Source: an uncultured virus (IMG/VR IMGVR_UViG_3300028586_000785)
Taxonomy: Duplodnaviria > Heunggongvirae > Uroviricota > Caudoviricetes
Virus record (IMG/VR): IMGVR_UViG_3300028586_000785
Reading direction: 5' to 3' (one strand)
Length of the DNA stretch: 64,000 nucleotides
The notes beneath the pieces were generated by a model. The model saw only the letters and a program-made list of their open reading frames with translations, had not been told where the DNA came from and searched no databases. Positions within the stretch are counted from its first letter, which is position 1. Each line of letters starts with the position of its first letter. Made by a program: the position numbers and the translations under genes. Of the stretch, positions 1-64,000 are shown piece by piece.

Positions 1-186
1 CGCCCGGGGCATCCGCGCCTTGCATGCACCACACGTGACGCGCTCACGGTCAGCGGTCACGTCAAGACGACCCCGGGTGCGGCACAGGGGCTTGGCGTTG
101 AGGTTCGCCTTCATGTACGGAGTCGGGGGTATGTAGGTCGTGTCGGACTTCACCTTTGGTGCGTAGTGCTTCGCGTAGACCGTCAT
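1..186 (-). CDS. Small Cys-rich hypothetical protein, runs off the window start
   Basis: ATG at 186 with a GGAAGG RBS and its own promoter; translates MTVYAKHYAPK...PLCRTRGRLDVTADRERVTCGACK. Confidence 0.65.
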   Translation of the reverse strand, partial: MTVYAKHYAPKVKSDTTYIPPTPYMKANLNAKPLCRTRGRLDVTADRERVTCGACKARMPRA

Positions 187-225
187 GATGTGCCTTCCGG
201 ATGAGTGGGGAGGTTGATAAGAGAA

Positions 226-254
226 ACACTACTGGACTGTTGTCAGATTGTCAA
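226..254 (-). promoter_or_regulatory. SigA-type promoter
   Basis: TTGACA-17 nt-TAGTGT on the minus strand. Confidence 0.7.
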
Positions 255-285
255 TCGTGATGGGTGGCTTGACCACACAAAGAAA

Positions 286-329
286 TAGCCACCTGAAAGA
301 CACCCGGTAGGGCATCGATCAGATGGCTA
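286..329. terminator. Putative intrinsic terminator
   Basis: TAGCCA...TGGCTA stem downstream of the 349-636 gene, with a T-rich tail on the minus strand. Confidence 0.45.
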
Positions 330-348
330 GTATACCCGCCCCTCGTCC

Positions 349-636
349 TCAGTCCGAGGACTCGACTCGGTAGTCTGCCGGGATGAGCTTCTTGCAGGAC
401 GGTCCCACCGGGAAGCTGCCCTGGCTGTCAGGGTCTTCCCAGTTGTCGTAGCTACTCGGGAACAACTCGCCACCCGTGGACATGTGCACCCAGGCGTTGC
501 CGTTGTCCTTGACGGGCTTGTTGCAGACCATGCAGCGGTGCCCCGCGCTGTTGGGCAGGCTCTTGACGTTCCCGTTGCGCTCCCAGGAGTCGTGCTTCTG
601 AACCTTTTCGAGGTCGAACATCGCGATGTCGCTCAT
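349..636 (-). CDS. Small putative Zn-binding hypothetical protein
   Basis: CxxC...H...C pattern; GGAAAGG RBS before ATG at 636; promoter TTGCAT-17-TACTCT at 679-707. Confidence 0.7.
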   Translation of the reverse strand: MSDIAMFDLEKVQKHDSWERNGNVKSLPNSAGHRCMVCNKPVKDNGNAWVHMSTGGELFPSSYDNWEDPDSQGSFPVGPSCKKLIPADYRVESSD

Positions 637-718
637 GACTGCCTTTCCAGAGGGAGAACCATTCCGCCTCGTATCTACAGAGTAACGTAAGCACAAGTCG
701 GATGCAACCGCTTTGACC

Positions 719-1291
719 TCATTTTGCGATAACCATTACAGTCCACAAAGTTGCGGCAAGCGTTGCGTCGATGTCCTCCGCCAAGCACGTCAGGACGAAT
801 GACCAGGGTGGCTGGCTGTTCATATTCAAGATGATGTCGAACGCAGTAGACACCTCATGAGGCGCAAGAGCAAGCACATCATCGATACCGTACCCAAATA
901 CCAAAGCAGCGGCGTGCAGTCTCGCCACGTCATCGAAGTGGTTTGTCACTCTGGCATAGCGCTTGCTCATCTCTTTACGAGCCTGGTCCCGCGCGACATG
1001 AGCACCCATATACTTCATCGAGGCGCGTGCGTACACACTATGAGGGGTTTTAGCATCTTCCTCAGAGCGAAGCACGAACCCAACAGTGAACGCTTCCTCT
1101 ACCCTTCGGATGCATTCTTCCTCGGTGATGTCAGGAAGTAGCGGACGGTACCTCGGATAGTACGAAAGATCATGGATGGACTCAGCAATGCCCAAGCTGA
1201 TTATGCGGATGTGATCTTCGACTAAGAGCTTCCTATCCCAGTAGAAGTACATCATCGCTTGTTGGATTTCCGGTGAAGCGACGTTAGACAT
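719..1291 (-). CDS. Paralog-array family protein (copy 1)
   Basis: C-terminal GYGIDDVLAL...PPWSFV...EDIDATLAATL. Confidence 0.8.
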   Translation of the reverse strand: MSNVASPEIQQAMMYFYWDRKLLVEDHIRIISLGIAESIHDLSYYPRYRPLLPDITEEECIRRVEEAFTVGFVLRSEEDAKTPHSVYARASMKYMGAHVARDQARKEMSKRYARVTNHFDDVARLHAAALVFGYGIDDVLALAPHEVSTAFDIILNMNSQPPWSFVLTCLAEDIDATLAATLWTVMVIAK

Positions 1292-1793
1292 AAGGAACGT
1301 CCTTCCGCATGCTTGCCACGAGCGAAGTGTCGATATCGTTGTAGATGGATTCCTGCACCATAGACCACGGCAGGTGAGAGCCTACCGACTCCACAAACGC
1401 GAACGCGGTAGAAACCTGCTCAGCGGTTAGTGCGGTGACATCAACAGAGTCATAGCCGTACATGAGGGCGAACGCTTCCACTGCGGCGAGAGAAACACCA
1501 AAGCTCTCGAAAGCCCGTTCCCTCATAGCAATGAGAGTGTCGTCTCTTACATAGAGGTGATCTACACTCAGTGTCACCGCAACACTGAGTAGCGCAAAAG
1601 TCTTCCTGTCGTGCTCTTCCCAGTCGCTCGTTGCGAACAAGCCAGGCATGTTGATATTGTCCGCGATTCCTTCGACTGTCGCCCGTCTGATGACTGTCCC
1701 TCTTTTGATCAGACGGACCCATACCTGACGAAGGTATTCGAAGTCAGGTGCAGACGCTCCACTTGCGCCATCGAAAGCATCAGGCGCTGGCAT
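1284..1793 (-). CDS. Paralog-array family protein (copy 2)
   Basis: GYDSVDVTAL...LPWSMV...DIDTSLVASM; start refined to MPAPD, overlapping the upstream stop. Confidence 0.8.
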   Translation of the reverse strand: MPAPDAFDGASGASAPDFEYLRQVWVRLIKRGTVIRRATVEGIADNINMPGLFATSDWEEHDRKTFALLSVAVTLSVDHLYVRDDTLIAMRERAFESFGVSLAAVEAFALMYGYDSVDVTALTAEQVSTAFAFVESVGSHLPWSMVQESIYNDIDTSLVASMRKDVPYV

Positions 1794-2439
1794 TGCTTGA
1801 CCCCGCCCAAAGGCTCTCAACAAGAGTGCTATCGATGCCCGCCGTCAGGTACTCCACCAGGGAAAACCACGGGAGTTTGCCAGGAGCCGAACTTGCCAAT
1901 CGAACAGCAGTGGAAACCTGTGTCGGAGTAAGACCGACAACACCCTCGATTCCGTATCCACACATGAGGATGTACGCCTCCACCATCACACTGCCGTCAT
2001 CACCGAAATGCTTTAATGCAGCCCTCACCTTCGGGGGAGTAGCAGTGGGGTCTTTCTGCGGCTCGGTCGCTGCTCCTTTGCACTGAATATTCAGGCGCAC
2101 CAACTCGTCGTCAGGAGCTAGTTTATTGGACAGGTTGAGTAGAGAGGTGACTCGCTCTTCTCGGTCCTCTTCCGTGATGCCTTCCGGAAAGAGGATGTCC
2201 CACATGGCGTAATTCGAAAGCACACGGATGAGAGATTTGATACCCGTGCCGTCTTCCGACCGAGATGGCTCGGAAGCTCTTTGGGACGTATATGTATTTG
2301 CCAAGTCGGGAGTTCTCTGTCGGTTGACCACCTCCGTCAGAGCGGTCAACTCTCTGCGATAGAGCATGATGTAGTTCTGGTCATGAAATGCACTCAGCGC
2401 CCCCAGCCGCGTCGTGGTGTCATGAGGAGAGATATACAT
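1780..2439 (-). CDS. Paralog-array family protein (copy 3)
   Basis: GYGIEGVVGL...LPWFSL...GIDSTLVESL. Confidence 0.8.
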   Translation of the reverse strand: MYISPHDTTTRLGALSAFHDQNYIMLYRRELTALTEVVNRQRTPDLANTYTSQRASEPSRSEDGTGIKSLIRVLSNYAMWDILFPEGITEEDREERVTSLLNLSNKLAPDDELVRLNIQCKGAATEPQKDPTATPPKVRAALKHFGDDGSVMVEAYILMCGYGIEGVVGLTPTQVSTAVRLASSAPGKLPWFSLVEYLTAGIDSTLVESLWAGSSNASA

Positions 2440-2520
2440 ACTCCCATTACCTCACAAAAACGCCATTGACGCAAATCGAGTACGTCGCACAAACACCTAC
2501 AAATTAGTGCTTGTTTTCGC

Positions 2521-2550
2521 TTGACACGCTTCTTGAAACCTGACTAGGTT
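2521..2550 (+). promoter_or_regulatory. SigA-type promoter
   Basis: TTGACA-18 nt-TAGGTT upstream of 2596. Confidence 0.6.
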
Positions 2551-2595
2551 GGAGTCATCAAAGCAAACCCGGAGTCACAAGCCAAGGAGAACATC

Positions 2596-2787
2596 ATGTC
2601 GAACACCGAGCGTCTCACCAAGGAAGCCAACACCACCGACACGACCAGCCCCGACTTCAACCCCGACATGGACATCACCATCGCCGGGTGCAACGGCAAG
2701 ACCTACCGCGACCTCATCCTCGCAGGCTTCGACCCGAACGACCACGACGACCTCGATGAGTTCCGTGCTCAGGTACAGGGTCTCTGA
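2596..2787 (+). CDS. Small acidic hypothetical protein
   Basis: AAGGAG RBS, high-GC codon usage, own promoter and terminator. Confidence 0.75.
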   Translation: MSNTERLTKEANTTDTTSPDFNPDMDITIAGCNGKTYRDLILAGFDPNDHDDLDEFRAQVQGL

Positions 2788-2807
2788 ACCGCCTCGACCG
2801 GACATGC

Positions 2808-2842
2808 AAGAACCCCTCACCGAAAGATAGTGAGGGGTTCTT
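2808..2842. terminator. Terminator between convergent genes
   Basis: AAGAACCCCTCAC/GTGAGGGGTTCTT 13-bp inverted repeat. Confidence 0.75.
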
Positions 2843-2861
2843 TGCTTCTGAGTTGTGTCGC

Positions 2862-3455
2862 CTAGCCGTGCGACCGGCTCGCTGCTCTCTTTTCGTGCTT
2901 CTGGTGACTCTCCTGCAAAGCATTCTCTCGCATCACCTTGCTCATCAGTTCGAAGTGCGCTCGACCGGAGCCGTCGTACGACTCAACGTAGAACGGGTCG
3001 TTTGCCGCAGCCTCCATGACAGCGAGGTCAAGCTGCATGCTCGCCTTGATCGTCTCTACGGTCTTGCGACGATAGTCCAGCACTACCTTTGAGACAGGCT
3101 CACTCGGGACGTTCTTCATCTTCTTGATATCGAGCGCGTCGAACTCGGAAGCGCTGAGATGCGTCCACTCGTTACCGTCCGGGAAATGGTCGCTCTCGCT
3201 GGCTGCCTGGTTCAGCCGGAGAATAACCTGTCCGTGTGTCACAACCGTCTGATGACCGTTCTCTGTAATGGACCACGAGACTCCATTGGGCATGGCGAAC
3301 ACGCAGATGGTGGGGTTGACCGTGCTGCTCAGCCAATGATTCACAAGACGCACGGACTCACGGGTTATCACGAGAGCTTCGACACGGATGGACTTATCAT
3401 CCACGAACTTCCACCATGTAGGACGGTTGAGAGAAAGCTTTTCGGAGTTAGTCAT
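2862..3455 (-). CDS. Hypothetical protein, probably leaderless
   Basis: 197 aa ORF; TTGCAC-17-TAATGT (3462-3490) ends 6 nt before the ATG. Confidence 0.7.
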   Translation of the reverse strand: MTNSEKLSLNRPTWWKFVDDKSIRVEALVITRESVRLVNHWLSSTVNPTICVFAMPNGVSWSITENGHQTVVTHGQVILRLNQAASESDHFPDGNEWTHLSASEFDALDIKKMKNVPSEPVSKVVLDYRRKTVETIKASMQLDLAVMEAAANDPFYVESYDGSGRAHFELMSKVMRENALQESHQKHEKRAASRSHG

Positions 3456-3499
3456 CTAGCTACATTACGCCATTACGGAACAATGTGCAACAAGTGCAT

Positions 3500-3817
3500 C
3501 TACTTGCTATCGATGAACGACTCAGCTAGGTCAAGGTCTACGTCTGAATCCACCAAGCTCAGCACGGTCTCCCATGAGAACCTACCCGGCGCACGAGAGA
3601 CAATCATGAGAGCTTTCTCGACATGCTCAGCAGGAAGACTCAGTACGTCTGAGAGCGGGTAGAACGCATTCAGAGTTATCGCGCAAAGCCACACATCTTT
3701 GGGGAAGGTAGCTTCGAGTGCACTACCGATTGATGGACGCACCTCCACAACATTGGCTGTGTGGTCATAGGAGTGCTGTGAGCGGGTCGCTACGCTTACT
3801 CGCGTGTCGTTGGTCAC
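3500..3817 (-). CDS. Paralog-array family protein, short form (copy 4)
   Basis: FYPLSDVLSL...FSWETV...DVDLDLAESF; lacks most of the N-terminal region. Confidence 0.7.
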   Translation of the reverse strand: MTNDTRVSVATRSQHSYDHTANVVEVRPSIGSALEATFPKDVWLCAITLNAFYPLSDVLSLPAEHVEKALMIVSRAPGRFSWETVLSLVDSDVDLDLAESFIDSK

Positions 3818-3858
3818 AATGCGGTTCCGAGTCGTTCAGAGGGGCTGTCTACAGGCAA

Positions 3859-3897
3859 AAGCCGTTCCCTAGGCTGGAAGCTACTAGGGAACGGCTT
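3859..3897. terminator. Intrinsic terminator
   Basis: AAGCCGTTCCCTAG/CTAGGGAACGGCTT inverted repeat just after the 3904 stop. Confidence 0.75.
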
Positions 3898-3903
3898 GTG
3901 AGG

Positions 3904-4176
3904 CTACTTGCTCTTGTGGGTGAGAGCGAGCAGGTCACGCTTGAAGTCGCGATAGTCCTCACCGATCAGAACGCGGAACATGATGATGGAGAGCGCCGCG
4001 CCGAAGATGATGGTGGCTGCACCCATCTCGTAGAAGTTCTGAGCGGGGGCTTCGGTGGGGTTGGTGGACGGACCAAGGAACATGAACACTCCGAAAGCCA
4101 CGAAGATGGCGAAGAAGACGATGGCGAAGATGCCGATCTGGATGCCATCGATGTGCTTCTTGATGAACTCGCTCAT
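3904..4176 (-). CDS. Small two-TM membrane protein
   Basis: Two hydrophobic helices; AAGGAG RBS; promoter TTGCAC-17-TAGTGT at 4231-4259. Confidence 0.8.
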   Translation of the reverse strand: MSEFIKKHIDGIQIGIFAIVFFAIFVAFGVFMFLGPSTNPTEAPAQNFYEMGAATIIFGAALSIIMFRVLIGEDYRDFKRDLLALTHKSK

Positions 4177-4278
4177 TGGGTGCTCCTTGGAGGCTTGTCG
4201 CTTAGGGCTGTTCCCCTTGCTGATAGCTAAACACTACACTGCTTCCGTGAAGAGTGCAACTCACAAACTACATCGCGC

Positions 4279-4827
4279 TTATCGCGCACCACCCAGAAGC
4301 GAAGAGGCAAGAGAGCTATCAACCTGAGCATCGACCATGCGCAGAATCGTCAGCCACGACGGCACACCATCGCGCTCGACCGCTTCCCCAGCAGCAGTGA
4401 GAATCTCGTCAGTAGGGATACCAGCCACCTCAGCCGGTGGGCGTTCCATACTCAGAGCGAATGCAGCGCCAGGGCTACTCAATGCAAGAGCAGCGGCACT
4501 CAGGATCTCATCAGACGACAAAGAAACGACATCAAGCGGCGGGTAGACCATGCCAAGAGTGAACGCTGCACCCTTGACGCTCTTCTCACAGTTCAGTTCC
4601 ACGAAAGGCTTTGCCCTGACAGCAGCCTCGTTGATGGCTATGATGTCGCTCAGAACCCTTGCACTGCTCGGATCGGACCGATGGCTGATAATCTCATCGA
4701 CGGATGACTTCACACGACTGAGACTCAGGTCAGCCATCTGCGACAGTGTGAAGCTCGGGTCAGCATCCTCGACCCACTCCACAGGGATGCGGAGGACGTT
4801 AGCGAAGTAGTACTCGACTGCGCTCAT
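4279..4827 (-). CDS. Paralog-array family protein with internal duplication (copy 5)
   Basis: YPPLDVVSLSSDEILSAA...RPPAEVAGIPTDEILTAA...PSWLTI...QVDSSLASSLL. Confidence 0.8.
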   Translation of the reverse strand: MSAVEYYFANVLRIPVEWVEDADPSFTLSQMADLSLSRVKSSVDEIISHRSDPSSARVLSDIIAINEAAVRAKPFVELNCEKSVKGAAFTLGMVYPPLDVVSLSSDEILSAAALALSSPGAAFALSMERPPAEVAGIPTDEILTAAGEAVERDGVPSWLTILRMVDAQVDSSLASSLLGGAR

Positions 4828-4939
4828 TGGATACCTTTCCGGTTGAGGGTGTCACAGCACTCGACGATATGCCTGGACACACTATGGTTCGCGGAAACGA
4901 ATAGTACTGGTAGTACCCAGAATAATCAAATCGATTCCG

Positions 4940-5461
4940 TTAGTGCCCGCTCAGCATGCTCGACGCAAGCTCACCATCGACATCGGAAGAAGACAGTCGA
5001 AGCAAGACATCCAAAGAGTGCTGTCGTGGCATTGCGGCGACAGCAGACCGATAGCAACCCGCTACCTCATCGGCGGACAAAGCGAGAACATCATCCACAG
5101 GAGAGCCGAACGCCAAGACGAACGCTTGAAGCGAGACCAGCCCTTCGAATGCAGCAAGCACCTTCGTGCGCACTATCGAACTCTCGTAAAGGTCATCGTG
5201 ACTGAGATTTGCAGCAAGCGAGAGGGACTCCCTGATGATGTCATCCCGCTGCTGGTCTGAGGCACCCTCTGCGAAAAGCTCTTCCGTGTTCCTCATGGCG
5301 ATGAGTTCCGCAACGTTGTGATTGAAGCTGTTCTGCCTCATCTGATCACTGTATGCATCACCCTTGTTCCGTGTCCGAATGATGTTCATGCGCGCATGTG
5401 CGAACTCATTGAATCCATACCACCGAGGGTCAGAGTAATCAGCATTGGTCGGCTTGGTCAT
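4940..5461 (-). CDS. Paralog-array family protein (copy 6)
   Basis: FGSPVDDVLALSADEV...DVDGELASSML. Confidence 0.8.
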   Translation of the reverse strand: MTKPTNADYSDPRWYGFNEFAHARMNIIRTRNKGDAYSDQMRQNSFNHNVAELIAMRNTEELFAEGASDQQRDDIIRESLSLAANLSHDDLYESSIVRTKVLAAFEGLVSLQAFVLAFGSPVDDVLALSADEVAGCYRSAVAAMPRQHSLDVLLRLSSSDVDGELASSMLSGH

Positions 5462-6003
5462 AGCGAAATACCTCCATCTTCCATGTCGAAGCGATTGTGA
5501 CCCAGAAAGCTCGCTGTAAGCGACGTATCGATGTCTGCCTGCGCCAGTCTGCGGAGCATGTCAAACGGCGGCTGAGAGCCTCTCATAGCTGATAGGACGG
5601 CGTAGCAGCGCTCTACCTCGTCAGTGTCCAATACCAGAACGTCCTCCGGTCGATAGCCTGCTGTCAGAACGTGTGCCTGCACGACCGTGACACCCTCGAA
5701 CCTTTCAAGCAACTCTGTATGACACTGAGTGAGTGTGTACGCCGTCACCTTGCCTTCATGACTCAGTAAGGCAGCGGTCATCAACGCTTGGTCGATAAAT
5801 TTGTCTTTATCACTCTCGGAAAACTCAGGAGGAAAGAAGTCACGGAGATAGCCGGATGCTAGTCGCTGACTGTGAGCTTCTAGAATGCGACTTTTTGTCT
5901 TCTCGCTGATGAGTGGGTTATCGTAGGCAATGCTTACGGCAATACGTTCCTGTCTGAAATCATCCAGCGCAGAGTGCTGTAGCTCGTTCCTCTCGTCACT
6001 CAC
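5458..6003 (-). CDS. Paralog-array family protein (copy 7)
   Basis: GYRPEDVLVL...DIDTSLTASFL; 4-nt overlaps with neighbours. Confidence 0.8.
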   Translation of the reverse strand: MSDERNELQHSALDDFRQERIAVSIAYDNPLISEKTKSRILEAHSQRLASGYLRDFFPPEFSESDKDKFIDQALMTAALLSHEGKVTAYTLTQCHTELLERFEGVTVVQAHVLTAGYRPEDVLVLDTDEVERCYAVLSAMRGSQPPFDMLRRLAQADIDTSLTASFLGHNRFDMEDGGISL

Positions 6004-6563
6004 CAGACCCTCCTATGGTCGTTCTCGGCTTCGCTACAACTCGCGTTCAAGATGGTTACTGCAAGACTTGTGTCAACGTCAGCAGACATCATATCCAGCA
6101 TAGTGGAAAACTGCGGTTGACACAATAGGGTCTCCGCCAAGACAGTGAAGTACCACTCCACCCCCTCAGCAGACAGCGCGAGAACATCCTCAGTGGGATA
6201 CCCGAACGTCAGCACGTACGCCTTCAACACAGTCACACCTTCGAACGTAGCTCGCACCTTCACCGAGATGTCGTCATCATGGTTCTCCCGAGCATCACTA
6301 CTCTCGATACCAAGGAAGACGGCAAGCTTCAACGCTTTCTCGGTGACGCTCTGCCGCCGACCAGCGGTCACGTCCCCAGGGAAGAAGACAGCCATCGGCT
6401 CAGATGCGATGAGTAGGCGCTCTTGGTACCCGTATCCCTCTCTCGCAGCACTGAGACTCAGACTGCCTATCTTCGTGAGCCACAATCGCGACGTATCGAA
6501 GTCATCCAAAGCTAGCTGCTGAACGTCCAACCCGTCATAGTCGTCTCTGTCAAGCGTTGTCAT
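6000..6563 (-). CDS. Paralog-array family protein (copy 8)
   Basis: GYPTEDVLAL...DVDTSLAVTIL. Confidence 0.8.
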   Translation of the reverse strand: MTTLDRDDYDGLDVQQLALDDFDTSRLWLTKIGSLSLSAAREGYGYQERLLIASEPMAVFFPGDVTAGRRQSVTEKALKLAVFLGIESSDARENHDDDISVKVRATFEGVTVLKAYVLTFGYPTEDVLALSAEGVEWYFTVLAETLLCQPQFSTMLDMMSADVDTSLAVTILNASCSEAENDHRRVW

Positions 6564-7116
6564 GCTCGGTATTTCTCCGCTCTACGACCATCGATGGGTC
6601 GCCCAGCAGATGCCCCAGGAGTTCCTTGTCAACATCATCCTTAGACACCCTGCCTAGCATCTCCCACGACAACTGATCGGGTAACGCCCTCAACGCAGCA
6701 CGGAAATACTCTCCTACTTCATTGGGAGTCAACGCGAACACATCTTCGAATCTATACCCGCATTGGAGAGCGTAAGCCTGCAAGGATATTTCGTTGTAAG
6801 GCTGCTTGAGTGACTCTACCGCCACCTCATGAACCGAATGCAAAGGCACACCATCCATCCGCTCTAATGAATGAGCAACAGACAGAACATCTTCGAGGAA
6901 GACGCTCTTTTGCTGCTCTGAACACTCATGAGGAAATAGTTCATGGACCCATTCGTTTGACCCAAAACTGCGGATAGCCTCTTCTCGTTTATCAGACTGA
7001 GGCTTCTTCCAGATCTGCTCAGCATCATCAAAAATCTGCATCTGCACACGAGCTAATTGCATTACGGATAGTGCACCTTCTCGTTCCAATAATGCCAACT
7101 TCTGTAGTGGATTCAC
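6550..7116 (-). CDS. Paralog-array family protein (copy 9)
   Basis: GYRFEDVFAL...LSWEML...DVDKELLGHLL. Confidence 0.8.
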   Translation of the reverse strand: MNPLQKLALLEREGALSVMQLARVQMQIFDDAEQIWKKPQSDKREEAIRSFGSNEWVHELFPHECSEQQKSVFLEDVLSVAHSLERMDGVPLHSVHEVAVESLKQPYNEISLQAYALQCGYRFEDVFALTPNEVGEYFRAALRALPDQLSWEMLGRVSKDDVDKELLGHLLGDPSMVVERRNTEHDNA

Positions 7117-7673
7117 CGTGTGGTCCCTTCATCAACCGTCGCATCAGTCAAGAGATTGTTCAAGAGATTACTCAGGAGTGACCCGTCCACATCAACACGA
7201 GATAGGTTGCCCAGGGTCTCCCAATCAAGCTTCTTAGGTCGTGCCATGAACGCTACCTCGTAGTACCTCATTGCTTCTACATTGCTCAGAGCGAGAACGT
7301 CATCCACTGGATACCCAAAGGTCAAAACAAAGGCTCGCAACAGTGCTAGTCCTTCGAACGTGCTACAGATATCTTCTACGCAATCTGCATTGTCACGCCA
7401 TGTCTTATGATCGCTATTCCTGTGTAGCTCAACGGCGAACATGATTATGTCAGGCACTCTCCGCTCGGCATCGCTCTTAGAGAAGTGCCGAGGAAGCAAG
7501 CTTCTCATTCCTTCGCTGCCCGAAAGCGACGACGCGAACGCAGAAGCGCTATATCTCTTCTTAGACGAAAATTCATAGCTACTGACAGCCACCGCACTAT
7601 AGCGAAAATACTTCAAGGCAGTGCGCTGCATTTCAAGGCGCTCGCGCTCTGCGTCATAATGTTCGTCCGTCAC
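7113..7673 (-). CDS. Paralog-array family protein (copy 10)
   Basis: GYPVDDVLAL...LDWETL...DVDGSLLSNLL; GTG start overlapping the upstream TGA. Confidence 0.8.
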   Translation of the reverse strand: MTDEHYDAERERLEMQRTALKYFRYSAVAVSSYEFSSKKRYSASAFASSLSGSEGMRSLLPRHFSKSDAERRVPDIIMFAVELHRNSDHKTWRDNADCVEDICSTFEGLALLRAFVLTFGYPVDDVLALSNVEAMRYYEVAFMARPKKLDWETLGNLSRVDVDGSLLSNLLNNLLTDATVDEGTTR

Positions 7674-8248
7674 TGGATACCGCCCGTCTCCATACCAGCA
7701 GAATACGACTGAGGTGCAAGGAAGCTGCTCAGGAGAGAACTGTCCACATCGATATGAGCCAGCTTGACCAGGGTCTCCCACTCAACCCTCTGAGGATGCG
7801 CTCTCAGAGCCGAATCGTAGTACCGCGTCACTTCGTCCGCACTCAGGCTGAGAACGTCTTCTACGGGGTATCCGAACGACAACACAAATGCGTTCAATAC
7901 GGTCTCACCCTCGAACGCACCTCGAATACTCTCCGACACCATCTTGCTCGCAGGGAAGCGCTTGCGGGCATCGTCCATCCGTAACCGGGTGGCAAGGAGC
8001 AGCCTCTCTTTGGTGACTCGCTCGACATCACTCTTGGAGGATGACTTCGGGAAGAAGCTTGTCATCCCATCACCCTTGGAGAAGTTGTAGGCGAAGATAC
8101 CTGCCGTCATACCGACCTCTACCCTCTGCCATATATTGATGGAGTTGCTCACCTTCATGAGTGAACTTACCGAAGTGCGAAACCGCTCCAATGTGTTCCG
8201 CTGCAACAACTCAAGGTCGCGTGCAGGGTCGATAATCATTCTCGTCAT
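7670..8248 (-). CDS. Paralog-array family protein (copy 11)
   Basis: GYPVEDVLSL...VEWETL...DVDSSLLSSFL. Confidence 0.8.
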   Translation of the reverse strand: MTRMIIDPARDLELLQRNTLERFRTSVSSLMKVSNSINIWQRVEVGMTAGIFAYNFSKGDGMTSFFPKSSSKSDVERVTKERLLLATRLRMDDARKRFPASKMVSESIRGAFEGETVLNAFVLSFGYPVEDVLSLSADEVTRYYDSALRAHPQRVEWETLVKLAHIDVDSSLLSSFLAPQSYSAGMETGGIQ

Positions 8249-8835
8249 CGAGCGACACCTACGCTCATATCGTCTTCGTACTCAGACGAACCAGCCAGCA
8301 AGCTCGACACAAGGGTGTCATCCACGTCGAGACCTATCAATCTCTGCACCACAGCAAGTGGGAACTGATGCGGAAGTCTCCGGGCTACGAACTGAAAGCA
8401 TCCAGCAATATCATCGTCATTCAGGGCAAGAATGTCGTCGGGGAGATAGCCAAAGCTCAACGTGTACGCCTGCAACAGGGTCAACCCATCAAACCTCTTC
8501 CGGAACCTTCGCGAGGTATCTCTATCTTCCTGCCGAGACAACACTCCTGTATCGCTTCGGTATAGATGCGTTGCAAGGGTAAACGCTTCTTTGAGAATGA
8601 CCGCCTTGTCGTATTCCGAAAGGTCGTCGGTCAGCAATCCGAGAGTATGGTCGGATCGTGTAACCCTAGTGAGTTGGTAAGAACGTTCGCCTTCACGGGT
8701 TTTTGCATTAGGGCGGTCAGGCTTATCCTCCACGTCCTTGACCGTGTGTACCATCATATAGAACTGACCTAGACCCTTACGGGTGTAATCAAGAAACTCA
8801 ATCTCTTCGGCGGTGAGAGGACGTTCGTCGGTCAT
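8245..8835 (-). CDS. Paralog-array family protein (copy 12)
   Basis: GYLPDDILAL...DVDDTLVSSLL. Confidence 0.8.
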   Translation of the reverse strand: MTDERPLTAEEIEFLDYTRKGLGQFYMMVHTVKDVEDKPDRPNAKTREGERSYQLTRVTRSDHTLGLLTDDLSEYDKAVILKEAFTLATHLYRSDTGVLSRQEDRDTSRRFRKRFDGLTLLQAYTLSFGYLPDDILALNDDDIAGCFQFVARRLPHQFPLAVVQRLIGLDVDDTLVSSLLAGSSEYEDDMSVGVAR

Positions 8836-9308
8836 CGTGCCAACCTCTCTACATCAGCATCCGTCGAAGACGAAGACATAAAGCTCGACACAAGAGTGTC
8901 ATCCACATCGAGACCTACTAGCCCCCGCACAACAGCAAGCGGAAACCGATGCGGGAAATTCTGAAGGATAGACCGGCAGCATTCAATAACCTCATCATCA
9001 CCCAAAGTGAGAATTTCCTCAGGAGGAAAACCAAATCTCAACATGTACGCCTGCAACAAAGGCAAGCCATCAAACCTAGCCTGAAACTTTTGCGAGGTAT
9101 CTTCACGCCAATAAGACGACATTGAGTCACCTCGAAGGAGATGAAAGGCAAGGACATAAGTATCCTGAGCGACTACCTCCTTTTCAGATTCCGAAAGGTC
9201 TACTAACGCTTCTTGGATAATGCTTCTCTTCTCGGATCGTGAAAGTTCATCGGGCAGTAATTCGATAAACTGGGACTCCCTGTGGGTGAATTCCTGATTG
9301 TCAGTCAT
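8832..9308 (-). CDS. Paralog-array family protein (copy 13)
   Basis: GFPPEEILTL...DVDDTLVSSFM. Confidence 0.8.
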   Translation of the reverse strand: MTDNQEFTHRESQFIELLPDELSRSEKRSIIQEALVDLSESEKEVVAQDTYVLAFHLLRGDSMSSYWREDTSQKFQARFDGLPLLQAYMLRFGFPPEEILTLGDDEVIECCRSILQNFPHRFPLAVVRGLVGLDVDDTLVSSFMSSSSTDADVERLAR

Positions 9309-9874
9309 CGTCCCAACCCCTCTACATCAGCATCCATCGAAGACAGCAAGCTCGATATCAGAGAGTCATCCACGTCGAGCTTCACCAACTTGCTCAGCGT
9401 CTCCCAGGTCAGATATCCCGGTAGCGCACCCGCAGCGAGACGATAGTGCACCGCTACCTCATCAGCAGTCAGCGCGAGAATCTCCTGAGGACGGCAGCTA
9501 AACGCCAGAGCGTATGCCTGCAACAAAGTCGCACCTTCGAATCTTTCCCGCAACACTTCCGAGACCTGCTGCTTAGGAGTGATACCGCATTCTGCGTAAC
9601 CATACGTGGCAAGCACAAACGACTCTCTGATGAGGTGGATGCGGTCTGGGTTAGGCATCTGACCCTCAGGGAGTAATGCAAAGACCCGGCGGTTGTTGAG
9701 TACTAATGCCGCAGCACGCGACCGCGACTCCATCACTGACAGAGCAGGGTCATGTGAATATGGACCATCTACCACTTCTCGCACCGCTTGAAGAAATTCT
9801 GCCAACGGGCGCTCGGCAGATATGAAGCGCTCAACATCTGCTTCGGTAAGAGGACGACCATTACCATTCAACAT
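9305..9874 (-). CDS. Paralog-array family protein (copy 14)
   Basis: SCRPQEILAL...LTWETL...DVDDSLISSLL; start refined to MLNGNG. Confidence 0.8.
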   Translation of the reverse strand: MLNGNGRPLTEADVERFISAERPLAEFLQAVREVVDGPYSHDPALSVMESRSRAAALVLNNRRVFALLPEGQMPNPDRIHLIRESFVLATYGYAECGITPKQQVSEVLRERFEGATLLQAYALAFSCRPQEILALTADEVAVHYRLAAGALPGYLTWETLSKLVKLDVDDSLISSLLSSMDADVEGLGR

Positions 9875-10448
9875 CTGACACCTCTTCACTATCGGTGATA
9901 TCAGAAGAAGCCAGTAGGCTCGACACGAGGGCAGCATCCACATCCATCTCCGACCATTCTCGCAGCACATCCCAAGGTAGCTTCCGAGGTATACCGCTCA
10001 AAGCAAGTCGATAGTACGACCGAACTTCATCAGCGTTCCAATCGAGAATCTGCTCAGGGTAGCCAAAGCTCAGCGCATACGCTTGAACCAAGGTCACCCC
10101 GTCATACCGCTCCCGCAGCACCTGAGATATCTGAGTAGGGGTGATGAACAGTGTCATCTTGTGATGACCATAGGTGTCATGAATGTACGTGGCGAGAACG
10201 AACGCCTCCGTGGCAATGCTCACCTTCTCATCCTCAGAGAGGGAGTCAGGCAGCAGGCTGAGAATCCGGTCGTTCTCAGCGACACGTCGCGTGTAGTACG
10301 CGCGCGAAACTTCCGGGGTCATGGAGTCTACGAACTCCTTAGGGTTATCTACCGCTTTGCGGACGAACTGACGGAAGTCGTTCAAGGCTAGCTGAGCGGA
10401 GTGGAAGCGCTCACTTGCGAGTACATCACTTGTTCGGACTTCCGACAT
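9861..10448 (-). CDS. Paralog-array family protein (copy 15; first gene of a 10-gene run)
   Basis: GYPEQILDW...LPWDVL...DVDAALVSSLL; AGGAG RBS before MSEVRT. Confidence 0.8.
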   Translation of the reverse strand: MSEVRTSDVLASERFHSAQLALNDFRQFVRKAVDNPKEFVDSMTPEVSRAYYTRRVAENDRILSLLPDSLSEDEKVSIATEAFVLATYIHDTYGHHKMTLFITPTQISQVLRERYDGVTLVQAYALSFGYPEQILDWNADEVRSYYRLALSGIPRKLPWDVLREWSEMDVDAALVSSLLASSDITDSEEVSDVEW

Positions 10449-10475
10449 GTGCTCTCTCCTGATAGACGAACACGA

Positions 10476-10508
10476 ATAGTACCAGCGAAGCACTGTTCAA
10501 GCAAATCG
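10476..10508 (-). promoter_or_regulatory. Promoter of the 10-gene paralog run, with the CGATTTG motif
   Basis: CGAT-TTGCTT-17-TACTAT. Confidence 0.6.
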
Positions 10509-10529
10509 CGTACTACCCAGAGACGACAA

Positions 10530-10562
10530 AGCGCCTCCCGCCAGATTCCGGTAAGAGGCGCT
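10530..10562. terminator. Intrinsic terminator
   Basis: AGCGCCTC...GAGGCGCT stem. Confidence 0.6.
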
Positions 10563-10574
10563 AGACCTATGTGG

Positions 10575-10736
10575 TCATGCAGGATGCTTTTTGGGAAATA
10601 CGGGTTTGATCAACTGCGACATGACGTAGAGAGCTAGGATGATGCCGCCTACCACCGCAGCGAGTTGGAGAGCCAGGAGCGTGAAGACGAACAGGTAAAA
10701 GTTGAGCCACAAGTAGCCGGTGAGAATGGTTTCCAT
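10575..10736 (-). CDS. 53-aa membrane peptide (not in the ORF track)
   Basis: METILTGYLWLNFYLFVFTLLALQLAAVVGGIILALYVMSQLIKPVFPKKHPA; AGGAG RBS; promoter TGGACA-17-TATATT at 10771-10799. Confidence 0.7.
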   Translation of the reverse strand: METILTGYLWLNFYLFVFTLLALQLAAVVGGIILALYVMSQLIKPVFPKKHPA

Positions 10737-10827
10737 GATGCGCTCCTAGGTGCATAGTGTTCTTGCTCAGAATATACCACCACACAAGAGTGATGTCCAT
10801 TCGTGTTCATCAGCACCAAAAGGAGAA

Positions 10828-10855
10828 CGCCTCCCACTGTGTTCGATGAGAGGCG
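10828..10855. terminator. Intrinsic terminator
   Basis: CGCCTC...GAGGCG stem, similar to the one at 10530. Confidence 0.55.
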
Positions 10856-10869
10856 CTAGATCGAATGCC

Positions 10870-11025
10870 CTACGCGGCGGACTTCCGAGCGAGACGCTTC
10901 ATGCGAAGGATGGTGCGGAACTCACGGGTCTCGTCTGCGATGGCGACGAAGAGGATGAGGGAAACCGCAGCAGTGCCCACGAGAACGAAGGTGACGTAGA
11001 AGATGTTGGCGATGATGGTTTCCAT
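10870..11025 (-). CDS. 51-aa membrane peptide (not in the ORF track)
   Basis: METIIANIFYVTFVLVGTAAVSLILFVAIADETREFRTILRMKRLARKSAA; AAGGAG RBS; promoter TGGACA-17-TAGAAT at 11066-11094. Confidence 0.75.
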   Translation of the reverse strand: METIIANIFYVTFVLVGTAAVSLILFVAIADETREFRTILRMKRLARKSAA

Positions 11026-11111
11026 GATGCTCTCCTTGGTAGGTGACTGCCTTGCTGTTACCTAGATTCTATCACCAAACAGCTTGACTGTCCAAACACA
11101 GCCACGACGCT

Positions 11112-11300
11112 CTACAGGGACAAATCAGCGAGCGATGCTGTTTCACTTCTCTGCTCGCGTCTCCGTTCACGAGCGGCGACAATGTTGTCTGTCGCAATCA
11201 CGATTGCCTCAATGACAAAAAGCGCAGTCATGATGTAGAGAATTACCATGACGGGGAGACTAAAGGCTTCACTGAATACTGCCGTGTTACTTCCACCCAT
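11112..11300 (-). CDS. Small single-TM protein
   Basis: Hydrophobic stretch then a basic tail; AGGA RBS before MGGSN. Confidence 0.55.
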   Translation of the reverse strand: MGGSNTAVFSEAFSLPVMVILYIMTALFVIEAIVIATDNIVAARERRREQRSETASLADLSL

Positions 11301-11360
11301 GTGACTTTTCCTATCGATTGATGTAGCGCTTCGGCAGCAGTGTAGCACCAATCCCATCAC

Positions 11361-11621
11361 TCAGCTACTGAGCACCTCGACCAGTGAGATGACCTGAGCG
11401 TTGTCGCCGTAGACCCACCGACCGTCATAACGACGTGCGCTCCACTCAGCACCCTTCGGCTGACCATCGGCAATGGTCTGGAAGAAAGCCTGGCGCTGGT
11501 CTCCCTCACCCTCGACGCGGAGGAACGTGTCGGTCTCGAACTCCAACGCTCCACCGTAGCCCGCGTGGAACTTGAGCTTGACGACACTGCCGGGTGTCAG
11601 AGAGTCGATGCGCTTAGCCAT
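11361..11621 (-). CDS. Small hypothetical protein
   Basis: Start MAKRIDS with a GGAAG RBS; promoter TTGTGC-17-TAGAGT at 11653-11681. Confidence 0.75.
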   Translation of the reverse strand: MAKRIDSLTPGSVVKLKFHAGYGGALEFETDTFLRVEGEGDQRQAFFQTIADGQPKGAEWSARRYDGRWVYGDNAQVISLVEVLSS

Positions 11622-11706
11622 GTGCTGTGTCTTCCGGTCGTAGTTGATTACCACTCTACTCCGATTTGGTGTCGAGCACAACTAGACCATCAACGACGAC
11701 AGCGCG

Positions 11707-12234
11707 TCATGACCTCATCAGGTTCGCTATCAGAGACGAATCGATACCCTCATCCACGCACGCCATCAGGGTTGCCCAGGATGGCTGGACACCGGTCTTC
11801 AAGAGGGCAGCGAACGCCGCGTTAACCACCTCCGGCGAAAGAGCTATCACGTCAGCCGTCTCATACCCAAGCATCAAGGTCAGAGCTTCCAACCGGGTTC
11901 CACCTTCAAACGCTTTCAGTGCCGCGTTGATTCGCAGCCAGTCACTGTTCACATCGGTCGTGGCATCACCCATCGAGATCTCATCAGAAGAGCGCAGCAT
12001 CGTTCCTACCACTAACGCATCCTGCATCGCCTTCGTACGATGACTCTTAGTTACATCCCTGGGGAAGAGCTTCCGGTATACGACATCGGGATAGCCCAAC
12101 GTCGAGATATGCCTAGGGAGGTCGTTCTCATAAATCTCACCGCCGACCATAACCTGTGCGACCAAGCTGTTGCGTCGTCCCGTAAAATTACGCAAGGCGA
12201 TTTGCTCTTTCGTAAAGCTTGGACCGACTGCCAT
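11707..12234 (-). CDS. Paralog-array family protein (copy 16)
   Basis: GYETADVIAL...PSWATL...GIDSSLIANLM. Confidence 0.8.
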   Translation of the reverse strand: MAVGPSFTKEQIALRNFTGRRNSLVAQVMVGGEIYENDLPRHISTLGYPDVVYRKLFPRDVTKSHRTKAMQDALVVGTMLRSSDEISMGDATTDVNSDWLRINAALKAFEGGTRLEALTLMLGYETADVIALSPEVVNAAFAALLKTGVQPSWATLMACVDEGIDSSLIANLMRS

Positions 12235-12301
12235 AACTCACCCCTCCCTTGATAGGTGCGCCAAGCTAACACCTCCTGACATTCCAAGTCAAACAGGATA
12301 C

Positions 12302-12340
12302 GACAATGCGCCCCACCATGTTTCGGCAGGGCGCATTGTC
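12302..12340. terminator. Intrinsic terminator
   Basis: GACAATGCGCCC/GGGCGCATTGTC 12-bp inverted repeat. Confidence 0.7.
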
Positions 12341-12349
12341 AGAGCGTGC

Positions 12350-12724
12350 TCAGTAGTTAATGAGACCCGCGTCCCGGTCGTCCTGAACCGCCTGAACCTC
12401 ACGGAGAAGCTGACGGAAGTTCGGGGTACCGATGAACGCCTCGTCTGCGAACTTGACAGCAGCGTCGTGGTCGCCGTTGAACGTGAACGCAGCGTGTGCG
12501 ACGAAGCGGTCGGAGCCGTCCTCGGGAGTGACGTAGACCCCGGCATCCTCGATGCTGAACGAACGCTCGGCGTGGTCGAGAGCTTTCGCCTCATCGAAGC
12601 CCGCGCCGACGAAGAACGTCATCTCGATGTAGGAGATGCCATCGCGCTCCGTCACCGTGCGCGTGGTACCCATGAGGGACGATGCGGTGGAGCGAGTGGC
12701 GGTGGGAGCGGTGATGGTGCTCAT
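12350..12724 (-). CDS. Hypothetical protein
   Basis: High-GC codon usage, GGAG RBS, promoter TTGCAC-17-TAGTGT at 12765-12793. Confidence 0.75.
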   Translation of the reverse strand: MSTITAPTATRSTASSLMGTTRTVTERDGISYIEMTFFVGAGFDEAKALDHAERSFSIEDAGVYVTPEDGSDRFVAHAAFTFNGDHDAAVKFADEAFIGTPNFRQLLREVQAVQDDRDAGLINY

Positions 12725-12811
12725 GATGACTCCAAGGTGAGGTTGAGTGGCTGGTGTGATTTACACACTACATGGTTTCTGTCATGAGTGCAACGCAGCA
12801 ACCTTCTTAGC

Positions 12812-13360
12812 TCACGGTCTCGACATCGACAGGAAGCCATCGGGGTGGTTCGTGAGGCTATCCATCAGACCTAGGTCGATGTCCTCGGTGACACACCTTA
12901 CGTAGACTGCCAACGGTCGTTGCACTCTGGTACTCAGCACCATGTCGAAAACATCCGAGATCGTCTCCGGGGAAAGAGCTACCACGTCAGCCGTCTCATA
13001 CCCAAGCGTCAACGTGAATGCCTTCACCGCATCGATACCCGTGAACGAATCCAACACAGCCTCGACCGTCTGCCGGTTACGAACCAAGTCGTCTGTCACG
13101 TCACCGTCCATGCGCTCCTGAACAGAGCGCAGCGTTGTCCCGACGATGAAAGCGTCCTCTATCACGGTGAATCGCGTCTTTTCAGAAGTAGTCTTCGGGA
13201 AGAGATACTTGAATGTTTCATCTCTAGATGCGACGTAACTGAACGTGTAAGCAAGATAGTCGTTGTACACCATCGCTCTATGAACCATGCTATCGCGGCG
13301 CAGCCGGAAGACACGGAGGGCGTTGCTTACTCTTTTCGCCTTACGATGAAACAGGTCCAT
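12812..13360 (-). CDS. Paralog-array family protein (copy 17)
   Basis: GYETADVVAL...DIDLGLMDSL; start refined to MDLF. Confidence 0.8.
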   Translation of the reverse strand: MDLFHRKAKRVSNALRVFRLRRDSMVHRAMVYNDYLAYTFSYVASRDETFKYLFPKTTSEKTRFTVIEDAFIVGTTLRSVQERMDGDVTDDLVRNRQTVEAVLDSFTGIDAVKAFTLTLGYETADVVALSPETISDVFDMVLSTRVQRPLAVYVRCVTEDIDLGLMDSLTNHPDGFLSMSRP

Positions 13361-13428
13361 ACTCCATCCTCTCATGGAAACGGTATCTCACCAAATCGGC
13401 AAGGTCTGTGCCACCCATACACGACGAA

Positions 13429-13459
13429 GCCCCACCGGCTCAGAAAGAACCGATGGGGC
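13429..13459. terminator. Putative terminator
   Basis: GCCCCA...TGGGGC stem downstream of the 13498 stop. Confidence 0.45.
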
Positions 13460-13497
13460 GAATGCTCATTCAGCATAGCGCATCCATATGAGAAGTC

Positions 13498-14274
13498 CTA
13501 GCGCTTTGTAAAATCCATCGTCAGTGCGCTGGATACCTTCACAGCCGTCTGGGTGACGAACGACTGCTCTGCCTCCTGAGGAATGCCGTCAGGGAATCCG
13601 AAGTACGCATCGACGTTCTTCTCGTCGGTCATCTCCACCACGATGGACTGACCGTCACGAACACCCATGTGACCGCTCCACGCCGACACAAGACTCGTTT
13701 CAGGCTGGACACCAGTCACATCAAGGAAGCGACCATCAGGAGCTTGCACGGCGACATGCACCCACTCCACCTCTGAGGTGGCTTCCGTCTTGATACCGAT
13801 AGTGGCGATGGGGTAACCCTCTGTGCGGTGAAGCTCTTTCGCCAGTGCTGCACAATCGCCCTGACTGAACGTCTCGCTCTCGTCATCGCTCATGAAAAAG
13901 AAGTACGCCGAAGCACTCGGGTCGGTGATGCCTGCCTGGTACTCGTCTCGCAGTGTGGTCGCTGCCTTCATCGTTTTAGTGTGACCGCTGTCATACCCAC
14001 CAAAGGAGCAGTTGTAGGGCGATGAACATTTCTCCACCACGCCGTCATCTGAACGGACATGCCAGTCCGACGCACCACGAGATGCAGGAGAGGGCTTCGC
14101 CGGAGCAGGCTCGACAGGCATGGGTGCGGGCGGAGCTTCTATGACAGTTGCTGCTCTGGGTGGTTCAGTCTTAACCGAAGCAAGACGCTCGGTAGTCGCC
14201 TCAGAGGGCGGGTTGACCATACGTGTCGTAGAAACACCGTTCTTGTCGATGATTCTCTTCACGATGCGGAACAT
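13498..14274 (-). CDS. Hypothetical protein with an H..C..C..H motif and a possible Cys-His-Asp domain
   Basis: WHVRSDDGVVEKCSSPYNCSFGGYDSGH, then FSQGDCAALA...WVHVAV...FLDVTG. Confidence 0.65.
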   Translation of the reverse strand: MFRIVKRIIDKNGVSTTRMVNPPSEATTERLASVKTEPPRAATVIEAPPAPMPVEPAPAKPSPASRGASDWHVRSDDGVVEKCSSPYNCSFGGYDSGHTKTMKAATTLRDEYQAGITDPSASAYFFFMSDDESETFSQGDCAALAKELHRTEGYPIATIGIKTEATSEVEWVHVAVQAPDGRFLDVTGVQPETSLVSAWSGHMGVRDGQSIVVEMTDEKNVDAYFGFPDGIPQEAEQSFVTQTAVKVSSALTMDFTKR

Positions 14275-14288
14275 GACTCAATGGTACA

Positions 14289-14996
14289 TCAGACCACAGT
14301 GAGCGGTTTCTGGTCAGTGACCATCCTCAGACTAAGGGACTGACCATCGAAGAATGATTGAGCCAATTCAAGGTCGATGTCCGCCCGCATCGAGACGATG
14401 ATGACTTCGTGTCTGAATCCCGCCTGGTGTAGTTCTACCAACCGACGCGAGTCGTACAAGGTGACATCATCCTCGGAGAACCCCAGCAGGAGAGCTACGG
14501 CGACACTCTGCGCCAGGTCACCATCCTTGATGCCCTTGGTCGCGGCAGAGATTTTCGCTTGCATTCTGTACGACGCGAGGTAATCGATGTCTACTACTTG
14601 GTGGTAGGAGATATCGTGACCGTACCAGTCATCATCATTGACCGGACCAACGATGAGAGTCTCCAAGCCACTGTTGATGATACCGCTCACAAACCTTCGT
14701 GGTGTCCCTGCTGCTCGAAGAGGGTCATGCGAACGATGAACTGACAGGCATGTCATGACCATAGAGTACGTGACCGTCGCCAGACCTAGCAACATGAGAC
14801 CAGCACCAACAGCGAGGAGGTATACCGGAGCATGCCTACCTTCGTTGGGCGATACAAGCGGAGCAAACCAGAAGAGCGCCACCATATACGCCCCAAGGAT
14901 GATTGGTGCCAAGATAAGCATGGGGAATCCACCATGCTCCCAGACTCTTGTGAGTTCCGCCTTATGAAACCTACTCTTCACGTAGTCAGTGATCAT
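14289..14996 (-). CDS. Two-TM membrane protein fused to a divergent array-family C-terminal motif (copy 18)
   Basis: Two TM helices; C-terminal ALLLGFSEDDV...ADIDLELAQSF; ATGA overlap with the upstream gene. Confidence 0.7.
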   Translation of the reverse strand: MITDYVKSRFHKAELTRVWEHGGFPMLILAPIILGAYMVALFWFAPLVSPNEGRHAPVYLLAVGAGLMLLGLATVTYSMVMTCLSVHRSHDPLRAAGTPRRFVSGIINSGLETLIVGPVNDDDWYGHDISYHQVVDIDYLASYRMQAKISAATKGIKDGDLAQSVAVALLLGFSEDDVTLYDSRRLVELHQAGFRHEVIIVSMRADIDLELAQSFFDGQSLSLRMVTDQKPLTVV

Positions 14997-15283
14997 CGGT
15001 CGCCTCCGGAAGACATAGCCGCCTGATACGCGCGCTCGAACTTGGCATCTAACTCCGGAGTGGTCTCCGGACCATAGACCGCCAGCCACAGACGCAAGAC
15101 CCGCTTCGACTGCTTCACATCGGCAGGGCTGATTTTCGTGCCGCGAATCTTGTACCAGCGATGCATGCGCGCCGGGAAGTCAATCCAGTCAGAGATGCGA
15201 CCCTTCTTGAAGTCGCGGGTGTCAACCTCGGCAAGAGAATTCCTGATAGCGAGCAGGCGCGGGTTGTTCCGACTGGTAGTCAT
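14993..15283 (-). CDS. Small basic hypothetical protein, probably leaderless
   Basis: TTGCGC-17-TAGTGT (15291-15319) ends 7 nt before the ATG. Confidence 0.7.
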   Translation of the reverse strand: MTTSRNNPRLLAIRNSLAEVDTRDFKKGRISDWIDFPARMHRWYKIRGTKISPADVKQSKRVLRLWLAVYGPETTPELDAKFERAYQAAMSSGGDR

Positions 15284-15337
15284 ACTTTCAACACTACATC
15301 ACAATAGTGTGAAGCGCAATATACCCAAACCGACTCA

Positions 15338-15871
15338 TCACGCCAGGAGCGCAGCAGTCAATCCTTCATCGATGTCCTCATTCAAGAGCATGAGCAGAAC
15401 ATCCCACGAGACGTGTTGATGAGCGCTGCTCAGAACCCTGAGCGCCTGGGTCACCTCATCACCCGTCAACGTCAATACCTGCTCTGCCGGGTAAGCCAAC
15501 GTCAACACGTACGCAGGAAGCTTACGCAGCGGGTCCAGCCCCGAGAGCAAGTCATCGGTCGCGGTGCCCCTGAGTATCTCCAACGCGCCGGGTGGTGTGG
15601 TCCTACCCTTCATCTTCACTGACAGGAGTTTCGTCCCGATACCGAGCAGACGACGAAGCTCTTTCTTCCTAGCGTATACTGGGAGGTCGGCTTCGAAGAA
15701 TTCGCTGTAGCGTTCATCCTTCATCACGCGGTTATACTTCGCCTCGAATGCAACCTGCCACACTCGTGGTGCTGATGCTGATCGGCTAGAGGGGATCTCT
15801 GCCACGTCGTAGCACGTTATCCCGAAATCCCGAAGCGGTGACCACGGCATCTTGATTGTCATGTCATCCAT
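15338..15871 (-). CDS. Paralog-array family protein (copy 19)
   Basis: AYPAEQVLTL...VSWDVL...DIDEGLTAALL. Confidence 0.8.
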   Translation of the reverse strand: MDDMTIKMPWSPLRDFGITCYDVAEIPSSRSASAPRVWQVAFEAKYNRVMKDERYSEFFEADLPVYARKKELRRLLGIGTKLLSVKMKGRTTPPGALEILRGTATDDLLSGLDPLRKLPAYVLTLAYPAEQVLTLTGDEVTQALRVLSSAHQHVSWDVLLMLLNEDIDEGLTAALLA

Positions 15872-16415
15872 GTGAGCCTCCCAGTATGACGGAGATTAAC
15901 GCATCATCAACTTCACCGTCAACGAACCGGAACAGGGTGTCCCACGGGATGAGTCGCTCGGTGCTTTCGACAATCCTCACCGCTTGAGTTATCTCGTCGT
16001 CAGTCAAGAGCAGCACTTGCTCCACCGGGTACGCCAGCATGAGCATGTACGCCTCCATCTGGCGGAGCCTGTTTCTACCAGAGAGCAACGTATCCACCGG
16101 AGAAGCTTGGTTAGCAGCTAGCGCCTCACTCCGGTACGATTCGTCTTCCTGAGTCCTCAGAAGCAGGAGCCGAGTCCCGATACCCAGAAGACGACGAAGC
16201 TCTGCCCGCCTCGCTTCTTTTGGCATGCTGGCTCTAAAGAACAGGCGATAGCGTTTTTCGCTCAACACCTCGCCATACATCTTCTCGAAGATCTCCCACC
16301 AAATTCTGCTGCCTTTCGGGTCGATGAATCTCAGTCGTATAGCCATCACGCTATCGCACACTGACCCGAACTGCTGGAACGGTGACCACGGCTTGTCGAG
16401 CGCCTCGTTGCTCAC
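15864..16415 (-). CDS. Paralog-array family protein (copy 20)
   Basis: AYPVEQVLLL...IPWDTL...EVDDALISVIL. Confidence 0.8.
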   Translation of the reverse strand: MSNEALDKPWSPFQQFGSVCDSVMAIRLRFIDPKGSRIWWEIFEKMYGEVLSEKRYRLFFRASMPKEARRAELRRLLGIGTRLLLLRTQEDESYRSEALAANQASPVDTLLSGRNRLRQMEAYMLMLAYPVEQVLLLTDDEITQAVRIVESTERLIPWDTLFRFVDGEVDDALISVILGGSHG

Positions 16416-16978
16416 GACAACAACATCCCAGTCAGGTCACCGTCTACGCCCGCAGCAAGGAACACGAGCAGAGCATCCCAAGTGAGAAAATGCTCGACGT
16501 TCTGGATGATGCTGAGCGCCGAAACAATCTCATCATCCGTCAGTGACACTACACTCTCCACCGGATACGCCAACGTCAGCACTACCGCACCAAGCTGAGA
16601 GGACAAACCAACCTGCGAGTAAAACTCCTGTCTCGTTGTCGTGTTGATTCTTTCCATCAGAGGTTCTAGGTCAAGCCTCGATGAGTCTTCAGCGTCCAAC
16701 GTCAAAGACAGCAGCTTCACACCGATATCGACCAGGCGAAGAAGCTCCATCTGCCTGGCATCCTGAGAAACCCCATCAGCGAAGAATGCCTGGTAGCGGT
16801 AATCCGTCGCCACCTTGTCATATTCGTTCTTGGCGAGAATCTCCAACACACCACTCGGAGCATCACGACCAGCATTCTGTCGAGGGCTGTCTACCACCTT
16901 GTAGCACGTCAACCCGAACTGCCGGAACAACGTCCATTCGTCACGGTGGTTTGCCGGATGCTCTTTCCGTTCGCTCAT
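16412..16978 (-). CDS. Paralog-array family protein (copy 21)
   Basis: AYPVESVVSL...LTWDAL...GVDGDLTGMLL. Confidence 0.8.
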   Translation of the reverse strand: MSERKEHPANHRDEWTLFRQFGLTCYKVVDSPRQNAGRDAPSGVLEILAKNEYDKVATDYRYQAFFADGVSQDARQMELLRLVDIGVKLLSLTLDAEDSSRLDLEPLMERINTTTRQEFYSQVGLSSQLGAVVLTLAYPVESVVSLTDDEIVSALSIIQNVEHFLTWDALLVFLAAGVDGDLTGMLLS

Positions 16979-17550
16979 GACAGCAACATCCCAATCAAGC
17001 CGGTATCGATGTCCTTGGTGCTCATCATGAGCAAGGCATCCCAGGTGACGAAATAGGAAGCGACTTCCACAGCGCCGAGTGCCAGAGTGATTTCTTCATC
17101 GCTCAGTTCCGCTACCTGCTCCACCGGATATACCAACGCCAGTGTCAACGCACCAAGCTGAGAGGACCGACTCACCCGCGAGAGAAACTCTTCTCGTGCG
17201 GTCTTGTTGATTCTCTTCAAGAGGCTACTGCGGTCCACCTTCGATGAGTCCTCAGCATCCACCTCAAATGTCAACGTCAGCGTCAGAAGCTTCACGCCGA
17301 TGTCCAGCAGACGACGAAGCTCTACCTTCCGCGCCTCATCCGACAGGTCAGCATCGAAGAACATGCTGTAGCGGTCGATGCTCGATACCTTGTCGTACTC
17401 CTTCTCCACGAGTGCCTTCAACACGGCTGATACAAAGCCAGACTGACTCCGAGGCATCATGTCCACCACGTCACAGCAGGTCAGTCCGAACTTACGGAAC
17501 AGTGCCCACTCACCAAGAGTCCTATCCAACTGCCTGCGCCAGGAGTTCAT
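16975..17550 (-). CDS. Paralog-array family protein (copy 22)
   Basis: VYPVEQVAEL...VTWDAL...DIDTGLIGMLL. Confidence 0.8.
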   Translation of the reverse strand: MNSWRRQLDRTLGEWALFRKFGLTCCDVVDMMPRSQSGFVSAVLKALVEKEYDKVSSIDRYSMFFDADLSDEARKVELRRLLDIGVKLLTLTLTFEVDAEDSSKVDRSSLLKRINKTAREEFLSRVSRSSQLGALTLALVYPVEQVAELSDEEITLALGAVEVASYFVTWDALLMMSTKDIDTGLIGMLLS

Positions 17551-18107
17551 GACAGCAACATCGCAGTCAGGTCACCATCGACCCCTGTGGCGCTGAGCTT
17601 GGTAAGAACATCCCAGCGGACGAAGTGAGGAACGCTCTCCACGATACCCACCGCGACGGTAACCTCGTCATCGGTCAACGAAGCGACCTGCTCCAATGAA
17701 TACGCCAACGTCAGCGTCAGCGCCCCAAGCTGAGAGTGGAGACCCACCTCCGAGCGGAATCCTTCTTGTGTCGTGTCGTTGAGCTTGTCCATGATGTCAC
17801 CCAAGTCGGACTTCGAGGTGTCATTCGCATCCAACGTCAGCGTCAGGAGCTTCACGCCGATATCGAACAAGCGTCGAAGCTCAACGCGCCGCGCATCCTC
17901 TGACAGGTCAGCATCGAAGAACTTGCTGTAGCGATTATCCCTGAGGACTCTGCTGTATTCGTTCTCCGACAAGGTGACCAGCACATCGGCTGGTGTGGAG
18001 TACTGTGACCGAGCCATGTTCACCACCGTGTAGCACGCCAACCCGAACTTACGGAACAGCGTCCACTCATCATGGTCCCTGCCCAACCTTCTCCGCCAGT
18101 AGTTCAC
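17547..18107 (-). CDS. Paralog-array family protein (copy 23)
   Basis: AYSLEQVASL...VRWDVL...GVDGDLTAMLL. Confidence 0.8.
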   Translation of the reverse strand: MNYWRRRLGRDHDEWTLFRKFGLACYTVVNMARSQYSTPADVLVTLSENEYSRVLRDNRYSKFFDADLSEDARRVELRRLFDIGVKLLTLTLDANDTSKSDLGDIMDKLNDTTQEGFRSEVGLHSQLGALTLTLAYSLEQVASLTDDEVTVAVGIVESVPHFVRWDVLTKLSATGVDGDLTAMLLS

Positions 18108-18733
18108 GAGAGCCTCCCAAGCGAAGACTCATCATGGCTCCCTGACAGGCTCACCACGAGAGATGCATCGATGTCCTCGGCAAGGCACATCTGAACGAAC
18201 GACCACGGCATTTGAACCGAACCCGCTAAAACATATTCAAACGCCCGTGAGACCTCATCTGCGCTCAGTACCGACACGTCCGCCTCCGAGTACCCACACA
18301 GGAGCGCCATAGCCTCTAACGCCGTCACACCGCTGTAGCGTGCTGCCGCCTCACGCTTACGCTGATAGACCAGACTTTCTTCTCCGGTGACCGACAAGCT
18401 GCTGTCATGCCCAGTGCTTTCCATGACACGATGAGAGATAGCCCGCTCCGGAGTCTCCGCATCGGTACGAAGCATAGTCGCTACGTCATAGACATCAGCA
18501 AGCTTTTTCTGCCGGGTGCTGTCAGAAACATCCATCGGGAAGAGATAACCGTAGCGCGGGGATCGAACCACAGCGACTCTAATAATCGGAAGTTCTAGCT
18601 GTGCCTCATTCGTATGAGGGTTCAGCAAATGCTCCACGTACCGGTTCCTCATTCCCTGAACCGACTTCACTACCGTGAGCGTTGCGTCATACACATCCGG
18701 GGTCATCTGTTCGACCTGCGCACTGTCGCTCAT
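18104..18733 (-). CDS. Paralog-array family protein (copy 24)
   Basis: GYSEADVSVL...MPWSFV...DIDASLVVSL. Confidence 0.8.
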   Translation of the reverse strand: MSDSAQVEQMTPDVYDATLTVVKSVQGMRNRYVEHLLNPHTNEAQLELPIIRVAVVRSPRYGYLFPMDVSDSTRQKKLADVYDVATMLRTDAETPERAISHRVMESTGHDSSLSVTGEESLVYQRKREAAARYSGVTALEAMALLCGYSEADVSVLSADEVSRAFEYVLAGSVQMPWSFVQMCLAEDIDASLVVSLSGSHDESSLGRLS

Positions 18734-19332
18734 AGCAGAGCCATCGCAAGAAGACCGTCACGGCTGTTCAGCAAGCTGGTGAACAAAGACGGGTCGATAT
18801 CTGCCTTCACGCACTCGACTAGATATGACCACGGCAACTGCGCCTCGAACTTCACGCAGAGCGAGAACGCTGCCAGCACCTCGTCATGACTGAGGGACGT
18901 GACTTCCTTCACCGAGTACCCGCACATGAGAGCCAGAGCCTGCAAGGACGCAATACCGTAGAACGACGATGCTGCCGCTTCGAGCTTCGTATCGAAGACC
19001 TCTTCGTCTTCACCTGTGTACTCGTGTGGCAGACCTTCTAGCGTCTCACCCGCCGCGCGCTCTACGTCAGTCATCAGACAAGTACCCACGGTGTACGCAT
19101 CGTGAAGCATTTCCAGTCGCTCTTCCTCGGAAGCGAAAGCAGGGAAGAGCACCCGCTGCAAGATCGTGAGGGATGAGTAATGTTCGATGGAGTGCTCTCG
19201 CTTCTCCTTCGAATGGTTCCGAGCTAGCGCAAGGTGAACGGTGGCATTCCTGTTGCGCTGGAAGTTCAGCAACGCAGAGCGAGCTTCAAGCTCGTACATC
19301 TCAGATTCGTTGCGCGCGGTAGGAAGAGTCAT
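18730..19332 (-). CDS. Paralog-array family protein (copy 25)
   Basis: GYSVKEVTSL...LPWSYL...DIDPSLFTSLL. Confidence 0.8.
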   Translation of the reverse strand: MTLPTARNESEMYELEARSALLNFQRNRNATVHLALARNHSKEKREHSIEHYSSLTILQRVLFPAFASEEERLEMLHDAYTVGTCLMTDVERAAGETLEGLPHEYTGEDEEVFDTKLEAAASSFYGIASLQALALMCGYSVKEVTSLSHDEVLAAFSLCVKFEAQLPWSYLVECVKADIDPSLFTSLLNSRDGLLAMALL

Positions 19333-19409
19333 CCTTCAATCCTTTCACACAAACACGCTCAAAGCAAATCGATAACCTCAGCCGGTGGTTGTCATCCTTC
19401 GCTGAGGCT

Positions 19410-20042
19410 TCACCTTGATGCAGCTAGGAGCCTGTGACTGCCTCCGAGAAAGTCACTGAGCAACGACGGGTCGATGTCTGCCTTCATGCATTCCATCAGA
19501 CCGGTGAATGACAACTGCGTGTCGAACAACTCTTCCCGGAACTTCGCCACGAATGCACACGCCGCTGCAACCTCGTCAGCATCCAACGACGTGACTTCCT
19601 CAACCGAGTACCCACACATGAGCGCCAGAGCCTGTAGTGAGGCGACACCCTCGAACGATGTCATCGCCGCTTTGACCTTGGATTCCAAGACCGCTTTGCT
19701 CTCCCCTGTGTATTCGTACAACTGACCTGACACGTTGTCAGTGGCACGCTCAACGTCAGTCATGAGACTCGTCCCCACTATGTACGCCTCACGAAGAATT
19801 TCCTCCCGCTCAGCCTCTTTGATGAACACGGAGAAAAGCGCTCCCTGCAAAGTGGTCACTTCCGAGTAATGGTTCACAGAACTCATCACGTCCACTGCCG
19901 AGCTATTGATGAGCAGCCTGAAATGAACGGTGATGTTTCTCTTACTCTGGAACGACCGCAGACCGTGCCGAATATTGGACGCGCGGATCTTAGCCTTGTC
20001 CTTAGCTTTCGCCTTGGCATCACTCCGCGAGGTAGTCGTCAT
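19410..20042 (-). CDS. Paralog-array family protein (copy 26)
   Basis: GYSVEEVTSL...DIDPSLLSDFL; start refined to MTTTSR because its upstream region duplicates that of copy 25. Confidence 0.8.
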   Translation of the reverse strand: MTTTSRSDAKAKAKDKAKIRASNIRHGLRSFQSKRNITVHFRLLINSSAVDVMSSVNHYSEVTTLQGALFSVFIKEAEREEILREAYIVGTSLMTDVERATDNVSGQLYEYTGESKAVLESKVKAAMTSFEGVASLQALALMCGYSVEEVTSLDADEVAAACAFVAKFREELFDTQLSFTGLMECMKADIDPSLLSDFLGGSHRLLAASR

Positions 20043-20392
20043 CCTTCCATGCTTCCACACAAACACCCTCGAAGCAAATCGACACTCACCACCATCACAT
20101 GACCTCGCTTCGCTCATCACGTGACTCAGCCCCAAGCAGAGGCTCACCGAGGTGACATGAGATAGAGCTACTCCTGCGATAGCCGATTACTGCGACAGCC
20201 ATCCATGCCGAAGAACAACAGGAGACCGAAGAGGATACTGCCGCACCATCGCCGTGCTCTCACGACTCGCCGCGTTTGCCGGATACCGATGACGATAACC
20301 ACCCTCTACGTTACATAACCGCTTAGCATAATCACCTGAAGAACCACCCGCCTGTACACACCCCACATGATGCCCTGCTGACACCACCCGGA

Positions 20393-20426
20393 ACCCTCCG
20401 GCACCCTCCGGCACCCTCCGGCACCC
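20393..20426. repeat. 10-bp tandem repeat (ACCCTCCGGC x ~3.4)
   Basis: Read directly from the sequence. Confidence 0.85.
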
Positions 20427-21980
20427 CCTCCCGCTCTCTCCCCGACCGACGCTCAATTGTCAACCGTGTTCACAGACATCCACCCACCACGATGGCTTTC
20501 TCACCCACAGCACTTCATCACCCCGAGCGCCTCCACCCTTCATCGCTGCACCACTTCCTCCACCCCGCGACCTCAGTCACCTACACCGAGATCCCTCCAC
20601 AGTCAAATCCTTTGTCGATACCCCACAACCCCCTTAGAGGATTCACACAACCCGCACTGCCCCAAACGCAAATTCCGCCGACACCAGTTCACGTCACTTA
20701 TCCGCACACACCGCGAGCGCCTCCACCCCGACCGACGACCCAGCCCCTCATCACTCACGACCGCACCCCACTGCCCTGACCCGCATCTCAAACCCAACCC
20801 GCGCCAGCACCCCATCCCCGAATCTGATCCACACCTCACGCCACGAGTCAAGCCCCCGCTCATGCCAGCCGTCCCGACCCCCGCCCCGCCGCCGCGCGAC
20901 CGATGCCACATCCAACAATGAAGCTATCTTCTTTCACCGTACTTTCTCACCTGATGGTAAGTGTCAACGAGCATCAATAAGAAAGACGGTTCACCAACAC
21001 TCAGTCTTCACACTCATAGGAGAACAACCAATGAGAGAAGACACGTATCACCAGATACGGGAACAAGGTCAAGGAGTCGTTTGTAGGTATCGAACAACAA
21101 CCATCACGGGCAGTTAGAGACTACCTACAAACACGTATCTGTACACCTACCAGAACCATCACAGAACCACCATCAGGAACAACCAATAATCACTCACACA
21201 GACACACTCAGTAAGAGAACAATCTGGTACAGAAAGACGAGACAACAGACAGAGGATCAGGAACACAAACAAGCAGGAACGAAGTAGCAGGATAGGCAGT
21301 GAGATAAGGAACTGAGGGAACAAGAAAACAGGGTGAGAGGATGAACTGTGATGATGACAGAAACACGTACACATACGTCTTCGGAGGAAAGGACATGAGT
21401 GGGATAACCAGATGGGTTTCCTACCGATACCAAATAGCGGCTTCGCCACTATCAGGTATCTAAGCCTAAGGGACAGTGAGCATCAAGTAGCACTCCGTAC
21501 TACCTGATACTCAGGGAGGGGGAACACGTCACTGTTGTGCAGAGTGAACGAACAGATAGATAACGAGCAAGGGGAGTCTACGAAAGAGGGTTGTACAAAC
21601 ACGACAGGTGAAACCAGGATAGATAAGTGAGAGAAAGGAGATGGTGACAATAGGAACCAGTACGAGTCAATCAGAAGGGGATTGACGGGAACTATGAACG
21701 CGAAGCGGTGAGAGACAGGGACAGGGTGTTAAACCCGGAAGGAGATAAGAGTGAGTAGCGTAAGCGCAGGGACGTGAGAGTTACGTAGAGTGAAGGCAGG
21801 TGTGTTAGCTGCGTCAGAGTTGTTACGTGAGAGACAGTAGAGCGAAGACTAGTTGATGGAAAGGAACTTGCGAGTGACATCAATTAGTCGTAGCGACAGA
21901 CACTGAGGTTTAGAGTCGGGTACCTTTCACGACCTATAGCCGATATAGATACTGATGGTCTATGTGTGCAGCACACTATG

Positions 21981-22021
21981 GAAGGTTACTTAGTGCGAGG
22001 TACGAGTGCTAAGTAACCTTC
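21981..22021 (+). repeat. 13-bp perfect inverted repeat with a GA-mismatch apex
   Basis: GAAGGTTACTTAG / CTAAGTAACCTTC around TG-CGAG-GTA-CGAG-TG. Confidence 0.85.
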
Positions 22022-22179
22022 GTAAAGATGGAAGAACGGAACGGAGTACAAATGCATCGAGTAAATGACATCTGAACGAAGTGGAGTAAGACGAGCTTGC
22101 GAGGATTACGGAACGGAGAGAAGATAAAGTCATTTACGAGAGTGCGCATTTGTATGGAGTGTAGAGATGGAATCTTTAC
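22022..22179 (+). repeat. ~158-nt interrupted inverted repeat
   Basis: Nested stems GTAAAGAT/ATCTTTAC, TACAAATGC/GCATTTGTA, GTAAATGAC/GTCATTTAC and GTAA/TTAC, separated mainly by GGA/GGA and GA/GA. Confidence 0.8.
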
Positions 22180-22548
22180 ATAAGGTGCGGTGACAAGATG
22201 GGGCTATCTATCAGAATAGGGGTCCGAGTGGGTTGTTGATAGGCATTGAATAGGGATAGGAAAAGAACAGGGTACACAAGAAGGTTGAAGATACAGGGGA
22301 GTAGGCGGGGGTAGGGTACAGAGAAACTTGACAGAACGTAAACCAGTTGACAGCAAACAGGTATCACACGAACAATCTACAAGCAACAAAGAGCTTTGAC
22401 AGGTCGAACGTAAATAGGCGGAAAAGAAATACCCGTAAAATCAAAACGGATACCGTTTCCTCCATACCCCTGGAACACGATCAATTAAACCCGAATTCTT
22501 TTCCGGTGATTAAACCCCCACGCAGAACCACCAACAAGGGTGCAACAG

Positions 22549-23511
22549 TTACGGAGAAACACCAGGAAAACCGTCTGGTGAAAACACAGGAACGTCACTC
22601 AACAACTCAGTCCAATGTTCACGCAAAGGGAACACCGTAGCTGCCAAAGGTACATCGATATCATTCGACACAATCTGCACAGCCGACGACAAAGTAAAAC
22701 CCATAGCCCAATGACGGACCACCTCAATAGGGTCAACCCTAGCTGACATCAGCGAAGTAATCTCAGCGCGGTCACACATCGTCAAAGCAGAAATAGCCAA
22801 CCACAGAGGAACATCTTCCACCACACCATTGACCTCAGTGCAGAGATCCTGATACAGCGAAACGATGTCATAGGAGAGAGCGTCATAGACATTCGACGTA
22901 GGCTCATCCTCCCACACAGCGGTGGCGTACAAGTTGAACACGTAACGCATACGACGAGCAGCAGAGACATCAAGACCAAGATGACTGACAGCCAGAGCAA
23001 GAAGAGGCACCCCCGAAGTGACACCCCATCTATCTCTAAAGGCAAGAGCATCAGACACCTCATGAGACAACCCGAGAGCCAGACCCGCATTCAATTCAGC
23101 GACATGAGTGGTGTCTTCATCGTCGCTGAGTTCGACATCTCTGCTACTGACGAAGCGCAACCAATCGTCGAAAAAGAACGGTGTTGAAGCACGTCTACTA
23201 CGACCATTTTCACTCCACAGAACACCCGGAGAATGAGACCCAAAATCGATCACTCTGGTGCTGTTGAACCACCTCTCAGAAAGGCGCAAAAGGGTGCTCG
23301 GGGAATGCTCCAACAGAGACATAAACGGACCCAGAGAATAGCCCTCGGGAAGCTTACCGGCACCCACCTGAGAACGCCGTAGACAGCCCCTCACGCCAGA
23401 CTTGCTGAAAGGCTTCGTAAGCTCAGGGTGATAAGTCTTGATGTGCCTGGAGGCAAGATCGGCAGACGGAAAGACGGCATGATGCTTCGTCTCCACAGGG
23501 AACATCGCCAT
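22549..23511 (-). CDS. Hypothetical protein with a NUMOD1-like HTH N-terminus and the array-family C-terminal motif
   Basis: VFPSADLASRHI...SKSGVRGCLRR; C-terminal NDIDVPLAATV; GGAGG RBS before MAMFP (the ORF track starts it at 23553). Confidence 0.65.
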   Translation of the reverse strand: MAMFPVETKHHAVFPSADLASRHIKTYHPELTKPFSKSGVRGCLRRSQVGAGKLPEGYSLGPFMSLLEHSPSTLLRLSERWFNSTRVIDFGSHSPGVLWSENGRSRRASTPFFFDDWLRFVSSRDVELSDDEDTTHVAELNAGLALGLSHEVSDALAFRDRWGVTSGVPLLALAVSHLGLDVSAARRMRYVFNLYATAVWEDEPTSNVYDALSYDIVSLYQDLCTEVNGVVEDVPLWLAISALTMCDRAEITSLMSARVDPIEVVRHWAMGFTLSSAVQIVSNDIDVPLAATVFPLREHWTELLSDVPVFSPDGFPGVSP

Positions 23512-24326
23512 CACAATACCTCCGTCTGCATCATGTGGGGACGCATCCTCCACGCACTTGTTTCAATCGACTTCATACTAATCGAAGTACGCCGCATAGT
23601 CAAACTAAGAAGCTCCACTCACATCTTTGACACATCGGAAGAGAGCGGTGAGGGTTCCGTCATGCTCTCGACAGGGTTCCACTGCAACACCAAAACCGTC
23701 TTCCTTTGTTCATAGAGCAGTACCTGGGTCACCTACATGAGACCAACTTGGAAGACGCATGACACAGAAGAACGACCATTGAGACTCATCTTTACGACCT
23801 CCTATAGACGGTCTAAAGAGAGTGCTGAGGCATCCATAGGTCACCGCCGCAGAATCGAGTAAGCACTCAAAAGCTCCGTGAGGCGTTTGGGTGGGACACA
23901 CTACAACGAGTGCGGAGATGTCTTGCAAGTCAGTCAGACGGTCTCCTGCGGCTTTGTAGGATACCTACTACGCTTGTTCAGTTCTGTTGTGTGATACCTA
24001 CAAAGAGCACTTTGGCGCGAATACAGAGAGATGATGGAAACGGCATTATGCACCTCCTGGGTTGTGTCGAAAGAACATCACAGCACCTCAAATAGGACTG
24101 ATATTTTACTTTGGTAAACGCTCTCAAAGGTGCTCTGAAAGCAGTTGCGCTTACCTATTGTCTCGCCTGATGAAACACCCGCAGAGTCTCCGATGACGTA
24201 ATGCCAAGCACACTCGTAGCAAAGCTTCTTCATGGACACATGACCAGTGAACGCGAACTCAGCCCAGAGTCACCCCCTGCCGCTAGAATAGGTACACAAG
24301 AAACAACGAGAGACGTAGGACAAAAA

Positions 24327-25307
24327 GTGGCAGTCAGCAATACACGAAACTCACGAGCAGTACCTTGTAACTGGAAGTACCCCAACTGCGGCAACACGAC
24401 CCGTGACAACTCTGGCTACTGCGACAGACACCGTACCCTCACATCTCGAATCTCGGGAGAAGACCTGCGCTATGCAGGCGGCGAAACGATGGTTGGTAAC
24501 CGTTCGAAGTACGTCGTAAATGGAAGCAAGAGAGACAACATCTACAAGATGAATGCCGCTCTTTTGGAGTCCTACCCAGTCATCACTATCAACGAAACTC
24601 CTTCCGGAGAGTACCGTGCGGTCATCCAGAACCTCACCAGAACCGAGGTAGCAGCCCGTGGAATCACTCTCACCGAGCACCACAAAGAGGGCGCTGTGAA
24701 CGCTGTAGCGGTCACCAGAGAGTCTAAGGACGATGCCCTCTACGAGTCCACAGCCATTGTTGCAGACCTCTGGGCAACCCGTCTAGAGGGTGTAGCAAGC
24801 ATCGATGACGACGCTATTGACACCTACGACTCCTATGTAGAAGCCATCGCATATGCCCGAGACTGGGCAAAAGAGATTGCCGAAGTCGAAGACAATAAGG
24901 GTGCAGAGCACACCGGAAGAAGCATCTCGTTCTCTCAGGACCGCCGCACCAAGCAGCTTGTAATCAAAATCTACCACCAGCCAAAGAACAATCCTGATGG
25001 CTATGTAGAGTATGACCACGTGAGTTTTGACAACCAGATCAAGTCCATCAAGCACCCTGATGGGTCCGAGTCATTCCTCCCACACATGCGAATTGACCCT
25101 AAGCGCTCATACAGAGTGAAGGTAGATCCAGACACTCACGAACCCAAAAGACACCTCGGTAAGGACTGGGAACCAGTCACGCTAGGTCTTCTTTCGAAGG
25201 TTTCTAAGCTCGTGGCAGAGAGCAACAAGTTCGGAGTATCGTCCGAAGATGGTCGCCTGAGGCTTCCTACCGGATGGGAAATCCGCTCGAAAAACGCCGA
25301 GTCATAG
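24327..25307 (+). CDS. Hypothetical protein with an N-terminal CCCH motif
   Basis: CNWKYPNCGNTTRDNSGYCDRH; GTG at 24327 with an AGGA RBS and TAGAAT -10 (the ORF track starts it at 24201). Confidence 0.7.
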   Translation: MAVSNTRNSRAVPCNWKYPNCGNTTRDNSGYCDRHRTLTSRISGEDLRYAGGETMVGNRSKYVVNGSKRDNIYKMNAALLESYPVITINETPSGEYRAVIQNLTRTEVAARGITLTEHHKEGAVNAVAVTRESKDDALYESTAIVADLWATRLEGVASIDDDAIDTYDSYVEAIAYARDWAKEIAEVEDNKGAEHTGRSISFSQDRRTKQLVIKIYHQPKNNPDGYVEYDHVSFDNQIKSIKHPDGSESFLPHMRIDPKRSYRVKVDPDTHEPKRHLGKDWEPVTLGLLSKVSKLVAESNKFGVSSEDGRLRLPTGWEIRSKNAES

Positions 25308-25649
25308 AGCGGCGAGATCCTCAAATAGCAGGGAGGTAAGACCTACAGAATTGTGGGCTTGCCTCCCTACTTCTTTGGTGGAGTACTTTCCCTCACTCAT
25401 GGAGATGACCGAATAGCCCAGTAGCGCACCATCATGAGAGAACTCACAAGAGCCTACCAACTCACTTCTCAGGGTTACGACAGAGAAAGTCATTGGTACA
25501 GAGGCATCAGGAATGAGCAAGAAACCCCTCTTTTTGGCACCCGTTAAGACGTGCTCCACAGATGCTAGTCTCCTGATGGGAGCCTCCCTATGAATGCGAG
25601 GAGTCTTACTAGACTTGCGATAGAGACCAATATCGATGGGCTTAGTCAT
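25302..25649 (-). CDS. Hypothetical protein
   Basis: 115 aa ORF overlapping the primase stop. Confidence 0.55.
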   Translation of the reverse strand: MTKPIDIGLYRKSSKTPRIHREAPIRRLASVEHVLTGAKKRGFLLIPDASVPMTFSVVTLRSELVGSCEFSHDGALLGYSVISMSEGKYSTKEVGRQAHNSVGLTSLLFEDLAAL

Positions 25650-27486
25650 CGTTCTTTTTCTCGATTTCTTCCTTGATGCGAGCTACGTCGATAGCCAAAT
25701 CGATAGTCAGCGCTAACAGGTTCTTATGGTATTCGACGTTTTCTGCCATCACCAATAGCTCCCTCACACCGACAAGACGCTTGATATTAGCCTTTGAGAG
25801 ACGACCTGTAGCAATTATCTGACGGCTGTTTGCAGAGATGAGAGCCAGGATAGACTTCAATGGTCGGGTGATATCGACAGTATCCTCATGGGTCAAAAGA
25901 CCATTGATCTCCCTATCAATGTCAGTCTTGCTCATCTCGGTCTTGTTGATAGGCTCTCCGAAAAGCACTGCCGTCATGGTCGCCAAAGCTGTCTCTGAGG
26001 ACACCTGTAGCCAGTGCGAGAGTACGTCGAGGACATCCTCATCATCAAGGTTGTAGAACAGTGCATCCTTTTCGTCATCACTCAGAAGCATCACGAAAGA
26101 GATCAAAGCGGCGGAGTTTGCATCGATGACCGAAGTCGCTCCTTCTGCGTATTTGATGCTTTTGGACACGTTGACTCGGGACAAGTTTCGGATGTAAGCG
26201 GAGCGGTTTTGACCCCTCTTCTTGGCGGCAAGAGCAGCCAACTCGTTCTTGTTGCTGTCTGACTCAATGGACGAAATAGCGTTGGCGACCCACATATCGA
26301 AGTCATCATTCTTGGTCTTTCGCTCACGTTCGATGTCAATAGCAACACTCAGTAGGGGCTTGGCTGCCTCTACAAGGTCGCTAATCGTGATGTCCGAGTT
26401 CTTCTTAAACACGATATCGAAGGGGTCATTGTCGTCCCGCAGGATTACCGCGTAGAGGTCTTCTCTCTTATTGATAGCCCATGTGAGCTTGCTCGTAGCG
26501 TTCATTCCTGCATCATCACCATCGAACATGAAGGTAATTTCATCTGCACTGTTGAGCATTTCAAGGTGATGAGGGGTCGTTGCAGTACCACAGACAGCTA
26601 GCCCGATAGCGTTTGATTCGGACTCGGTAATGGCAATAGCATCGAAGTAACCCTCGCAGATGACAACAGATGAGGGCTTCTTATTCCTAGATAGCTCACC
26701 TCCGTCAAATAGAATCTTCGACTTGTCGTAGACAGAAGTAGTGGTTGGGTTGACCCACTTTCCTTCTCCATAGTGGCTTACGCCGGGAACTTCACGAGCA
26801 CCAAATCCCAATACAGCGCCAAAACGGTCAGTAATAGGAATGATGATTCGACCGTATAGAGACGTATAGTGAGACCCATCCGACTCGCCAAGAACGCCGC
26901 CCGCAACTGCGGCACGGGTTGAGTAATCATCCCCGGCAGCCTTGGTGATGAGTTTAGTAGCAACCTTGTTGGTATCTGGAAGGAACCCAATTCGGTACTT
27001 TTTGATGATCTCGTCTGTGACTCCACGACCTGATAGGTAGTCGTAAGCCTTTTCGGCACCCTCATCTTCACTGTCAAAAAGGTAGTTGGTAGCAGCAATG
27101 GAAACCCTATCGAGGGTGTCCTTGATCCTGGTCGGAGAGATCTCTTTCTTCTCGCTTTTGTACTCAGGAAGCTCTACACCTAGCTCTTCTGCAAGACCTT
27201 GAACTGCAAGTGAGAAGGCACTTTTGTCGTGACTGTCATAGCCGTGCTGGATGATCCAGAAGTCAAAGATGGAACCTCCGCCGCAGTTACTGAAGCAATG
27301 CCATACACCCTTGTCGTCGTTGACAGAGAATGCAGGTGAGTTCGTATTGTCATGAAGCGGGCAGAATCCCATGAATTTACCCTTGCCACCAGTCTCCTTG
27401 AGCGGAGAAATGGTGAACTGGTTGACGTAATCAGAAAGGCGCATGGCGCTCTTGATCTGATCGAGGGTGGTGTTTTGTGCGTTCAT
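25642..27486 (-). CDS. dnaG: DNA primase
   Basis: CHC2 finger CPLH...WHCFSNC; GRIIIPI...GFGAR; TOPRIM CEGYFD...FDGDDAG. Confidence 0.95.
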   Translation of the reverse strand: MNAQNTTLDQIKSAMRLSDYVNQFTISPLKETGGKGKFMGFCPLHDNTNSPAFSVNDDKGVWHCFSNCGGGSIFDFWIIQHGYDSHDKSAFSLAVQGLAEELGVELPEYKSEKKEISPTRIKDTLDRVSIAATNYLFDSEDEGAEKAYDYLSGRGVTDEIIKKYRIGFLPDTNKVATKLITKAAGDDYSTRAAVAGGVLGESDGSHYTSLYGRIIIPITDRFGAVLGFGAREVPGVSHYGEGKWVNPTTTSVYDKSKILFDGGELSRNKKPSSVVICEGYFDAIAITESESNAIGLAVCGTATTPHHLEMLNSADEITFMFDGDDAGMNATSKLTWAINKREDLYAVILRDDNDPFDIVFKKNSDITISDLVEAAKPLLSVAIDIERERKTKNDDFDMWVANAISSIESDSNKNELAALAAKKRGQNRSAYIRNLSRVNVSKSIKYAEGATSVIDANSAALISFVMLLSDDEKDALFYNLDDEDVLDVLSHWLQVSSETALATMTAVLFGEPINKTEMSKTDIDREINGLLTHEDTVDITRPLKSILALISANSRQIIATGRLSKANIKRLVGVRELLVMAENVEYHKNLLALTIDLAIDVARIKEEIEKKNDD

Positions 27487-27544
27487 CAGTTAGTAGTTTC
27501 GTCTTCTTAGTGTGGGTGTGAATGGTACATCTTTGTGGAGCCAA

Positions 27545-27585
27545 ATGGGGCGGTACCGGATAATAGCATCCAGATACCGCCCCAT
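27545..27585. terminator. Terminator after recA
   Basis: ATGGGGCGGTA/TACCGCCCCAT inverted repeat. Confidence 0.7.
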
Positions 27586-27596
27586 CAATAGCTGAG

Positions 27597-29168
27597 TTAG
27601 GCTACCTCAGCAGCGTCTTCCGACTCTACTGTCTCGGTGCTAGCCTCTGCCTCGGCGGTGTCTTCCTTCTTAGGGCGACCACGACCGCGCTTAGGAGTGT
27701 CAGCATCCTCATCAGCCTTGGGCTTTGCAGGACGACCTCGCTTGGGCTTGTCCTCATCAGCAGCGCCCTCAATAGCCTCATTAGAAGCTCCCTCGATGAC
27801 GTTCTGAGCGGCAAGAGCACGACGCTCAGCAACGGTCAGGAGGCGCTTGGTGTTCAGCGTGGTAGCGTCAGGACGCACCTTACGGGTGGCTGCAACTTCC
27901 TTCTTCTCTCGCACCTTGGCACGAATGGCAAGCTCAAGGCTGCTGAGCAAACGAGGGAAGTCAGACAGCGAATCAATGAAGTTCTGACGGAATCGAACGG
28001 TGTAGTACTCCTGGTCATCTTCGAACTCAGAATCGAAGTTGTCCACGTTGTTGGAGTTCACGAACTCTCCATTGTCGTCAACCTCACCCTTTTGCTCAGC
28101 ATCAAACAGACCATTGTCGAGGTGGATATCAAACTCATCCTCTCGGATAAGGTCGATCATCTTCTCGTTCAACTTGAGGGTGAAGTTGTTCTTGCTGGAC
28201 TCCAAAGTACCAGTCTTGGAGTCCCACTTCGTGTCAACGAGAACGAGATCAGCGAGGATTGCAGCCTCGATTACGTCCTCAGCCCAGTTGACTGGCTGAC
28301 CTGCGGGGAGGTAGTAGCTAGCCTTGCGACCCTGACCAGCACTGGTCTTGTTCTTGACGAACTTGACGGTCGTGTCCTGTCCGGTACGAACGTTATCCTT
28401 ACCTTCGACGCGAGCCTTAGCAGAGATTTCGAGACGAGCGGATGCAGCGAACTTGATGAACTTACCACCAGGGGTCTGCTTCTTTGCGTATCGGGCGTTA
28501 GTAGCCGTCGTGTCGGCACGAGTCTGGTTGACGAGCAAGATGATGGAGTTAGTGCGAGCAGCCAGAGTAATCAGCTTAGGACCGTTCTCAGCCCATCGGT
28601 TTGCCTCAGCCATCATCGAACGCTCACCAGCGTTCTTCTCCATGACCTCTACCGACTTGATTGCAGGAACAGAGTCGAAGATGAATAGAATACCGTTGGT
28701 AGAGCCAGCCTTCACCTCTTCCTTCATCATCTTCAGCATGATGTCCATAGCATCCTCAAGGGAGTCAGGACGGTTCACGAGCATCTTGTTTACATCGACA
28801 CCTAGGTCTGCGGAGTACTCAAGGTTGAGGGTGTTCTCCGCGTCAATGAAGACTACGGGCATTCCATTACGCTGTGCTGATGCCGCAGTGTGGAGGAAGT
28901 TCGTGGTCTTACCGGCAGACTCATCACCGTAGATCTCGACCATCTTTCCCTTGGGGTAGCCACCAATGCCGCTGGCGACATCAAGGACGGCAATACCGGT
29001 AGGGAGTACGTTTGTCTCGTTGTAGCCATCATTGCTATCTGCGAGCGTATTGACACCAGCCTGCTCTAGCAATCGGGCAAGCATCGTGTCCGATGCATCT
29101 TCGTTTAGCAGTACGTCAGCGGTCTCATCTACCGTCTCCGTTACCTCTGCGTTGCGCTTTCTAGCCAT
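27597..29168 (-). CDS. recA: RecA recombinase with a long C-terminal extension
   Basis: TGIAVLD.ASGIGGYPKG..EIYGDESAGKTT; FIDAEN; FDSV; NQTR; TPGG..IKF.AS.R; KNK. Confidence 0.95.
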   Translation of the reverse strand: MARKRNAEVTETVDETADVLLNEDASDTMLARLLEQAGVNTLADSNDGYNETNVLPTGIAVLDVASGIGGYPKGKMVEIYGDESAGKTTNFLHTAASAQRNGMPVVFIDAENTLNLEYSADLGVDVNKMLVNRPDSLEDAMDIMLKMMKEEVKAGSTNGILFIFDSVPAIKSVEVMEKNAGERSMMAEANRWAENGPKLITLAARTNSIILLVNQTRADTTATNARYAKKQTPGGKFIKFAASARLEISAKARVEGKDNVRTGQDTTVKFVKNKTSAGQGRKASYYLPAGQPVNWAEDVIEAAILADLVLVDTKWDSKTGTLESSKNNFTLKLNEKMIDLIREDEFDIHLDNGLFDAEQKGEVDDNGEFVNSNNVDNFDSEFEDDQEYYTVRFRQNFIDSLSDFPRLLSSLELAIRAKVREKKEVAATRKVRPDATTLNTKRLLTVAERRALAAQNVIEGASNEAIEGAADEDKPKRGRPAKPKADEDADTPKRGRGRPKKEDTAEAEASTETVESEDAAEVA

Positions 29169-29272
29169 TCGTTTTATCTCTCTTCGTTGTGTTTATGAAT
29201 TGTTGTAGGTTTGTTCTACCCCCACATAGTAGCCACATCATTACACCTAGTCTGTGGAAAATCAAGAGGAAA

Positions 29273-29629
29273 TTAAACCTCTTCATCGTCCTGATATGGT
29301 AGCGGTTCCGCAATCTTTCGAGTGGATTGCGATAGGTCAATATCGTGATGCTCTTCAACGAGAATCACTGCTTCATCGAGCAAAGCACCATTGGCTGCTC
29401 GGACATCCTGAATGCGTTTCCACGACTGCAAGGCGAAGTGCAGATCGAGGATATCGTCTTTGCTCAGGTGCGAAAAGGACTCGACGTTCTGATTCAGAAT
29501 GTCGCTAGCTAGCTCTAGGCGGTCATCTCTGGACTTGACTCCTGCCTGGGATAGAACAACGAAAACACCTTTGCGAGCACGGTTGGTCTCTGCATCAATC
29601 GGTGGTTGGTTCTTCATATCTGTGTGCAT
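29273..29629 (-). CDS. Hypothetical protein
   Basis: 118 aa ORF in the same orientation as its neighbours. Confidence 0.65.
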   Translation of the reverse strand: MHTDMKNQPPIDAETNRARKGVFVVLSQAGVKSRDDRLELASDILNQNVESFSHLSKDDILDLHFALQSWKRIQDVRAANGALLDEAVILVEEHHDIDLSQSTRKIAEPLPYQDDEEV

Positions 29630-29681
29630 CTCTTCTCTGTGGAAGGGAGATTAGCACATGGTTCGGAGCTTGTAAACAGTC

Positions 29682-30287
29682 TTATCGAGCCATTTTGTTG
29701 AGTAGCGAATCGATCTTCGGACTGACCTTTTGCGGCTTACCCAAAGCAGATTTGATCTTAGCTAGACCAGCACCATGTAGATACGATCTAATGTTGCCCG
29801 GCCACTTCAAGGCGAAGACACTCGACGGTGCCTTACCGCGAGCATTGGTAGGCATGAATACAACGATTGCTTCTACACGGATGCCAGGAAGATTGGCGCG
29901 GTATCTGCTGACAGCACCAGCCATGTTCTTGCCTAGCTCCCACTTGTTACCCTTCTTCATTGGCGTTACGCCCTTGAAAGGAAGACCGAATAGTGTCCAA
30001 TAGTGATACCCACCAGCCCATCTCTTGACATCAATAAGGATTAGCCTGTCACCCGAAGCTACGGCAACATCAACATCGCTGTTGTACTTAGTACCATTGG
30101 GGTTCTTCGGATCGGATGGAATGCGCAGGCTGTACCAAACATCGTAATCTCGGGTAATTCCATGCTTTGCGAGTAGTGTAGCGAACTGTTCTTCGCCAAC
30201 TCGACCAGCAGCGGCAGAAGCAGCACCGTACTTTTTGGCGATACCACCATCGTTGAATGATGTTCCGGCAGAGTTGCGTGAAGCCAT
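29682..30287 (-). CDS. NERD-domain nuclease-like protein
   Basis: G..GE...DVDVAV...LIDVKRW. Confidence 0.7.
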   Translation of the reverse strand: MASRNSAGTSFNDGGIAKKYGAASAAAGRVGEEQFATLLAKHGITRDYDVWYSLRIPSDPKNPNGTKYNSDVDVAVASGDRLILIDVKRWAGGYHYWTLFGLPFKGVTPMKKGNKWELGKNMAGAVSRYRANLPGIRVEAIVVFMPTNARGKAPSSVFALKWPGNIRSYLHGAGLAKIKSALGKPQKVSPKIDSLLNKMAR

Positions 30288-30307
30288 ACGGGGTTATCTC
30301 CTACTAA

Positions 30308-31084
30308 TCAGATGATGACATCGGGGATGTCCTCAGGTTCACTTACAGTACCACCGCGCTGACGCAACTCTTTCTTTTTCTGGCGTAGCGTTTTGGCTAT
30401 TCTCTCTACTTGCTTCTTGACCCCTTCATCAGTAGCTAGGTCTTCATCGGTACAAGAAAGAACAGTCCACCCTTGCGAAGACAACTCGGATCTGATGTCG
30501 GCATCCTTGGTTGCTTTCGCTCTGTTTCCATCCAAAACAACGTTCTGCTTTGCTTTGTCAGTGGCGCTCTCAGCAATCAGTTTCATGCGCTCAGTATCGT
30601 CTTTTGTGACGTGCCACCATAGACCGTCCATAAAGAATGCAAGCTTGATGTCCTCCCAAACGAAGTCGGGGGTAGTGAGTTCACTACCATCTTCTCGTGC
30701 AAGGCGAAGGTTGCGGTTCGGGTTAGGAATGTTGGCGTTGAGTAGACCTTTGAGTAGCTTCTCCTCCTCTTTGGAACCCTGCTTCTTCATACCAGCTTGG
30801 CTAACACGACGTGTATGTTCGAACGCAGAGACATTGATGCCATCAAATACTCGCCTGAAAGTTTCTAGCTCGCCAGTGTTGAATCGAGTGATGTACCAAC
30901 CCTTTTTATCGAACCCATCTAGCTCATCTCCCTCTAACGAGATGCCGATTTTGGAGCTAGGGATAGCAATAGCCACATGAGACTCAGATTTGGGTAGGTC
31001 ATAGTCCACCTCTATCTCGTGAGGATCAACTCCAAGCCGCGCGAACAAGGCGTATATGGACTGGATGAAGTGGTTGTCGCTCAA
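30308..31084 (-). CDS. Vsr/DUF559-like endonuclease
   Basis: PDFVW...FFMDGLWWH...KD....EL...GWTVL. Confidence 0.75.
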   Translation of the reverse strand: MSDNHFIQSIYALFARLGVDPHEIEVDYDLPKSESHVAIAIPSSKIGISLEGDELDGFDKKGWYITRFNTGELETFRRVFDGINVSAFEHTRRVSQAGMKKQGSKEEEKLLKGLLNANIPNPNRNLRLAREDGSELTTPDFVWEDIKLAFFMDGLWWHVTKDDTERMKLIAESATDKAKQNVVLDGNRAKATKDADIRSELSSQGWTVLSCTDEDLATDEGVKKQVERIAKTLRQKKKELRQRGGTVSEPEDIPDVII

Positions 31085-31758
31085 TTGAACAGATCCTTAA
31101 TGTCATCCTCATTGACAGTAACAGCGGAGTCCGACCCGAAGAATTCTTCAAGATCTAGCTCATCGATACCTTCTGCTGGCTGCTCTGGAATCTCTTCCGG
31201 TTTTGACTCCCAGAAGGGTTGCGGGTCAACTATCTCACCAGTGAGAGGGTTGGCTCTCTGCTCGGGTACTGCAAGTGAAGGTCTGGGCTTCTTCTGCCCA
31301 ACCGTGGCGAGGTCTTCATCTCCTAGACCTTCGAACTCTAGTGACGGAATGTTCTTGTTGGTAACTCGCACTAGGTCAGCAAGTTTTCCCTGCCACGGCC
31401 AGCCTGCTGGCATCTCAGGTCGAGTAGAGGCAAAAGAGGGCGGCGGAAGCTCGAAGATTCTCTTGAACTTACCAGCCTTGATGGTTGCTGACCGCAGTGT
31501 CTTTACTGTGTCGTTGGACTTGAAACCATTCTTCAGAAGCACAGATGTAGCAGCCGCCTCGCTCCACCCGGGAAGCTGTTCGAGAATGGTGCTAAGGCGC
31601 AAATTAGCCACATAGGTGGAATCGCGCTCCTTCATTCTGGAGAAGGTAATAGCGTCATCAATACCGAGTTCACCAGCGGAGATAGACTGCAACCAAGACT
31701 CGCGTACCTTCTTGGATTGCTTGCGCGCCTCTACGCTATCGATAGTAATTTCTGCCAT
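31081..31758 (-). CDS. Actinobacterial IHF (mIHF)-like protein with an acidic tail
   Basis: ARKQSKKVR...AGELGIDDAI...VANLRLSTILEQLPGWSEAAA resembles the mIHF H2TH core. Confidence 0.6.
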   Translation of the reverse strand: MAEITIDSVEARKQSKKVRESWLQSISAGELGIDDAITFSRMKERDSTYVANLRLSTILEQLPGWSEAAATSVLLKNGFKSNDTVKTLRSATIKAGKFKRIFELPPPSFASTRPEMPAGWPWQGKLADLVRVTNKNIPSLEFEGLGDEDLATVGQKKPRPSLAVPEQRANPLTGEIVDPQPFWESKPEEIPEQPAEGIDELDLEEFFGSDSAVTVNEDDIKDLFN

Positions 31759-31795
31759 GCGGACATACTAACCCACCGAACCTAGGCGGATTTCG

Positions 31796-32779
31796 TTATC
31801 GTCGATTAGCCATTTTGAACTGATTGGCAAGCTCGATAACAAGGATCTCCATAACAGCAATGGGCGGAATTCCAGTAGCTCCACCCTTTAGTGATACGTC
31901 TGTATTGAGAATCGACTGCATTGATTTGGCGATACGAACGCCGCCCAGAGCCTTAGCTTCATTGAACAGATACTTGGCTGCGTAAGGATTACCGCCAGCT
32001 TCTTTGACGAACGCCTGTGGATTGTTGAAGTTGAGCGCGGTGATGTAACTCTGGTATCTCTTGCGAAGCATACCCAGCACTGCTAGCGGTGCCATGCCAC
32101 CATCCAAGACGCGGGTGAGTATCTCAACAGAACCAGAAATGTCACCCTTCGCCAAAGCTCCCGTAATCTTGTACGGTGCGACAAATCCCATCTTGCCTGC
32201 AACCGGCGAGATGTGTTCCTTCCAATTGACTTTTCTACCAAGGCTGTTGGCAAGTACAGCACGCGAAATGGAGACGGCAAGGTCTCGATCCTCGCCACAG
32301 AATTCAGCTAGTTTGAATGCGTCTTGAATCGAGATTTCGGAACCATTGCGAGTGAAGTACATTGCTATCCACTCACCAAAACCAGGGTTCTCTTTGGGAA
32401 TGATGTAGTCAAAATCATCATCGATGATATCCGTGATTGCTTTGACAGCCGCCGCGTCTTTTTCTTGGGTGAATGCCACAACGAGGGGGCATTCCATCTT
32501 CTGTAGATAGGTAACTAGCTTCTTAACGTCAGGCGCTGACCAGTCTTGTAGGTTGTGGAAGATAAATGCCTTCTGCGACATGAACAGGTCGAAGAACTCG
32601 CCACCTAGACCAAGTGCCTCTATGCCCTTATCGGCAATGAGCTTGGAGTCATAATCACTCAAATCAATGTGCTCAACACGGACATCTTCACTCTCACGGT
32701 TCTCCTGCATCCAACTATCTAGCTGAGTACGGTAAGCCTCGCTAACCGCTCCGCGCCATACAGAGGTCTTTTGCAGCAT
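31796..32779 (-). CDS. holA: DNA polymerase III delta subunit-like clamp loader
   Basis: Length and pattern LF..., AFKLAEFCGED, PLAVLGML, TDVSLKGG...MEILV. Confidence 0.75.
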   Translation of the reverse strand: MLQKTSVWRGAVSEAYRTQLDSWMQENRESEDVRVEHIDLSDYDSKLIADKGIEALGLGGEFFDLFMSQKAFIFHNLQDWSAPDVKKLVTYLQKMECPLVVAFTQEKDAAAVKAITDIIDDDFDYIIPKENPGFGEWIAMYFTRNGSEISIQDAFKLAEFCGEDRDLAVSISRAVLANSLGRKVNWKEHISPVAGKMGFVAPYKITGALAKGDISGSVEILTRVLDGGMAPLAVLGMLRKRYQSYITALNFNNPQAFVKEAGGNPYAAKYLFNEAKALGGVRIAKSMQSILNTDVSLKGGATGIPPIAVMEILVIELANQFKMANRR

Positions 32780-32833
32780 GTGGTGTCCTATCAGTTGTTC
32801 AGAACGAACTATACCTCATCGAACCACTGATGT

Positions 32834-33418
32834 CTAGCTTGCCTTTTGGAACTGAATCCCGTTTTCGACAGCAGCATTGGCGATAGCAACTTCATCGATC
32901 ACGATTACTTGATAGCGCTCTTCATCTGCAACACCAAGCATTCCCTTCCCATTGTCTACCGAGAAGCCACGCATTTCGTCTGCATAGTCAGGCTCTTTTT
33001 CATCAAGGATGTGAATGTTACCTGAACCATCGATAACTGCAATCTCGTCGCCTTTTACATCTCGACCCATCATGATGATCGACTGTAGAGGGAATCGTTC
33101 TAGAACGTTTTCAGAAGTAGGCTTGTGTAAGTCGTTACCGCGCATGTACTCGACCTGACTTTCAAGGTCATCCATAGTGAAGAACGGGTAGCCCTTAATT
33201 CCCGCCGAATCGCGGGGGAACTCTTGTTCGCGTTCCTTTTGAAGTCTGTACTGCCAAGAGCCAGGACCGGTAGCGTTACGGAATCCGTGCTGACCCTTAG
33301 GGGTTACTGCTAGTTGCTCGTGCTCATGAAACCTGCAATAACGGATTGGAGCATCAGTCCTTAGCGGGTTCTTGCAACCCTTGTGTAGACATCCCTTGCC
33401 GTTGTTTTGCTGGTTCAT
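32834..33418 (-). CDS. Hypothetical protein with an N-terminal CCCH motif
   Basis: CLHKGCKNPLRTDAPIRYCRFH; AGGAGG RBS. Confidence 0.7.
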   Translation of the reverse strand: MNQQNNGKGCLHKGCKNPLRTDAPIRYCRFHEHEQLAVTPKGQHGFRNATGPGSWQYRLQKEREQEFPRDSAGIKGYPFFTMDDLESQVEYMRGNDLHKPTSENVLERFPLQSIIMMGRDVKGDEIAVIDGSGNIHILDEKEPDYADEMRGFSVDNGKGMLGVADEERYQVIVIDEVAIANAAVENGIQFQKAS

Positions 33419-34056
33419 CAGCATCCTCCTGAGTCATTCATGATGGGGTCCATTTTCAGGACTTTGTAGTCAGGAGTAGCGTCAACCTCTGCTTGATTCA
33501 TTACCTCGATTGCCAGGACACTGTTAGAGCCAACAAAACCGACTCTATAGGTGAGTGTAAAGGTGCTTACACTGGCAATTTCTGCGTTTGATACTGCCGC
33601 GCAGAACGGAATTGAATATGGATCGAGACCTTCGTACAACTGCTTTGTCTCATCATCATACAGTTTGGGTATGACAGCGGCACGCCAAGCGTCAGTTGGA
33701 AGACTACGGTTGGTTAGGTCTTTTGCGAAGGCTGTAGTGAACTCCGTTCCTTGCTGGATTGCCACATCATTCAAGTCTTCGTGTTCGCCAGCATCACCAG
33801 GGAAGCCAGGAGCAGATTCGTCTACTGACGGGGTAGGAGCGGGTGTCGGACTAGTAGTGGGCTGGGTGGTAGAACCGCTTCCAGAGCTACCACCGTTACT
33901 ACCTCCATTACCATTGCTACCAGATGAGTTACCTCCACTGGAGTTGTTGGAGCTATTGTTCACTGAGTCATCGCTAGAGCAGCCCGCCAGGAACATCGTT
34001 CCAAGCAGTACTCCGGCAATAGCCAACTTAGTTCCAGTTCGTTTGATCCCAAGCAC
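33418..34056 (-). CDS. Lipoprotein
   Basis: Basic N-terminus, hydrophobic core, lipobox LAGC, Ser/Gly/Pro linker; GTG start with an AAGGAG RBS. Confidence 0.75.
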   Translation of the reverse strand: MLGIKRTGTKLAIAGVLLGTMFLAGCSSDDSVNNSSNNSSGGNSSGSNGNGGSNGGSSGSGSTTQPTTSPTPAPTPSVDESAPGFPGDAGEHEDLNDVAIQQGTEFTTAFAKDLTNRSLPTDAWRAAVIPKLYDDETKQLYEGLDPYSIPFCAAVSNAEIASVSTFTLTYRVGFVGSNSVLAIEVMNQAEVDATPDYKVLKMDPIMNDSGGC

Positions 34057-36442
34057 CGAGGTCACTCCTTTTGTCGCATCTGTAATCGAATGTTGTGCTA
34101 GCAGTCTTAGGACCATAGCTTGTAAAATCCATCTGTGCAAGCAAATCTGGCTGTGTCTTGACAAGGCACATAGGGTTAGCAGTACCGGTGAATCCGTTAG
34201 GACCAGTTGATACCTGCAAGTGGAGGTGCTCTCCAGAACTGTTTCCAGTCGATCCCTGAACGCCTACCTGCTGACCAGCAGCAACCTTATCGCCAACATT
34301 AACCATAGCCTTTTCCCTCATGTGGCAGTAGACAAATGAGATGTTGTCATCAGACTTCATCGTGATGCTATTACCACATGCTCCTGTACCCAGGGCGGTT
34401 ACAGTTGCGTTCGTCATGGCACAAAGTCGGGGGTTCTTACCTCCACCGCCAGAGAACATGTCCATTCCACCGTGGTAGCTAGCAGTGCTGTGAGAGGTTC
34501 CACCAATAGCCGGTCGAGGTCCGAAGTAGTTGGAAATGACCATCTTGTAGTTGTCGCAGTATGGGTTGATCCACGTACCGCTTGAAACTGGGGTTAGACC
34601 AGATGTCTCATTGCACTTTGAGTCCGGCGACACGATTGGCTGAGTTCCGCCAGCGCCAGTATCAACACCTGGCTTACCGTTACCAGTACCACCGCCGTTC
34701 TTGATCCACTCGCTATATGGGGCAAGTGTTGAGGCATACGGGTTGGCATTTGTCACGACATTTGCGAATACGTTTCTTGCATCGTTTTCGTGCTTCGCGT
34801 ATGCATCACCGAACGCCGAAATCTGAACCTTCTGTGCAGCCTGTGTAACCGGAATTGTCTGCCAGTTGGCTACATTGACAAGTCGGTCGAAGAACAGCCC
34901 GGAGGACTGATACGGGTCGAGGCGTTGAGCCAGAGTTCCCCAAGAGTCTCTCTGCTGGAACAATCCACGAGAGTCCGGACCAACCTTGTCACCGTAGTTT
35001 ACCGAGATGAAGCCTGACTCTTGCATAACTGTTGAGTAGGCAATAATCACAGCTTGACCAGGCAGATCCCTGTCAGCAGCCTGCTTAGCAATCTGTGTTG
35101 CATTGAACTTCTGTTCGTCACTTAGGTTTGCCCACGAGAAGCCACCAGAAGCATCCGCCCCTGTTCCACTTCCGCCCGAACCACCAATGACATCACCCAT
35201 GCCGAGGTCTTTCTGGGAATCGACCACGCAACCATCTGAGCTAGCGCCATAAGAGACTGCGGCGGTTGTAGCAACAGTTGCGCCGAAACCAGCAAATGAA
35301 AGCAAGAGCAGTAGGGGGATCATAATTCCAGCCACGCTAGCTACAACTGGAACCTTGAATGTGAACTTGGCAAACTTTACGACCTGGCGCTCTGTTGTGT
35401 TAGAGAGCCTTTCTGTAGCTCCCGTAAGCTCGCTGCCCATTCCACCCAAAGTCTCGCGAGCATTGGATTTACCGCCACTTGCGGCATCTAGTCCAGTACC
35501 AACAGCGCGACCGGCAGTGTCAACGGTGTCACCCAGCGCATCGTTCTTGTTGATTCCGGTCTTGGCAGTTTGCTTGTCTTTGGAGCGCTCGACAATACCT
35601 CGTTCGTCTTTACCCTCATCGTCAATCTTTTGCTGTGAAAGCCTCTTTCTCTCAGAGCGCTTTCCTTCATCCATGAAGTTCTTGTCTTTGTAGAAGTCTC
35701 GCTCTTCGCCAACAGAGAGCTTCTTGCCAGACGCATCACCAGAAGACTTAGAGTTATCCTCTATCTGCTTCTTGATCTGCTCCTCACGTTCTGGTGAAGA
35801 TTGATTGAGCTTCTCCCCCTTTTGACCTTCTGGGTTGTTGTTGCTCAGTGAGTCAGGGGACTTCTTTTGACCGGATGGGTCTGTCTGATTGGTATTGGTA
35901 GCGTTACCAGTAGGATCGTTCTTGCTTACATCCTGAGCGTTTTGATCAAGCGGAGCCTGGGACTTTGGTGATGCACCGTCCTTACCCGGAACAGATTCAG
36001 GTGTAATTCCTTCGCCAGCCTTAGAAAGACTTTCAGAAGGTCCACCAGGAACCGAGGTGGTACCAGCAGCGGCTTCTGAAGCCCCACTGGTGACGGCAGA
36101 CTCTCCAACAGAACCAGCTAGGGCGCTACCCTCAGCAGCGGCTCCACCGGCTGCTGAAGCTCCACCAGCGGCAGCGCCAGTACCAGCCGCACCGGCACCC
36201 GCTGCTCCGGCTCCTGCGCCACCAGCGCCCGCAGCAGCCGTAGATGCACCACCCGAAGCGACGGCACCACCAATAATGGCAGCGTCCTTCGCTACAACTT
36301 CACCGTCTTCCTTAGCGCTTTTAGCGTACTCGGCGGTTGTTTGTGCTTCGTTGATGCCTTTATTGGGGTCGTTAGAGAACGTATTGCCGTTGTTACCGGC
36401 GCGCTCATTGTCTTCGATGTAACTCTTATTTCGATTTGCCAT
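34028..36442 (-). CDS. Membrane-anchored cell-wall hydrolase (lysozyme-like domain plus M23 peptidase)
   Basis: TM helix; QESG...SRGLFQQR; M23 motifs HGGMD, YCH, GSTGNSSGEHLHL. Confidence 0.85.
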   Translation of the reverse strand: MANRNKSYIEDNERAGNNGNTFSNDPNKGINEAQTTAEYAKSAKEDGEVVAKDAAIIGGAVASGGASTAAAGAGGAGAGAAGAGAAGTGAAAGGASAAGGAAAEGSALAGSVGESAVTSGASEAAAGTTSVPGGPSESLSKAGEGITPESVPGKDGASPKSQAPLDQNAQDVSKNDPTGNATNTNQTDPSGQKKSPDSLSNNNPEGQKGEKLNQSSPEREEQIKKQIEDNSKSSGDASGKKLSVGEERDFYKDKNFMDEGKRSERKRLSQQKIDDEGKDERGIVERSKDKQTAKTGINKNDALGDTVDTAGRAVGTGLDAASGGKSNARETLGGMGSELTGATERLSNTTERQVVKFAKFTFKVPVVASVAGIMIPLLLLLSFAGFGATVATTAAVSYGASSDGCVVDSQKDLGMGDVIGGSGGSGTGADASGGFSWANLSDEQKFNATQIAKQAADRDLPGQAVIIAYSTVMQESGFISVNYGDKVGPDSRGLFQQRDSWGTLAQRLDPYQSSGLFFDRLVNVANWQTIPVTQAAQKVQISAFGDAYAKHENDARNVFANVVTNANPYASTLAPYSEWIKNGGGTGNGKPGVDTGAGGTQPIVSPDSKCNETSGLTPVSSGTWINPYCDNYKMVISNYFGPRPAIGGTSHSTASYHGGMDMFSGGGGKNPRLCAMTNATVTALGTGACGNSITMKSDDNISFVYCHMREKAMVNVGDKVAAGQQVGVQGSTGNSSGEHLHLQVSTGPNGFTGTANPMCLVKTQPDLLAQMDFTSYGPKTASTTFDYRCDKRSDLGAWDQTNWN

Positions 36443-36456
36443 TGCTACCTTTAATC

Positions 36457-36492
36457 AACAGAAGCGGTAACCCGAGGGAAACCGCTTCTGTT
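36457..36492. terminator. Stem-loop (terminator or attenuator)
   Basis: AACAGAAGCGGT/ACCGCTTCTGTT 12-bp inverted repeat. Confidence 0.65.
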
Positions 36493-36539
36493 CGCGTGGG
36501 TTGTGCCTACGATTTTACAGTATCGTACAGCACAGTAGG

Positions 36540-36809
36540 CTAATAGCCTCTGGTTTTCAGCCTGTTGTACCTGCTGATCCTCACAAGCGCGAAGATTACC
36601 GTGATAACGCCAAGGAGACCGGCAATGTTTGCAGCGATGCTGACACCCGACTCGGTAATTTCAGCGTTAGGATTGACCAGCTTGTAAATTCCGTAGACGA
36701 AGAACAGTACAAGACCACCAATCAAAATGCCTGTATTGATCAGTGTTGCCTTTGTTCTATTTGTTTTCTTTGGCTGTTGGTCGTTTCCAAAACCCCAGTC
36801 GGTACTCAT
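36540..36809 (-). CDS. Small two-TM membrane protein
   Basis: Two hydrophobic segments; GGAG RBS. Confidence 0.7.
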   Translation of the reverse strand: MSTDWGFGNDQQPKKTNRTKATLINTGILIGGLVLFFVYGIYKLVNPNAEITESGVSIAANIAGLLGVITVIFALVRISRYNRLKTRGY

Positions 36810-36890
36810 TACGTTCTCCAATCGAATCAATCGTATGCTAACACAGCGGTTTCGCTGATAGTTGAGTTCGCGAAATTGAACTTCCTGTTG

Positions 36891-37760
36891 TTAGCTAAAT
36901 GCGTGCTCTGACTTGCGAGAACCCTGCATGTTGATTTCTAGCTCGGCGTTCTCCTGAGACACGATCTCAAACTGGTCCGTGATGTACTCACGCAGAACAT
37001 CAGCCGCACGCTTCTCAATCGACTTATAGATCTGTAGCGCAGCATCACGTCGAGACTGGTAGTCGTAGATATCCTCAACAGACTTGTTTGTGATATTGAG
37101 CAACATGCTCTCTACGACCCGACGCTCGGAATCGGTGTTTCTGGAATGAACGTGGAAGATGTTGATCCATGCATCCTTACCGAGGTGGTCGAGAGCCTTC
37201 TGGTATGCCTCCTGCTGCTCATCGACGGGGGTCTTGGAGACCTCTCTCGCCCAGGTGAATGCTGCATTGTCCACACACTGAGCAATGTGCTGCATGAGTG
37301 AGTTGGTGTCGTTGTAGTTGACAGCCTTGAGTTCCTTGATTCGACGCGAGAAAGCGCCAACCTCGATAGCCTTAGGAATCTCAGCAAGGTCAATGAACGA
37401 AGGGGTGTCTTCTAGGTACTTCGTGATCGTCTTGAGGAGGACACGACCGAACTCCTTATCGATGCGCCATGCACCGAACTCGTCAACGATGATCTTCTTG
37501 GGAACCTTGATCACCATCGTATTGGCGCGCTCTTTCTTGTTCTCGCGCTCTCGCTCTTCCTCGTTCTCAATGAGAAGTCGGAAGCTACGGCTACTTGCAG
37601 AGGAACTGACCGAGTTGAAGATTTCGATAGTTACACCCGTATCGTCTTTGGCTACGACACTTCCGGCACCATGAGTTTTGTGATGCGCGTTGGCACCAAT
37701 CTCAATAGCTTCGTATCGCTTCTGCTCGTCGTCGGTAAGGGGTTCAGGGGTAAAAGGCAT
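36891..37760 (-). CDS. Hypothetical protein
   Basis: 289 aa ORF; promoter TTGACT-18-TAAGAT upstream. Confidence 0.8.
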   Translation of the reverse strand: MPFTPEPLTDDEQKRYEAIEIGANAHHKTHGAGSVVAKDDTGVTIEIFNSVSSSASSRSFRLLIENEEERERENKKERANTMVIKVPKKIIVDEFGAWRIDKEFGRVLLKTITKYLEDTPSFIDLAEIPKAIEVGAFSRRIKELKAVNYNDTNSLMQHIAQCVDNAAFTWAREVSKTPVDEQQEAYQKALDHLGKDAWINIFHVHSRNTDSERRVVESMLLNITNKSVEDIYDYQSRRDAALQIYKSIEKRAADVLREYITDQFEIVSQENAELEINMQGSRKSEHAFS

Positions 37761-37845
37761 TTTGGCTTTCTTTCGCTAGGTGTCTATCTTACCACCGGGT
37801 TAGCGTTTAAGTCAACCTACCCTTTACCCCTGACTGATTCTAAGG

Positions 37846-40293
37846 TTATCCACAGCCTACAAAGGCTACCGTAGCGTCCATTTTGACACCCGCATTGTCA
37901 CGCTTAGAGTCTACCGCAGGTAGCTCAATCTTGCTACCAGAGGGGTCTACCGCAATCGGATCTACTGCAATTGCTCCACCCGTCAAGACCTCTTCGCCCT
38001 TGACGAATCGGTGCGAGCGGACACCGCCAGTGGCTCTACCCTTAGCAGGATAAAGGTTGAATGGACTTACCTTCATCGACTGACCGGTGGACGTAATCAC
38101 GACCGCCTTTTCCACTTCCAGTGCGCTCAACAACGTAGCTGAGAGAACGTGAGAATCTTCGGCTAGCTTGATACCAGCAACGCCACCGCCAGTGAAACCT
38201 TGCTGCGAAACTTTCTCGGCAGGGAAGCGAAGCAACGAAGAATCGGTAGTGAGAAGAGCAACCTCAGCACCCTCTAGATTCTCTACCCAACGAGCAGTGA
38301 CAATCTCATCGCCGCTTGCGACAGGGAAGAGGCTGAACTCATCTGAACGCTTAGGGTAATCAGGCTTGGTGATCTTCACGGTTCCGTTCTTGGTGGCAAA
38401 GAAGAACCCGACACCAGAAGTGCTATTGACATCTGCCTCTTTATCTTCAACCGGAGCCAGAGCAATGATTCGTTCGCCATTAGCCAGCGAGACAATCGAC
38501 TTTGCGTCGGTAGGCTTGTCGGCAACATGAAGCGCATCGATCCTGAATCCTCGACCCTTGTTAGAGACCAATACGATCTTACCCCGGGTGCGAGCAGGAA
38601 CAATGTCCACAACGGTAGACAACTTGCCGCCCTTGGAGAACGACTTAATCTTGGCACCTGATTCAACTCTACGAACTGAGCCATCTGCAAATACAGCTAC
38701 CTGAACAGCCGCATCTTCTACCTCTAGGGTCATGGACTGAGCCACGGTCTTAGCCTCTTCGAGATGCTCAGCGATGTTGCCGCCAAGAATAATCGAAGAG
38801 CGAGGACGGTCAATAATCTTCTTTGTTGCGGTTAGTTCGTCACCAACCAGTTTGCGAAGAACACTGTCGTTCTCAATGATTTCGGTAAGCTCAGCGATCT
38901 CTTTCTTTAGCCTGTCTCGGTCAGCAGAGAGCTTGATCTGATCAAACTTTGTTAGCGAACGCAACTGTAGACTCAGGATGTAGTCAGCCTGAATGGTATC
39001 TACCTTGAACTTCTTGACAAGTTCCGTCCTGGCTACTTCGGTGTCTTCCGCTCCACGAATGATCTTGATGACCTTATCGATATCGACAAGCGCCTTTAGC
39101 AGACCTTCAATACGGTGAAGGCTCTTCTCTCGTTCCTGACGACGGTTGATGCTACGACGCATAACGATATCAAGACGGTGGTCGAGGAAGATCTGTAGCA
39201 GGTCTTTCAGACCAAGTGTTTGCGGCTGTCCCTTTACCAAGCAAACGTTATTGATAGAGAATCCAACCTCTAGCGGGGTCATCGCGTATAGCGCATTGAG
39301 TACCACATTTGGATTCACGCCCGCCTTGACGACGAAAACGATACGCATACCCTGACGGCGGTCTGTGAGGTTCTGGATATTAGAGATACCGAGAAGCTTC
39401 TGATCTCTGACTAGCTCTACAGCTTTTTCAATGACCTTCTCTGCCCCTACGCCATAAGGAAGCTCGGTGACAACCACCTGGCTCTTACCGCGATCACCAG
39501 ATTCGATTTCTGCATGACCACGGATCTTGAAAGTACCTCGACCAGTTTCATAGGCATCACGGATTTTGTCAGTACCAATGATGGTTCCGCCAGTAGGGAA
39601 ATCTGGACCAGGAACAAACTCCATGAGCTTGTCGAGCGTGGCACCGGGGTGGGTAAGAAGCCAGCGCGCGGCATCCATGATTTCACTGGGATTGTGTGTT
39701 GCCATATTTGTAGCCATACCGACAGCAATACCGGTCTGACCATTAATGAGGGTGTTGGGGTACTGAACGGGGAGAACCTCAGGCATCTCAAGTGTGCCGT
39801 CATAGTTGAACTCTAGGTCCACAACTTTCTCTTTGAGTTCGTTGGTTAGTAGCAGCGAATTTGCATCTAGACGGGTCTCTGTGTAACGCGGAGCGGCAGG
39901 ACCATCATCAGGTGAACCCCAGTTTCCATGACCATCTGCAAGAGGCAGCATCATGTTGAAGTCCTGAGTGATACCGACTAGCGAACCATAGATAGAAGTG
40001 TCACCGTGAGGGTGGTAGTTACCCATCACGTCTCCTACAACCTTTGCAGCCTTCACATAAGCGCGGTCTGGAAGGAACCCGCTATTGAACATGCTGAATA
40101 GAATGCGACGGTGAACAGGCTTTAATCCGTCACGAGCATCAACTAGCGCACGGTCAGTGATGACGGAATAAGCGTATTCAAGGAACGAACTCTCCATCTC
40201 ATCGACGATATCGTTCTCATCGATATGAGCAGCCGATACAGCAAAGCTGACGGAACCCTTTTCCTTTGGTCTGGTCTTTTTCTTAGTAGCCAT
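37846..40293 (-). CDS. parC: Type IIA topoisomerase subunit A (actinobacterial Topo IV-like)
   Basis: DGLKPVHRR, YHPHGD, catalytic AAPRYTE; C-terminal YPAKGRATGGVR blade; gyrA versus parC not certain. Confidence 0.85.
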   Translation of the reverse strand: MATKKKTRPKEKGSVSFAVSAAHIDENDIVDEMESSFLEYAYSVITDRALVDARDGLKPVHRRILFSMFNSGFLPDRAYVKAAKVVGDVMGNYHPHGDTSIYGSLVGITQDFNMMLPLADGHGNWGSPDDGPAAPRYTETRLDANSLLLTNELKEKVVDLEFNYDGTLEMPEVLPVQYPNTLINGQTGIAVGMATNMATHNPSEIMDAARWLLTHPGATLDKLMEFVPGPDFPTGGTIIGTDKIRDAYETGRGTFKIRGHAEIESGDRGKSQVVVTELPYGVGAEKVIEKAVELVRDQKLLGISNIQNLTDRRQGMRIVFVVKAGVNPNVVLNALYAMTPLEVGFSINNVCLVKGQPQTLGLKDLLQIFLDHRLDIVMRRSINRRQEREKSLHRIEGLLKALVDIDKVIKIIRGAEDTEVARTELVKKFKVDTIQADYILSLQLRSLTKFDQIKLSADRDRLKKEIAELTEIIENDSVLRKLVGDELTATKKIIDRPRSSIILGGNIAEHLEEAKTVAQSMTLEVEDAAVQVAVFADGSVRRVESGAKIKSFSKGGKLSTVVDIVPARTRGKIVLVSNKGRGFRIDALHVADKPTDAKSIVSLANGERIIALAPVEDKEADVNSTSGVGFFFATKNGTVKITKPDYPKRSDEFSLFPVASGDEIVTARWVENLEGAEVALLTTDSSLLRFPAEKVSQQGFTGGGVAGIKLAEDSHVLSATLLSALEVEKAVVITSTGQSMKVSPFNLYPAKGRATGGVRSHRFVKGEEVLTGGAIAVDPIAVDPSGSKIELPAVDSKRDNAGVKMDATVAFVGCG

Positions 40294-40317
40294 TGTTATC
40301 TTCTCTTTCTTGAAATC

Positions 40318-42441
40318 TTAGCCGATGACGGAACGGTCGAAGCGGTCACTGGAGTTGATAATCCAGGTTTTTCGAGGTGCGACATCATGACCCATAGCTA
40401 GCTCAATCATGCCCTCAGCCTTATCAGCATCATTCATCGTGATACGTCGCAAAGTTCGCTTCGCGGGGTCAAGCGTTGTGTCCCATAGTTCATCATCCTG
40501 CATCTCACCAAGTCCCTTGAATCGACCAATCGGCATGCGAATCTGCTTTTTCTCAGCAGCAAGCTTCTTCTGAATCTTAACAAGTTCTTCATCGTTCTGA
40601 ACGTAGATGGTTTCTGGGTTTTTACCCAGTGTTTTGACCACGTACAGAGGGGGAACAGCAGTGTACAAACGACCTTCGGTGATTAGTGGTCGCATTAGAC
40701 GCGAGAATAGCGCAATGAGCAAGGTTCGGATGTGCGATCCATCAACATCAGCGTCTGCGGCGATGACAACACGGTCATATCTCATCAGATCTGGATCGAA
40801 AGCCTTACCCATACCCGCACCGATGACCTGAATGATTTCCGAGATCTCTTTGTTAGCCAGAGCATCGCTCAAAGAGGCTTTCTGTGCATTGAGGATCTTG
40901 CCTCGAATAGGAAGCAATGCCTGATGACCCGAGTCACGAGCGAGCTTCATCTGACCACCTGCCGAGTCACCTTCTACGATGAGCAACTCGCTATCAGAGC
41001 CTACCCCGACATACTCACAGTCAGTAAGCTTGGAGGGCATAGAAGCAGTGTCGAGGGCGGTCTTGCGTCGAGCAACTTCTTTGAGTTGACGCTGAGCAAG
41101 CCTCACCCTTGAAGCTTCGATAACCTTGGTGTAGATAATCTTAGCCGTTGCAGCATTCTTCTTGTCATCCAAGAATGCCTTCAGCTTGTTTCCAACTTCC
41201 TGTGAAAGGAGCGAGGTAATAGCTGTTGTACCAAGGCTAGACTTCTCCTGACCTGTGAACTGAGGCTCCGGGAACTTGATAGAGACGATAGAAACAAGAC
41301 CATCCTTGATATCTTCCAAGATGGGCGGCTCTTCCTTAGCCTTCAGCAAGCCTCTACCATTCTTGATGTTATCGATGATGATGCGGCTCATTGCTCGGTA
41401 GAAACCAGACTCGTGTGTTCCACCATTCTTGGTGTTGATGATGTTCACGAACGACTTCATTACCGTGTCATAGCCATTGACGTACTCAAAAGCAACATCA
41501 ATATCTACATGCCTATCTACCATTCCGGTAGTGATCTTTCCGTTCGAATCAGCGATAGCAGCCTTTTCGGTGAAGTTGCCCTCAGAGGTGAATCGAACCG
41601 GCTTCATAAGAGGCTGTTCGTGCGTGATCGTTTCAAGCATTTCAGCAATACCACCATCAAACTCGAAGACATCAACGATGTGGTTGTTGGGGTCGCGGAA
41701 GTCGTTGAACTCAATGCAAAGACCGGGAAGAAGGAACGCAGTTGACTTCATACGGAACTTCAGCGTCTCGACATCAAACGATGCAGGCACATCTACTGTC
41801 TCGCCCTTCTCGTTCACTACTTCTACCGGCATGAAGAGGTCAGAATCAGCCCACATACGGATTGTGGTGCCCGTAGGACGCTCTTTCTTCTCTTTGGCTG
41901 TACGAGGGTCAGGTTTGACTACCAAGTCCTTAGAGGGCGAAAATTTGGAGAACGGGTCATCGGCAACAGCGAACTTACCCGGCTTTCCCTGACAGAAGGA
42001 GATCTTATGCTCCTTGCCATTCTGATACACAGTGACATCAAAACGCTGACTGATGGCGTTACTGGCTGTTGTGCCTACACCATTTAGCCCACCAGATCCG
42101 CCTCCGTATCCGCCGCCCTCGACACCAAACTTTCCACCCGCACCAACGTTTGCTAGTGCGAGGACAATACCATTCTCACCCGTTGCCTTGTTGATGCCAG
42201 TAGGAATTCCGCGACCTTGGTCCTGAACCTCAGCCGAACCATCAGCGAAGAACGTAATGGTGATCTTCTTACCATGACCATTCAAGAACTCATCCTGTGA
42301 GTTGTCGATGATTTCTCGGAGCGCAGTGGACAGTCCACCCTCGCCAGTGTTGTCACCGAGGTACATCGGAAGTCGCTTACGGATGTGGTCGATTGGGTCG
42401 AGCTTTTGGATGCTATTAGCGTCATACTCTGGAGTAGCCAT
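40318..42441 (-). CDS. parE: Type IIA topoisomerase subunit B (Topo IV-like)
   Basis: EIIDNS.DE, D.GRGIP, GGLNGVG, VEGDSAGG, PIRGKILN, DADVDG.HI, RFKGLGEM. Confidence 0.85.
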   Translation of the reverse strand: MATPEYDANSIQKLDPIDHIRKRLPMYLGDNTGEGGLSTALREIIDNSQDEFLNGHGKKITITFFADGSAEVQDQGRGIPTGINKATGENGIVLALANVGAGGKFGVEGGGYGGGSGGLNGVGTTASNAISQRFDVTVYQNGKEHKISFCQGKPGKFAVADDPFSKFSPSKDLVVKPDPRTAKEKKERPTGTTIRMWADSDLFMPVEVVNEKGETVDVPASFDVETLKFRMKSTAFLLPGLCIEFNDFRDPNNHIVDVFEFDGGIAEMLETITHEQPLMKPVRFTSEGNFTEKAAIADSNGKITTGMVDRHVDIDVAFEYVNGYDTVMKSFVNIINTKNGGTHESGFYRAMSRIIIDNIKNGRGLLKAKEEPPILEDIKDGLVSIVSIKFPEPQFTGQEKSSLGTTAITSLLSQEVGNKLKAFLDDKKNAATAKIIYTKVIEASRVRLAQRQLKEVARRKTALDTASMPSKLTDCEYVGVGSDSELLIVEGDSAGGQMKLARDSGHQALLPIRGKILNAQKASLSDALANKEISEIIQVIGAGMGKAFDPDLMRYDRVVIAADADVDGSHIRTLLIALFSRLMRPLITEGRLYTAVPPLYVVKTLGKNPETIYVQNDEELVKIQKKLAAEKKQIRMPIGRFKGLGEMQDDELWDTTLDPAKRTLRRITMNDADKAEGMIELAMGHDVAPRKTWIINSSDRFDRSVIG

Positions 42442-42502
42442 TTACGTTCTTTCTTGTGAGTTCATTAATCTAGCAGCACAATCGCCGCTCATTGTGAAGT
42501 TT

Positions 42503-43210
42503 TTAGGATTCGATGTAGCGGAAGTTCTCAAACCAGAGGTATTCCTTCTGCTTGTATGTATCAATTGTGCTGACCAATGGCGCATAACCAAACGGCGAGA
42601 ACTTTGTGTCGTACTGGTCAGCAACTGGTCTGTTGGGGTCAGCAACAGGGGCGAAGAGCGAGATACCTACATCAAGTGTGGACTCTGTTTCTTGACCTCT
42701 ATCGACAACCAATACGACATGACCAACCTCAGCCGAATGTTCGATACGACCATTACCGATTAGTCTTGTGGCATCCCACATTTGTAGCTTACTCAGCCTG
42801 CTGGAGTCAACACCAGACTCATTGAGATCAGTCTCAAACTCCTGAATCAGGTTGGTCAGATTCTGCGCCACAAATGCGGGTGTGTTTAGCTCTGGTCGTC
42901 TTCTGGTTATGATTTCACCAGCATCAGCGACCATCTTAGCTGTGTTCAGATCCAGCTTTGATGAAGCAACGAGGAAGCCCGCCTGGGTTTCATTCATCGT
43001 GAGAGACCCTGGTGCTTTTCGATTGACGATAGCGGTAAGCGCCCTAAGCGACTCCCACTGCTCTCTAATCAGAGCAGTGTCAGCAGCGGTGGAAGACTTG
43101 AGTGGGTTGCTGGCATGAACCTCGACGTTCTTGTGCAAGTAGCAACGAGATTCACCCTCTCTTACAGGGTTTCCACAACCGTTATACCCACAGGTTCTTA
43201 CAGCAACCAC
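42503..43210 (-). CDS. Hypothetical protein with an N-terminal CCCH motif
   Basis: CGYNGCGNPVREGESRCYLH. Confidence 0.7.
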   Translation of the reverse strand: MVAVRTCGYNGCGNPVREGESRCYLHKNVEVHASNPLKSSTAADTALIREQWESLRALTAIVNRKAPGSLTMNETQAGFLVASSKLDLNTAKMVADAGEIITRRRPELNTPAFVAQNLTNLIQEFETDLNESGVDSSRLSKLQMWDATRLIGNGRIEHSAEVGHVVLVVDRGQETESTLDVGISLFAPVADPNRPVADQYDTKFSPFGYAPLVSTIDTYKQKEYLWFENFRYIES

Positions 43211-43220
43211 AACTCACTCC

Positions 43221-44273
43221 TTATCGCTTTAGCACAGACGTGTTAGCCACAATGTCATCAAGTGACTCACTCTTTGTCCAAGCGGGGCAGTCTTTGAGGA
43301 TGGGGCAGTACTCACAGTAACCACGTCGATCACCGCTGGTAGGAGCAGGGATTGCAAGAATCTCCTTGTCCTGGTTTACCATAGCATCCATTTCAAGAGT
43401 GATTGCACTGATAAGGCTTCTCACGCGCTCAATGGTGTTGTCGTTGACCAAGATGTCAACACTCTCCGGCTCAGGTGATGCGCCGATGTAGAGAAGACGA
43501 ACGGAAGTTACCTTGGACGGTAGCAACTCGTTTCGGGTCATCTCCATACGCAGCCAGGCATAGATACCAGCAGGAATCAAAGTCTTCTCAAAGACTCGCG
43601 GTCCATTGAAGTTGGGCGTGATTCCGACAGTCTTACCAGTCTTGTAGTCGTCGATAATCTCACCGTCCTCATCGTCAGGAACAACGCGGTCGATCTTACC
43701 CTGAACCTTTACACCGTTGATTTCTCCACGGACCCAAGTCTCATTCGAAATGACTTCAATTTCTTCGGGGTCAGGCTCAAAGTTGTCAAGGTAACCCTCA
43801 ACGATTTCACGCGAACGAGAGCGCATGTACTTCTGAACACTCGACTTGCCATACTTATCAGTATCGAGAGTGATCTTGTAGTCCTCAGCAAGCGACTTGT
43901 CGATTAGACCATCTTCGATATCGAACTTTTCGAGAAGCTCTAGCGCGTACTCGTAAGTCTCCATAAGAAGCTCTTGGCTTCTCATGTTTGCTGGCTCTGA
44001 GTAGAACACTTCAAGCACACGGTGAACGAACGTACCTAGTACCGTCCAGCGCGTCGGAGACTTGATTCTCTCAAACGGCGCGTGGCGGTCCACGAACCAT
44101 CTAAGAGGGCACTGTAGGAACGAAACGATTGACGAAGGGCTTTCGCTGCGAGACTTGGAATTGAAGCTGTCTACCCACTCCTGGGGTAGCTCAACAACGA
44201 CACCATCCTTGTCAGACGGAAGTACGGCATCAATCTCCTTTTCGATTTGCTCCTTGGAGATTGTTACTGTCAT
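43221..44273 (-). CDS. PD-(D/E)XK (RecB/AddB-like) nuclease with Fe-S cysteines
   Basis: SPSS...CP; GT.VH..LE; GKIDRV; DYKTG; C..C.....C. Confidence 0.85.
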   Translation of the reverse strand: MTVTISKEQIEKEIDAVLPSDKDGVVVELPQEWVDSFNSKSRSESPSSIVSFLQCPLRWFVDRHAPFERIKSPTRWTVLGTFVHRVLEVFYSEPANMRSQELLMETYEYALELLEKFDIEDGLIDKSLAEDYKITLDTDKYGKSSVQKYMRSRSREIVEGYLDNFEPDPEEIEVISNETWVRGEINGVKVQGKIDRVVPDDEDGEIIDDYKTGKTVGITPNFNGPRVFEKTLIPAGIYAWLRMEMTRNELLPSKVTSVRLLYIGASPEPESVDILVNDNTIERVRSLISAITLEMDAMVNQDKEILAIPAPTSGDRRGYCEYCPILKDCPAWTKSESLDDIVANTSVLKR

Positions 44274-44275
44274 GA

Positions 44276-45154
44276 TTACAGAGCCGACTCTCCGATAAGG
44301 AAGAACAGGTCGAAGTCCTTATCACCCTTCTTGCTGTCCAGAATGTCTTCTGCTTCACCGACGTTGATCTTGATGTCGAGGTTCTCAAGTGCCTTCTTTA
44401 GGTAAGCAATTGGGTTACCAGCAGCGAGCGAGCTAAGAACAACGCGAGGAATTTCCTTCTGCTGCTCGGCACTTAGATCATTGAAGAGACCGTTTGCTTC
44501 CTTGTCATCCTTGATGTCCTTAATGAATTCATTGACCTCATCGTTCGTGGTCAAAGGCTTCTTTGCGGAAGAGTCAGAAGAAGAGCTAGAAGAGCTTCCA
44601 GAATCGTCAGATCCACCACCGGTAGCGGGCTGGATGTTGGCACAGAATCGGACGGAGCTACCACCCTGAGAGGTGGTTACGCCTGTAATGAAGCCCTTGC
44701 GAATGAAGACCTCTTTTCCGATGTTCTCCTTGGCGACCTTGACAAGGGTGTTAGCCAAAGCAATACCGAAGGTCTCATCTTCCTTGCGACCCGCGTGGTA
44801 CTCAGTCCACTCAGTGTCGATGCTCTGGTCCTCCATGTCACCCTTAGCGTTCTTAGCCTTTAGGTGGAGCCTTGCCTTCTTTCCGACAAGGAAGTTCTGG
44901 TCACCCCGTCTATCGAAAATCTCTACACGGTCGATTACAGCCTTGAACGTGTTGCTCTTTCCCTCGTCGAGCGGCTGACCATCCTTGTTGATGGAAACGC
45001 GCTTCTGGTGACGGATTGCACCCGAGATGAAGTGGATTACGTCATCGATAGATGCACCATCAGCATACTGAGGAACTACTGCACTGATGATAGCTTCTGC
45101 GTTGCCCGTAATCGGTTCGCGGAAGGCAGATGGAACGTTGTTTAGAATGCTCAT
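44276..45154 (-). CDS. Hypothetical protein
   Basis: 292 aa two-domain ORF with a Ser-rich linker. Confidence 0.75.
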   Translation of the reverse strand: MSILNNVPSAFREPITGNAEAIISAVVPQYADGASIDDVIHFISGAIRHQKRVSINKDGQPLDEGKSNTFKAVIDRVEIFDRRGDQNFLVGKKARLHLKAKNAKGDMEDQSIDTEWTEYHAGRKEDETFGIALANTLVKVAKENIGKEVFIRKGFITGVTTSQGGSSVRFCANIQPATGGGSDDSGSSSSSSSDSSAKKPLTTNDEVNEFIKDIKDDKEANGLFNDLSAEQQKEIPRVVLSSLAAGNPIAYLKKALENLDIKINVGEAEDILDSKKGDKDFDLFFLIGESAL

Positions 45155-45205
45155 TGTCGTTTTTTCTTTCGTTGTTTGTGTGGTCTAAGTTTACTACATT
45201 TGGGG

Positions 45206-46420
45206 TCAGTTATTCTGAGTTGCGGCTGCCATAGCCACATAAGTCAGAGTAGATGAGTCTGTTCCTGGGGTGAAATCTTCGTCATCGATAAGGGCAATTG
45301 AACGGATGACGCTGCCCTCTCGCGGGATGAGTGCGATGATGATTTCTTCACGCTCAGGAGGGTAAGAATCAAACAGATTGGTGAACTGATTCCATCTGAA
45401 AAGTAGCGATGCAGGCTCTCCTACCAGGGACTTGATATCCACAACGTCCTCGAAGCCCGCACGGTCCTTTACGCTCAGAGTAATACCATCCTGGGCTACA
45501 GCCATCTTGATATCGCGAACCTCGGTCTTGCCATTCAATGCAGCGATAGTGTCTGCCGACCGGAAAGTGGCAATCAGATCCTTCTTGTTCACAGTGACTA
45601 CGCTAATAGCCTTTTCGACGCTGGCAAAGGTGTTCTTTCGGATGTTATCGATCTGGAAAGCCTTGACATCGTGAGCAGACGTAGCGAGTCGAATGTGTCG
45701 CTTTACATTCTCACCCTCAACAACAAGGTGAACTGCACTCTTGTTGTCCGCGATAGAGATTTCAACTGTCTCACCCTGTGCAATCTGCTCAATCGCATTG
45801 TTTAGAGCGTTTCGATTGACGAGTGTTGCAACTGAACCGTCCGAGCTTTTGATAGATACGTACTTCAGGTTGACAGCCGCACCAATTCGGGTAGCGAACA
45901 ATGCCCTATCACCCTCGAATTCGAGATAGACATTGCTGCTAATGCTCGAACTACCATTGTCAGCAATCGATGCGCCACCCTTGAATCCGGATACAAATTC
46001 GGAAGACTCGAACACGGCTTTGTTCTCTCCGCTTTCACCGATGCGAGGAAGAACAGTAGAGTGCACGTCTAGAAGGTCAAGAGATAGCTTACGGCGACCA
46101 GAAGAGATAGCAAGCGTCTTGCTGTCAGCTTCCAGTGTTACATCTTCACCTACAGGAACGTTAGAAACAGCAGTCTTTAGTCTAGATGCAGGAACCAAAA
46201 TCGTTCCAGACTCCTCGACATCAGCACCATCTACGATGAAGTACTGAGTGGCAGACAACTCATTCTCAGCAGTGAGCGTGACTGTGTTCGACTCCTGATC
46301 GGCGTGGATAAGGATGGAGGAAAGATTGTTGATGCTTCCGCCCGCACCCTCTTTGGCAGCATAGGTCTCAACTACCTTGATGCTCTTATCGATGACTTGC
46401 TGATTCGCCGTAATCTTCAT
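45206..46420 (-). CDS. dnaN: DNA polymerase III beta sliding clamp (divergent)
   Basis: ~400 aa; LSSILI.A, LTA, ESG.ILVPA..L...V..VP three-domain pattern. Confidence 0.75.
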   Translation of the reverse strand: MKITANQQVIDKSIKVVETYAAKEGAGGSINNLSSILIHADQESNTVTLTAENELSATQYFIVDGADVEESGTILVPASRLKTAVSNVPVGEDVTLEADSKTLAISSGRRKLSLDLLDVHSTVLPRIGESGENKAVFESSEFVSGFKGGASIADNGSSSISSNVYLEFEGDRALFATRIGAAVNLKYVSIKSSDGSVATLVNRNALNNAIEQIAQGETVEISIADNKSAVHLVVEGENVKRHIRLATSAHDVKAFQIDNIRKNTFASVEKAISVVTVNKKDLIATFRSADTIAALNGKTEVRDIKMAVAQDGITLSVKDRAGFEDVVDIKSLVGEPASLLFRWNQFTNLFDSYPPEREEIIIALIPREGSVIRSIALIDDEDFTPGTDSSTLTYVAMAAATQNN

Positions 46421-46485
46421 TCGTATTCTCTATCTTTCTTAGGTGGTAGGTACTGTATCAAAGCTTTCCGTAAGTAGCAATGAGT

Positions 46486-47139
46486 TTAGTGATTTGGTAC
46501 TGGCAGGTTTCGTGGTGTGAGCTTGGACTTGACGATTTTTAGTTCACCCTCGCCGTTATCGCCCCAAGAGCATTCCCATGCATCTTCCGAAATGCGCTTA
46601 TGCTTTTCTCCATCATGTTTCATGGTGTGCTTGATGAATTGCATGCCATCAACAGCGACATGAACCGCAACTGAGTGTCGCATCTCGCCAATACGCGCAG
46701 ACTGAGAGTAGGCAAGTGTACCGTGGTCCTCCCAAGCCCAGAATGGCTCTACACCGGGCATGTTGACGCTATAAAGGACGCATGTGTGACCCGTCCCTGA
46801 AGCCTTGTACTTGATGGAGCCACCCAAAGCGACAACGTTTCCACCACTTACCTCAGGTCGTGACACATCACCGCCGTTGAGCGCTCCAAGCACCTCTAGA
46901 CCGAACTCTTCGGGGTCACCTGACTCATGAGCACGCTTGTGAAGCTCGCTTCGGAGCTTATTGAGTAGGTCGTGAATCTGACCGTCACTGAGGGCAGAGA
47001 TGCTGAACTCACCGTTCACGCTTACCTCACCACCTCGGTCACGCTTTTGTTCGGTCTGAGTCTCCTTGATGGCAAGAGAAGCGGGGATTTTTGGTTCGCT
47101 ACTACCCTCAGCAGCAATCTGCCTGTGCGAGCGTACCAT
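46486..47139 (-). CDS. Hypothetical protein
   Basis: 217 aa ORF coupled to the sbcC stop. Confidence 0.7.
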   Translation of the reverse strand: MVRSHRQIAAEGSSEPKIPASLAIKETQTEQKRDRGGEVSVNGEFSISALSDGQIHDLLNKLRSELHKRAHESGDPEEFGLEVLGALNGGDVSRPEVSGGNVVALGGSIKYKASGTGHTCVLYSVNMPGVEPFWAWEDHGTLAYSQSARIGEMRHSVAVHVAVDGMQFIKHTMKHDGEKHKRISEDAWECSWGDNGEGELKIVKSKLTPRNLPVPNH

Positions 47140-49418
47140 TACGATACCTCCATGCTTGAAAGCTTTGTGTCCGGGTCCATTGAAACAGAAATCTGCTGAG
47201 GAAGAGCTTCGATCACTCTATCGTCGTGAGTGATGACGAAGATGGAGTCAACGAGACCTTCATTCATAGCGACACGTAGGATGTCAATGAACGCGGGGAT
47301 CTTCTTCTTGTCTAGTGGACCAAGCGGCTCATCAAGGAACAGCGTGCTTACTACGCCGCCGCTTCTCTCGTTGAACACCTTGATCATTGCAAAGAGGTTA
47401 CTGATGGAAAGACGAACACGCTCGCCAAACGAGAACGACTCATACAGGCGGCTCTTGCCATCAGAGGTGTGAACGATGATGTCAAGAACTTCCTTGCTAC
47501 CAGAGTTCTTGTTCTCGCGTTCCTGACTGAACTCTACAGTCATCTCGTTGGCACCAGAAAGGGAAGACAGAATCCTGTTCTGTTCGTCCTCAATGGCTTC
47601 TAGAATAGAGTCAAGGAGGATAGAGGGAATTCCCTTTGCGCTCGTAGCGTGAGCCAGCTTGGTAAGCCTGTCCACCTGCTCCTTTTTCTCCTGAGCCTCT
47701 CTGTTGAGCCGCTTGTTCTCCTTATTGAGTTCGGCGGTGTTCCGCTGAGCCTCGTCTAGGGATGACCGGTTTCGTTCGAGCTTTGTGTGTCGGAACTTCA
47801 CTTCATCTAGCTTGGTCTCGACAGCATCTAGCTGGTCCTTCAAGTCATCAGTGTTGTTGTCATTCTTGACAGACTCAAGCTGCTCACGAAGAACTTTCAG
47901 TGTCACCTTTTCGAATTCGTCTCGACGCTTTTCAATCTCAGCATCAATCTCAGTTAGCTCTTTATCGAGCCGGTCTTCCTCTTCCTGAGAGAGAATCTTT
48001 GCGGTTAGCTCCGCAATCGTCTCTTCGGTCAGAGTGATAAGGCGCTGAGACTCTTCCTTGGTGCGATTGTTGCTCTCAATCTTCGAGTTCTGGCGGCTGA
48101 GCAGAGTATTGTTCTGGGAGATTTCAGCGCGAGCATTGGTGAGCTTGTCCTGAAGGACTTCCAATTCAGTACCAATATCAGCAATGTCCTCTATGACTGA
48201 ATCTCTTTCGGCAACAGCAGCCGAGACAATATTGGAGTGCTTTTCTTCGGAAAGCTCAGAACCACATACCCAGCAAGCACCGTCACCGTGTCCATCACCC
48301 AGAGCAGCAAGTCTTTCATCAAGCTCAGACTTCTTAGACCTAGCCTCAGTGATACGTCGCTCAGCAGTCTTGATCTTCGGCTCGATGCGCTCGACGATAT
48401 CTAGCTCTTCTGTAATAGAGCTTTTTGTCTCATTCAGCGCGGAGACTAGATCATCTTCCTCACTAACGATATCGGTGATGGTCTGCGCATAATCATCACG
48501 CTTGTTGACAGCCTTCTGGCGTGTTGCCTGGTGATCAGTGTTGTCGGCAAGCTTCTCGTCAATTTTGGTTGCCCGAGAGTTCAGTTCGCTGATAACGAGC
48601 TTGTGGTTAGACTTGGCAGTCTCGATCTTGGATTCGATTGCACCAGATTCACCAGCGGTAGCAGCACCAATTGCGCGGTTGAGTTCCGTGATGGTGTTCT
48701 GAGCTTCAGTCTGCTCTTTGAGAATCTCCTTCTCATCGAGATCCTCAAGGATGATCTTGATTGACTCTTCTCGGTCCTTAGACTTGTTGATCTGGTCAAT
48801 GTTGAGGTTGATCTTGGACTGGATTCCGTCGTATTCCTTGTTTGCCTCTTTTAGGTTTGCCCGAGTGGAAGACTCTAGCTCTTTCCAAATAGCAAGTTCA
48901 GGGACAAGACCAGTGAGAATCTCACGACGCTTATTGGAGTCGGTAGCCGTGAAAGCGGTTCCACCTGGGTATGCACTCTGGTCCATGATGACTAGTGAGT
49001 AGAAGGCATCTCGGCTAAGACCAATGATCTTATTGATCTCATTCTGGGCATCAAGCTGTAGCTTGCTGTTGAACTGGCTCCAACCACCTGGGTCGCTAGC
49101 GTCCTGATACCAAAGAGCGAGAGAGCCACCACCACCCTTACCAGTGGTCCAACTGCGTTCAATACGCCAAACGTTTCCAGCAGTATCACTGAGCTTTAGC
49201 GAACCCGATGCGGTCTTAGCGGAATCGTTGACAACGGAGTCCTTGTTGTTGCCAAACCGGCTAGAGCCATAGAGCAGCCACGCAATGCCCTGAGGGATGG
49301 TGGACTTACCAGCGCCGTTCTCTCCCACTACCGACGCATAGGCAATGTCTTCGAGGTTGATGTCTAGTGTCTTGTAGCTCAGAAAGTTGAGAAGCTTTAG
49401 GTGAAGGAATTTCGTCAT
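47139..49418 (-). CDS. sbcC: SbcC/Rad50-like ABC ATPase
   Basis: NFLSY, GENGAGKST, coiled coil with CWVC hook, FSFGE signature, LFLDEP, ITH. Confidence 0.9.
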   Translation of the reverse strand: MTKFLHLKLLNFLSYKTLDINLEDIAYASVVGENGAGKSTIPQGIAWLLYGSSRFGNNKDSVVNDSAKTASGSLKLSDTAGNVWRIERSWTTGKGGGGSLALWYQDASDPGGWSQFNSKLQLDAQNEINKIIGLSRDAFYSLVIMDQSAYPGGTAFTATDSNKRREILTGLVPELAIWKELESSTRANLKEANKEYDGIQSKINLNIDQINKSKDREESIKIILEDLDEKEILKEQTEAQNTITELNRAIGAATAGESGAIESKIETAKSNHKLVISELNSRATKIDEKLADNTDHQATRQKAVNKRDDYAQTITDIVSEEDDLVSALNETKSSITEELDIVERIEPKIKTAERRITEARSKKSELDERLAALGDGHGDGACWVCGSELSEEKHSNIVSAAVAERDSVIEDIADIGTELEVLQDKLTNARAEISQNNTLLSRQNSKIESNNRTKEESQRLITLTEETIAELTAKILSQEEEDRLDKELTEIDAEIEKRRDEFEKVTLKVLREQLESVKNDNNTDDLKDQLDAVETKLDEVKFRHTKLERNRSSLDEAQRNTAELNKENKRLNREAQEKKEQVDRLTKLAHATSAKGIPSILLDSILEAIEDEQNRILSSLSGANEMTVEFSQERENKNSGSKEVLDIIVHTSDGKSRLYESFSFGERVRLSISNLFAMIKVFNERSGGVVSTLFLDEPLGPLDKKKIPAFIDILRVAMNEGLVDSIFVITHDDRVIEALPQQISVSMDPDTKLSSMEVS

Positions 49419-49459
49419 GGTCTGGATATTGTAGAACAGATTGATTCAGATGGCAACAG

Positions 49460-49496
49460 CAAAACCCCGCTATCTGCAATAGATAGCGGGGTTTTG
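49460..49496. terminator. Intrinsic terminator after ssb
   Basis: CAAAACCCCGCTATCT/AGATAGCGGGGTTTTG 16-bp inverted repeat. Confidence 0.85.
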
Positions 49497-49507
49497 AGGA
49501 TTACTGG

Positions 49508-50161
49508 TTAGTCGTCAGAACCGTAGCTGGTGCTACGAGCGCGACGGGAAGAGCGGCGCGAGCTACCCGAGTCCTCATCACTGTTCGAGTCGTCGTTGCT
49601 GTCGTTATCGCTGCCGCGCGAAGAACGGCGCGAAGAGCGAGGCTCTTCTGCATCATCGCCACCGCGAGAGGAACGACGCGACGAACGAGGCTCGTCATCG
49701 TTGCTGTTGTTGGACGATCCACGACGGCTAGAACGCGAGTCGTCATTGTTGCTTCCACCGCTATTGCCACCACCATCGCCGTTGTAGTCCTGAGCCTCGA
49801 TAGCGACCTCGGTGAATCGGGGCGAAGCACCAATCTGACGAGCGAAGACCGTGATGGTCTGCTCCTGGTTGACGCTGCCATCTTCAAGCTTACGGTCCCA
49901 GCGGTGACCCTTGAAGTCACCTACGAAGGAAATACGGTCGTACTTCTTCCAACCACCAGCGATGATGTTCTCAGCCGTGCTACCAGTGACAATGATGTCG
50001 ATGAAGAAGGAGTCTAGTTCGTCTCCCTCCTGCTCACGGTAGTTAAGCTTGGTCTTTAGGGATACAGTCGCGTTCTTGCCCTCGCGGTTGATCTGCTTGG
50101 GGTCTGCGTAGAGCGTACCTTCTGCCTGAATACTTCCTGCTGGGAATGCTGCCTGTGACAT
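49508..50161 (-). CDS. ssb: Single-stranded DNA-binding protein
   Basis: GTL.ADP...FIDI...AENI...K.DRI...G...IGASPRF OB-fold pattern plus a low-complexity tail. Confidence 0.8.
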   Translation of the reverse strand: MSQAAFPAGSIQAEGTLYADPKQINREGKNATVSLKTKLNYREQEGDELDSFFIDIIVTGSTAENIIAGGWKKYDRISFVGDFKGHRWDRKLEDGSVNQEQTITVFARQIGASPRFTEVAIEAQDYNGDGGGNSGGSNNDDSRSSRRGSSNNSNDDEPRSSRRSSRGGDDAEEPRSSRRSSRGSDNDSNDDSNSDEDSGSSRRSSRRARSTSYGSDD

Positions 50162-50325
50162 GTCTTCTCTTTTCTTCTCGTTCAATTCGGTAATTAGTCA
50201 CAAAACCAAGTCCATTGGACCCGGTTAGTGGGCTAACAGTACCATAGATGACCAGAAGCGCAAGACCTGATTGAGAAAAAAATTGAGTCATTTTTAGACC
50301 AGCAAAACCAACTCTTGACCAGGGT

Positions 50326-51453
50326 TTATAGACCCCTCTTGTTGCGGTAGTTTCTGGTAGCCATATCGAAGAATGCATCTCGATTCTGCTGGTTTCGTCT
50401 CTTTCGTAGAGCTTCTGTATCTTCAGGTCGAGTTCCGAACAGCTTGTCCATAAACGCCGCAGTAGCACCCACTGCGTGAATGGTTCCCTTGGCAAGGTTA
50501 GCCGTTCCATTGAGAGCACCAGAGATTGCGTCTTGCCTCTGTTTGATTCTTTCAGCGGAGAGACGATCAGCCTCTTCTTGTGCCTGCTCCTGTGCCTGCC
50601 TGTCGGCGGCGTTCTTTTCAACCCAGGCACGCGCCTCTTGGAAGTAGTCAGAGTGGATAGGTTCTGCTTCTGCCCTGGCTGGTAGAGCGTTAGCCGGGTT
50701 GACAGCAGCCGGATTTGCAGCCTTACTACCAGTGGCAATAAGAACGTTGTTGTGAAAATCACTTGCTTCGCGACGTGATGCAATTACGACATGAGGCGCA
50801 ATATCGTTGTTGTACACAACGGATAGGAAGCTCTGGTACGGGATGTCGTAAGGAATGCCGTCAGCAGACTCCTTGATGCTTTCTGCGTTAGCAAGCTCCC
50901 ACTCCTTACGGATTCCATAAGAAATGATTGCACGAGCATCATCGTAATCTGCGAAGCCTCCCAGTCCATCACTAGGAATGGCATTGCTGATGAACTCAGC
51001 GTCATCTTGCGAAACTAGCTCCCCGGTGGGCACCAATCCTTCTACGACATCTGATGAGAAATTCTCGATATGGAGATCTCTTAGCGCCGGGTCTGTTTCA
51101 AGCCTTTCGTCTCGCGCAAAACGAAGCGCCGCTGTGGTGGCTGCTCCCTCTGCATAAGACCTGACCTGATCACGAATACCCTCTGGATTGATACTGTCCT
51201 GAATGTCAATAAAGACCTTCTTGGTGTCTGACCAGATCTGAATTGGTGTGGAGCCGTTGAACTCACCTTCGTGCTGCTCTGCCGGGTCGTCGTAACCGCC
51301 CTTACCCTTATTGGTATTGAGGCGGTCAAGACGACCCGAGCGTGCGCCCTCTTCTGTGTCCGAGTAATTGAGGTACCAGTGTTGCCAGCAATACAGACCT
51401 GTTGTGCTACGGGTACACGTGTCTGATTTGCACTTTGCTGAACCAACTCCCAT
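50326..51453 (-). CDS. Hypothetical protein with an N-terminal CCCH motif
   Basis: CKSDTCTRSTTGLYCWQH; GGAGG RBS before MGVGS (the ORF track starts it at 51486). Confidence 0.7.
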   Translation of the reverse strand: MGVGSAKCKSDTCTRSTTGLYCWQHWYLNYSDTEEGARSGRLDRLNTNKGKGGYDDPAEQHEGEFNGSTPIQIWSDTKKVFIDIQDSINPEGIRDQVRSYAEGAATTAALRFARDERLETDPALRDLHIENFSSDVVEGLVPTGELVSQDDAEFISNAIPSDGLGGFADYDDARAIISYGIRKEWELANAESIKESADGIPYDIPYQSFLSVVYNNDIAPHVVIASRREASDFHNNVLIATGSKAANPAAVNPANALPARAEAEPIHSDYFQEARAWVEKNAADRQAQEQAQEEADRLSAERIKQRQDAISGALNGTANLAKGTIHAVGATAAFMDKLFGTRPEDTEALRKRRNQQNRDAFFDMATRNYRNKRGL

Positions 51454-51528
51454 GACGGACCTCCATGAATCTTTCCTAATAGGCATATCTTATCAGGAAG
51501 CTCCGACACCTTAGCAATACAACAAACT

Positions 51529-53913
51529 TTACCTAGCAGGTGCGATACTACGACGCTTTCCTTGACGGTTGTCGCCTAGATTCGTCCAGAGCCTAGGATC
51601 TGGATTGGGAGCAACGAATGGTTCGATACGGTGTTCAGGATTGATAGCGTCAATCCAGTCGCTGAACGCATCTTCATCTGTAGTAACTTTCCAGCCCTTA
51701 GGAAGTAGCGATACTACAGCGCTAGCGTACCTAGTGGTGAGCGTGCGGTCGTCAAGGAAGATGATTCCACCGATGTCCTTAACCGAACGAATCAAACGAC
51801 CAGTTCCCTGAGCCAGCATGACTGCTGCATAATCGACATTCACTTCCATGAATGCATTGCCACCGCGTTCCTTTACGAACTCTTCGCGAGCCTTGAAGAT
51901 AGGGTCATTAGGCTGCGGGAATGGAAGCTTCTCGATAACTACTAGGTTCAGGTCGTCTCCGGAGATATCGACACCTTCCCAGAATGAAGTAGTTCCGACC
52001 AAAACAGCATTAGGGCTAGCCTTGAAAGCAGCGATTAGCTCGCCCTTACCCTTCCTGTCGCTCTGGGAGAGTACCTCGAAGTGAGGGGGAAGCGATTCAC
52101 GAGCAAGACTGGTGAACTCTTCACACTTCTGGTGGCTCGTGGTTAGGATGAGGGTCCGACCACCAAGCTTCAGAGTCTGCGGCATGACCTTTGACCAAGC
52201 GTTGTACGCCCACTTGCGGTCATCTCGACCCTTAGGCATACCAAGACCCTTAGGAACCCAGACTCTAACGCGAGTGGGGTCGAATGGACTCTCCACGTCA
52301 ATGTAGTTGTCTGTCTTCATACCAACCGTTACAGGGGTGGACTTAGAGATCGTTCCCGAACTAAGTACAAGCGTAGCGGGGAAGAGTAGACCTGTATCAC
52401 CCGAGTAGATATTGGGCATCTGAGAAGCCCGAGTCACCATCTTGCGGAAGAACGAAACATCGATAGGAACCGTCTTGATAACAAGAGGATCACCTGCGTT
52501 CGAGAAGTTGAGAGAGAACTGGTGTCTGTTCTGCTGATCAACCATCTCAAGCTGTTCTGAAAGCTTGGTTGCGTTAGCAACGATATCTTCCTGAATCTGA
52601 GTGTTCATGGCAGCTACGACCTTGGGTACACCATTCCGGTCGAGAGCAAGACCAGACTTTGATGCACGCTCAGCATTCATTGCGTATACCTGTAGTTCGT
52701 CGGTGAACTTAGCCGACCTGTTTGCCAGGTGCATCAGAGCTTCTGAGAGTTCTTCGCGGAAGATGTTCTCCGTTTCTGCGTCACCATCGATAACGGAGTT
52801 CAAGCGGCTTTCTGCATCGAGGAAGTCGTTGCGGAAGCGAGCGAATAGCATGTCCTCGCCGTAACGCTTGGTGAGCTTCTTCGCAATATCGTCAACAAGA
52901 TCCATCGACTTAGTGATATTCAGTTCAACAGAGAACGCCTCAGCGAGAATACGGAATAGGTGGTGCGCCTCATCGACAATCACCATATCGATACCCTTGA
53001 GCAGGTATGGGTTGAGTGAGTTTTCCGACATGAAGGAGTCGGTGCGGATTAGCTCATAGGCAAGGAGGGTCGTGTTGACAACAACGATCTGAGAATCGAG
53101 AGCGTGAGCGTAAGCAGCCCTGTAGATGCACTGGCTGCTGCAAGCAATCTCACCGGGAAGCTCTGCGACTTCATCAAGAAACTCCTGGGGGAAGTCAGCA
53201 ATGCTCGTACCCTCGTCAACATCAGTAGGGAGGTTCTTTAGCTTGTTGGGGTCAATCCACTTCTCACGCTGCATCGCGCAGTTCTTGCTACCACTAATCT
53301 GCTGCCGCGTACCCGGTCGCAGTCTACCCATCAACGCTTCTGCGTCAAATGAGAGAACATCGCGGTTCTCCTGTGCTGTTTCTGCCCGAGCAAGAATCTC
53401 TTTGAGCGTACCCAAGTCGCGAGTATCAGGCTCTTCAATGTCCTCAAACAGAACGAGGTCTTCCTTTGTTCCGCCACCGAGCATAGCCCGAGTGGAAGAG
53501 AGGCAAGGGTAGTTGCTCTTGCCCTTCATCATTCCATAAGTGAGGTCGTAGCCGTAGATAGCCTTGAGGTCTTCCTTCAACTGAGGAAGCTCTTCCTTAA
53601 TCAACTGATCCTGAAGAGACTTGGTGGAGGTGGCAACCACCATGCGCTTTCCGGCTGCAAGACCAGCCAGCATGTACGCAAGGGACTTTCCGGTACCAAC
53701 AGGTGCGTTAGTGGCAATGTCAACCGGAGACCCAGGATATCCGTTGCGAACGGACGAGCTAATGTTCTCCACCATCTGTACCTGACCAGCACGCTTATCC
53801 CAACCTCGGTGCTCCAAAACGGCATCGAGGATGTCGCTACCGTTTGTGGGGAGCTTTACGGGGGTGGTTTCGCTTTCAGCCGAGTCGGGTTCTGCGTATT
53901 CTGGTTCAGTCAT
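51529..53913 (-). CDS. dinG: DinG/YoaA family helicase
   Basis: R.GQ..M, APVGTGKSLAY, KGKSNYPC, IVDEAH, SSGT, SFWEGVD, KLPF..P, QG.GRLIR. Confidence 0.9.
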   Translation of the reverse strand: MTEPEYAEPDSAESETTPVKLPTNGSDILDAVLEHRGWDKRAGQVQMVENISSSVRNGYPGSPVDIATNAPVGTGKSLAYMLAGLAAGKRMVVATSTKSLQDQLIKEELPQLKEDLKAIYGYDLTYGMMKGKSNYPCLSSTRAMLGGGTKEDLVLFEDIEEPDTRDLGTLKEILARAETAQENRDVLSFDAEALMGRLRPGTRQQISGSKNCAMQREKWIDPNKLKNLPTDVDEGTSIADFPQEFLDEVAELPGEIACSSQCIYRAAYAHALDSQIVVVNTTLLAYELIRTDSFMSENSLNPYLLKGIDMVIVDEAHHLFRILAEAFSVELNITKSMDLVDDIAKKLTKRYGEDMLFARFRNDFLDAESRLNSVIDGDAETENIFREELSEALMHLANRSAKFTDELQVYAMNAERASKSGLALDRNGVPKVVAAMNTQIQEDIVANATKLSEQLEMVDQQNRHQFSLNFSNAGDPLVIKTVPIDVSFFRKMVTRASQMPNIYSGDTGLLFPATLVLSSGTISKSTPVTVGMKTDNYIDVESPFDPTRVRVWVPKGLGMPKGRDDRKWAYNAWSKVMPQTLKLGGRTLILTTSHQKCEEFTSLARESLPPHFEVLSQSDRKGKGELIAAFKASPNAVLVGTTSFWEGVDISGDDLNLVVIEKLPFPQPNDPIFKAREEFVKERGGNAFMEVNVDYAAVMLAQGTGRLIRSVKDIGGIIFLDDRTLTTRYASAVVSLLPKGWKVTTDEDAFSDWIDAINPEHRIEPFVAPNPDPRLWTNLGDNRQGKRRSIAPAR

Positions 53914-54361
53914 TTTGTTTTCTTGCTACCTTCACTAAGTTCGTTTTGCTCACCCCGATTTCAACATCGTTTCCGACCCTGAGGATGAGATTCTTTCCTT
54001 GTTGTTTGATGGATGATACCTCAGCCCAGTGCGATCCCGCAACCGAAGTTTTGTGAGCCGCTAGGAGCATGTCTCCCAACTCAATGTCATCAGCCTGAAT
54101 CTGTAGTAATGATGTACCTTGCGGAATCTCATTTTTGGCGGTGACAACATCTGATGGAAACTCCCTATGCTTGGGAGACAGAAGGGAGTCGGGTAGATCC
54201 GGCAAGATAGACTTGATGCTTCTCTTGTGGACTTGACCGAGAGTCAGCTTACCATCTGCAACCCCATCAAGCACAGTCTCGCTAATGCCGGTTAGATATG
54301 CCAGTGTGGGTATATCTCTGATGCCGTTATCCGCAATGTACTTTCTAAGGTCGGTCGTCAA
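53906..54361 (-). CDS. Putative XRE-like HTH protein
   Basis: LRKYIADNGI...LAYLTGISETVLDGVADGK; start uncertain (TTG at 54361; ORF track 54457). Confidence 0.55.
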   Translation of the reverse strand: MTTDLRKYIADNGIRDIPTLAYLTGISETVLDGVADGKLTLGQVHKRSIKSILPDLPDSLLSPKHREFPSDVVTAKNEIPQGTSLLQIQADDIELGDMLLAAHKTSVAGSHWAEVSSIKQQGKNLILRVGNDVEIGVSKTNLVKVARKQND

Positions 54362-55100
54362 TGAACTGCGCTGCCTTACGTTCGTACATCCGCTTCTTCT
54401 CAACTGACATCTCATCAGAGAGATACTCATTGCGAATAGCTTTGAATCTACGAGCAATGCTCTTGCGGTCCTTTAGCTCTCGTCCACCCCAGATACCAGG
54501 AAGCGGTCTAACATTTGAGTTAGCACCAAGGTCGCGGTCTTCATCACCCATAAGGATAGAATCAGCTAGGCACTTTGCGCGGAGCGGGCAAGTCTTGCAA
54601 GCATTCTTCGCATTGATGATCTTGATGGCAGAGTTGACGTAATCAATCTGGTAGCCCTCATCATCTTCGCCTGCGGGGTAATCCTCTAGGAGAGGTAGCT
54701 CAGCAAAGAAGTCATCAATGTCTAGGGGACCAATCTCAGGATTGATAATGGGGAACTCATCAGGCTTTGAGCATACCGCAAGGTACCCTTCATCACGTGA
54801 GATGGCTTGTCCACTACCATCGCTGAATACACCGCCCGCTTTCTTGCGAGCAAGCCAGACGATGAATACGTAATCAGCTTCGATATCACGCTCTTCACGC
54901 CGCATAGTGATGTCAAACGACTTCACCGCCTTCGGGACTCTCACCCGGCTTTCCATATTATCGAAGATGGGGAATAGCCCCTCTTCGGCGGAATTTGTAC
55001 TATCCCAAGCAACATCTAAAATGCCCATACGCTGAAAAATCCATTTCACATCAGTAACGATCAACGGGGTCAATCTAACAGTTTGCTCACAGAAAAGCAA
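54345..55100 (-). CDS. whiB: WhiB-family transcription factor with an N-terminal extension
   Basis: C...AKNACKTCPLRAKCL...GIWGG...DR; start may be 55028. Confidence 0.8.
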   Translation of the reverse strand: MLFCEQTVRLTPLIVTDVKWIFQRMGILDVAWDSTNSAEEGLFPIFDNMESRVRVPKAVKSFDITMRREERDIEADYVFIVWLARKKAGGVFSDGSGQAISRDEGYLAVCSKPDEFPIINPEIGPLDIDDFFAELPLLEDYPAGEDDEGYQIDYVNSAIKIINAKNACKTCPLRAKCLADSILMGDEDRDLGANSNVRPLPGIWGGRELKDRKSIARRFKAIRNEYLSDEMSVEKKRMYERKAAQFIDDRP

Positions 55101-55142
55101 TAGCTGTGGATAACTTTTTCTAGAAATCCCCGAAACTGATGA

Positions 55143-55988
55143 TTACGACTGGTATGACTCCATTACACGACCAACGCGCTTGCCAATTACGCGGGTGAAG
55201 CCACCCTTGACGTGCCATGTAGCCCATACTGCTGCGGCAAGAGACATGACGACAGGACCGGTAATTGCAGAGAATGGTGTATAGACAGCGGTCGTGAAAA
55301 CGAATAGCGACCAGGACAGTAGGATGGAAGGTGCGAGAAGCACAAACAAGGACTGAATGAAGGGGAAGATGAGCTTATGGGTACGAGGTCTATCAACCTT
55401 GGTTACCCTGTTCAATCCGTTCTTCACCCTGTTGTTGAGGTCAACAAGGAACATACCTTTAGCCTCAGTTTTGACCGGCTCCGCGTTCAGCCTTGCTTCG
55501 TACTCCTTTCGCTCCTTTTTGCTCATTACCTCTTCGTAGAACTGGATGCTATAGATTTTCTTCATCGAGAAGGAAATCACCATCCATGAGCACAAGAGAG
55601 CGGTAACCAAGACCGCATTGTTGCTAATAGGAATTACACCCCGAGAGGCAATGGGGAACAGACTCATAAAGAGAATACCCAGAAGCGAGACTCCTACAAA
55701 AGTGGTCATCATATCCTTGCGGAATACGAATCGAAGTGCACCAATGAAGCCACCCTTGGGCTTGAACACGGTCCTTGCCGCTCCAATGACAGCTAGGTAT
55801 ACGACAAACACGTTCAACACGATGATTCCCGAGTTGATAAGCACAGCCAGCTTGTTAGTCGGGTCTACAGACGGCATCAGGGCGGTAGCAAGCCCTCCAA
55901 TTGCAGCGATTACGAACCACAAAGAGAGGTCTCTCAGAACAATCTTGTTCTTACCAAACCACCCAAAAACTCGCTTATGGAAAGCCAT
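55143..55988 (-). CDS. Multi-pass membrane protein
   Basis: About six hydrophobic segments. Confidence 0.75.
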   Translation of the reverse strand: MAFHKRVFGWFGKNKIVLRDLSLWFVIAAIGGLATALMPSVDPTNKLAVLINSGIIVLNVFVVYLAVIGAARTVFKPKGGFIGALRFVFRKDMMTTFVGVSLLGILFMSLFPIASRGVIPISNNAVLVTALLCSWMVISFSMKKIYSIQFYEEVMSKKERKEYEARLNAEPVKTEAKGMFLVDLNNRVKNGLNRVTKVDRPRTHKLIFPFIQSLFVLLAPSILLSWSLFVFTTAVYTPFSAITGPVVMSLAAAVWATWHVKGGFTRVIGKRVGRVMESYQS

Positions 55989-55995
55989 CTAAACC

Positions 55996-56643
55996 CTACC
56001 TCTTGTTTCCTGGCCAGACTTCAAGGAGTTCGTGGAACTCGACCAGTTGTTCAAGCTTACCGCTTTCTCGCGTTTTGTCCAATGCCTCGAATACAGAAGA
56101 CACAAATTCAGTAGTCTGGCTGTTCTTACGATGCTTGATATCGGCACCAGTAATGGAGGAAATCTGACGAGCAACGGTCTTTGTCGTGAGGTCGGGCAGG
56201 GCATCGATCTTTGTGACCAGCTTGATTCCTTCTGAGAATCCAACTACCCCGTTTGACATGATTGTCACAATGTCCGTGACGACAGTGAAAGCAGCAATTT
56301 CGCCTCCAGAGGGGTAGAGTGCCTGTGCAACGTCGATGACATGGCTATCTTCGGGGATATCGAACAACGAACAAAATAGCTTCGTCCTGTCTTCACCCAA
56401 AGCGGAGAATCTCTCCGCGAAGTCGAACACCGCTCCGACATCTGACCAACTCAGCACGTTATTGGTGCCGCCTCCAGAACGCTTTTGGCGCTTCTTGGGA
56501 GACTGAACAGATGGCTTTTCTTCGGCAGCGGGGGAATGGTCTACTCCCTGGTCATCATCATCATTGTCGTCACTTTGGTTCCAAGTGACACCTTCGCCAT
56601 TATCGCGGTTTTCGTGTTCGTTCCAGTCGATGTGTTCAGACAA
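55996..56643 (-). CDS. Hypothetical protein
   Basis: 215 aa ORF with an acidic N-terminus. Confidence 0.7.
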   Translation of the reverse strand: MSEHIDWNEHENRDNGEGVTWNQSDDNDDDDQGVDHSPAAEEKPSVQSPKKRQKRSGGGTNNVLSWSDVGAVFDFAERFSALGEDRTKLFCSLFDIPEDSHVIDVAQALYPSGGEIAAFTVVTDIVTIMSNGVVGFSEGIKLVTKIDALPDLTTKTVARQISSITGADIKHRKNSQTTEFVSSVFEALDKTRESGKLEQLVEFHELLEVWPGNKR

Positions 56644-56769
56644 TTTAGCCTAGCCTCTTTCATAGTTGCTTATGAAGTGCGGTTGCTATTTCAAGTAACC
56701 TTGACCACCACTTCGCAGGAATACTAACACGGAGAACACCTACTGCCGTGTTTTCTATATGAAGCTGAG

Positions 56770-57333
56770 CTAACCGTTTCGACGTGACTTTCTTGCGACC
56801 TGAGCAACTTCTACTGGCGCTGCCGGAGCAGCCTTTACAGGCTCTGTGACGCTTGTAGAGGGCGCGATAACGCTCTGACTAACTGGTGCACCCGGACCCT
56901 TAGGAGCGCCGGAGAAACGCTTCCTGGGGCTAATGGGAGCGAGGACTACCTTCTTGGGCTTGACATCAATCTTGACTGCATCATCCACAGGCTTTTCACC
57001 ATAAATGTCCGCGATGAAAGCAAGAATCTTGCGCTGAGCTAGTTCCTGTACCGAACCAGTTGACGACTTAGCAGGGATGATCCAGGTGGACCTACTGTCT
57101 TCGCTTTCTTCTAGTGCTTCACCCAGAGAGATGACCTCAACATCGTCAAGCTGAGATATTCTTCCCTTGAGGGACAATTCAGCCTTGATGATTCCAAAGA
57201 TGGTGGAGTTTCTTTCCCAAAGAACCCATGACCACTTACCGCCTTGCGCAGCGCTATCGATATCTTCTACAAGCTCATCAGCGGGATATGCCTTGCCATC
57301 TTCTATGAGAATTCCGAAAAGGACACTGTTCAC
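56770..57333 (-). CDS. Hypothetical protein
   Basis: 187 aa ORF with a GTGA overlap to sbcD. Confidence 0.7.
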   Translation of the reverse strand: MNSVLFGILIEDGKAYPADELVEDIDSAAQGGKWSWVLWERNSTIFGIIKAELSLKGRISQLDDVEVISLGEALEESEDSRSTWIIPAKSSTGSVQELAQRKILAFIADIYGEKPVDDAVKIDVKPKKVVLAPISPRKRFSGAPKGPGAPVSQSVIAPSTSVTEPVKAAPAAPVEVAQVARKSRRNG

Positions 57334-58499
57334 TTCTTGATACCTACAGTCTGCATCACTGAATTGAGTTCCTCGATCATAGCCTCAACTTCATCGTTGT
57401 CTGTAATACCATGACGTTCGAGGTAGAGCTTCAAAGCGTCAACGGGTGAGGTATCAATAGAAGCACCCGATGCTCTCTTGAGAGATGTCCTCTTAGGCTT
57501 AGGTAGGCGGGCAATCTGGTTGCTGATTCCCAGCCGGTCCAACTTTGCTTTGGCATTCTTGATATCGAGAGAGTCAGCACCATCGTGATCAACAACAATC
57601 TTGACGATATCACCCTCGTTGATCTTGTCAATGTCGGTGATACTGTCCTTGCCACCAATGCTTAGGTCAACCTTGACTAGCTCGCGAACTTTTAGCTCCC
57701 CAAACTTCAGGGTGGATTTGTTCTTGTCATCAATAGTGATGATGTCATAGCCCTTAGCTTCACGATATTCACCGAATGAGACCTTGTAGGGCGAGCCAAT
57801 GTAGCCGGTCTTGTCAGATAGCTGCTGCCTCTTGTGGATGTGACCAAGACGGGCAAGTGACCATGCACCAGCATCGAGAAGCTCTGTGGGAATGTGTGCT
57901 TCAAGTAGAGTGGTTGCCATACTCATTTCAGAGCCGCGAGATGCCATGCCATTGTCAAACGTGCATTCGTCGGTAACAAGGTGACCGAGGAACATGGACG
58001 GTCCACCCTTAATCTGACTAGAAAGATCCTCGACAACAGAACGAAGCTGCTCGCTGGTATTCATGACCTTGGACTTCCCAGAAACCCGCAACCAAGGTGC
58101 CAATGCGAACTGCATACCGTCTACGTCGATTACCTCAGGAGAGGATGCAGTGACAACACGGGCAAGGTCACCAAAGTAAGCAGCAATCGGGGTTCGCTGC
58201 TTTGCTACGACAGTTTGCTGGTCGTGATTTCCGTCAATGATGACTGCGGTACATCCTTTGTGGAGTCTCTTTAGTGCGTCCCTGACCATAGCAACGGCTT
58301 CGGCAGTTGGCTTTCCGGTATCGAACAAATCACCTGCGATGACGAAGAAGCTAGCCTTGTGGTTGTTAGCAGCATCAATGGAATCATTGAGCCGACCAAA
58401 CGACTCCACCCAGTTGGAGTGGACTCCCTTTTCGTGATCGAAACCTCCTACGGAAGTTGCGTCAACATGTGGGTCAGCAATAGCGATGATCGTGGTCAT
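57330..58499 (-). CDS. sbcD: SbcD/Mre11-like metallophosphoesterase nuclease
   Basis: ADPH, AGDLFD, GNHD, GH, LGHIH, YIGSP...FGE. Confidence 0.9.
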   Translation of the reverse strand: MTTIIAIADPHVDATSVGGFDHEKGVHSNWVESFGRLNDSIDAANNHKASFFVIAGDLFDTGKPTAEAVAMVRDALKRLHKGCTAVIIDGNHDQQTVVAKQRTPIAAYFGDLARVVTASSPEVIDVDGMQFALAPWLRVSGKSKVMNTSEQLRSVVEDLSSQIKGGPSMFLGHLVTDECTFDNGMASRGSEMSMATTLLEAHIPTELLDAGAWSLARLGHIHKRQQLSDKTGYIGSPYKVSFGEYREAKGYDIITIDDKNKSTLKFGELKVRELVKVDLSIGGKDSITDIDKINEGDIVKIVVDHDGADSLDIKNAKAKLDRLGISNQIARLPKPKRTSLKRASGASIDTSPVDALKLYLERHGITDNDEVEAMIEELNSVMQTVGIKK

Positions 58500-58552
58500 T
58501 CTTACCTCTCTTGGCTGACAAGTTATCACAGAACAACCACAATCGCAAACGG

Positions 58553-61500
58553 CTATACAGTTACATCATCCTCTTCCAGAGCGGCATCTGTTGACACCGG
58601 GTCTTTGGAGCTTTGGTAACCCAAGTCGGCAAACGTAACATCTCGTGTCTTCTTTTTCTCGTCAACAAGGTTGCTGATTGTTCCAGCATATGTCGAGTCC
58701 CAGATGTTGTAGATGGTCTGGTCAGGCTTTGGTAGGACGATACGAGACTTGGTTCCAGCCGACCCGCCGCTTCCTCCACCGAAGCCAGCGCCACGGTTCT
58801 TGGGTAGCTTAGCCAAGATATCCAAGATGTCGTTAGGCTTGCCCTCGTCGGGATCACCATCCATAACCCAGAACCCACGGAACGAGCGGTAGTTTCCGCC
58901 CTGAGAAATCATTCCAACACCCTTGGTCTTGATCTTCTCAAGACCGTTTTCTTCGATAACAACGCGAGATGCCATATCGTTCTGGCACTTCAAACCAATT
59001 CGGCGCATCTGCTGACGGATAACCGATGGGATGGAAGCATTGGTCGGGTACTGCGTTAGCGCTACGAGGTAGATACCAGCAGAACGAGCCTTTCGAGCGA
59101 TTTCAGCAGTGTTGGTAAGAAGCCTCTTCTGTTCATTCTTCTCTTCAGCGTTAGAGGACTCAGCGAACAGCGTTGCACATTCCTCCATGATGATGAAGAG
59201 GTAAGGTAGGTACAACGGGTGATCTTCAAGTGGGGTACCGTTTCGCTCAGATTCCAGCTTTGCGATATCACGAGCTTTGGATAGCTTCTTCGGTGCCTTG
59301 GGGTGAGATGAGAAGATCTTGTTTCGGTTGTCCATCTCTACACGAGCATCCCACATGAGGTCAGCGGCATTCTTGATGAAATCTTCGTCAGGTGTCCATG
59401 AGTCAACGAACCTCTCTACAACGTCTACATCACGGTAGACCTGCATTTCGTTCTTAGGCTCAATCATCCAGAACCTAGCCTCGCCCGGACCATTGTTTTG
59501 CATTACCTGCAAGATGAACGCAGAGGCAACAACAGACTTTCCACTACCAGAAGCACCAGCGATAAGGAGGTGAGGCTCTTCTGCGTCCCAGTCGTATACA
59601 GCAAGGTTGTCATCAGCCATGACACCAGGCGACCAAGAGATTTTCTCTTGACCGGAGATACGACCCGGAAGGATCTGGTCCTCGAAGTCCATGAACTTGA
59701 AGGTTCGCTTCAATGGGTCTTCGCGGCTGGCGATAACCGTGAACATGGATTGCTGCTCACGCTCGGCTCGGATTCTTTCTTCCTCACTCATGTTGCTTGT
59801 CTCAACCTCGTCACCCTGCTGCATCTCCATGAAGGAATATCCAGAAGTTGTTTTGATCGCAGACATCTTGGTGGGGAACTCTTCGTAAGCCATACCACTA
59901 GGAATGTTGAAGATGAGCTTGTCAACAATTTGAGTTGTTGCTTCACGGCGAATGAGCTTAGGGAAACCATTGGAACCTTGTAGCTTAAGAACGGACCAGT
60001 AGTACTGCCAGTCCATTTCGTCGATCATCTTGCGGACAACAGCAGGAGGGCGAACAAAGCTGGTCTCTGTGCGGTCATTGAATGTTGGTTCATCTCCAAT
60101 GAATACAGAGATAGGAGCCTGACCACCAGCGCTTGCCGACTTGTCATCACTACCCTTGATGCGGACCCACTCAACGTCCAGTGCAGCCTTGATGGTTTCG
60201 AGGCTTGCGAAGAACGTCTGAGTGCTAACGCCCACGGGAGGAATGACCTTGATTTCCATGATCTGACGCTTAGACTCAGGTCGGGTAATCATAGAGCAGG
60301 AGAGCATCGTGCAGTATCCGAGGTTCTTGACCTTGGCTAGGGCGGGGATGACCTTAGAACGGACAAGCAACTCTCTCATCCAAAGGTCAATCTCAGGGGA
60401 TAGCAATGGGGGCGGGTCAGTCTCTGTCCACCACACTCTGAATCCAGCAGAACCAACAGTTCCCGAAACCTCTTCGTTGGAGGTCGTGATATTTCCAATC
60501 GGAGAGATGGCGCAAAGGTCTACTCCAAGGGCGTTGCTAATGCGGGCAGCAACCTCTTTGAAGTCATCAAACGTCGAACCCTGAGGGTAACCAAACGTCG
60601 CAATCTTGACCTGAGGGTCGTAAGGCTCATCTTGGTTCTCTTCGCTGTTGACCTCAATCTCGCCACCGTTCTTGCGAGCGCCACTTCTTCTTGCTCGTGC
60701 AATACGATCACGCGCAAGTCGCCTTTGAAGCTGAGTGTTTTCATGTTCTTCAAGAGTAGGTAGTTCCATCTCGACATTGAAGCCGGGAATCTTATCGCGC
60801 ATGAACTCGAATGCGCTTGACCAGAACTGACGACGCTCTTCTCTCTGTTGCCATCCAACTACATATGCACTTGCCATAATCCGGCTAGCGGCAATGGCTA
60901 GACCCATAACGAACGCACCAAGAACGATGAGTAGCGTGAGCCAGATAGGGAGCTTCGCGAACAGACCAACGAGAAGTAGAAGCACTGCCGGACCACTACC
61001 GTAGATGAGAGCCTTCGGAAGTAGTTCCATGAAAGGAAGCTCGGCACGGCTCTTGTTGATGAGAACAGCAGGTCGTGGCTCTACGGCAGCAATGGTCTCT
61101 TTGTCACCCTGAATTCTTCTGGTCGCAACAACAGTCTGAAGCGCAACGAACCATCCGATTACACTCAACGGGTAGCTGATGAACCAAGGGATAAGGAAGC
61201 CAGTACCCCAAATTGGGTAGTGCGCCGCAACCAAGAAGATGTCTGGAATTCCAAGGAGCAGCGCTCCAAAAGCATTCCAGTAGGAGGAAAGCCTTGTCCA
61301 AGGAGAAAGACCTGCCGGTATTTCGTGATCCTCGTCATCGGTTGGCGCACCAAAAGCAATGGTATTGAGGGTCAGTAGCTGACGAGCGTTCATCTTGTAG
61401 GAGACGAAGAAAGTCGCCAATCTGAACGGGAATGTCATCATGATGTACATTCCCTTATTGACATCAGTCATGGAAAGGTCTTTCCATACAAACGCCGCAC

Positions 61501-61636
61501 CCAGCAAGATACCCAGCATCATGAATCCCACAGGGATCATCAAGGCAACGTAGAGGAAGATCGCAACAACAACCACTCCACCTAGCGCAATCTTACGCCA
61601 GAGTTCCCACGGTCCTAGTATTCCGCGACCACGCAT
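58553..61636 (-). CDS. FtsK/SpoIIIE-family membrane DNA translocase
   Basis: N-terminal TM helices; PHLLIAGASGSGKS; IEPK; EM..R; IMEE; ARKARSAGI.L..LTQYP. Confidence 0.9.
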   Translation of the reverse strand: MRGRGILGPWELWRKIALGGVVVVAIFLYVALMIPVGFMMLGILLGAAFVWKDLSMTDVNKGMYIMMTFPFRLATFFVSYKMNARQLLTLNTIAFGAPTDDEDHEIPAGLSPWTRLSSYWNAFGALLLGIPDIFLVAAHYPIWGTGFLIPWFISYPLSVIGWFVALQTVVATRRIQGDKETIAAVEPRPAVLINKSRAELPFMELLPKALIYGSGPAVLLLLVGLFAKLPIWLTLLIVLGAFVMGLAIAASRIMASAYVVGWQQREERRQFWSSAFEFMRDKIPGFNVEMELPTLEEHENTQLQRRLARDRIARARRSGARKNGGEIEVNSEENQDEPYDPQVKIATFGYPQGSTFDDFKEVAARISNALGVDLCAISPIGNITTSNEEVSGTVGSAGFRVWWTETDPPPLLSPEIDLWMRELLVRSKVIPALAKVKNLGYCTMLSCSMITRPESKRQIMEIKVIPPVGVSTQTFFASLETIKAALDVEWVRIKGSDDKSASAGGQAPISVFIGDEPTFNDRTETSFVRPPAVVRKMIDEMDWQYYWSVLKLQGSNGFPKLIRREATTQIVDKLIFNIPSGMAYEEFPTKMSAIKTTSGYSFMEMQQGDEVETSNMSEEERIRAEREQQSMFTVIASREDPLKRTFKFMDFEDQILPGRISGQEKISWSPGVMADDNLAVYDWDAEEPHLLIAGASGSGKSVVASAFILQVMQNNGPGEARFWMIEPKNEMQVYRDVDVVERFVDSWTPDEDFIKNAADLMWDARVEMDNRNKIFSSHPKAPKKLSKARDIAKLESERNGTPLEDHPLYLPYLFIIMEECATLFAESSNAEEKNEQKRLLTNTAEIARKARSAGIYLVALTQYPTNASIPSVIRQQMRRIGLKCQNDMASRVVIEENGLEKIKTKGVGMISQGGNYRSFRGFWVMDGDPDEGKPNDILDILAKLPKNRGAGFGGGSGGSAGTKSRIVLPKPDQTIYNIWDSTYAGTISNLVDEKKKTRDVTFADLGYQSSKDPVSTDAALEEDDVTV

Positions 61637-62397
61637 TAAGCTTTCCTTTTGACTATCTGTTTAGCACTTTGGATTCCCCTGCTAACGGGGATGGTTCCTG
61701 TCGTAATGAACGAAGTGCCATTACCTGAGAACTGCTGTTCCTTGGTGCTTATTACAATGGATACCATCATAGACGAATCGAACTCTCCATCATTCGAAAA
61801 CGCCACAAGGTCACTATCAAAAGCTTCCTGAATGGGTAATCTGTACTTTTCAAAGTCGCTTAAAGAGCCACCTGACCGGCTTATTACTGATGCTATCACT
61901 ACCGATTCAGATGAATCATCTGTGGTAATCAGTCTTGCATGAAGAAGAGGGCAATAGCCGATAGCCATATCAGAACAGAGGATGGGATAGAGACCCAACC
62001 TCATTACGAAGTCTCGCTCTTGCTGACTTAGCCTCTTGTCAAAAACAGAGACACCAACGGCGCTATCTGTCCATATGACTCGGAACCCTTCACGAGAAAT
62101 TGACTGGCTGGTGTTGCCATCGACAGAAAAGTCATTGACAACACCAACCGGACAAACACATACGTTCTCATGACCGAGAGAAGACTTTATGTCTTCCGAA
62201 CGAGACCTCACGTCTTCGAAAGTACCACCTTCGAGAATCTGAAAAGTCTCCACGTTCATGTCTAGAACACCCTCGGGGCGCTCTAATTTGGTTAGCCTAG
62301 AGAGCGGAAGTGTAGATTTCCAGAACTTCCTTCTGTCTGCTATTTCTTTGCTGTATTGGATACGTTGTACCCATTTAGGTGCGTTCATGGCAGACAT
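61636..62397 (-). CDS. Paralog of the FtsK central (non-ATPase) region
   Basis: Aligns by eye with the adjacent FtsK: RRKFW/RRQFW, GGTFED/GSTFDD, GFRVIWTD/GFRVWWTE, IGYC/LGYC. Confidence 0.75.
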   Translation of the reverse strand: MSAMNAPKWVQRIQYSKEIADRRKFWKSTLPLSRLTKLERPEGVLDMNVETFQILEGGTFEDVRSRSEDIKSSLGHENVCVCPVGVVNDFSVDGNTSQSISREGFRVIWTDSAVGVSVFDKRLSQQERDFVMRLGLYPILCSDMAIGYCPLLHARLITTDDSSESVVIASVISRSGGSLSDFEKYRLPIQEAFDSDLVAFSNDGEFDSSMMVSIVISTKEQQFSGNGTSFITTGTIPVSRGIQSAKQIVKRKA

Positions 62398-62411
62398 AAT
62401 TGTAGTCCCTC

Positions 62412-64000
62412 TTAGGCGGCAACTCCGACTTCTTTGGTCTTTCTGAGGATGGATCTCACAAGAGTCTCTACAGACTCGCTCTTCATCTCGGTAATCAATT
62501 CATCCTGACCTTCGCCGTCGATAACTGCGTTGAAGGTAGCCTTCTTGATTCGGTTCATTTGAAGCAACCTGGGGTCTTCTGTACCGTCAACAACAGCATA
62601 GTGAATGTTGGCATCGTGGGGAGGGAAGTCCTCAGAAAGTCGCGCCCAGCATCGACCAGCCATCTGAACGACCCATGACGGCACGAATGGAATCTCATGT
62701 AGGTAGACATCCTTTGCGGCAGTAAGGGTGTGTCCCTCACGAGCAGCCATGCTGCAAATCATCAGGCGGTACCGGTCGTCCTTCTGGAACATTCTCTTGT
62801 GCTGCTGAATGCTGTCACCAGACTGATCTCCACCAGGAAGGATGGTCAAGATACCGTACTTCTGTAGGTCTGGGTGCTCGATTAGAGCCTTACGGGGGTC
62901 TTGGTGGTGAACGAATACGATAAGTTTCTGGCGTGTTTCGTCGCCTCCGGTCACTTCGGGGTCACCTGCCATAAACTTGTGAATCCACTCCACCGTGCCG
63001 TCAACCTTACCCAGCCCCAACCACTGACGAATCTTTGTAAGGCGCATCATTGCTTCACCGTTGTCAAGCTTCCTAGTGATCTCCATAACAGCCTTTTTGA
63101 TGGAGATGTTCTCCGTCTTTGCAAGCTCGCGAGCCTGATTGATTGCCCAGTCGCGGAACTCCTCATCCAAGCGCTCGTACTCCGCCCAAGCGTTCTCTGT
63201 CATAGAGATCTTGATGACGTTCTCGGTCAACTTAGGGAGAGGGTGCATAACATCAGACTTGCGTCGTCTAACCATTCCCGTATCAATGAGTAGTTTGTGA
63301 AGTTCCTTGACGTTTGCTGCACCCTTGTTCTGCCACAGGTGGAACTTGTCAAACTTGGCATCACAGAAGTAGTACTCGAATGCGCCCTTATCGGTAAGTG
63401 GTACTTCGAGGAAGCGAGGATTCTTTGAGCTTGCAGCACGCTTGAAGTCAAACTTGGGGTTCTTGATCTCCATCGTCGTCCTATCTAGCTTAGAGCGAGC
63501 GAACTTAGCGAAGATTTCGCTGATGCCGAGAATCTCCAAAAGGCTCCAAAGCTCAATAGGCGCGTTGAGGAACGGAGTTCCACTTGCCATGATAATGAAC
63601 GGCTCCACATTGTCTTTCTCAGCCTGCTTGATGATGTGCTTAGATAGCTGGTGAGCAGCAACGGTTCTCTTTGATGCATCGTTCTTGTAGACGTGACACT
63701 CATCAGCAATAAAGCCGAGAGGGTTGAGAGCAATGAGGTCATCTACACGATTCGAAATGATGTCGTGGTTGATGATGTAGAAGTCCTTACCCGGTTCCAG
63801 CGGCGCTGGCTTGGCACCATTGATGATTTCAACCTGTGCTTCGGACCACCACTTGAGAACCTCTTCACCAATCTCTTCCTTCATGGACTTAGTGACAGCG
63901 ATAACCACGGGGAACTTACCGTGCTTGATACCGTCCTTGCCATTACGGAACTGGTTGACAGCAAGTGAAGTGCCAACGAATGAGCCACCCTTTCCAAGAC
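62412..64000 (-). CDS. SNF2-like helicase, N-terminus outside the window
   Basis: LGK at the window edge, IADECH, SGTP..N...EL.SLL, RR.K.DV...LP, AREG.TLT.A, Q..GR; the frame stays open to the window end. Confidence 0.9.
   Translation of the reverse strand, partial: LGKGGSFVGTSLAVNQFRNGKDGIKHGKFPVVIAVTKSMKEEIGEEVLKWWSEAQVEIINGAKPAPLEPGKDFYIINHDIISNRVDDLIALNPLGFIADECHVYKNDASKRTVAAHQLSKHIIKQAEKDNVEPFIIMASGTPFLNAPIELWSLLEILGISEIFAKFARSKLDRTTMEIKNPKFDFKRAASSKNPRFLEVPLTDKGAFEYYFCDAKFDKFHLWQNKGAANVKELHKLLIDTGMVRRRKSDVMHPLPKLTENVIKISMTENAWAEYERLDEEFRDWAINQARELAKTENISIKKAVMEITRKLDNGEAMMRLTKIRQWLGLGKVDGTVEWIHKFMAGDPEVTGGDETRQKLIVFVHHQDPRKALIEHPDLQKYGILTILPGGDQSGDSIQQHKRMFQKDDRYRLMICSMAAREGHTLTAAKDVYLHEIPFVPSWVVQMAGRCWARLSEDFPPHDANIHYAVVDGTEDPRLLQMNRIKKATFNAVIDGEGQDELITEMKSESVETLVRSILRKTKEVGVAA

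Follow-up and report, generated by a model that had tools for sequence, protein, structure and literature searches.

The window analysed here, 64,000 nucleotides of a mobile element of at least 231 kb that has been met solely in metagenomes of plant litter and leaves, carries 26 open reading frames (ORFs) of a single protein family, all on the minus strand and all within positions 719–20147. They were recovered at E-values of 2.1e-17 to 2.1e-55 when the window's 772 stop-to-stop ORFs of at least 40 aa were scanned with an HMM made from an alignment of 25 copies. Because the runner-up among these ORFs reached only E 0.18 and there were zero matches in 20–64 kb, the family count of 26 is exact. 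The array spans about 20 kb, with the family making up about 8% of the 231-kb element, and its GC content is 0.52–0.56, compared with 0.49–0.52 in 22–64 kb. The features of the region, annotated in part by comparison with L002, a relative that is 95–97% identical, are as follows.

719..1291, minus strand: family copy 1, subfamily D by the tree, 190 aa (HMM E 8e-44; L002 ortholog 87% identical)
1284..1793, minus strand: family copy 2, divergent, about 169 aa from the ATG at 1793 (HMM E 5.6e-37; start placed by the length of ortholog P0029)
1780..2439, minus strand: family copy 3, divergent, 219 aa (HMM E 5.8e-41)
2862..3455, minus strand: non-family gene within the array, 197 aa (unmatched in Pfam and PHROGs; dN/dS 0.10 against L002)
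3500..3817, minus strand: family copy 4, subfamily A, 105 aa, a short form limited to the C-terminal part (HMM E 2.1e-17 at profile positions 75–175)
4279..4827, minus strand: family copy 5, subfamily A, 182 aa (two HMM stretches; sequence)
4940..10448, minus strand: ten-copy overlapping run, subfamily C (HMM E 2e-41 to 3e-54; overlaps; clade support 96), with members 1–5 at 4940-5461, 5458-6003, 6000-6563, 6550-7116 and 7113-7673, and members 6–10 at 7670-8248, 8245-8835, 8832-9308, 9305-9874 and 9861-10448
11707..12234, minus strand: family copy 16, subfamily D, 175 aa (HMM E 4.5e-46)
12812..13375, minus strand: family copy 17, subfamily D, 187 aa (HMM E 8.3e-49)
13498..14274, minus strand: non-family gene within the array, 258 aa (weak YunG-like match, E 0.007, under the cut-off)
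14289..14996, minus strand: family copy 18, divergent (HMM E 4.9e-22; start placed by ortholog P0047)
15338..19332, minus strand: seven-copy run with overlaps of 4–8 nt (HMM E 2e-55 to 9e-47), comprising a subfamily B part at 15338-15871, 15864-16415, 16412-16978, 16975-17550 and 17547-18107 (clade support 100) and a subfamily D part at 18104-18733 and 18730-19332
19410..20042, minus strand: family copy 26, subfamily D, about 210 aa from the ATG at 20042 (HMM E 1.1e-49; internal starts)
20150..22550, minus strand: about 2.3 kb with no convincing ORF in the sequence, transcriptionally upstream of the array

The array genes are co-oriented and mostly translationally coupled: with refined starts, 17 junctions overlap, by 4 nt in 12 cases, by 14 nt in three and by 8 nt in two. 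An earlier note, made from the letters of the sequence, had counted 26 minus-strand copies, placed runs of three, ten and seven genes at 719–2439, 4940–10448 and 15338–19332, and seen no frameshifted copy; all of this holds, the copies being matched at E 2e-17 to 2e-55 and the 26 ORFs being open throughout, with three atypical copies among them. The short copy at 3500–3817 is kept in a relative as ortholog P0046 (92% identity), and a search upstream of it found no N-terminal remnant. In the copy at 4279–4827, part of the C-terminal block is duplicated internally. The N-terminal half of the copy at 14289–14996 is hydrophobic, its 19-residue hydropathy peaking at 2.29, and probably spans the membrane. 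The non-family gene at 13498..14274 has two homologs in 5.8 billion clusters, and the segment at 20150..22550 is marked by strong strand asymmetry (AT skew 0.26) and a 10-nt tandem repeat.

The C-terminal consensus computed here (LxAxxLxxGYxxEDVLxLxxDEVxxA...WxxLxxxxxxDVDxxLxxSLL), together with a central LF....S...R block and an L..F near the N terminus, recovers the motifs that had been picked out in the earlier note. The C-terminal part is, as had also been noticed, better conserved than the rest, with a mean pairwise identity of 30.5% compared with 17.5% for the N-terminal part (23 full-length copies, 253 pairs); the paralogs range from 8 to 61% identity and every one of them is still open. 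The most conserved positions (L135, D180, L147, Y139, A132, L183, V144 and W168) are hydrophobic or lie at modelled helix starts, S148 preceding the helix 149–162 and D180 the helix 181–188, and the top conserved residues therefore look structural rather than catalytic. No catalytic signature was found in the family, in agreement with the first reading. In the tree, four subfamilies are recognized, each of which forms a physical block along the array and includes relatives from other elements; the four are old and common to several elements.

When compared with L002, 24 of 25 copies are intact 1:1 orthologs with 87–100% identity at about 4% DNA divergence. Pooled over 19 ortholog pairs, dN/dS comes to 0.28, compared with 0.26 for five non-family neighbour genes, which indicates that the family genes are maintained by purifying selection that does not exceed that on their neighbours; the N-terminal half, at 0.30, is indistinguishable from the C-terminal block, at 0.28 (Fisher p 0.59). 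The diversifying selection proposed in the earlier note is accordingly not borne out, and the neutral evolution that it had named as the contrary finding is not observed either. Given that there is neither an excess of amino-acid changes nor a difference between the N- and C-terminal parts, an ongoing arms race does not fit the data over the time sampled. Contigs from four additional runs, which belong to four studies, leave none of the 30 bins of the array uncovered, and a single 61-kb contig, X7, spans nearly the whole of it with about 3% differing letters over its longest piece. Among these variants are precise whole-gene deletions, 7133->7719 in runs X3 and X4 and 8824->9298 / 8846->9320 in X2, X3 and X7, and there is one cassette swap relative to L002. 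The old subfamilies lying in blocks, the gene deletions and the cassette swap together show birth-and-death evolution of the family. That single copies are dispensable in variants could also be taken to mean that these are decaying or selfish repeats, functionless ORFs that are open by chance or through recent duplication, yet we regard this as extremely improbable, as it is contradicted by the selection data for the 19 pairs, by the intact state of 24 of 25 orthologs, by paralogs that have diverged so far and are all open, by the sharing of subfamilies between distant elements, and by the confidence with which a fold is predicted.

The AlphaFold model of one copy consists of 11 helices in a single globule (pLDDT 91.5, pTM 0.87), and all copies are predicted to share this 11-helix globular fold. 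The division into a constant docking module and a variable domain that the earlier note envisaged appears too simple in light of this single globule and of conserved residues that look structural. All 26 copies have a pI of 4.3–6.8 and a net charge of -0.3 to -16; the region encodes a lineage-specific multigene family of soluble, acidic, all-alpha proteins of about 160–220 aa. Searches with the full model gave a best Foldseek E of 0.33 against the PDB, a best Z of 3.7 in the VIA search of the PDB and a best Z of 4.9 in a wide VIA search in which none of 48,161 chains reached Z>=5; for the C-terminal model, the best Z was 5.4 and the best Foldseek E 0.99. Against BFVD, the best E was 0.35. The fold, which is predicted with confidence for the modelled copy, has no detectable relative among solved structures in these searches. 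The closest structural match of the C-terminal 98 residues is 3tl4 (Z 5.4, 75 residues aligned, rmsd 3.3), at 7% sequence identity and with a Z that, by the tool's own note, falls far short of what would count for a helical model. 3tl4 is the N-terminal tRNA-binding domain of GlnRS, a GatB-YqeY-like helical domain. No Pfam GatB_Yqey signal was found in 69 family members and, as the family proteins are acidic, RNA binding like that of the GlnRS domain would be ill-suited to them.

Many anti-sigma factors and adaptors are small, helical and acidic, as are the proteins of this family, and the conserved C-terminal block could be the means by which regulatory adaptors of transcription or proteolysis (anti-sigma-like proteins, protease adaptors) dock on one host hub, which is the docking idea of the earlier note. 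We consider this improbable, since the structural searches matched no anti-sigma domain, helix-turn-helix fold or known adaptor (best Z 4.9 for the whole model and 5.4 for its C-terminal part), the conserved residues look structural and, to our knowledge, 26 regulators acting on one hub would be without precedent, which we count against it.

The Pfam cut-off was reached by 0 of 27 proteins, and at E up to 10 no single Pfam family was matched by more than three of 69 members. PHROGs returned only three single-member matches, at E 4e-4 or weaker (25 members), NCBIfam and PADLOC matched 0 of 25 each, and there was no family match among PDB sequences; together with the fold searches, these results uphold the initial description of the family as unrecognized. 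The PADLOC result is weak evidence against an anti-defence role, because PADLOC models represent defence and not anti-defence. Among 1.84e9 representative proteins there are 63 real matches, none of them fused to another domain. The homologs that were traced sit on a few large contigs from metagenomes, 95–805 kb in length, and the 10 distant homologs that were looked up all map to one of two contigs, of 204,992 and 805,269 bp. The scans that were run, over phage and plasmid records, IMG/VR and species genomes, gave no family match, and the family thus appears to be restricted to one rare clade of elements.

Tandem, small, diverged cytoplasmic paralogs of variable copy number and with no enzymatic motif are also what would be expected of an immunity repertoire against the polymorphic toxins of competitors. 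We find such a role hard to credit: no toxin domain was detected by Pfam or PHROGs in the non-family ORFs in or beside the array, in this window and in L002, the named immunity families are unmatched in Pfam at E up to 10, the cellular genomes scanned are without the family, and for 26 copies no toxin-delivery locus is in view. Orphan immunity clusters and the EssI/DUF600 arrays of Staphylococcus, the latter located downstream of EsaD, are tandem immunity genes situated by toxin loci. Like them, the array described here consists of co-oriented runs of small cytoplasmic paralogs (about 160–200 aa) in variable copy number; unlike them, it has no toxin gene found beside it and no Pfam DUF600/Imm match, and it resides on a mobile element rather than in a chromosomal secretion locus.

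The carrier itself is poorly charted. A relative of the carrier has its own replisome, an array of 64 tRNAs, a tmRNA and type I-E Cas genes, with no recognizable virion genes. The host is probably an actinobacterium, the sole indications being a WhiB domain (E 1.8e-5) and a DUF2637. The relative G001 is without the array region. Type VII substrates (WXG100/ESX-like) were considered for the family and rejected, as 11-helix globules of about 190 aa differ from a helical hairpin of about 100 aa with a WxG turn; the export motif Yxxx[DE], which such substrates carry in a C-terminal tail, here falls within the fold and is found at the conserved Tyr of just 40 of the 69 members, WXG100 has no Pfam match in the 69 members, and the FtsK-like ATPase of the carrier has one FtsK_SpoIIIE stretch.

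Paralogous inner-body and ejection proteins are present in phiKZ-like phages, and T4SS effectors have a conserved C-terminal BID domain. By analogy, the family could be composed of cargo or structural proteins that would be packaged, or would be translocated into a recipient or infected cell, the signal for incorporation or translocation being the conserved C-terminal helical module, a reading that we consider unlikely. It would accommodate the better conservation of the C-terminal part, the long translationally coupled runs, which suggest co-production, the one copy that is probably membrane-anchored, the FtsK/SpoIIIE ATPase (1027 aa) and M23 peptidase (804 aa) of the carrier, and the AAA_10 (VirB4-like) ATPase and T2SSE/T2SSF proteins encoded by G001. 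However, the proteins carry neither a signal peptide nor a basic tail, the C-terminal module lies inside one compact modelled fold and is not separable, no capsid, portal or terminase gene was found in G001 (114 ORFs in Pfam, 72 ORFs in PHROGs), and natural variants dispense with whole copies. In the Bartonella Bep effectors, BID forms a separable domain with a basic tail behind it and is recognized by a VirD4 coupling protein. The likeness to these effectors lies in paralogs with a conserved C-terminal helical module, whereas here the module is within one globule, the proteins are acidic throughout and BID is not listed among the fold matches.

The interpretation we favour, although tentatively, is that the array encodes non-enzymatic binders and represents an accessory repertoire for dealing with hosts, by counter-defence or host takeover. 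A common scaffold would be held by the helix-capping and core residues that are conserved in the last five helices, and the diverged, mostly acidic surfaces would direct each paralog to a separate protein (or DNA-binding-protein) target, so that the array would serve as the element's accessory toolkit against hosts, working like the tandem host-range families of large eukaryotic viruses. The tight translational coupling of 7–10 genes would suit the subunits of one assembly as well, and we count it, like the lack of any recent excess of amino-acid change, against the proteins being such a repertoire of binders. A stronger version, which we hold to be possible but doubtful, is that a new all-alpha fold with at least 26 paralogs supplies decoys or inhibitors, each for a different host defence or hub, and constitutes the prokaryotic counterpart of giant-virus host-range families in an undescribed giant actinobacterial clade. 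One family under selection takes up a sizeable part of this element, adopts a predicted fold with no solved neighbour and is confined to a handful of contigs worldwide; should its members prove to bind specific targets, they would provide new inhibitors of bacterial proteins of defence or housekeeping and a tractable model for birth-and-death evolution in a prokaryotic mobile element.

Among the anti-restriction proteins of mobile elements, Ocr, which is all-helical, and ArdA are acidic DNA mimics encoded by single genes. The family resembles them in being small, acidic (pI 4.3–6.8 in 26 of 26 copies, charge down to -16) and apparently non-enzymatic, and differs in forming a 26-member array. 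It has no Pfam match to them, and neither Ocr nor ArdA appears in the fold-search lists. Giant eukaryotic viruses characteristically carry large tandem families of a single protein, and narrow full-text searches of the literature found no report of a phage or plasmid tandem family of this size. Large eukaryotic DNA viruses carry such families as MGF360/505 of ASFV and the ankyrin/PRANC host-range genes of poxviruses. The array described here belongs to a prokaryotic element, is unrelated to them in sequence and fold and has no Pfam ankyrin match; the comparison is only one of how such families work, and in the L002 contig the array lies 19.8 kb from the end. Within that limit, it shares with these families many diverged tandem paralogs located where a giant genome is variable, helical and apparently non-enzymatic proteins, and the gain and loss of whole genes between variants, as seen in the cassette swap relative to L002 and the deletions in X2, X3, X4 and X7.

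An almost uninterrupted series of minus-strand open reading frames (ORFs) of 160–260 amino acids occupies positions 719–20147 of the window. When a profile built from an alignment of 25 of these ORFs (A1) was run against every stop-to-stop ORF of 40 amino acids or more in the 64-kb window (772 in total), 26 ORFs matched with E-values between 2.1e-17 and 2.1e-55, all on the minus strand within 719–20147; the best ORF outside the family reached an E-value of 0.18, and the 20–64 kb portion was without a match. The three sequence motifs described in the earlier note were recovered in the consensus computed from the aligned copies, and the overlapping gene junctions that it had reported were borne out. 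After gene starts had been refined using ortholog lengths and the sequence itself, 17 junctions overlap, in runs of 3, 10 and 7 genes, by 4 nt in 12 cases (ATGA or GTGA type), by 14 nt in three and by 8 nt in two. The array is a genuine multigene family that is under selection, coherent in structure and very narrow in its taxonomic range.

Copies of unusual architecture
3500–3817, minus strand: short copy comprising the C-terminal part only, with a 92% identical ortholog
4279–4827, minus strand: copy with part of the C-terminal block repeated
14289–14996, minus strand: copy whose N-terminal half is hydrophobic (hydropathy of 2.29 over 19 residues) and whose C-terminal block is recognisable

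An N-terminal remnant was looked for upstream of 3500–3817 and none was found. The copy at 14289–14996, which alone among the 26 proteins contains a hydrophobic segment, has orthologs on other contigs (P0047 and P0072), and its N-terminal half probably forms two or three membrane helices. A further minus-strand ORF of 90 amino acids with two hydrophobic stretches lies between two family copies at 3904–4176. The GC content is 0.52–0.56 over the array (1–20000) versus 0.49–0.52 in the replication-gene region (22000–64000). Pattern matching placed strong terminator-like hairpins on the minus strand at 12301–12341 (stem of 18 pairs) and 10826–10857 (stem of 12 pairs), and sigma-70-like sites on the same strand at 11094–11066 and 10799–10771, directly upstream of the 10-gene run; a promoter scan over the whole array gave 6 sites versus 10.3 expected.

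The description of the family as unrecognised stands after searches of Pfam, PHROGs, NCBIfam, PADLOC, PDB sequence profiles and fold libraries, none of which matched it. In Pfam no copy was matched at any cut-off, and at E ≤10 each Pfam family matched at most 3 of 69 members. The copy at 18730–19332, modelled with AlphaFold2 from a 69-row alignment, is predicted to adopt a fold of eleven helices with high confidence (mean pLDDT 91.5, pTM 0.87), and its last 98 residues modelled alone reached a pLDDT of 86.1. The best Foldseek hits in the PDB had E-values of 0.33 for the full model and 0.99 for the C-terminal model, and the best for the full model in BFVD was 0.35. Against 48,161 chains in VIA-align, the full model scored at most Z 4.9, with no chain at Z ≥5 (best Z 3.7 in a second look), and the C-terminal model scored Z 5.4 with the N-terminal domain of GlnRS (75 aligned residues, rmsd 3.3). 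Since unrelated helical proteins usually score above these values in VIA's own calibration, the fold is best described as being without detectable relative rather than as proven new. A feature-based search of the ESM Atlas with 18730–19332 gave no usable match (the Atlas's own model is poor, with a pLDDT of 0.46, which makes its structural matches meaningless), and named-cluster scores for 8245–8835, at 0.76, fell under noise. Co-folding of two copies of 18730–19332 scored 0.00 in a run without controls and counts neither for nor against a homodimer.

Several candidate identities were considered and rejected. A relationship to GatB/YqeY was suggested by the GlnRS hit, a Z of 3.0 between the C-terminal model and the GatDE tail, and a match of one member to phrog_1460 ('tRNA amidotransferase', E 9e-4); the proteins are acidic, and the corresponding Pfam signal is present in none of the 69 members. 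The motif GYxxEDVxxLSxxEV was dismissed as a helix-turn-helix or sigma region 4 element given the acidic pI and the lack of any prominent HTH protein in the VIA results, and its spacing differs from what we take to be the LuxR/sigma pattern. CRISPR-related hits (Cas_GSU0053, E 0.001, one copy; type I-D Cascade chain 7sba_J, Z 4.6) are at noise level, and a UBA/CUE-like arrangement of three helices in the last 50 residues (Z 3.0–3.1) is not separable from chance. All 26 proteins have a pI of 4.3–6.8. Across 69 sequences L135 and D180 are invariant, followed in conservation by L147, Y139, A132, L183, V144 and W168, and nothing similar to a catalytic or metal-binding site was seen among the conserved residues. 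In the model the best-conserved positions lie in the core or directly before helices: S148 precedes helix 149–162, within which E151 stands three residues on, and D180 precedes helix 181–188, so that S148, D180 and E151 may act as helix caps.

Among 1.84 billion representative proteins, 65 matched the family profile at E ≤0.001; 24 of these are 75–100% and 39 are 24–59% identical to window copies. The other two, P0042 (1211 aa) and P0063 (552 aa), are repeat-rich, have no BLAST match to window copies and were set aside as spurious. No extra domain is fused to the family among these matches. The window's own contig measures 231,541 bp, and close relatives reside on contigs of 95,460, 637,428 and 805,269 bp; among the distant matches, the ten looked up fall on one 204,992-bp contig (seven) and on the 805,269-bp contig (three). 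IMG/VR, which the earlier note had proposed to search, yielded no further loci with three family proteins as queries. The family was not found in phage or plasmid records, species genomes matched neither the family alignment nor a conserved protein of the element, and the portions of the literature reached by a full-text search held nothing on either the family or the element. A maximum-likelihood tree of 69 sequences (quick search, SH-aLRT support only) left 34 of 65 inner branches unresolved and yielded four groups, which match physical blocks.

Groups in the family tree
Group A (support 96): copies 3500 and 4279 with 14 foreign proteins
Group B (support 100): block 15338–18107
Group C (support 96): block 4940–10448
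Group D, looser (support 85): copies 719, 11707, 12812, 18104, 18730 and 19410

Members from other elements are present in all four groups, and the subfamilies are therefore older than the split of these elements. Duplication went on inside the blocks, and sister copies are 40–55% identical.

A run look-up yielded 24 DNA runs from 18 studies, with no RNA run among them. Natural variants were taken from contigs of the runs X2, X3, X4 and X7, each of which belongs to a different study; the sources are leaf litter, 'organism A', phyllosphere and straw. These contigs span 30 of 30 bins of 500–20400, with a single 61-kb contig in X7 covering nearly the whole array. Deletions among the runs come in whole-gene units.

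Variants among sequencing runs
7133→7719, X3 and X4: deletion taking out copy 7113–7673
8824→9298, X2 and X3: deletion taking out copy 8832–9308
8846→9320, X7: deletion taking out copy 8832–9308
11424→11701, X2 and X3: deletion cutting out the small non-family ORF 11361–11681
20082–20091, X7: insertion of 1211 extra letters

Over the 25 nt that precede its start, copy 8832–9308 hardly differs from its sister copy 8245–8835, which fits unequal recombination. The non-family ORF 11361–11681 (106 aa) is 99.7% identical in L002, a metagenome contig from the 95,460-bp record that carries the same array at 92–97% DNA identity across long collinear blocks. L002 contains 25 profile matches, 24 of them 1:1 orthologs of window copies at 87–100% protein identity. 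The remaining one, L002 12174–12713, shows only 33–35% identity to any window copy and is located between the orthologs of 8245–8835 and 7670–8248; the window copy 7113–7673 is without a counterpart in L002, which starts within the ortholog of 18730 and lacks a counterpart of 19410. The family evolves through birth and death and occupies an accessory part of its giant carrier element.

The diversifying selection inferred in the earlier note is not visible in recent divergence. In 19 family ortholog pairs between the window and L002, pS is 0.085 and pN is 0.024, a ratio of 0.28 (Nei-Gojobori), versus 0.26 in five non-family genes of the same stretch; over 17 pairs the ratio is 0.30 in the N-terminal part and 0.28 in the conserved C-terminal block (Fisher p 0.59). 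The count took pairs of equal length without stops, leaving out 3500, 9305 and 16975 for length differences, 7113 and 7670 as swap-region pairs and 11112 for stops in L002, while 18730 and 19410 are absent from the gene list. These ratios place the copies under ordinary purifying selection; neutral evolution, which the earlier note had named as evidence against its reading, does not apply, and the possibility that the copies are junk is essentially excluded. Because the ratio is not raised, a fast arms race at present is disfavoured; a repertoire that diversified long ago is not. Given the lack of catalytic features, the acidic surfaces, the common scaffold with diverged surfaces, the dispensability of single copies and the confinement to mobile elements, we tentatively favour, as the likeliest role among several, a repertoire of binding proteins directed against host factors, in which each paralog would present a diverged surface on the shared scaffold and bind host factors for counter-defence or takeover. 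That the proteins are instead packaged or translocated cargo is unlikely, and we would give still less weight, in equal measure, to their being immunity proteins or hub adaptors.

Directly upstream of the array, in the minus-strand sense, no convincing ORF occurs over about 2.3 kb (20150–22550; AT skew 0.26). On the minus strand 20950–22550 is strongly pyrimidine-rich and 20400–20950 is G-rich, and a 10-nt tandem repeat (CCGGCACCCT, 3.9 copies) occupies 20388–20426. The region matched nothing in Rfam and showed no clear iterons. The variants differ in this area: X3 and X4 have loose ends at position 20397, and the X7 insertion lies nearby. The region could serve as an origin or a leader, or encode a long non-coding RNA.

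Outside the array, the window genes, almost all on the minus strand, encode replication and nucleic acid proteins (DnaG, a RecA/UvsX-like protein, a Pol III delta-like protein, GyrA, GyrB and a beta clamp), nucleases (NERD, Vsr-like and PD-(D/E)XK), SbcC/SbcD-like proteins, DinG-like and SNF2 helicases, an 804-aa M23 peptidase, a WhiB-domain protein and a 1027-aa FtsK/SpoIIIE protein. A related IMG/VR element, G001 (202,737 bp; annotated as a provirus; CheckV completeness 96%), is collinear with the window over 36.9–64 kb at 70–80% DNA identity and stops before the array, so that the absence of family copies from it is uninformative. G001 encodes a full bacterial-type replisome with gyrase and ligase (DnaE, DnaB, a clamp-loader subunit, clamp, DnaG, gyrase and LigA), nucleotide metabolism enzymes (ribonucleotide reductase, ThyX and dUTPase), RtcB, a CCA-adding-type enzyme and NAMPT, as well as conjugation- or pilus-like proteins (an AAA_10 ATPase, two T2SSE ATPases, T2SSF, ArdC-N and FtsK). 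It also carries type I-E CRISPR-Cas genes (Cas3, Cse1, Cas5 and the Cas6e family; L008 14277 to L009 1760 in the pieces of the record), with neither Cas1 nor Cas2 seen in ORFs of 180 aa or longer, and 64 tRNA genes plus a tmRNA in one 17-kb array on one strand (L006 4899 to L007 1841, ~64.9–81.8 kb of the record). No capsid, portal or terminase was recognised by Pfam among 114 G001 ORFs of at least 180 aa, or by PHROGs among the 72 ORFs without a Pfam match. The carrier may be a huge phage whose virion genes escape recognition, or else a megaplasmid of phage-like character. Known phages are distant, with no match for the clamp and identities of at most 37.5% for GyrA and 31% for the primase. 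The WhiB-domain protein, together with a DUF2637 protein encoded by G001, points to an actinobacterial host, and the tmRNA tag of G001, ANASRNDFALAA, presumably resembles actinobacterial tags.
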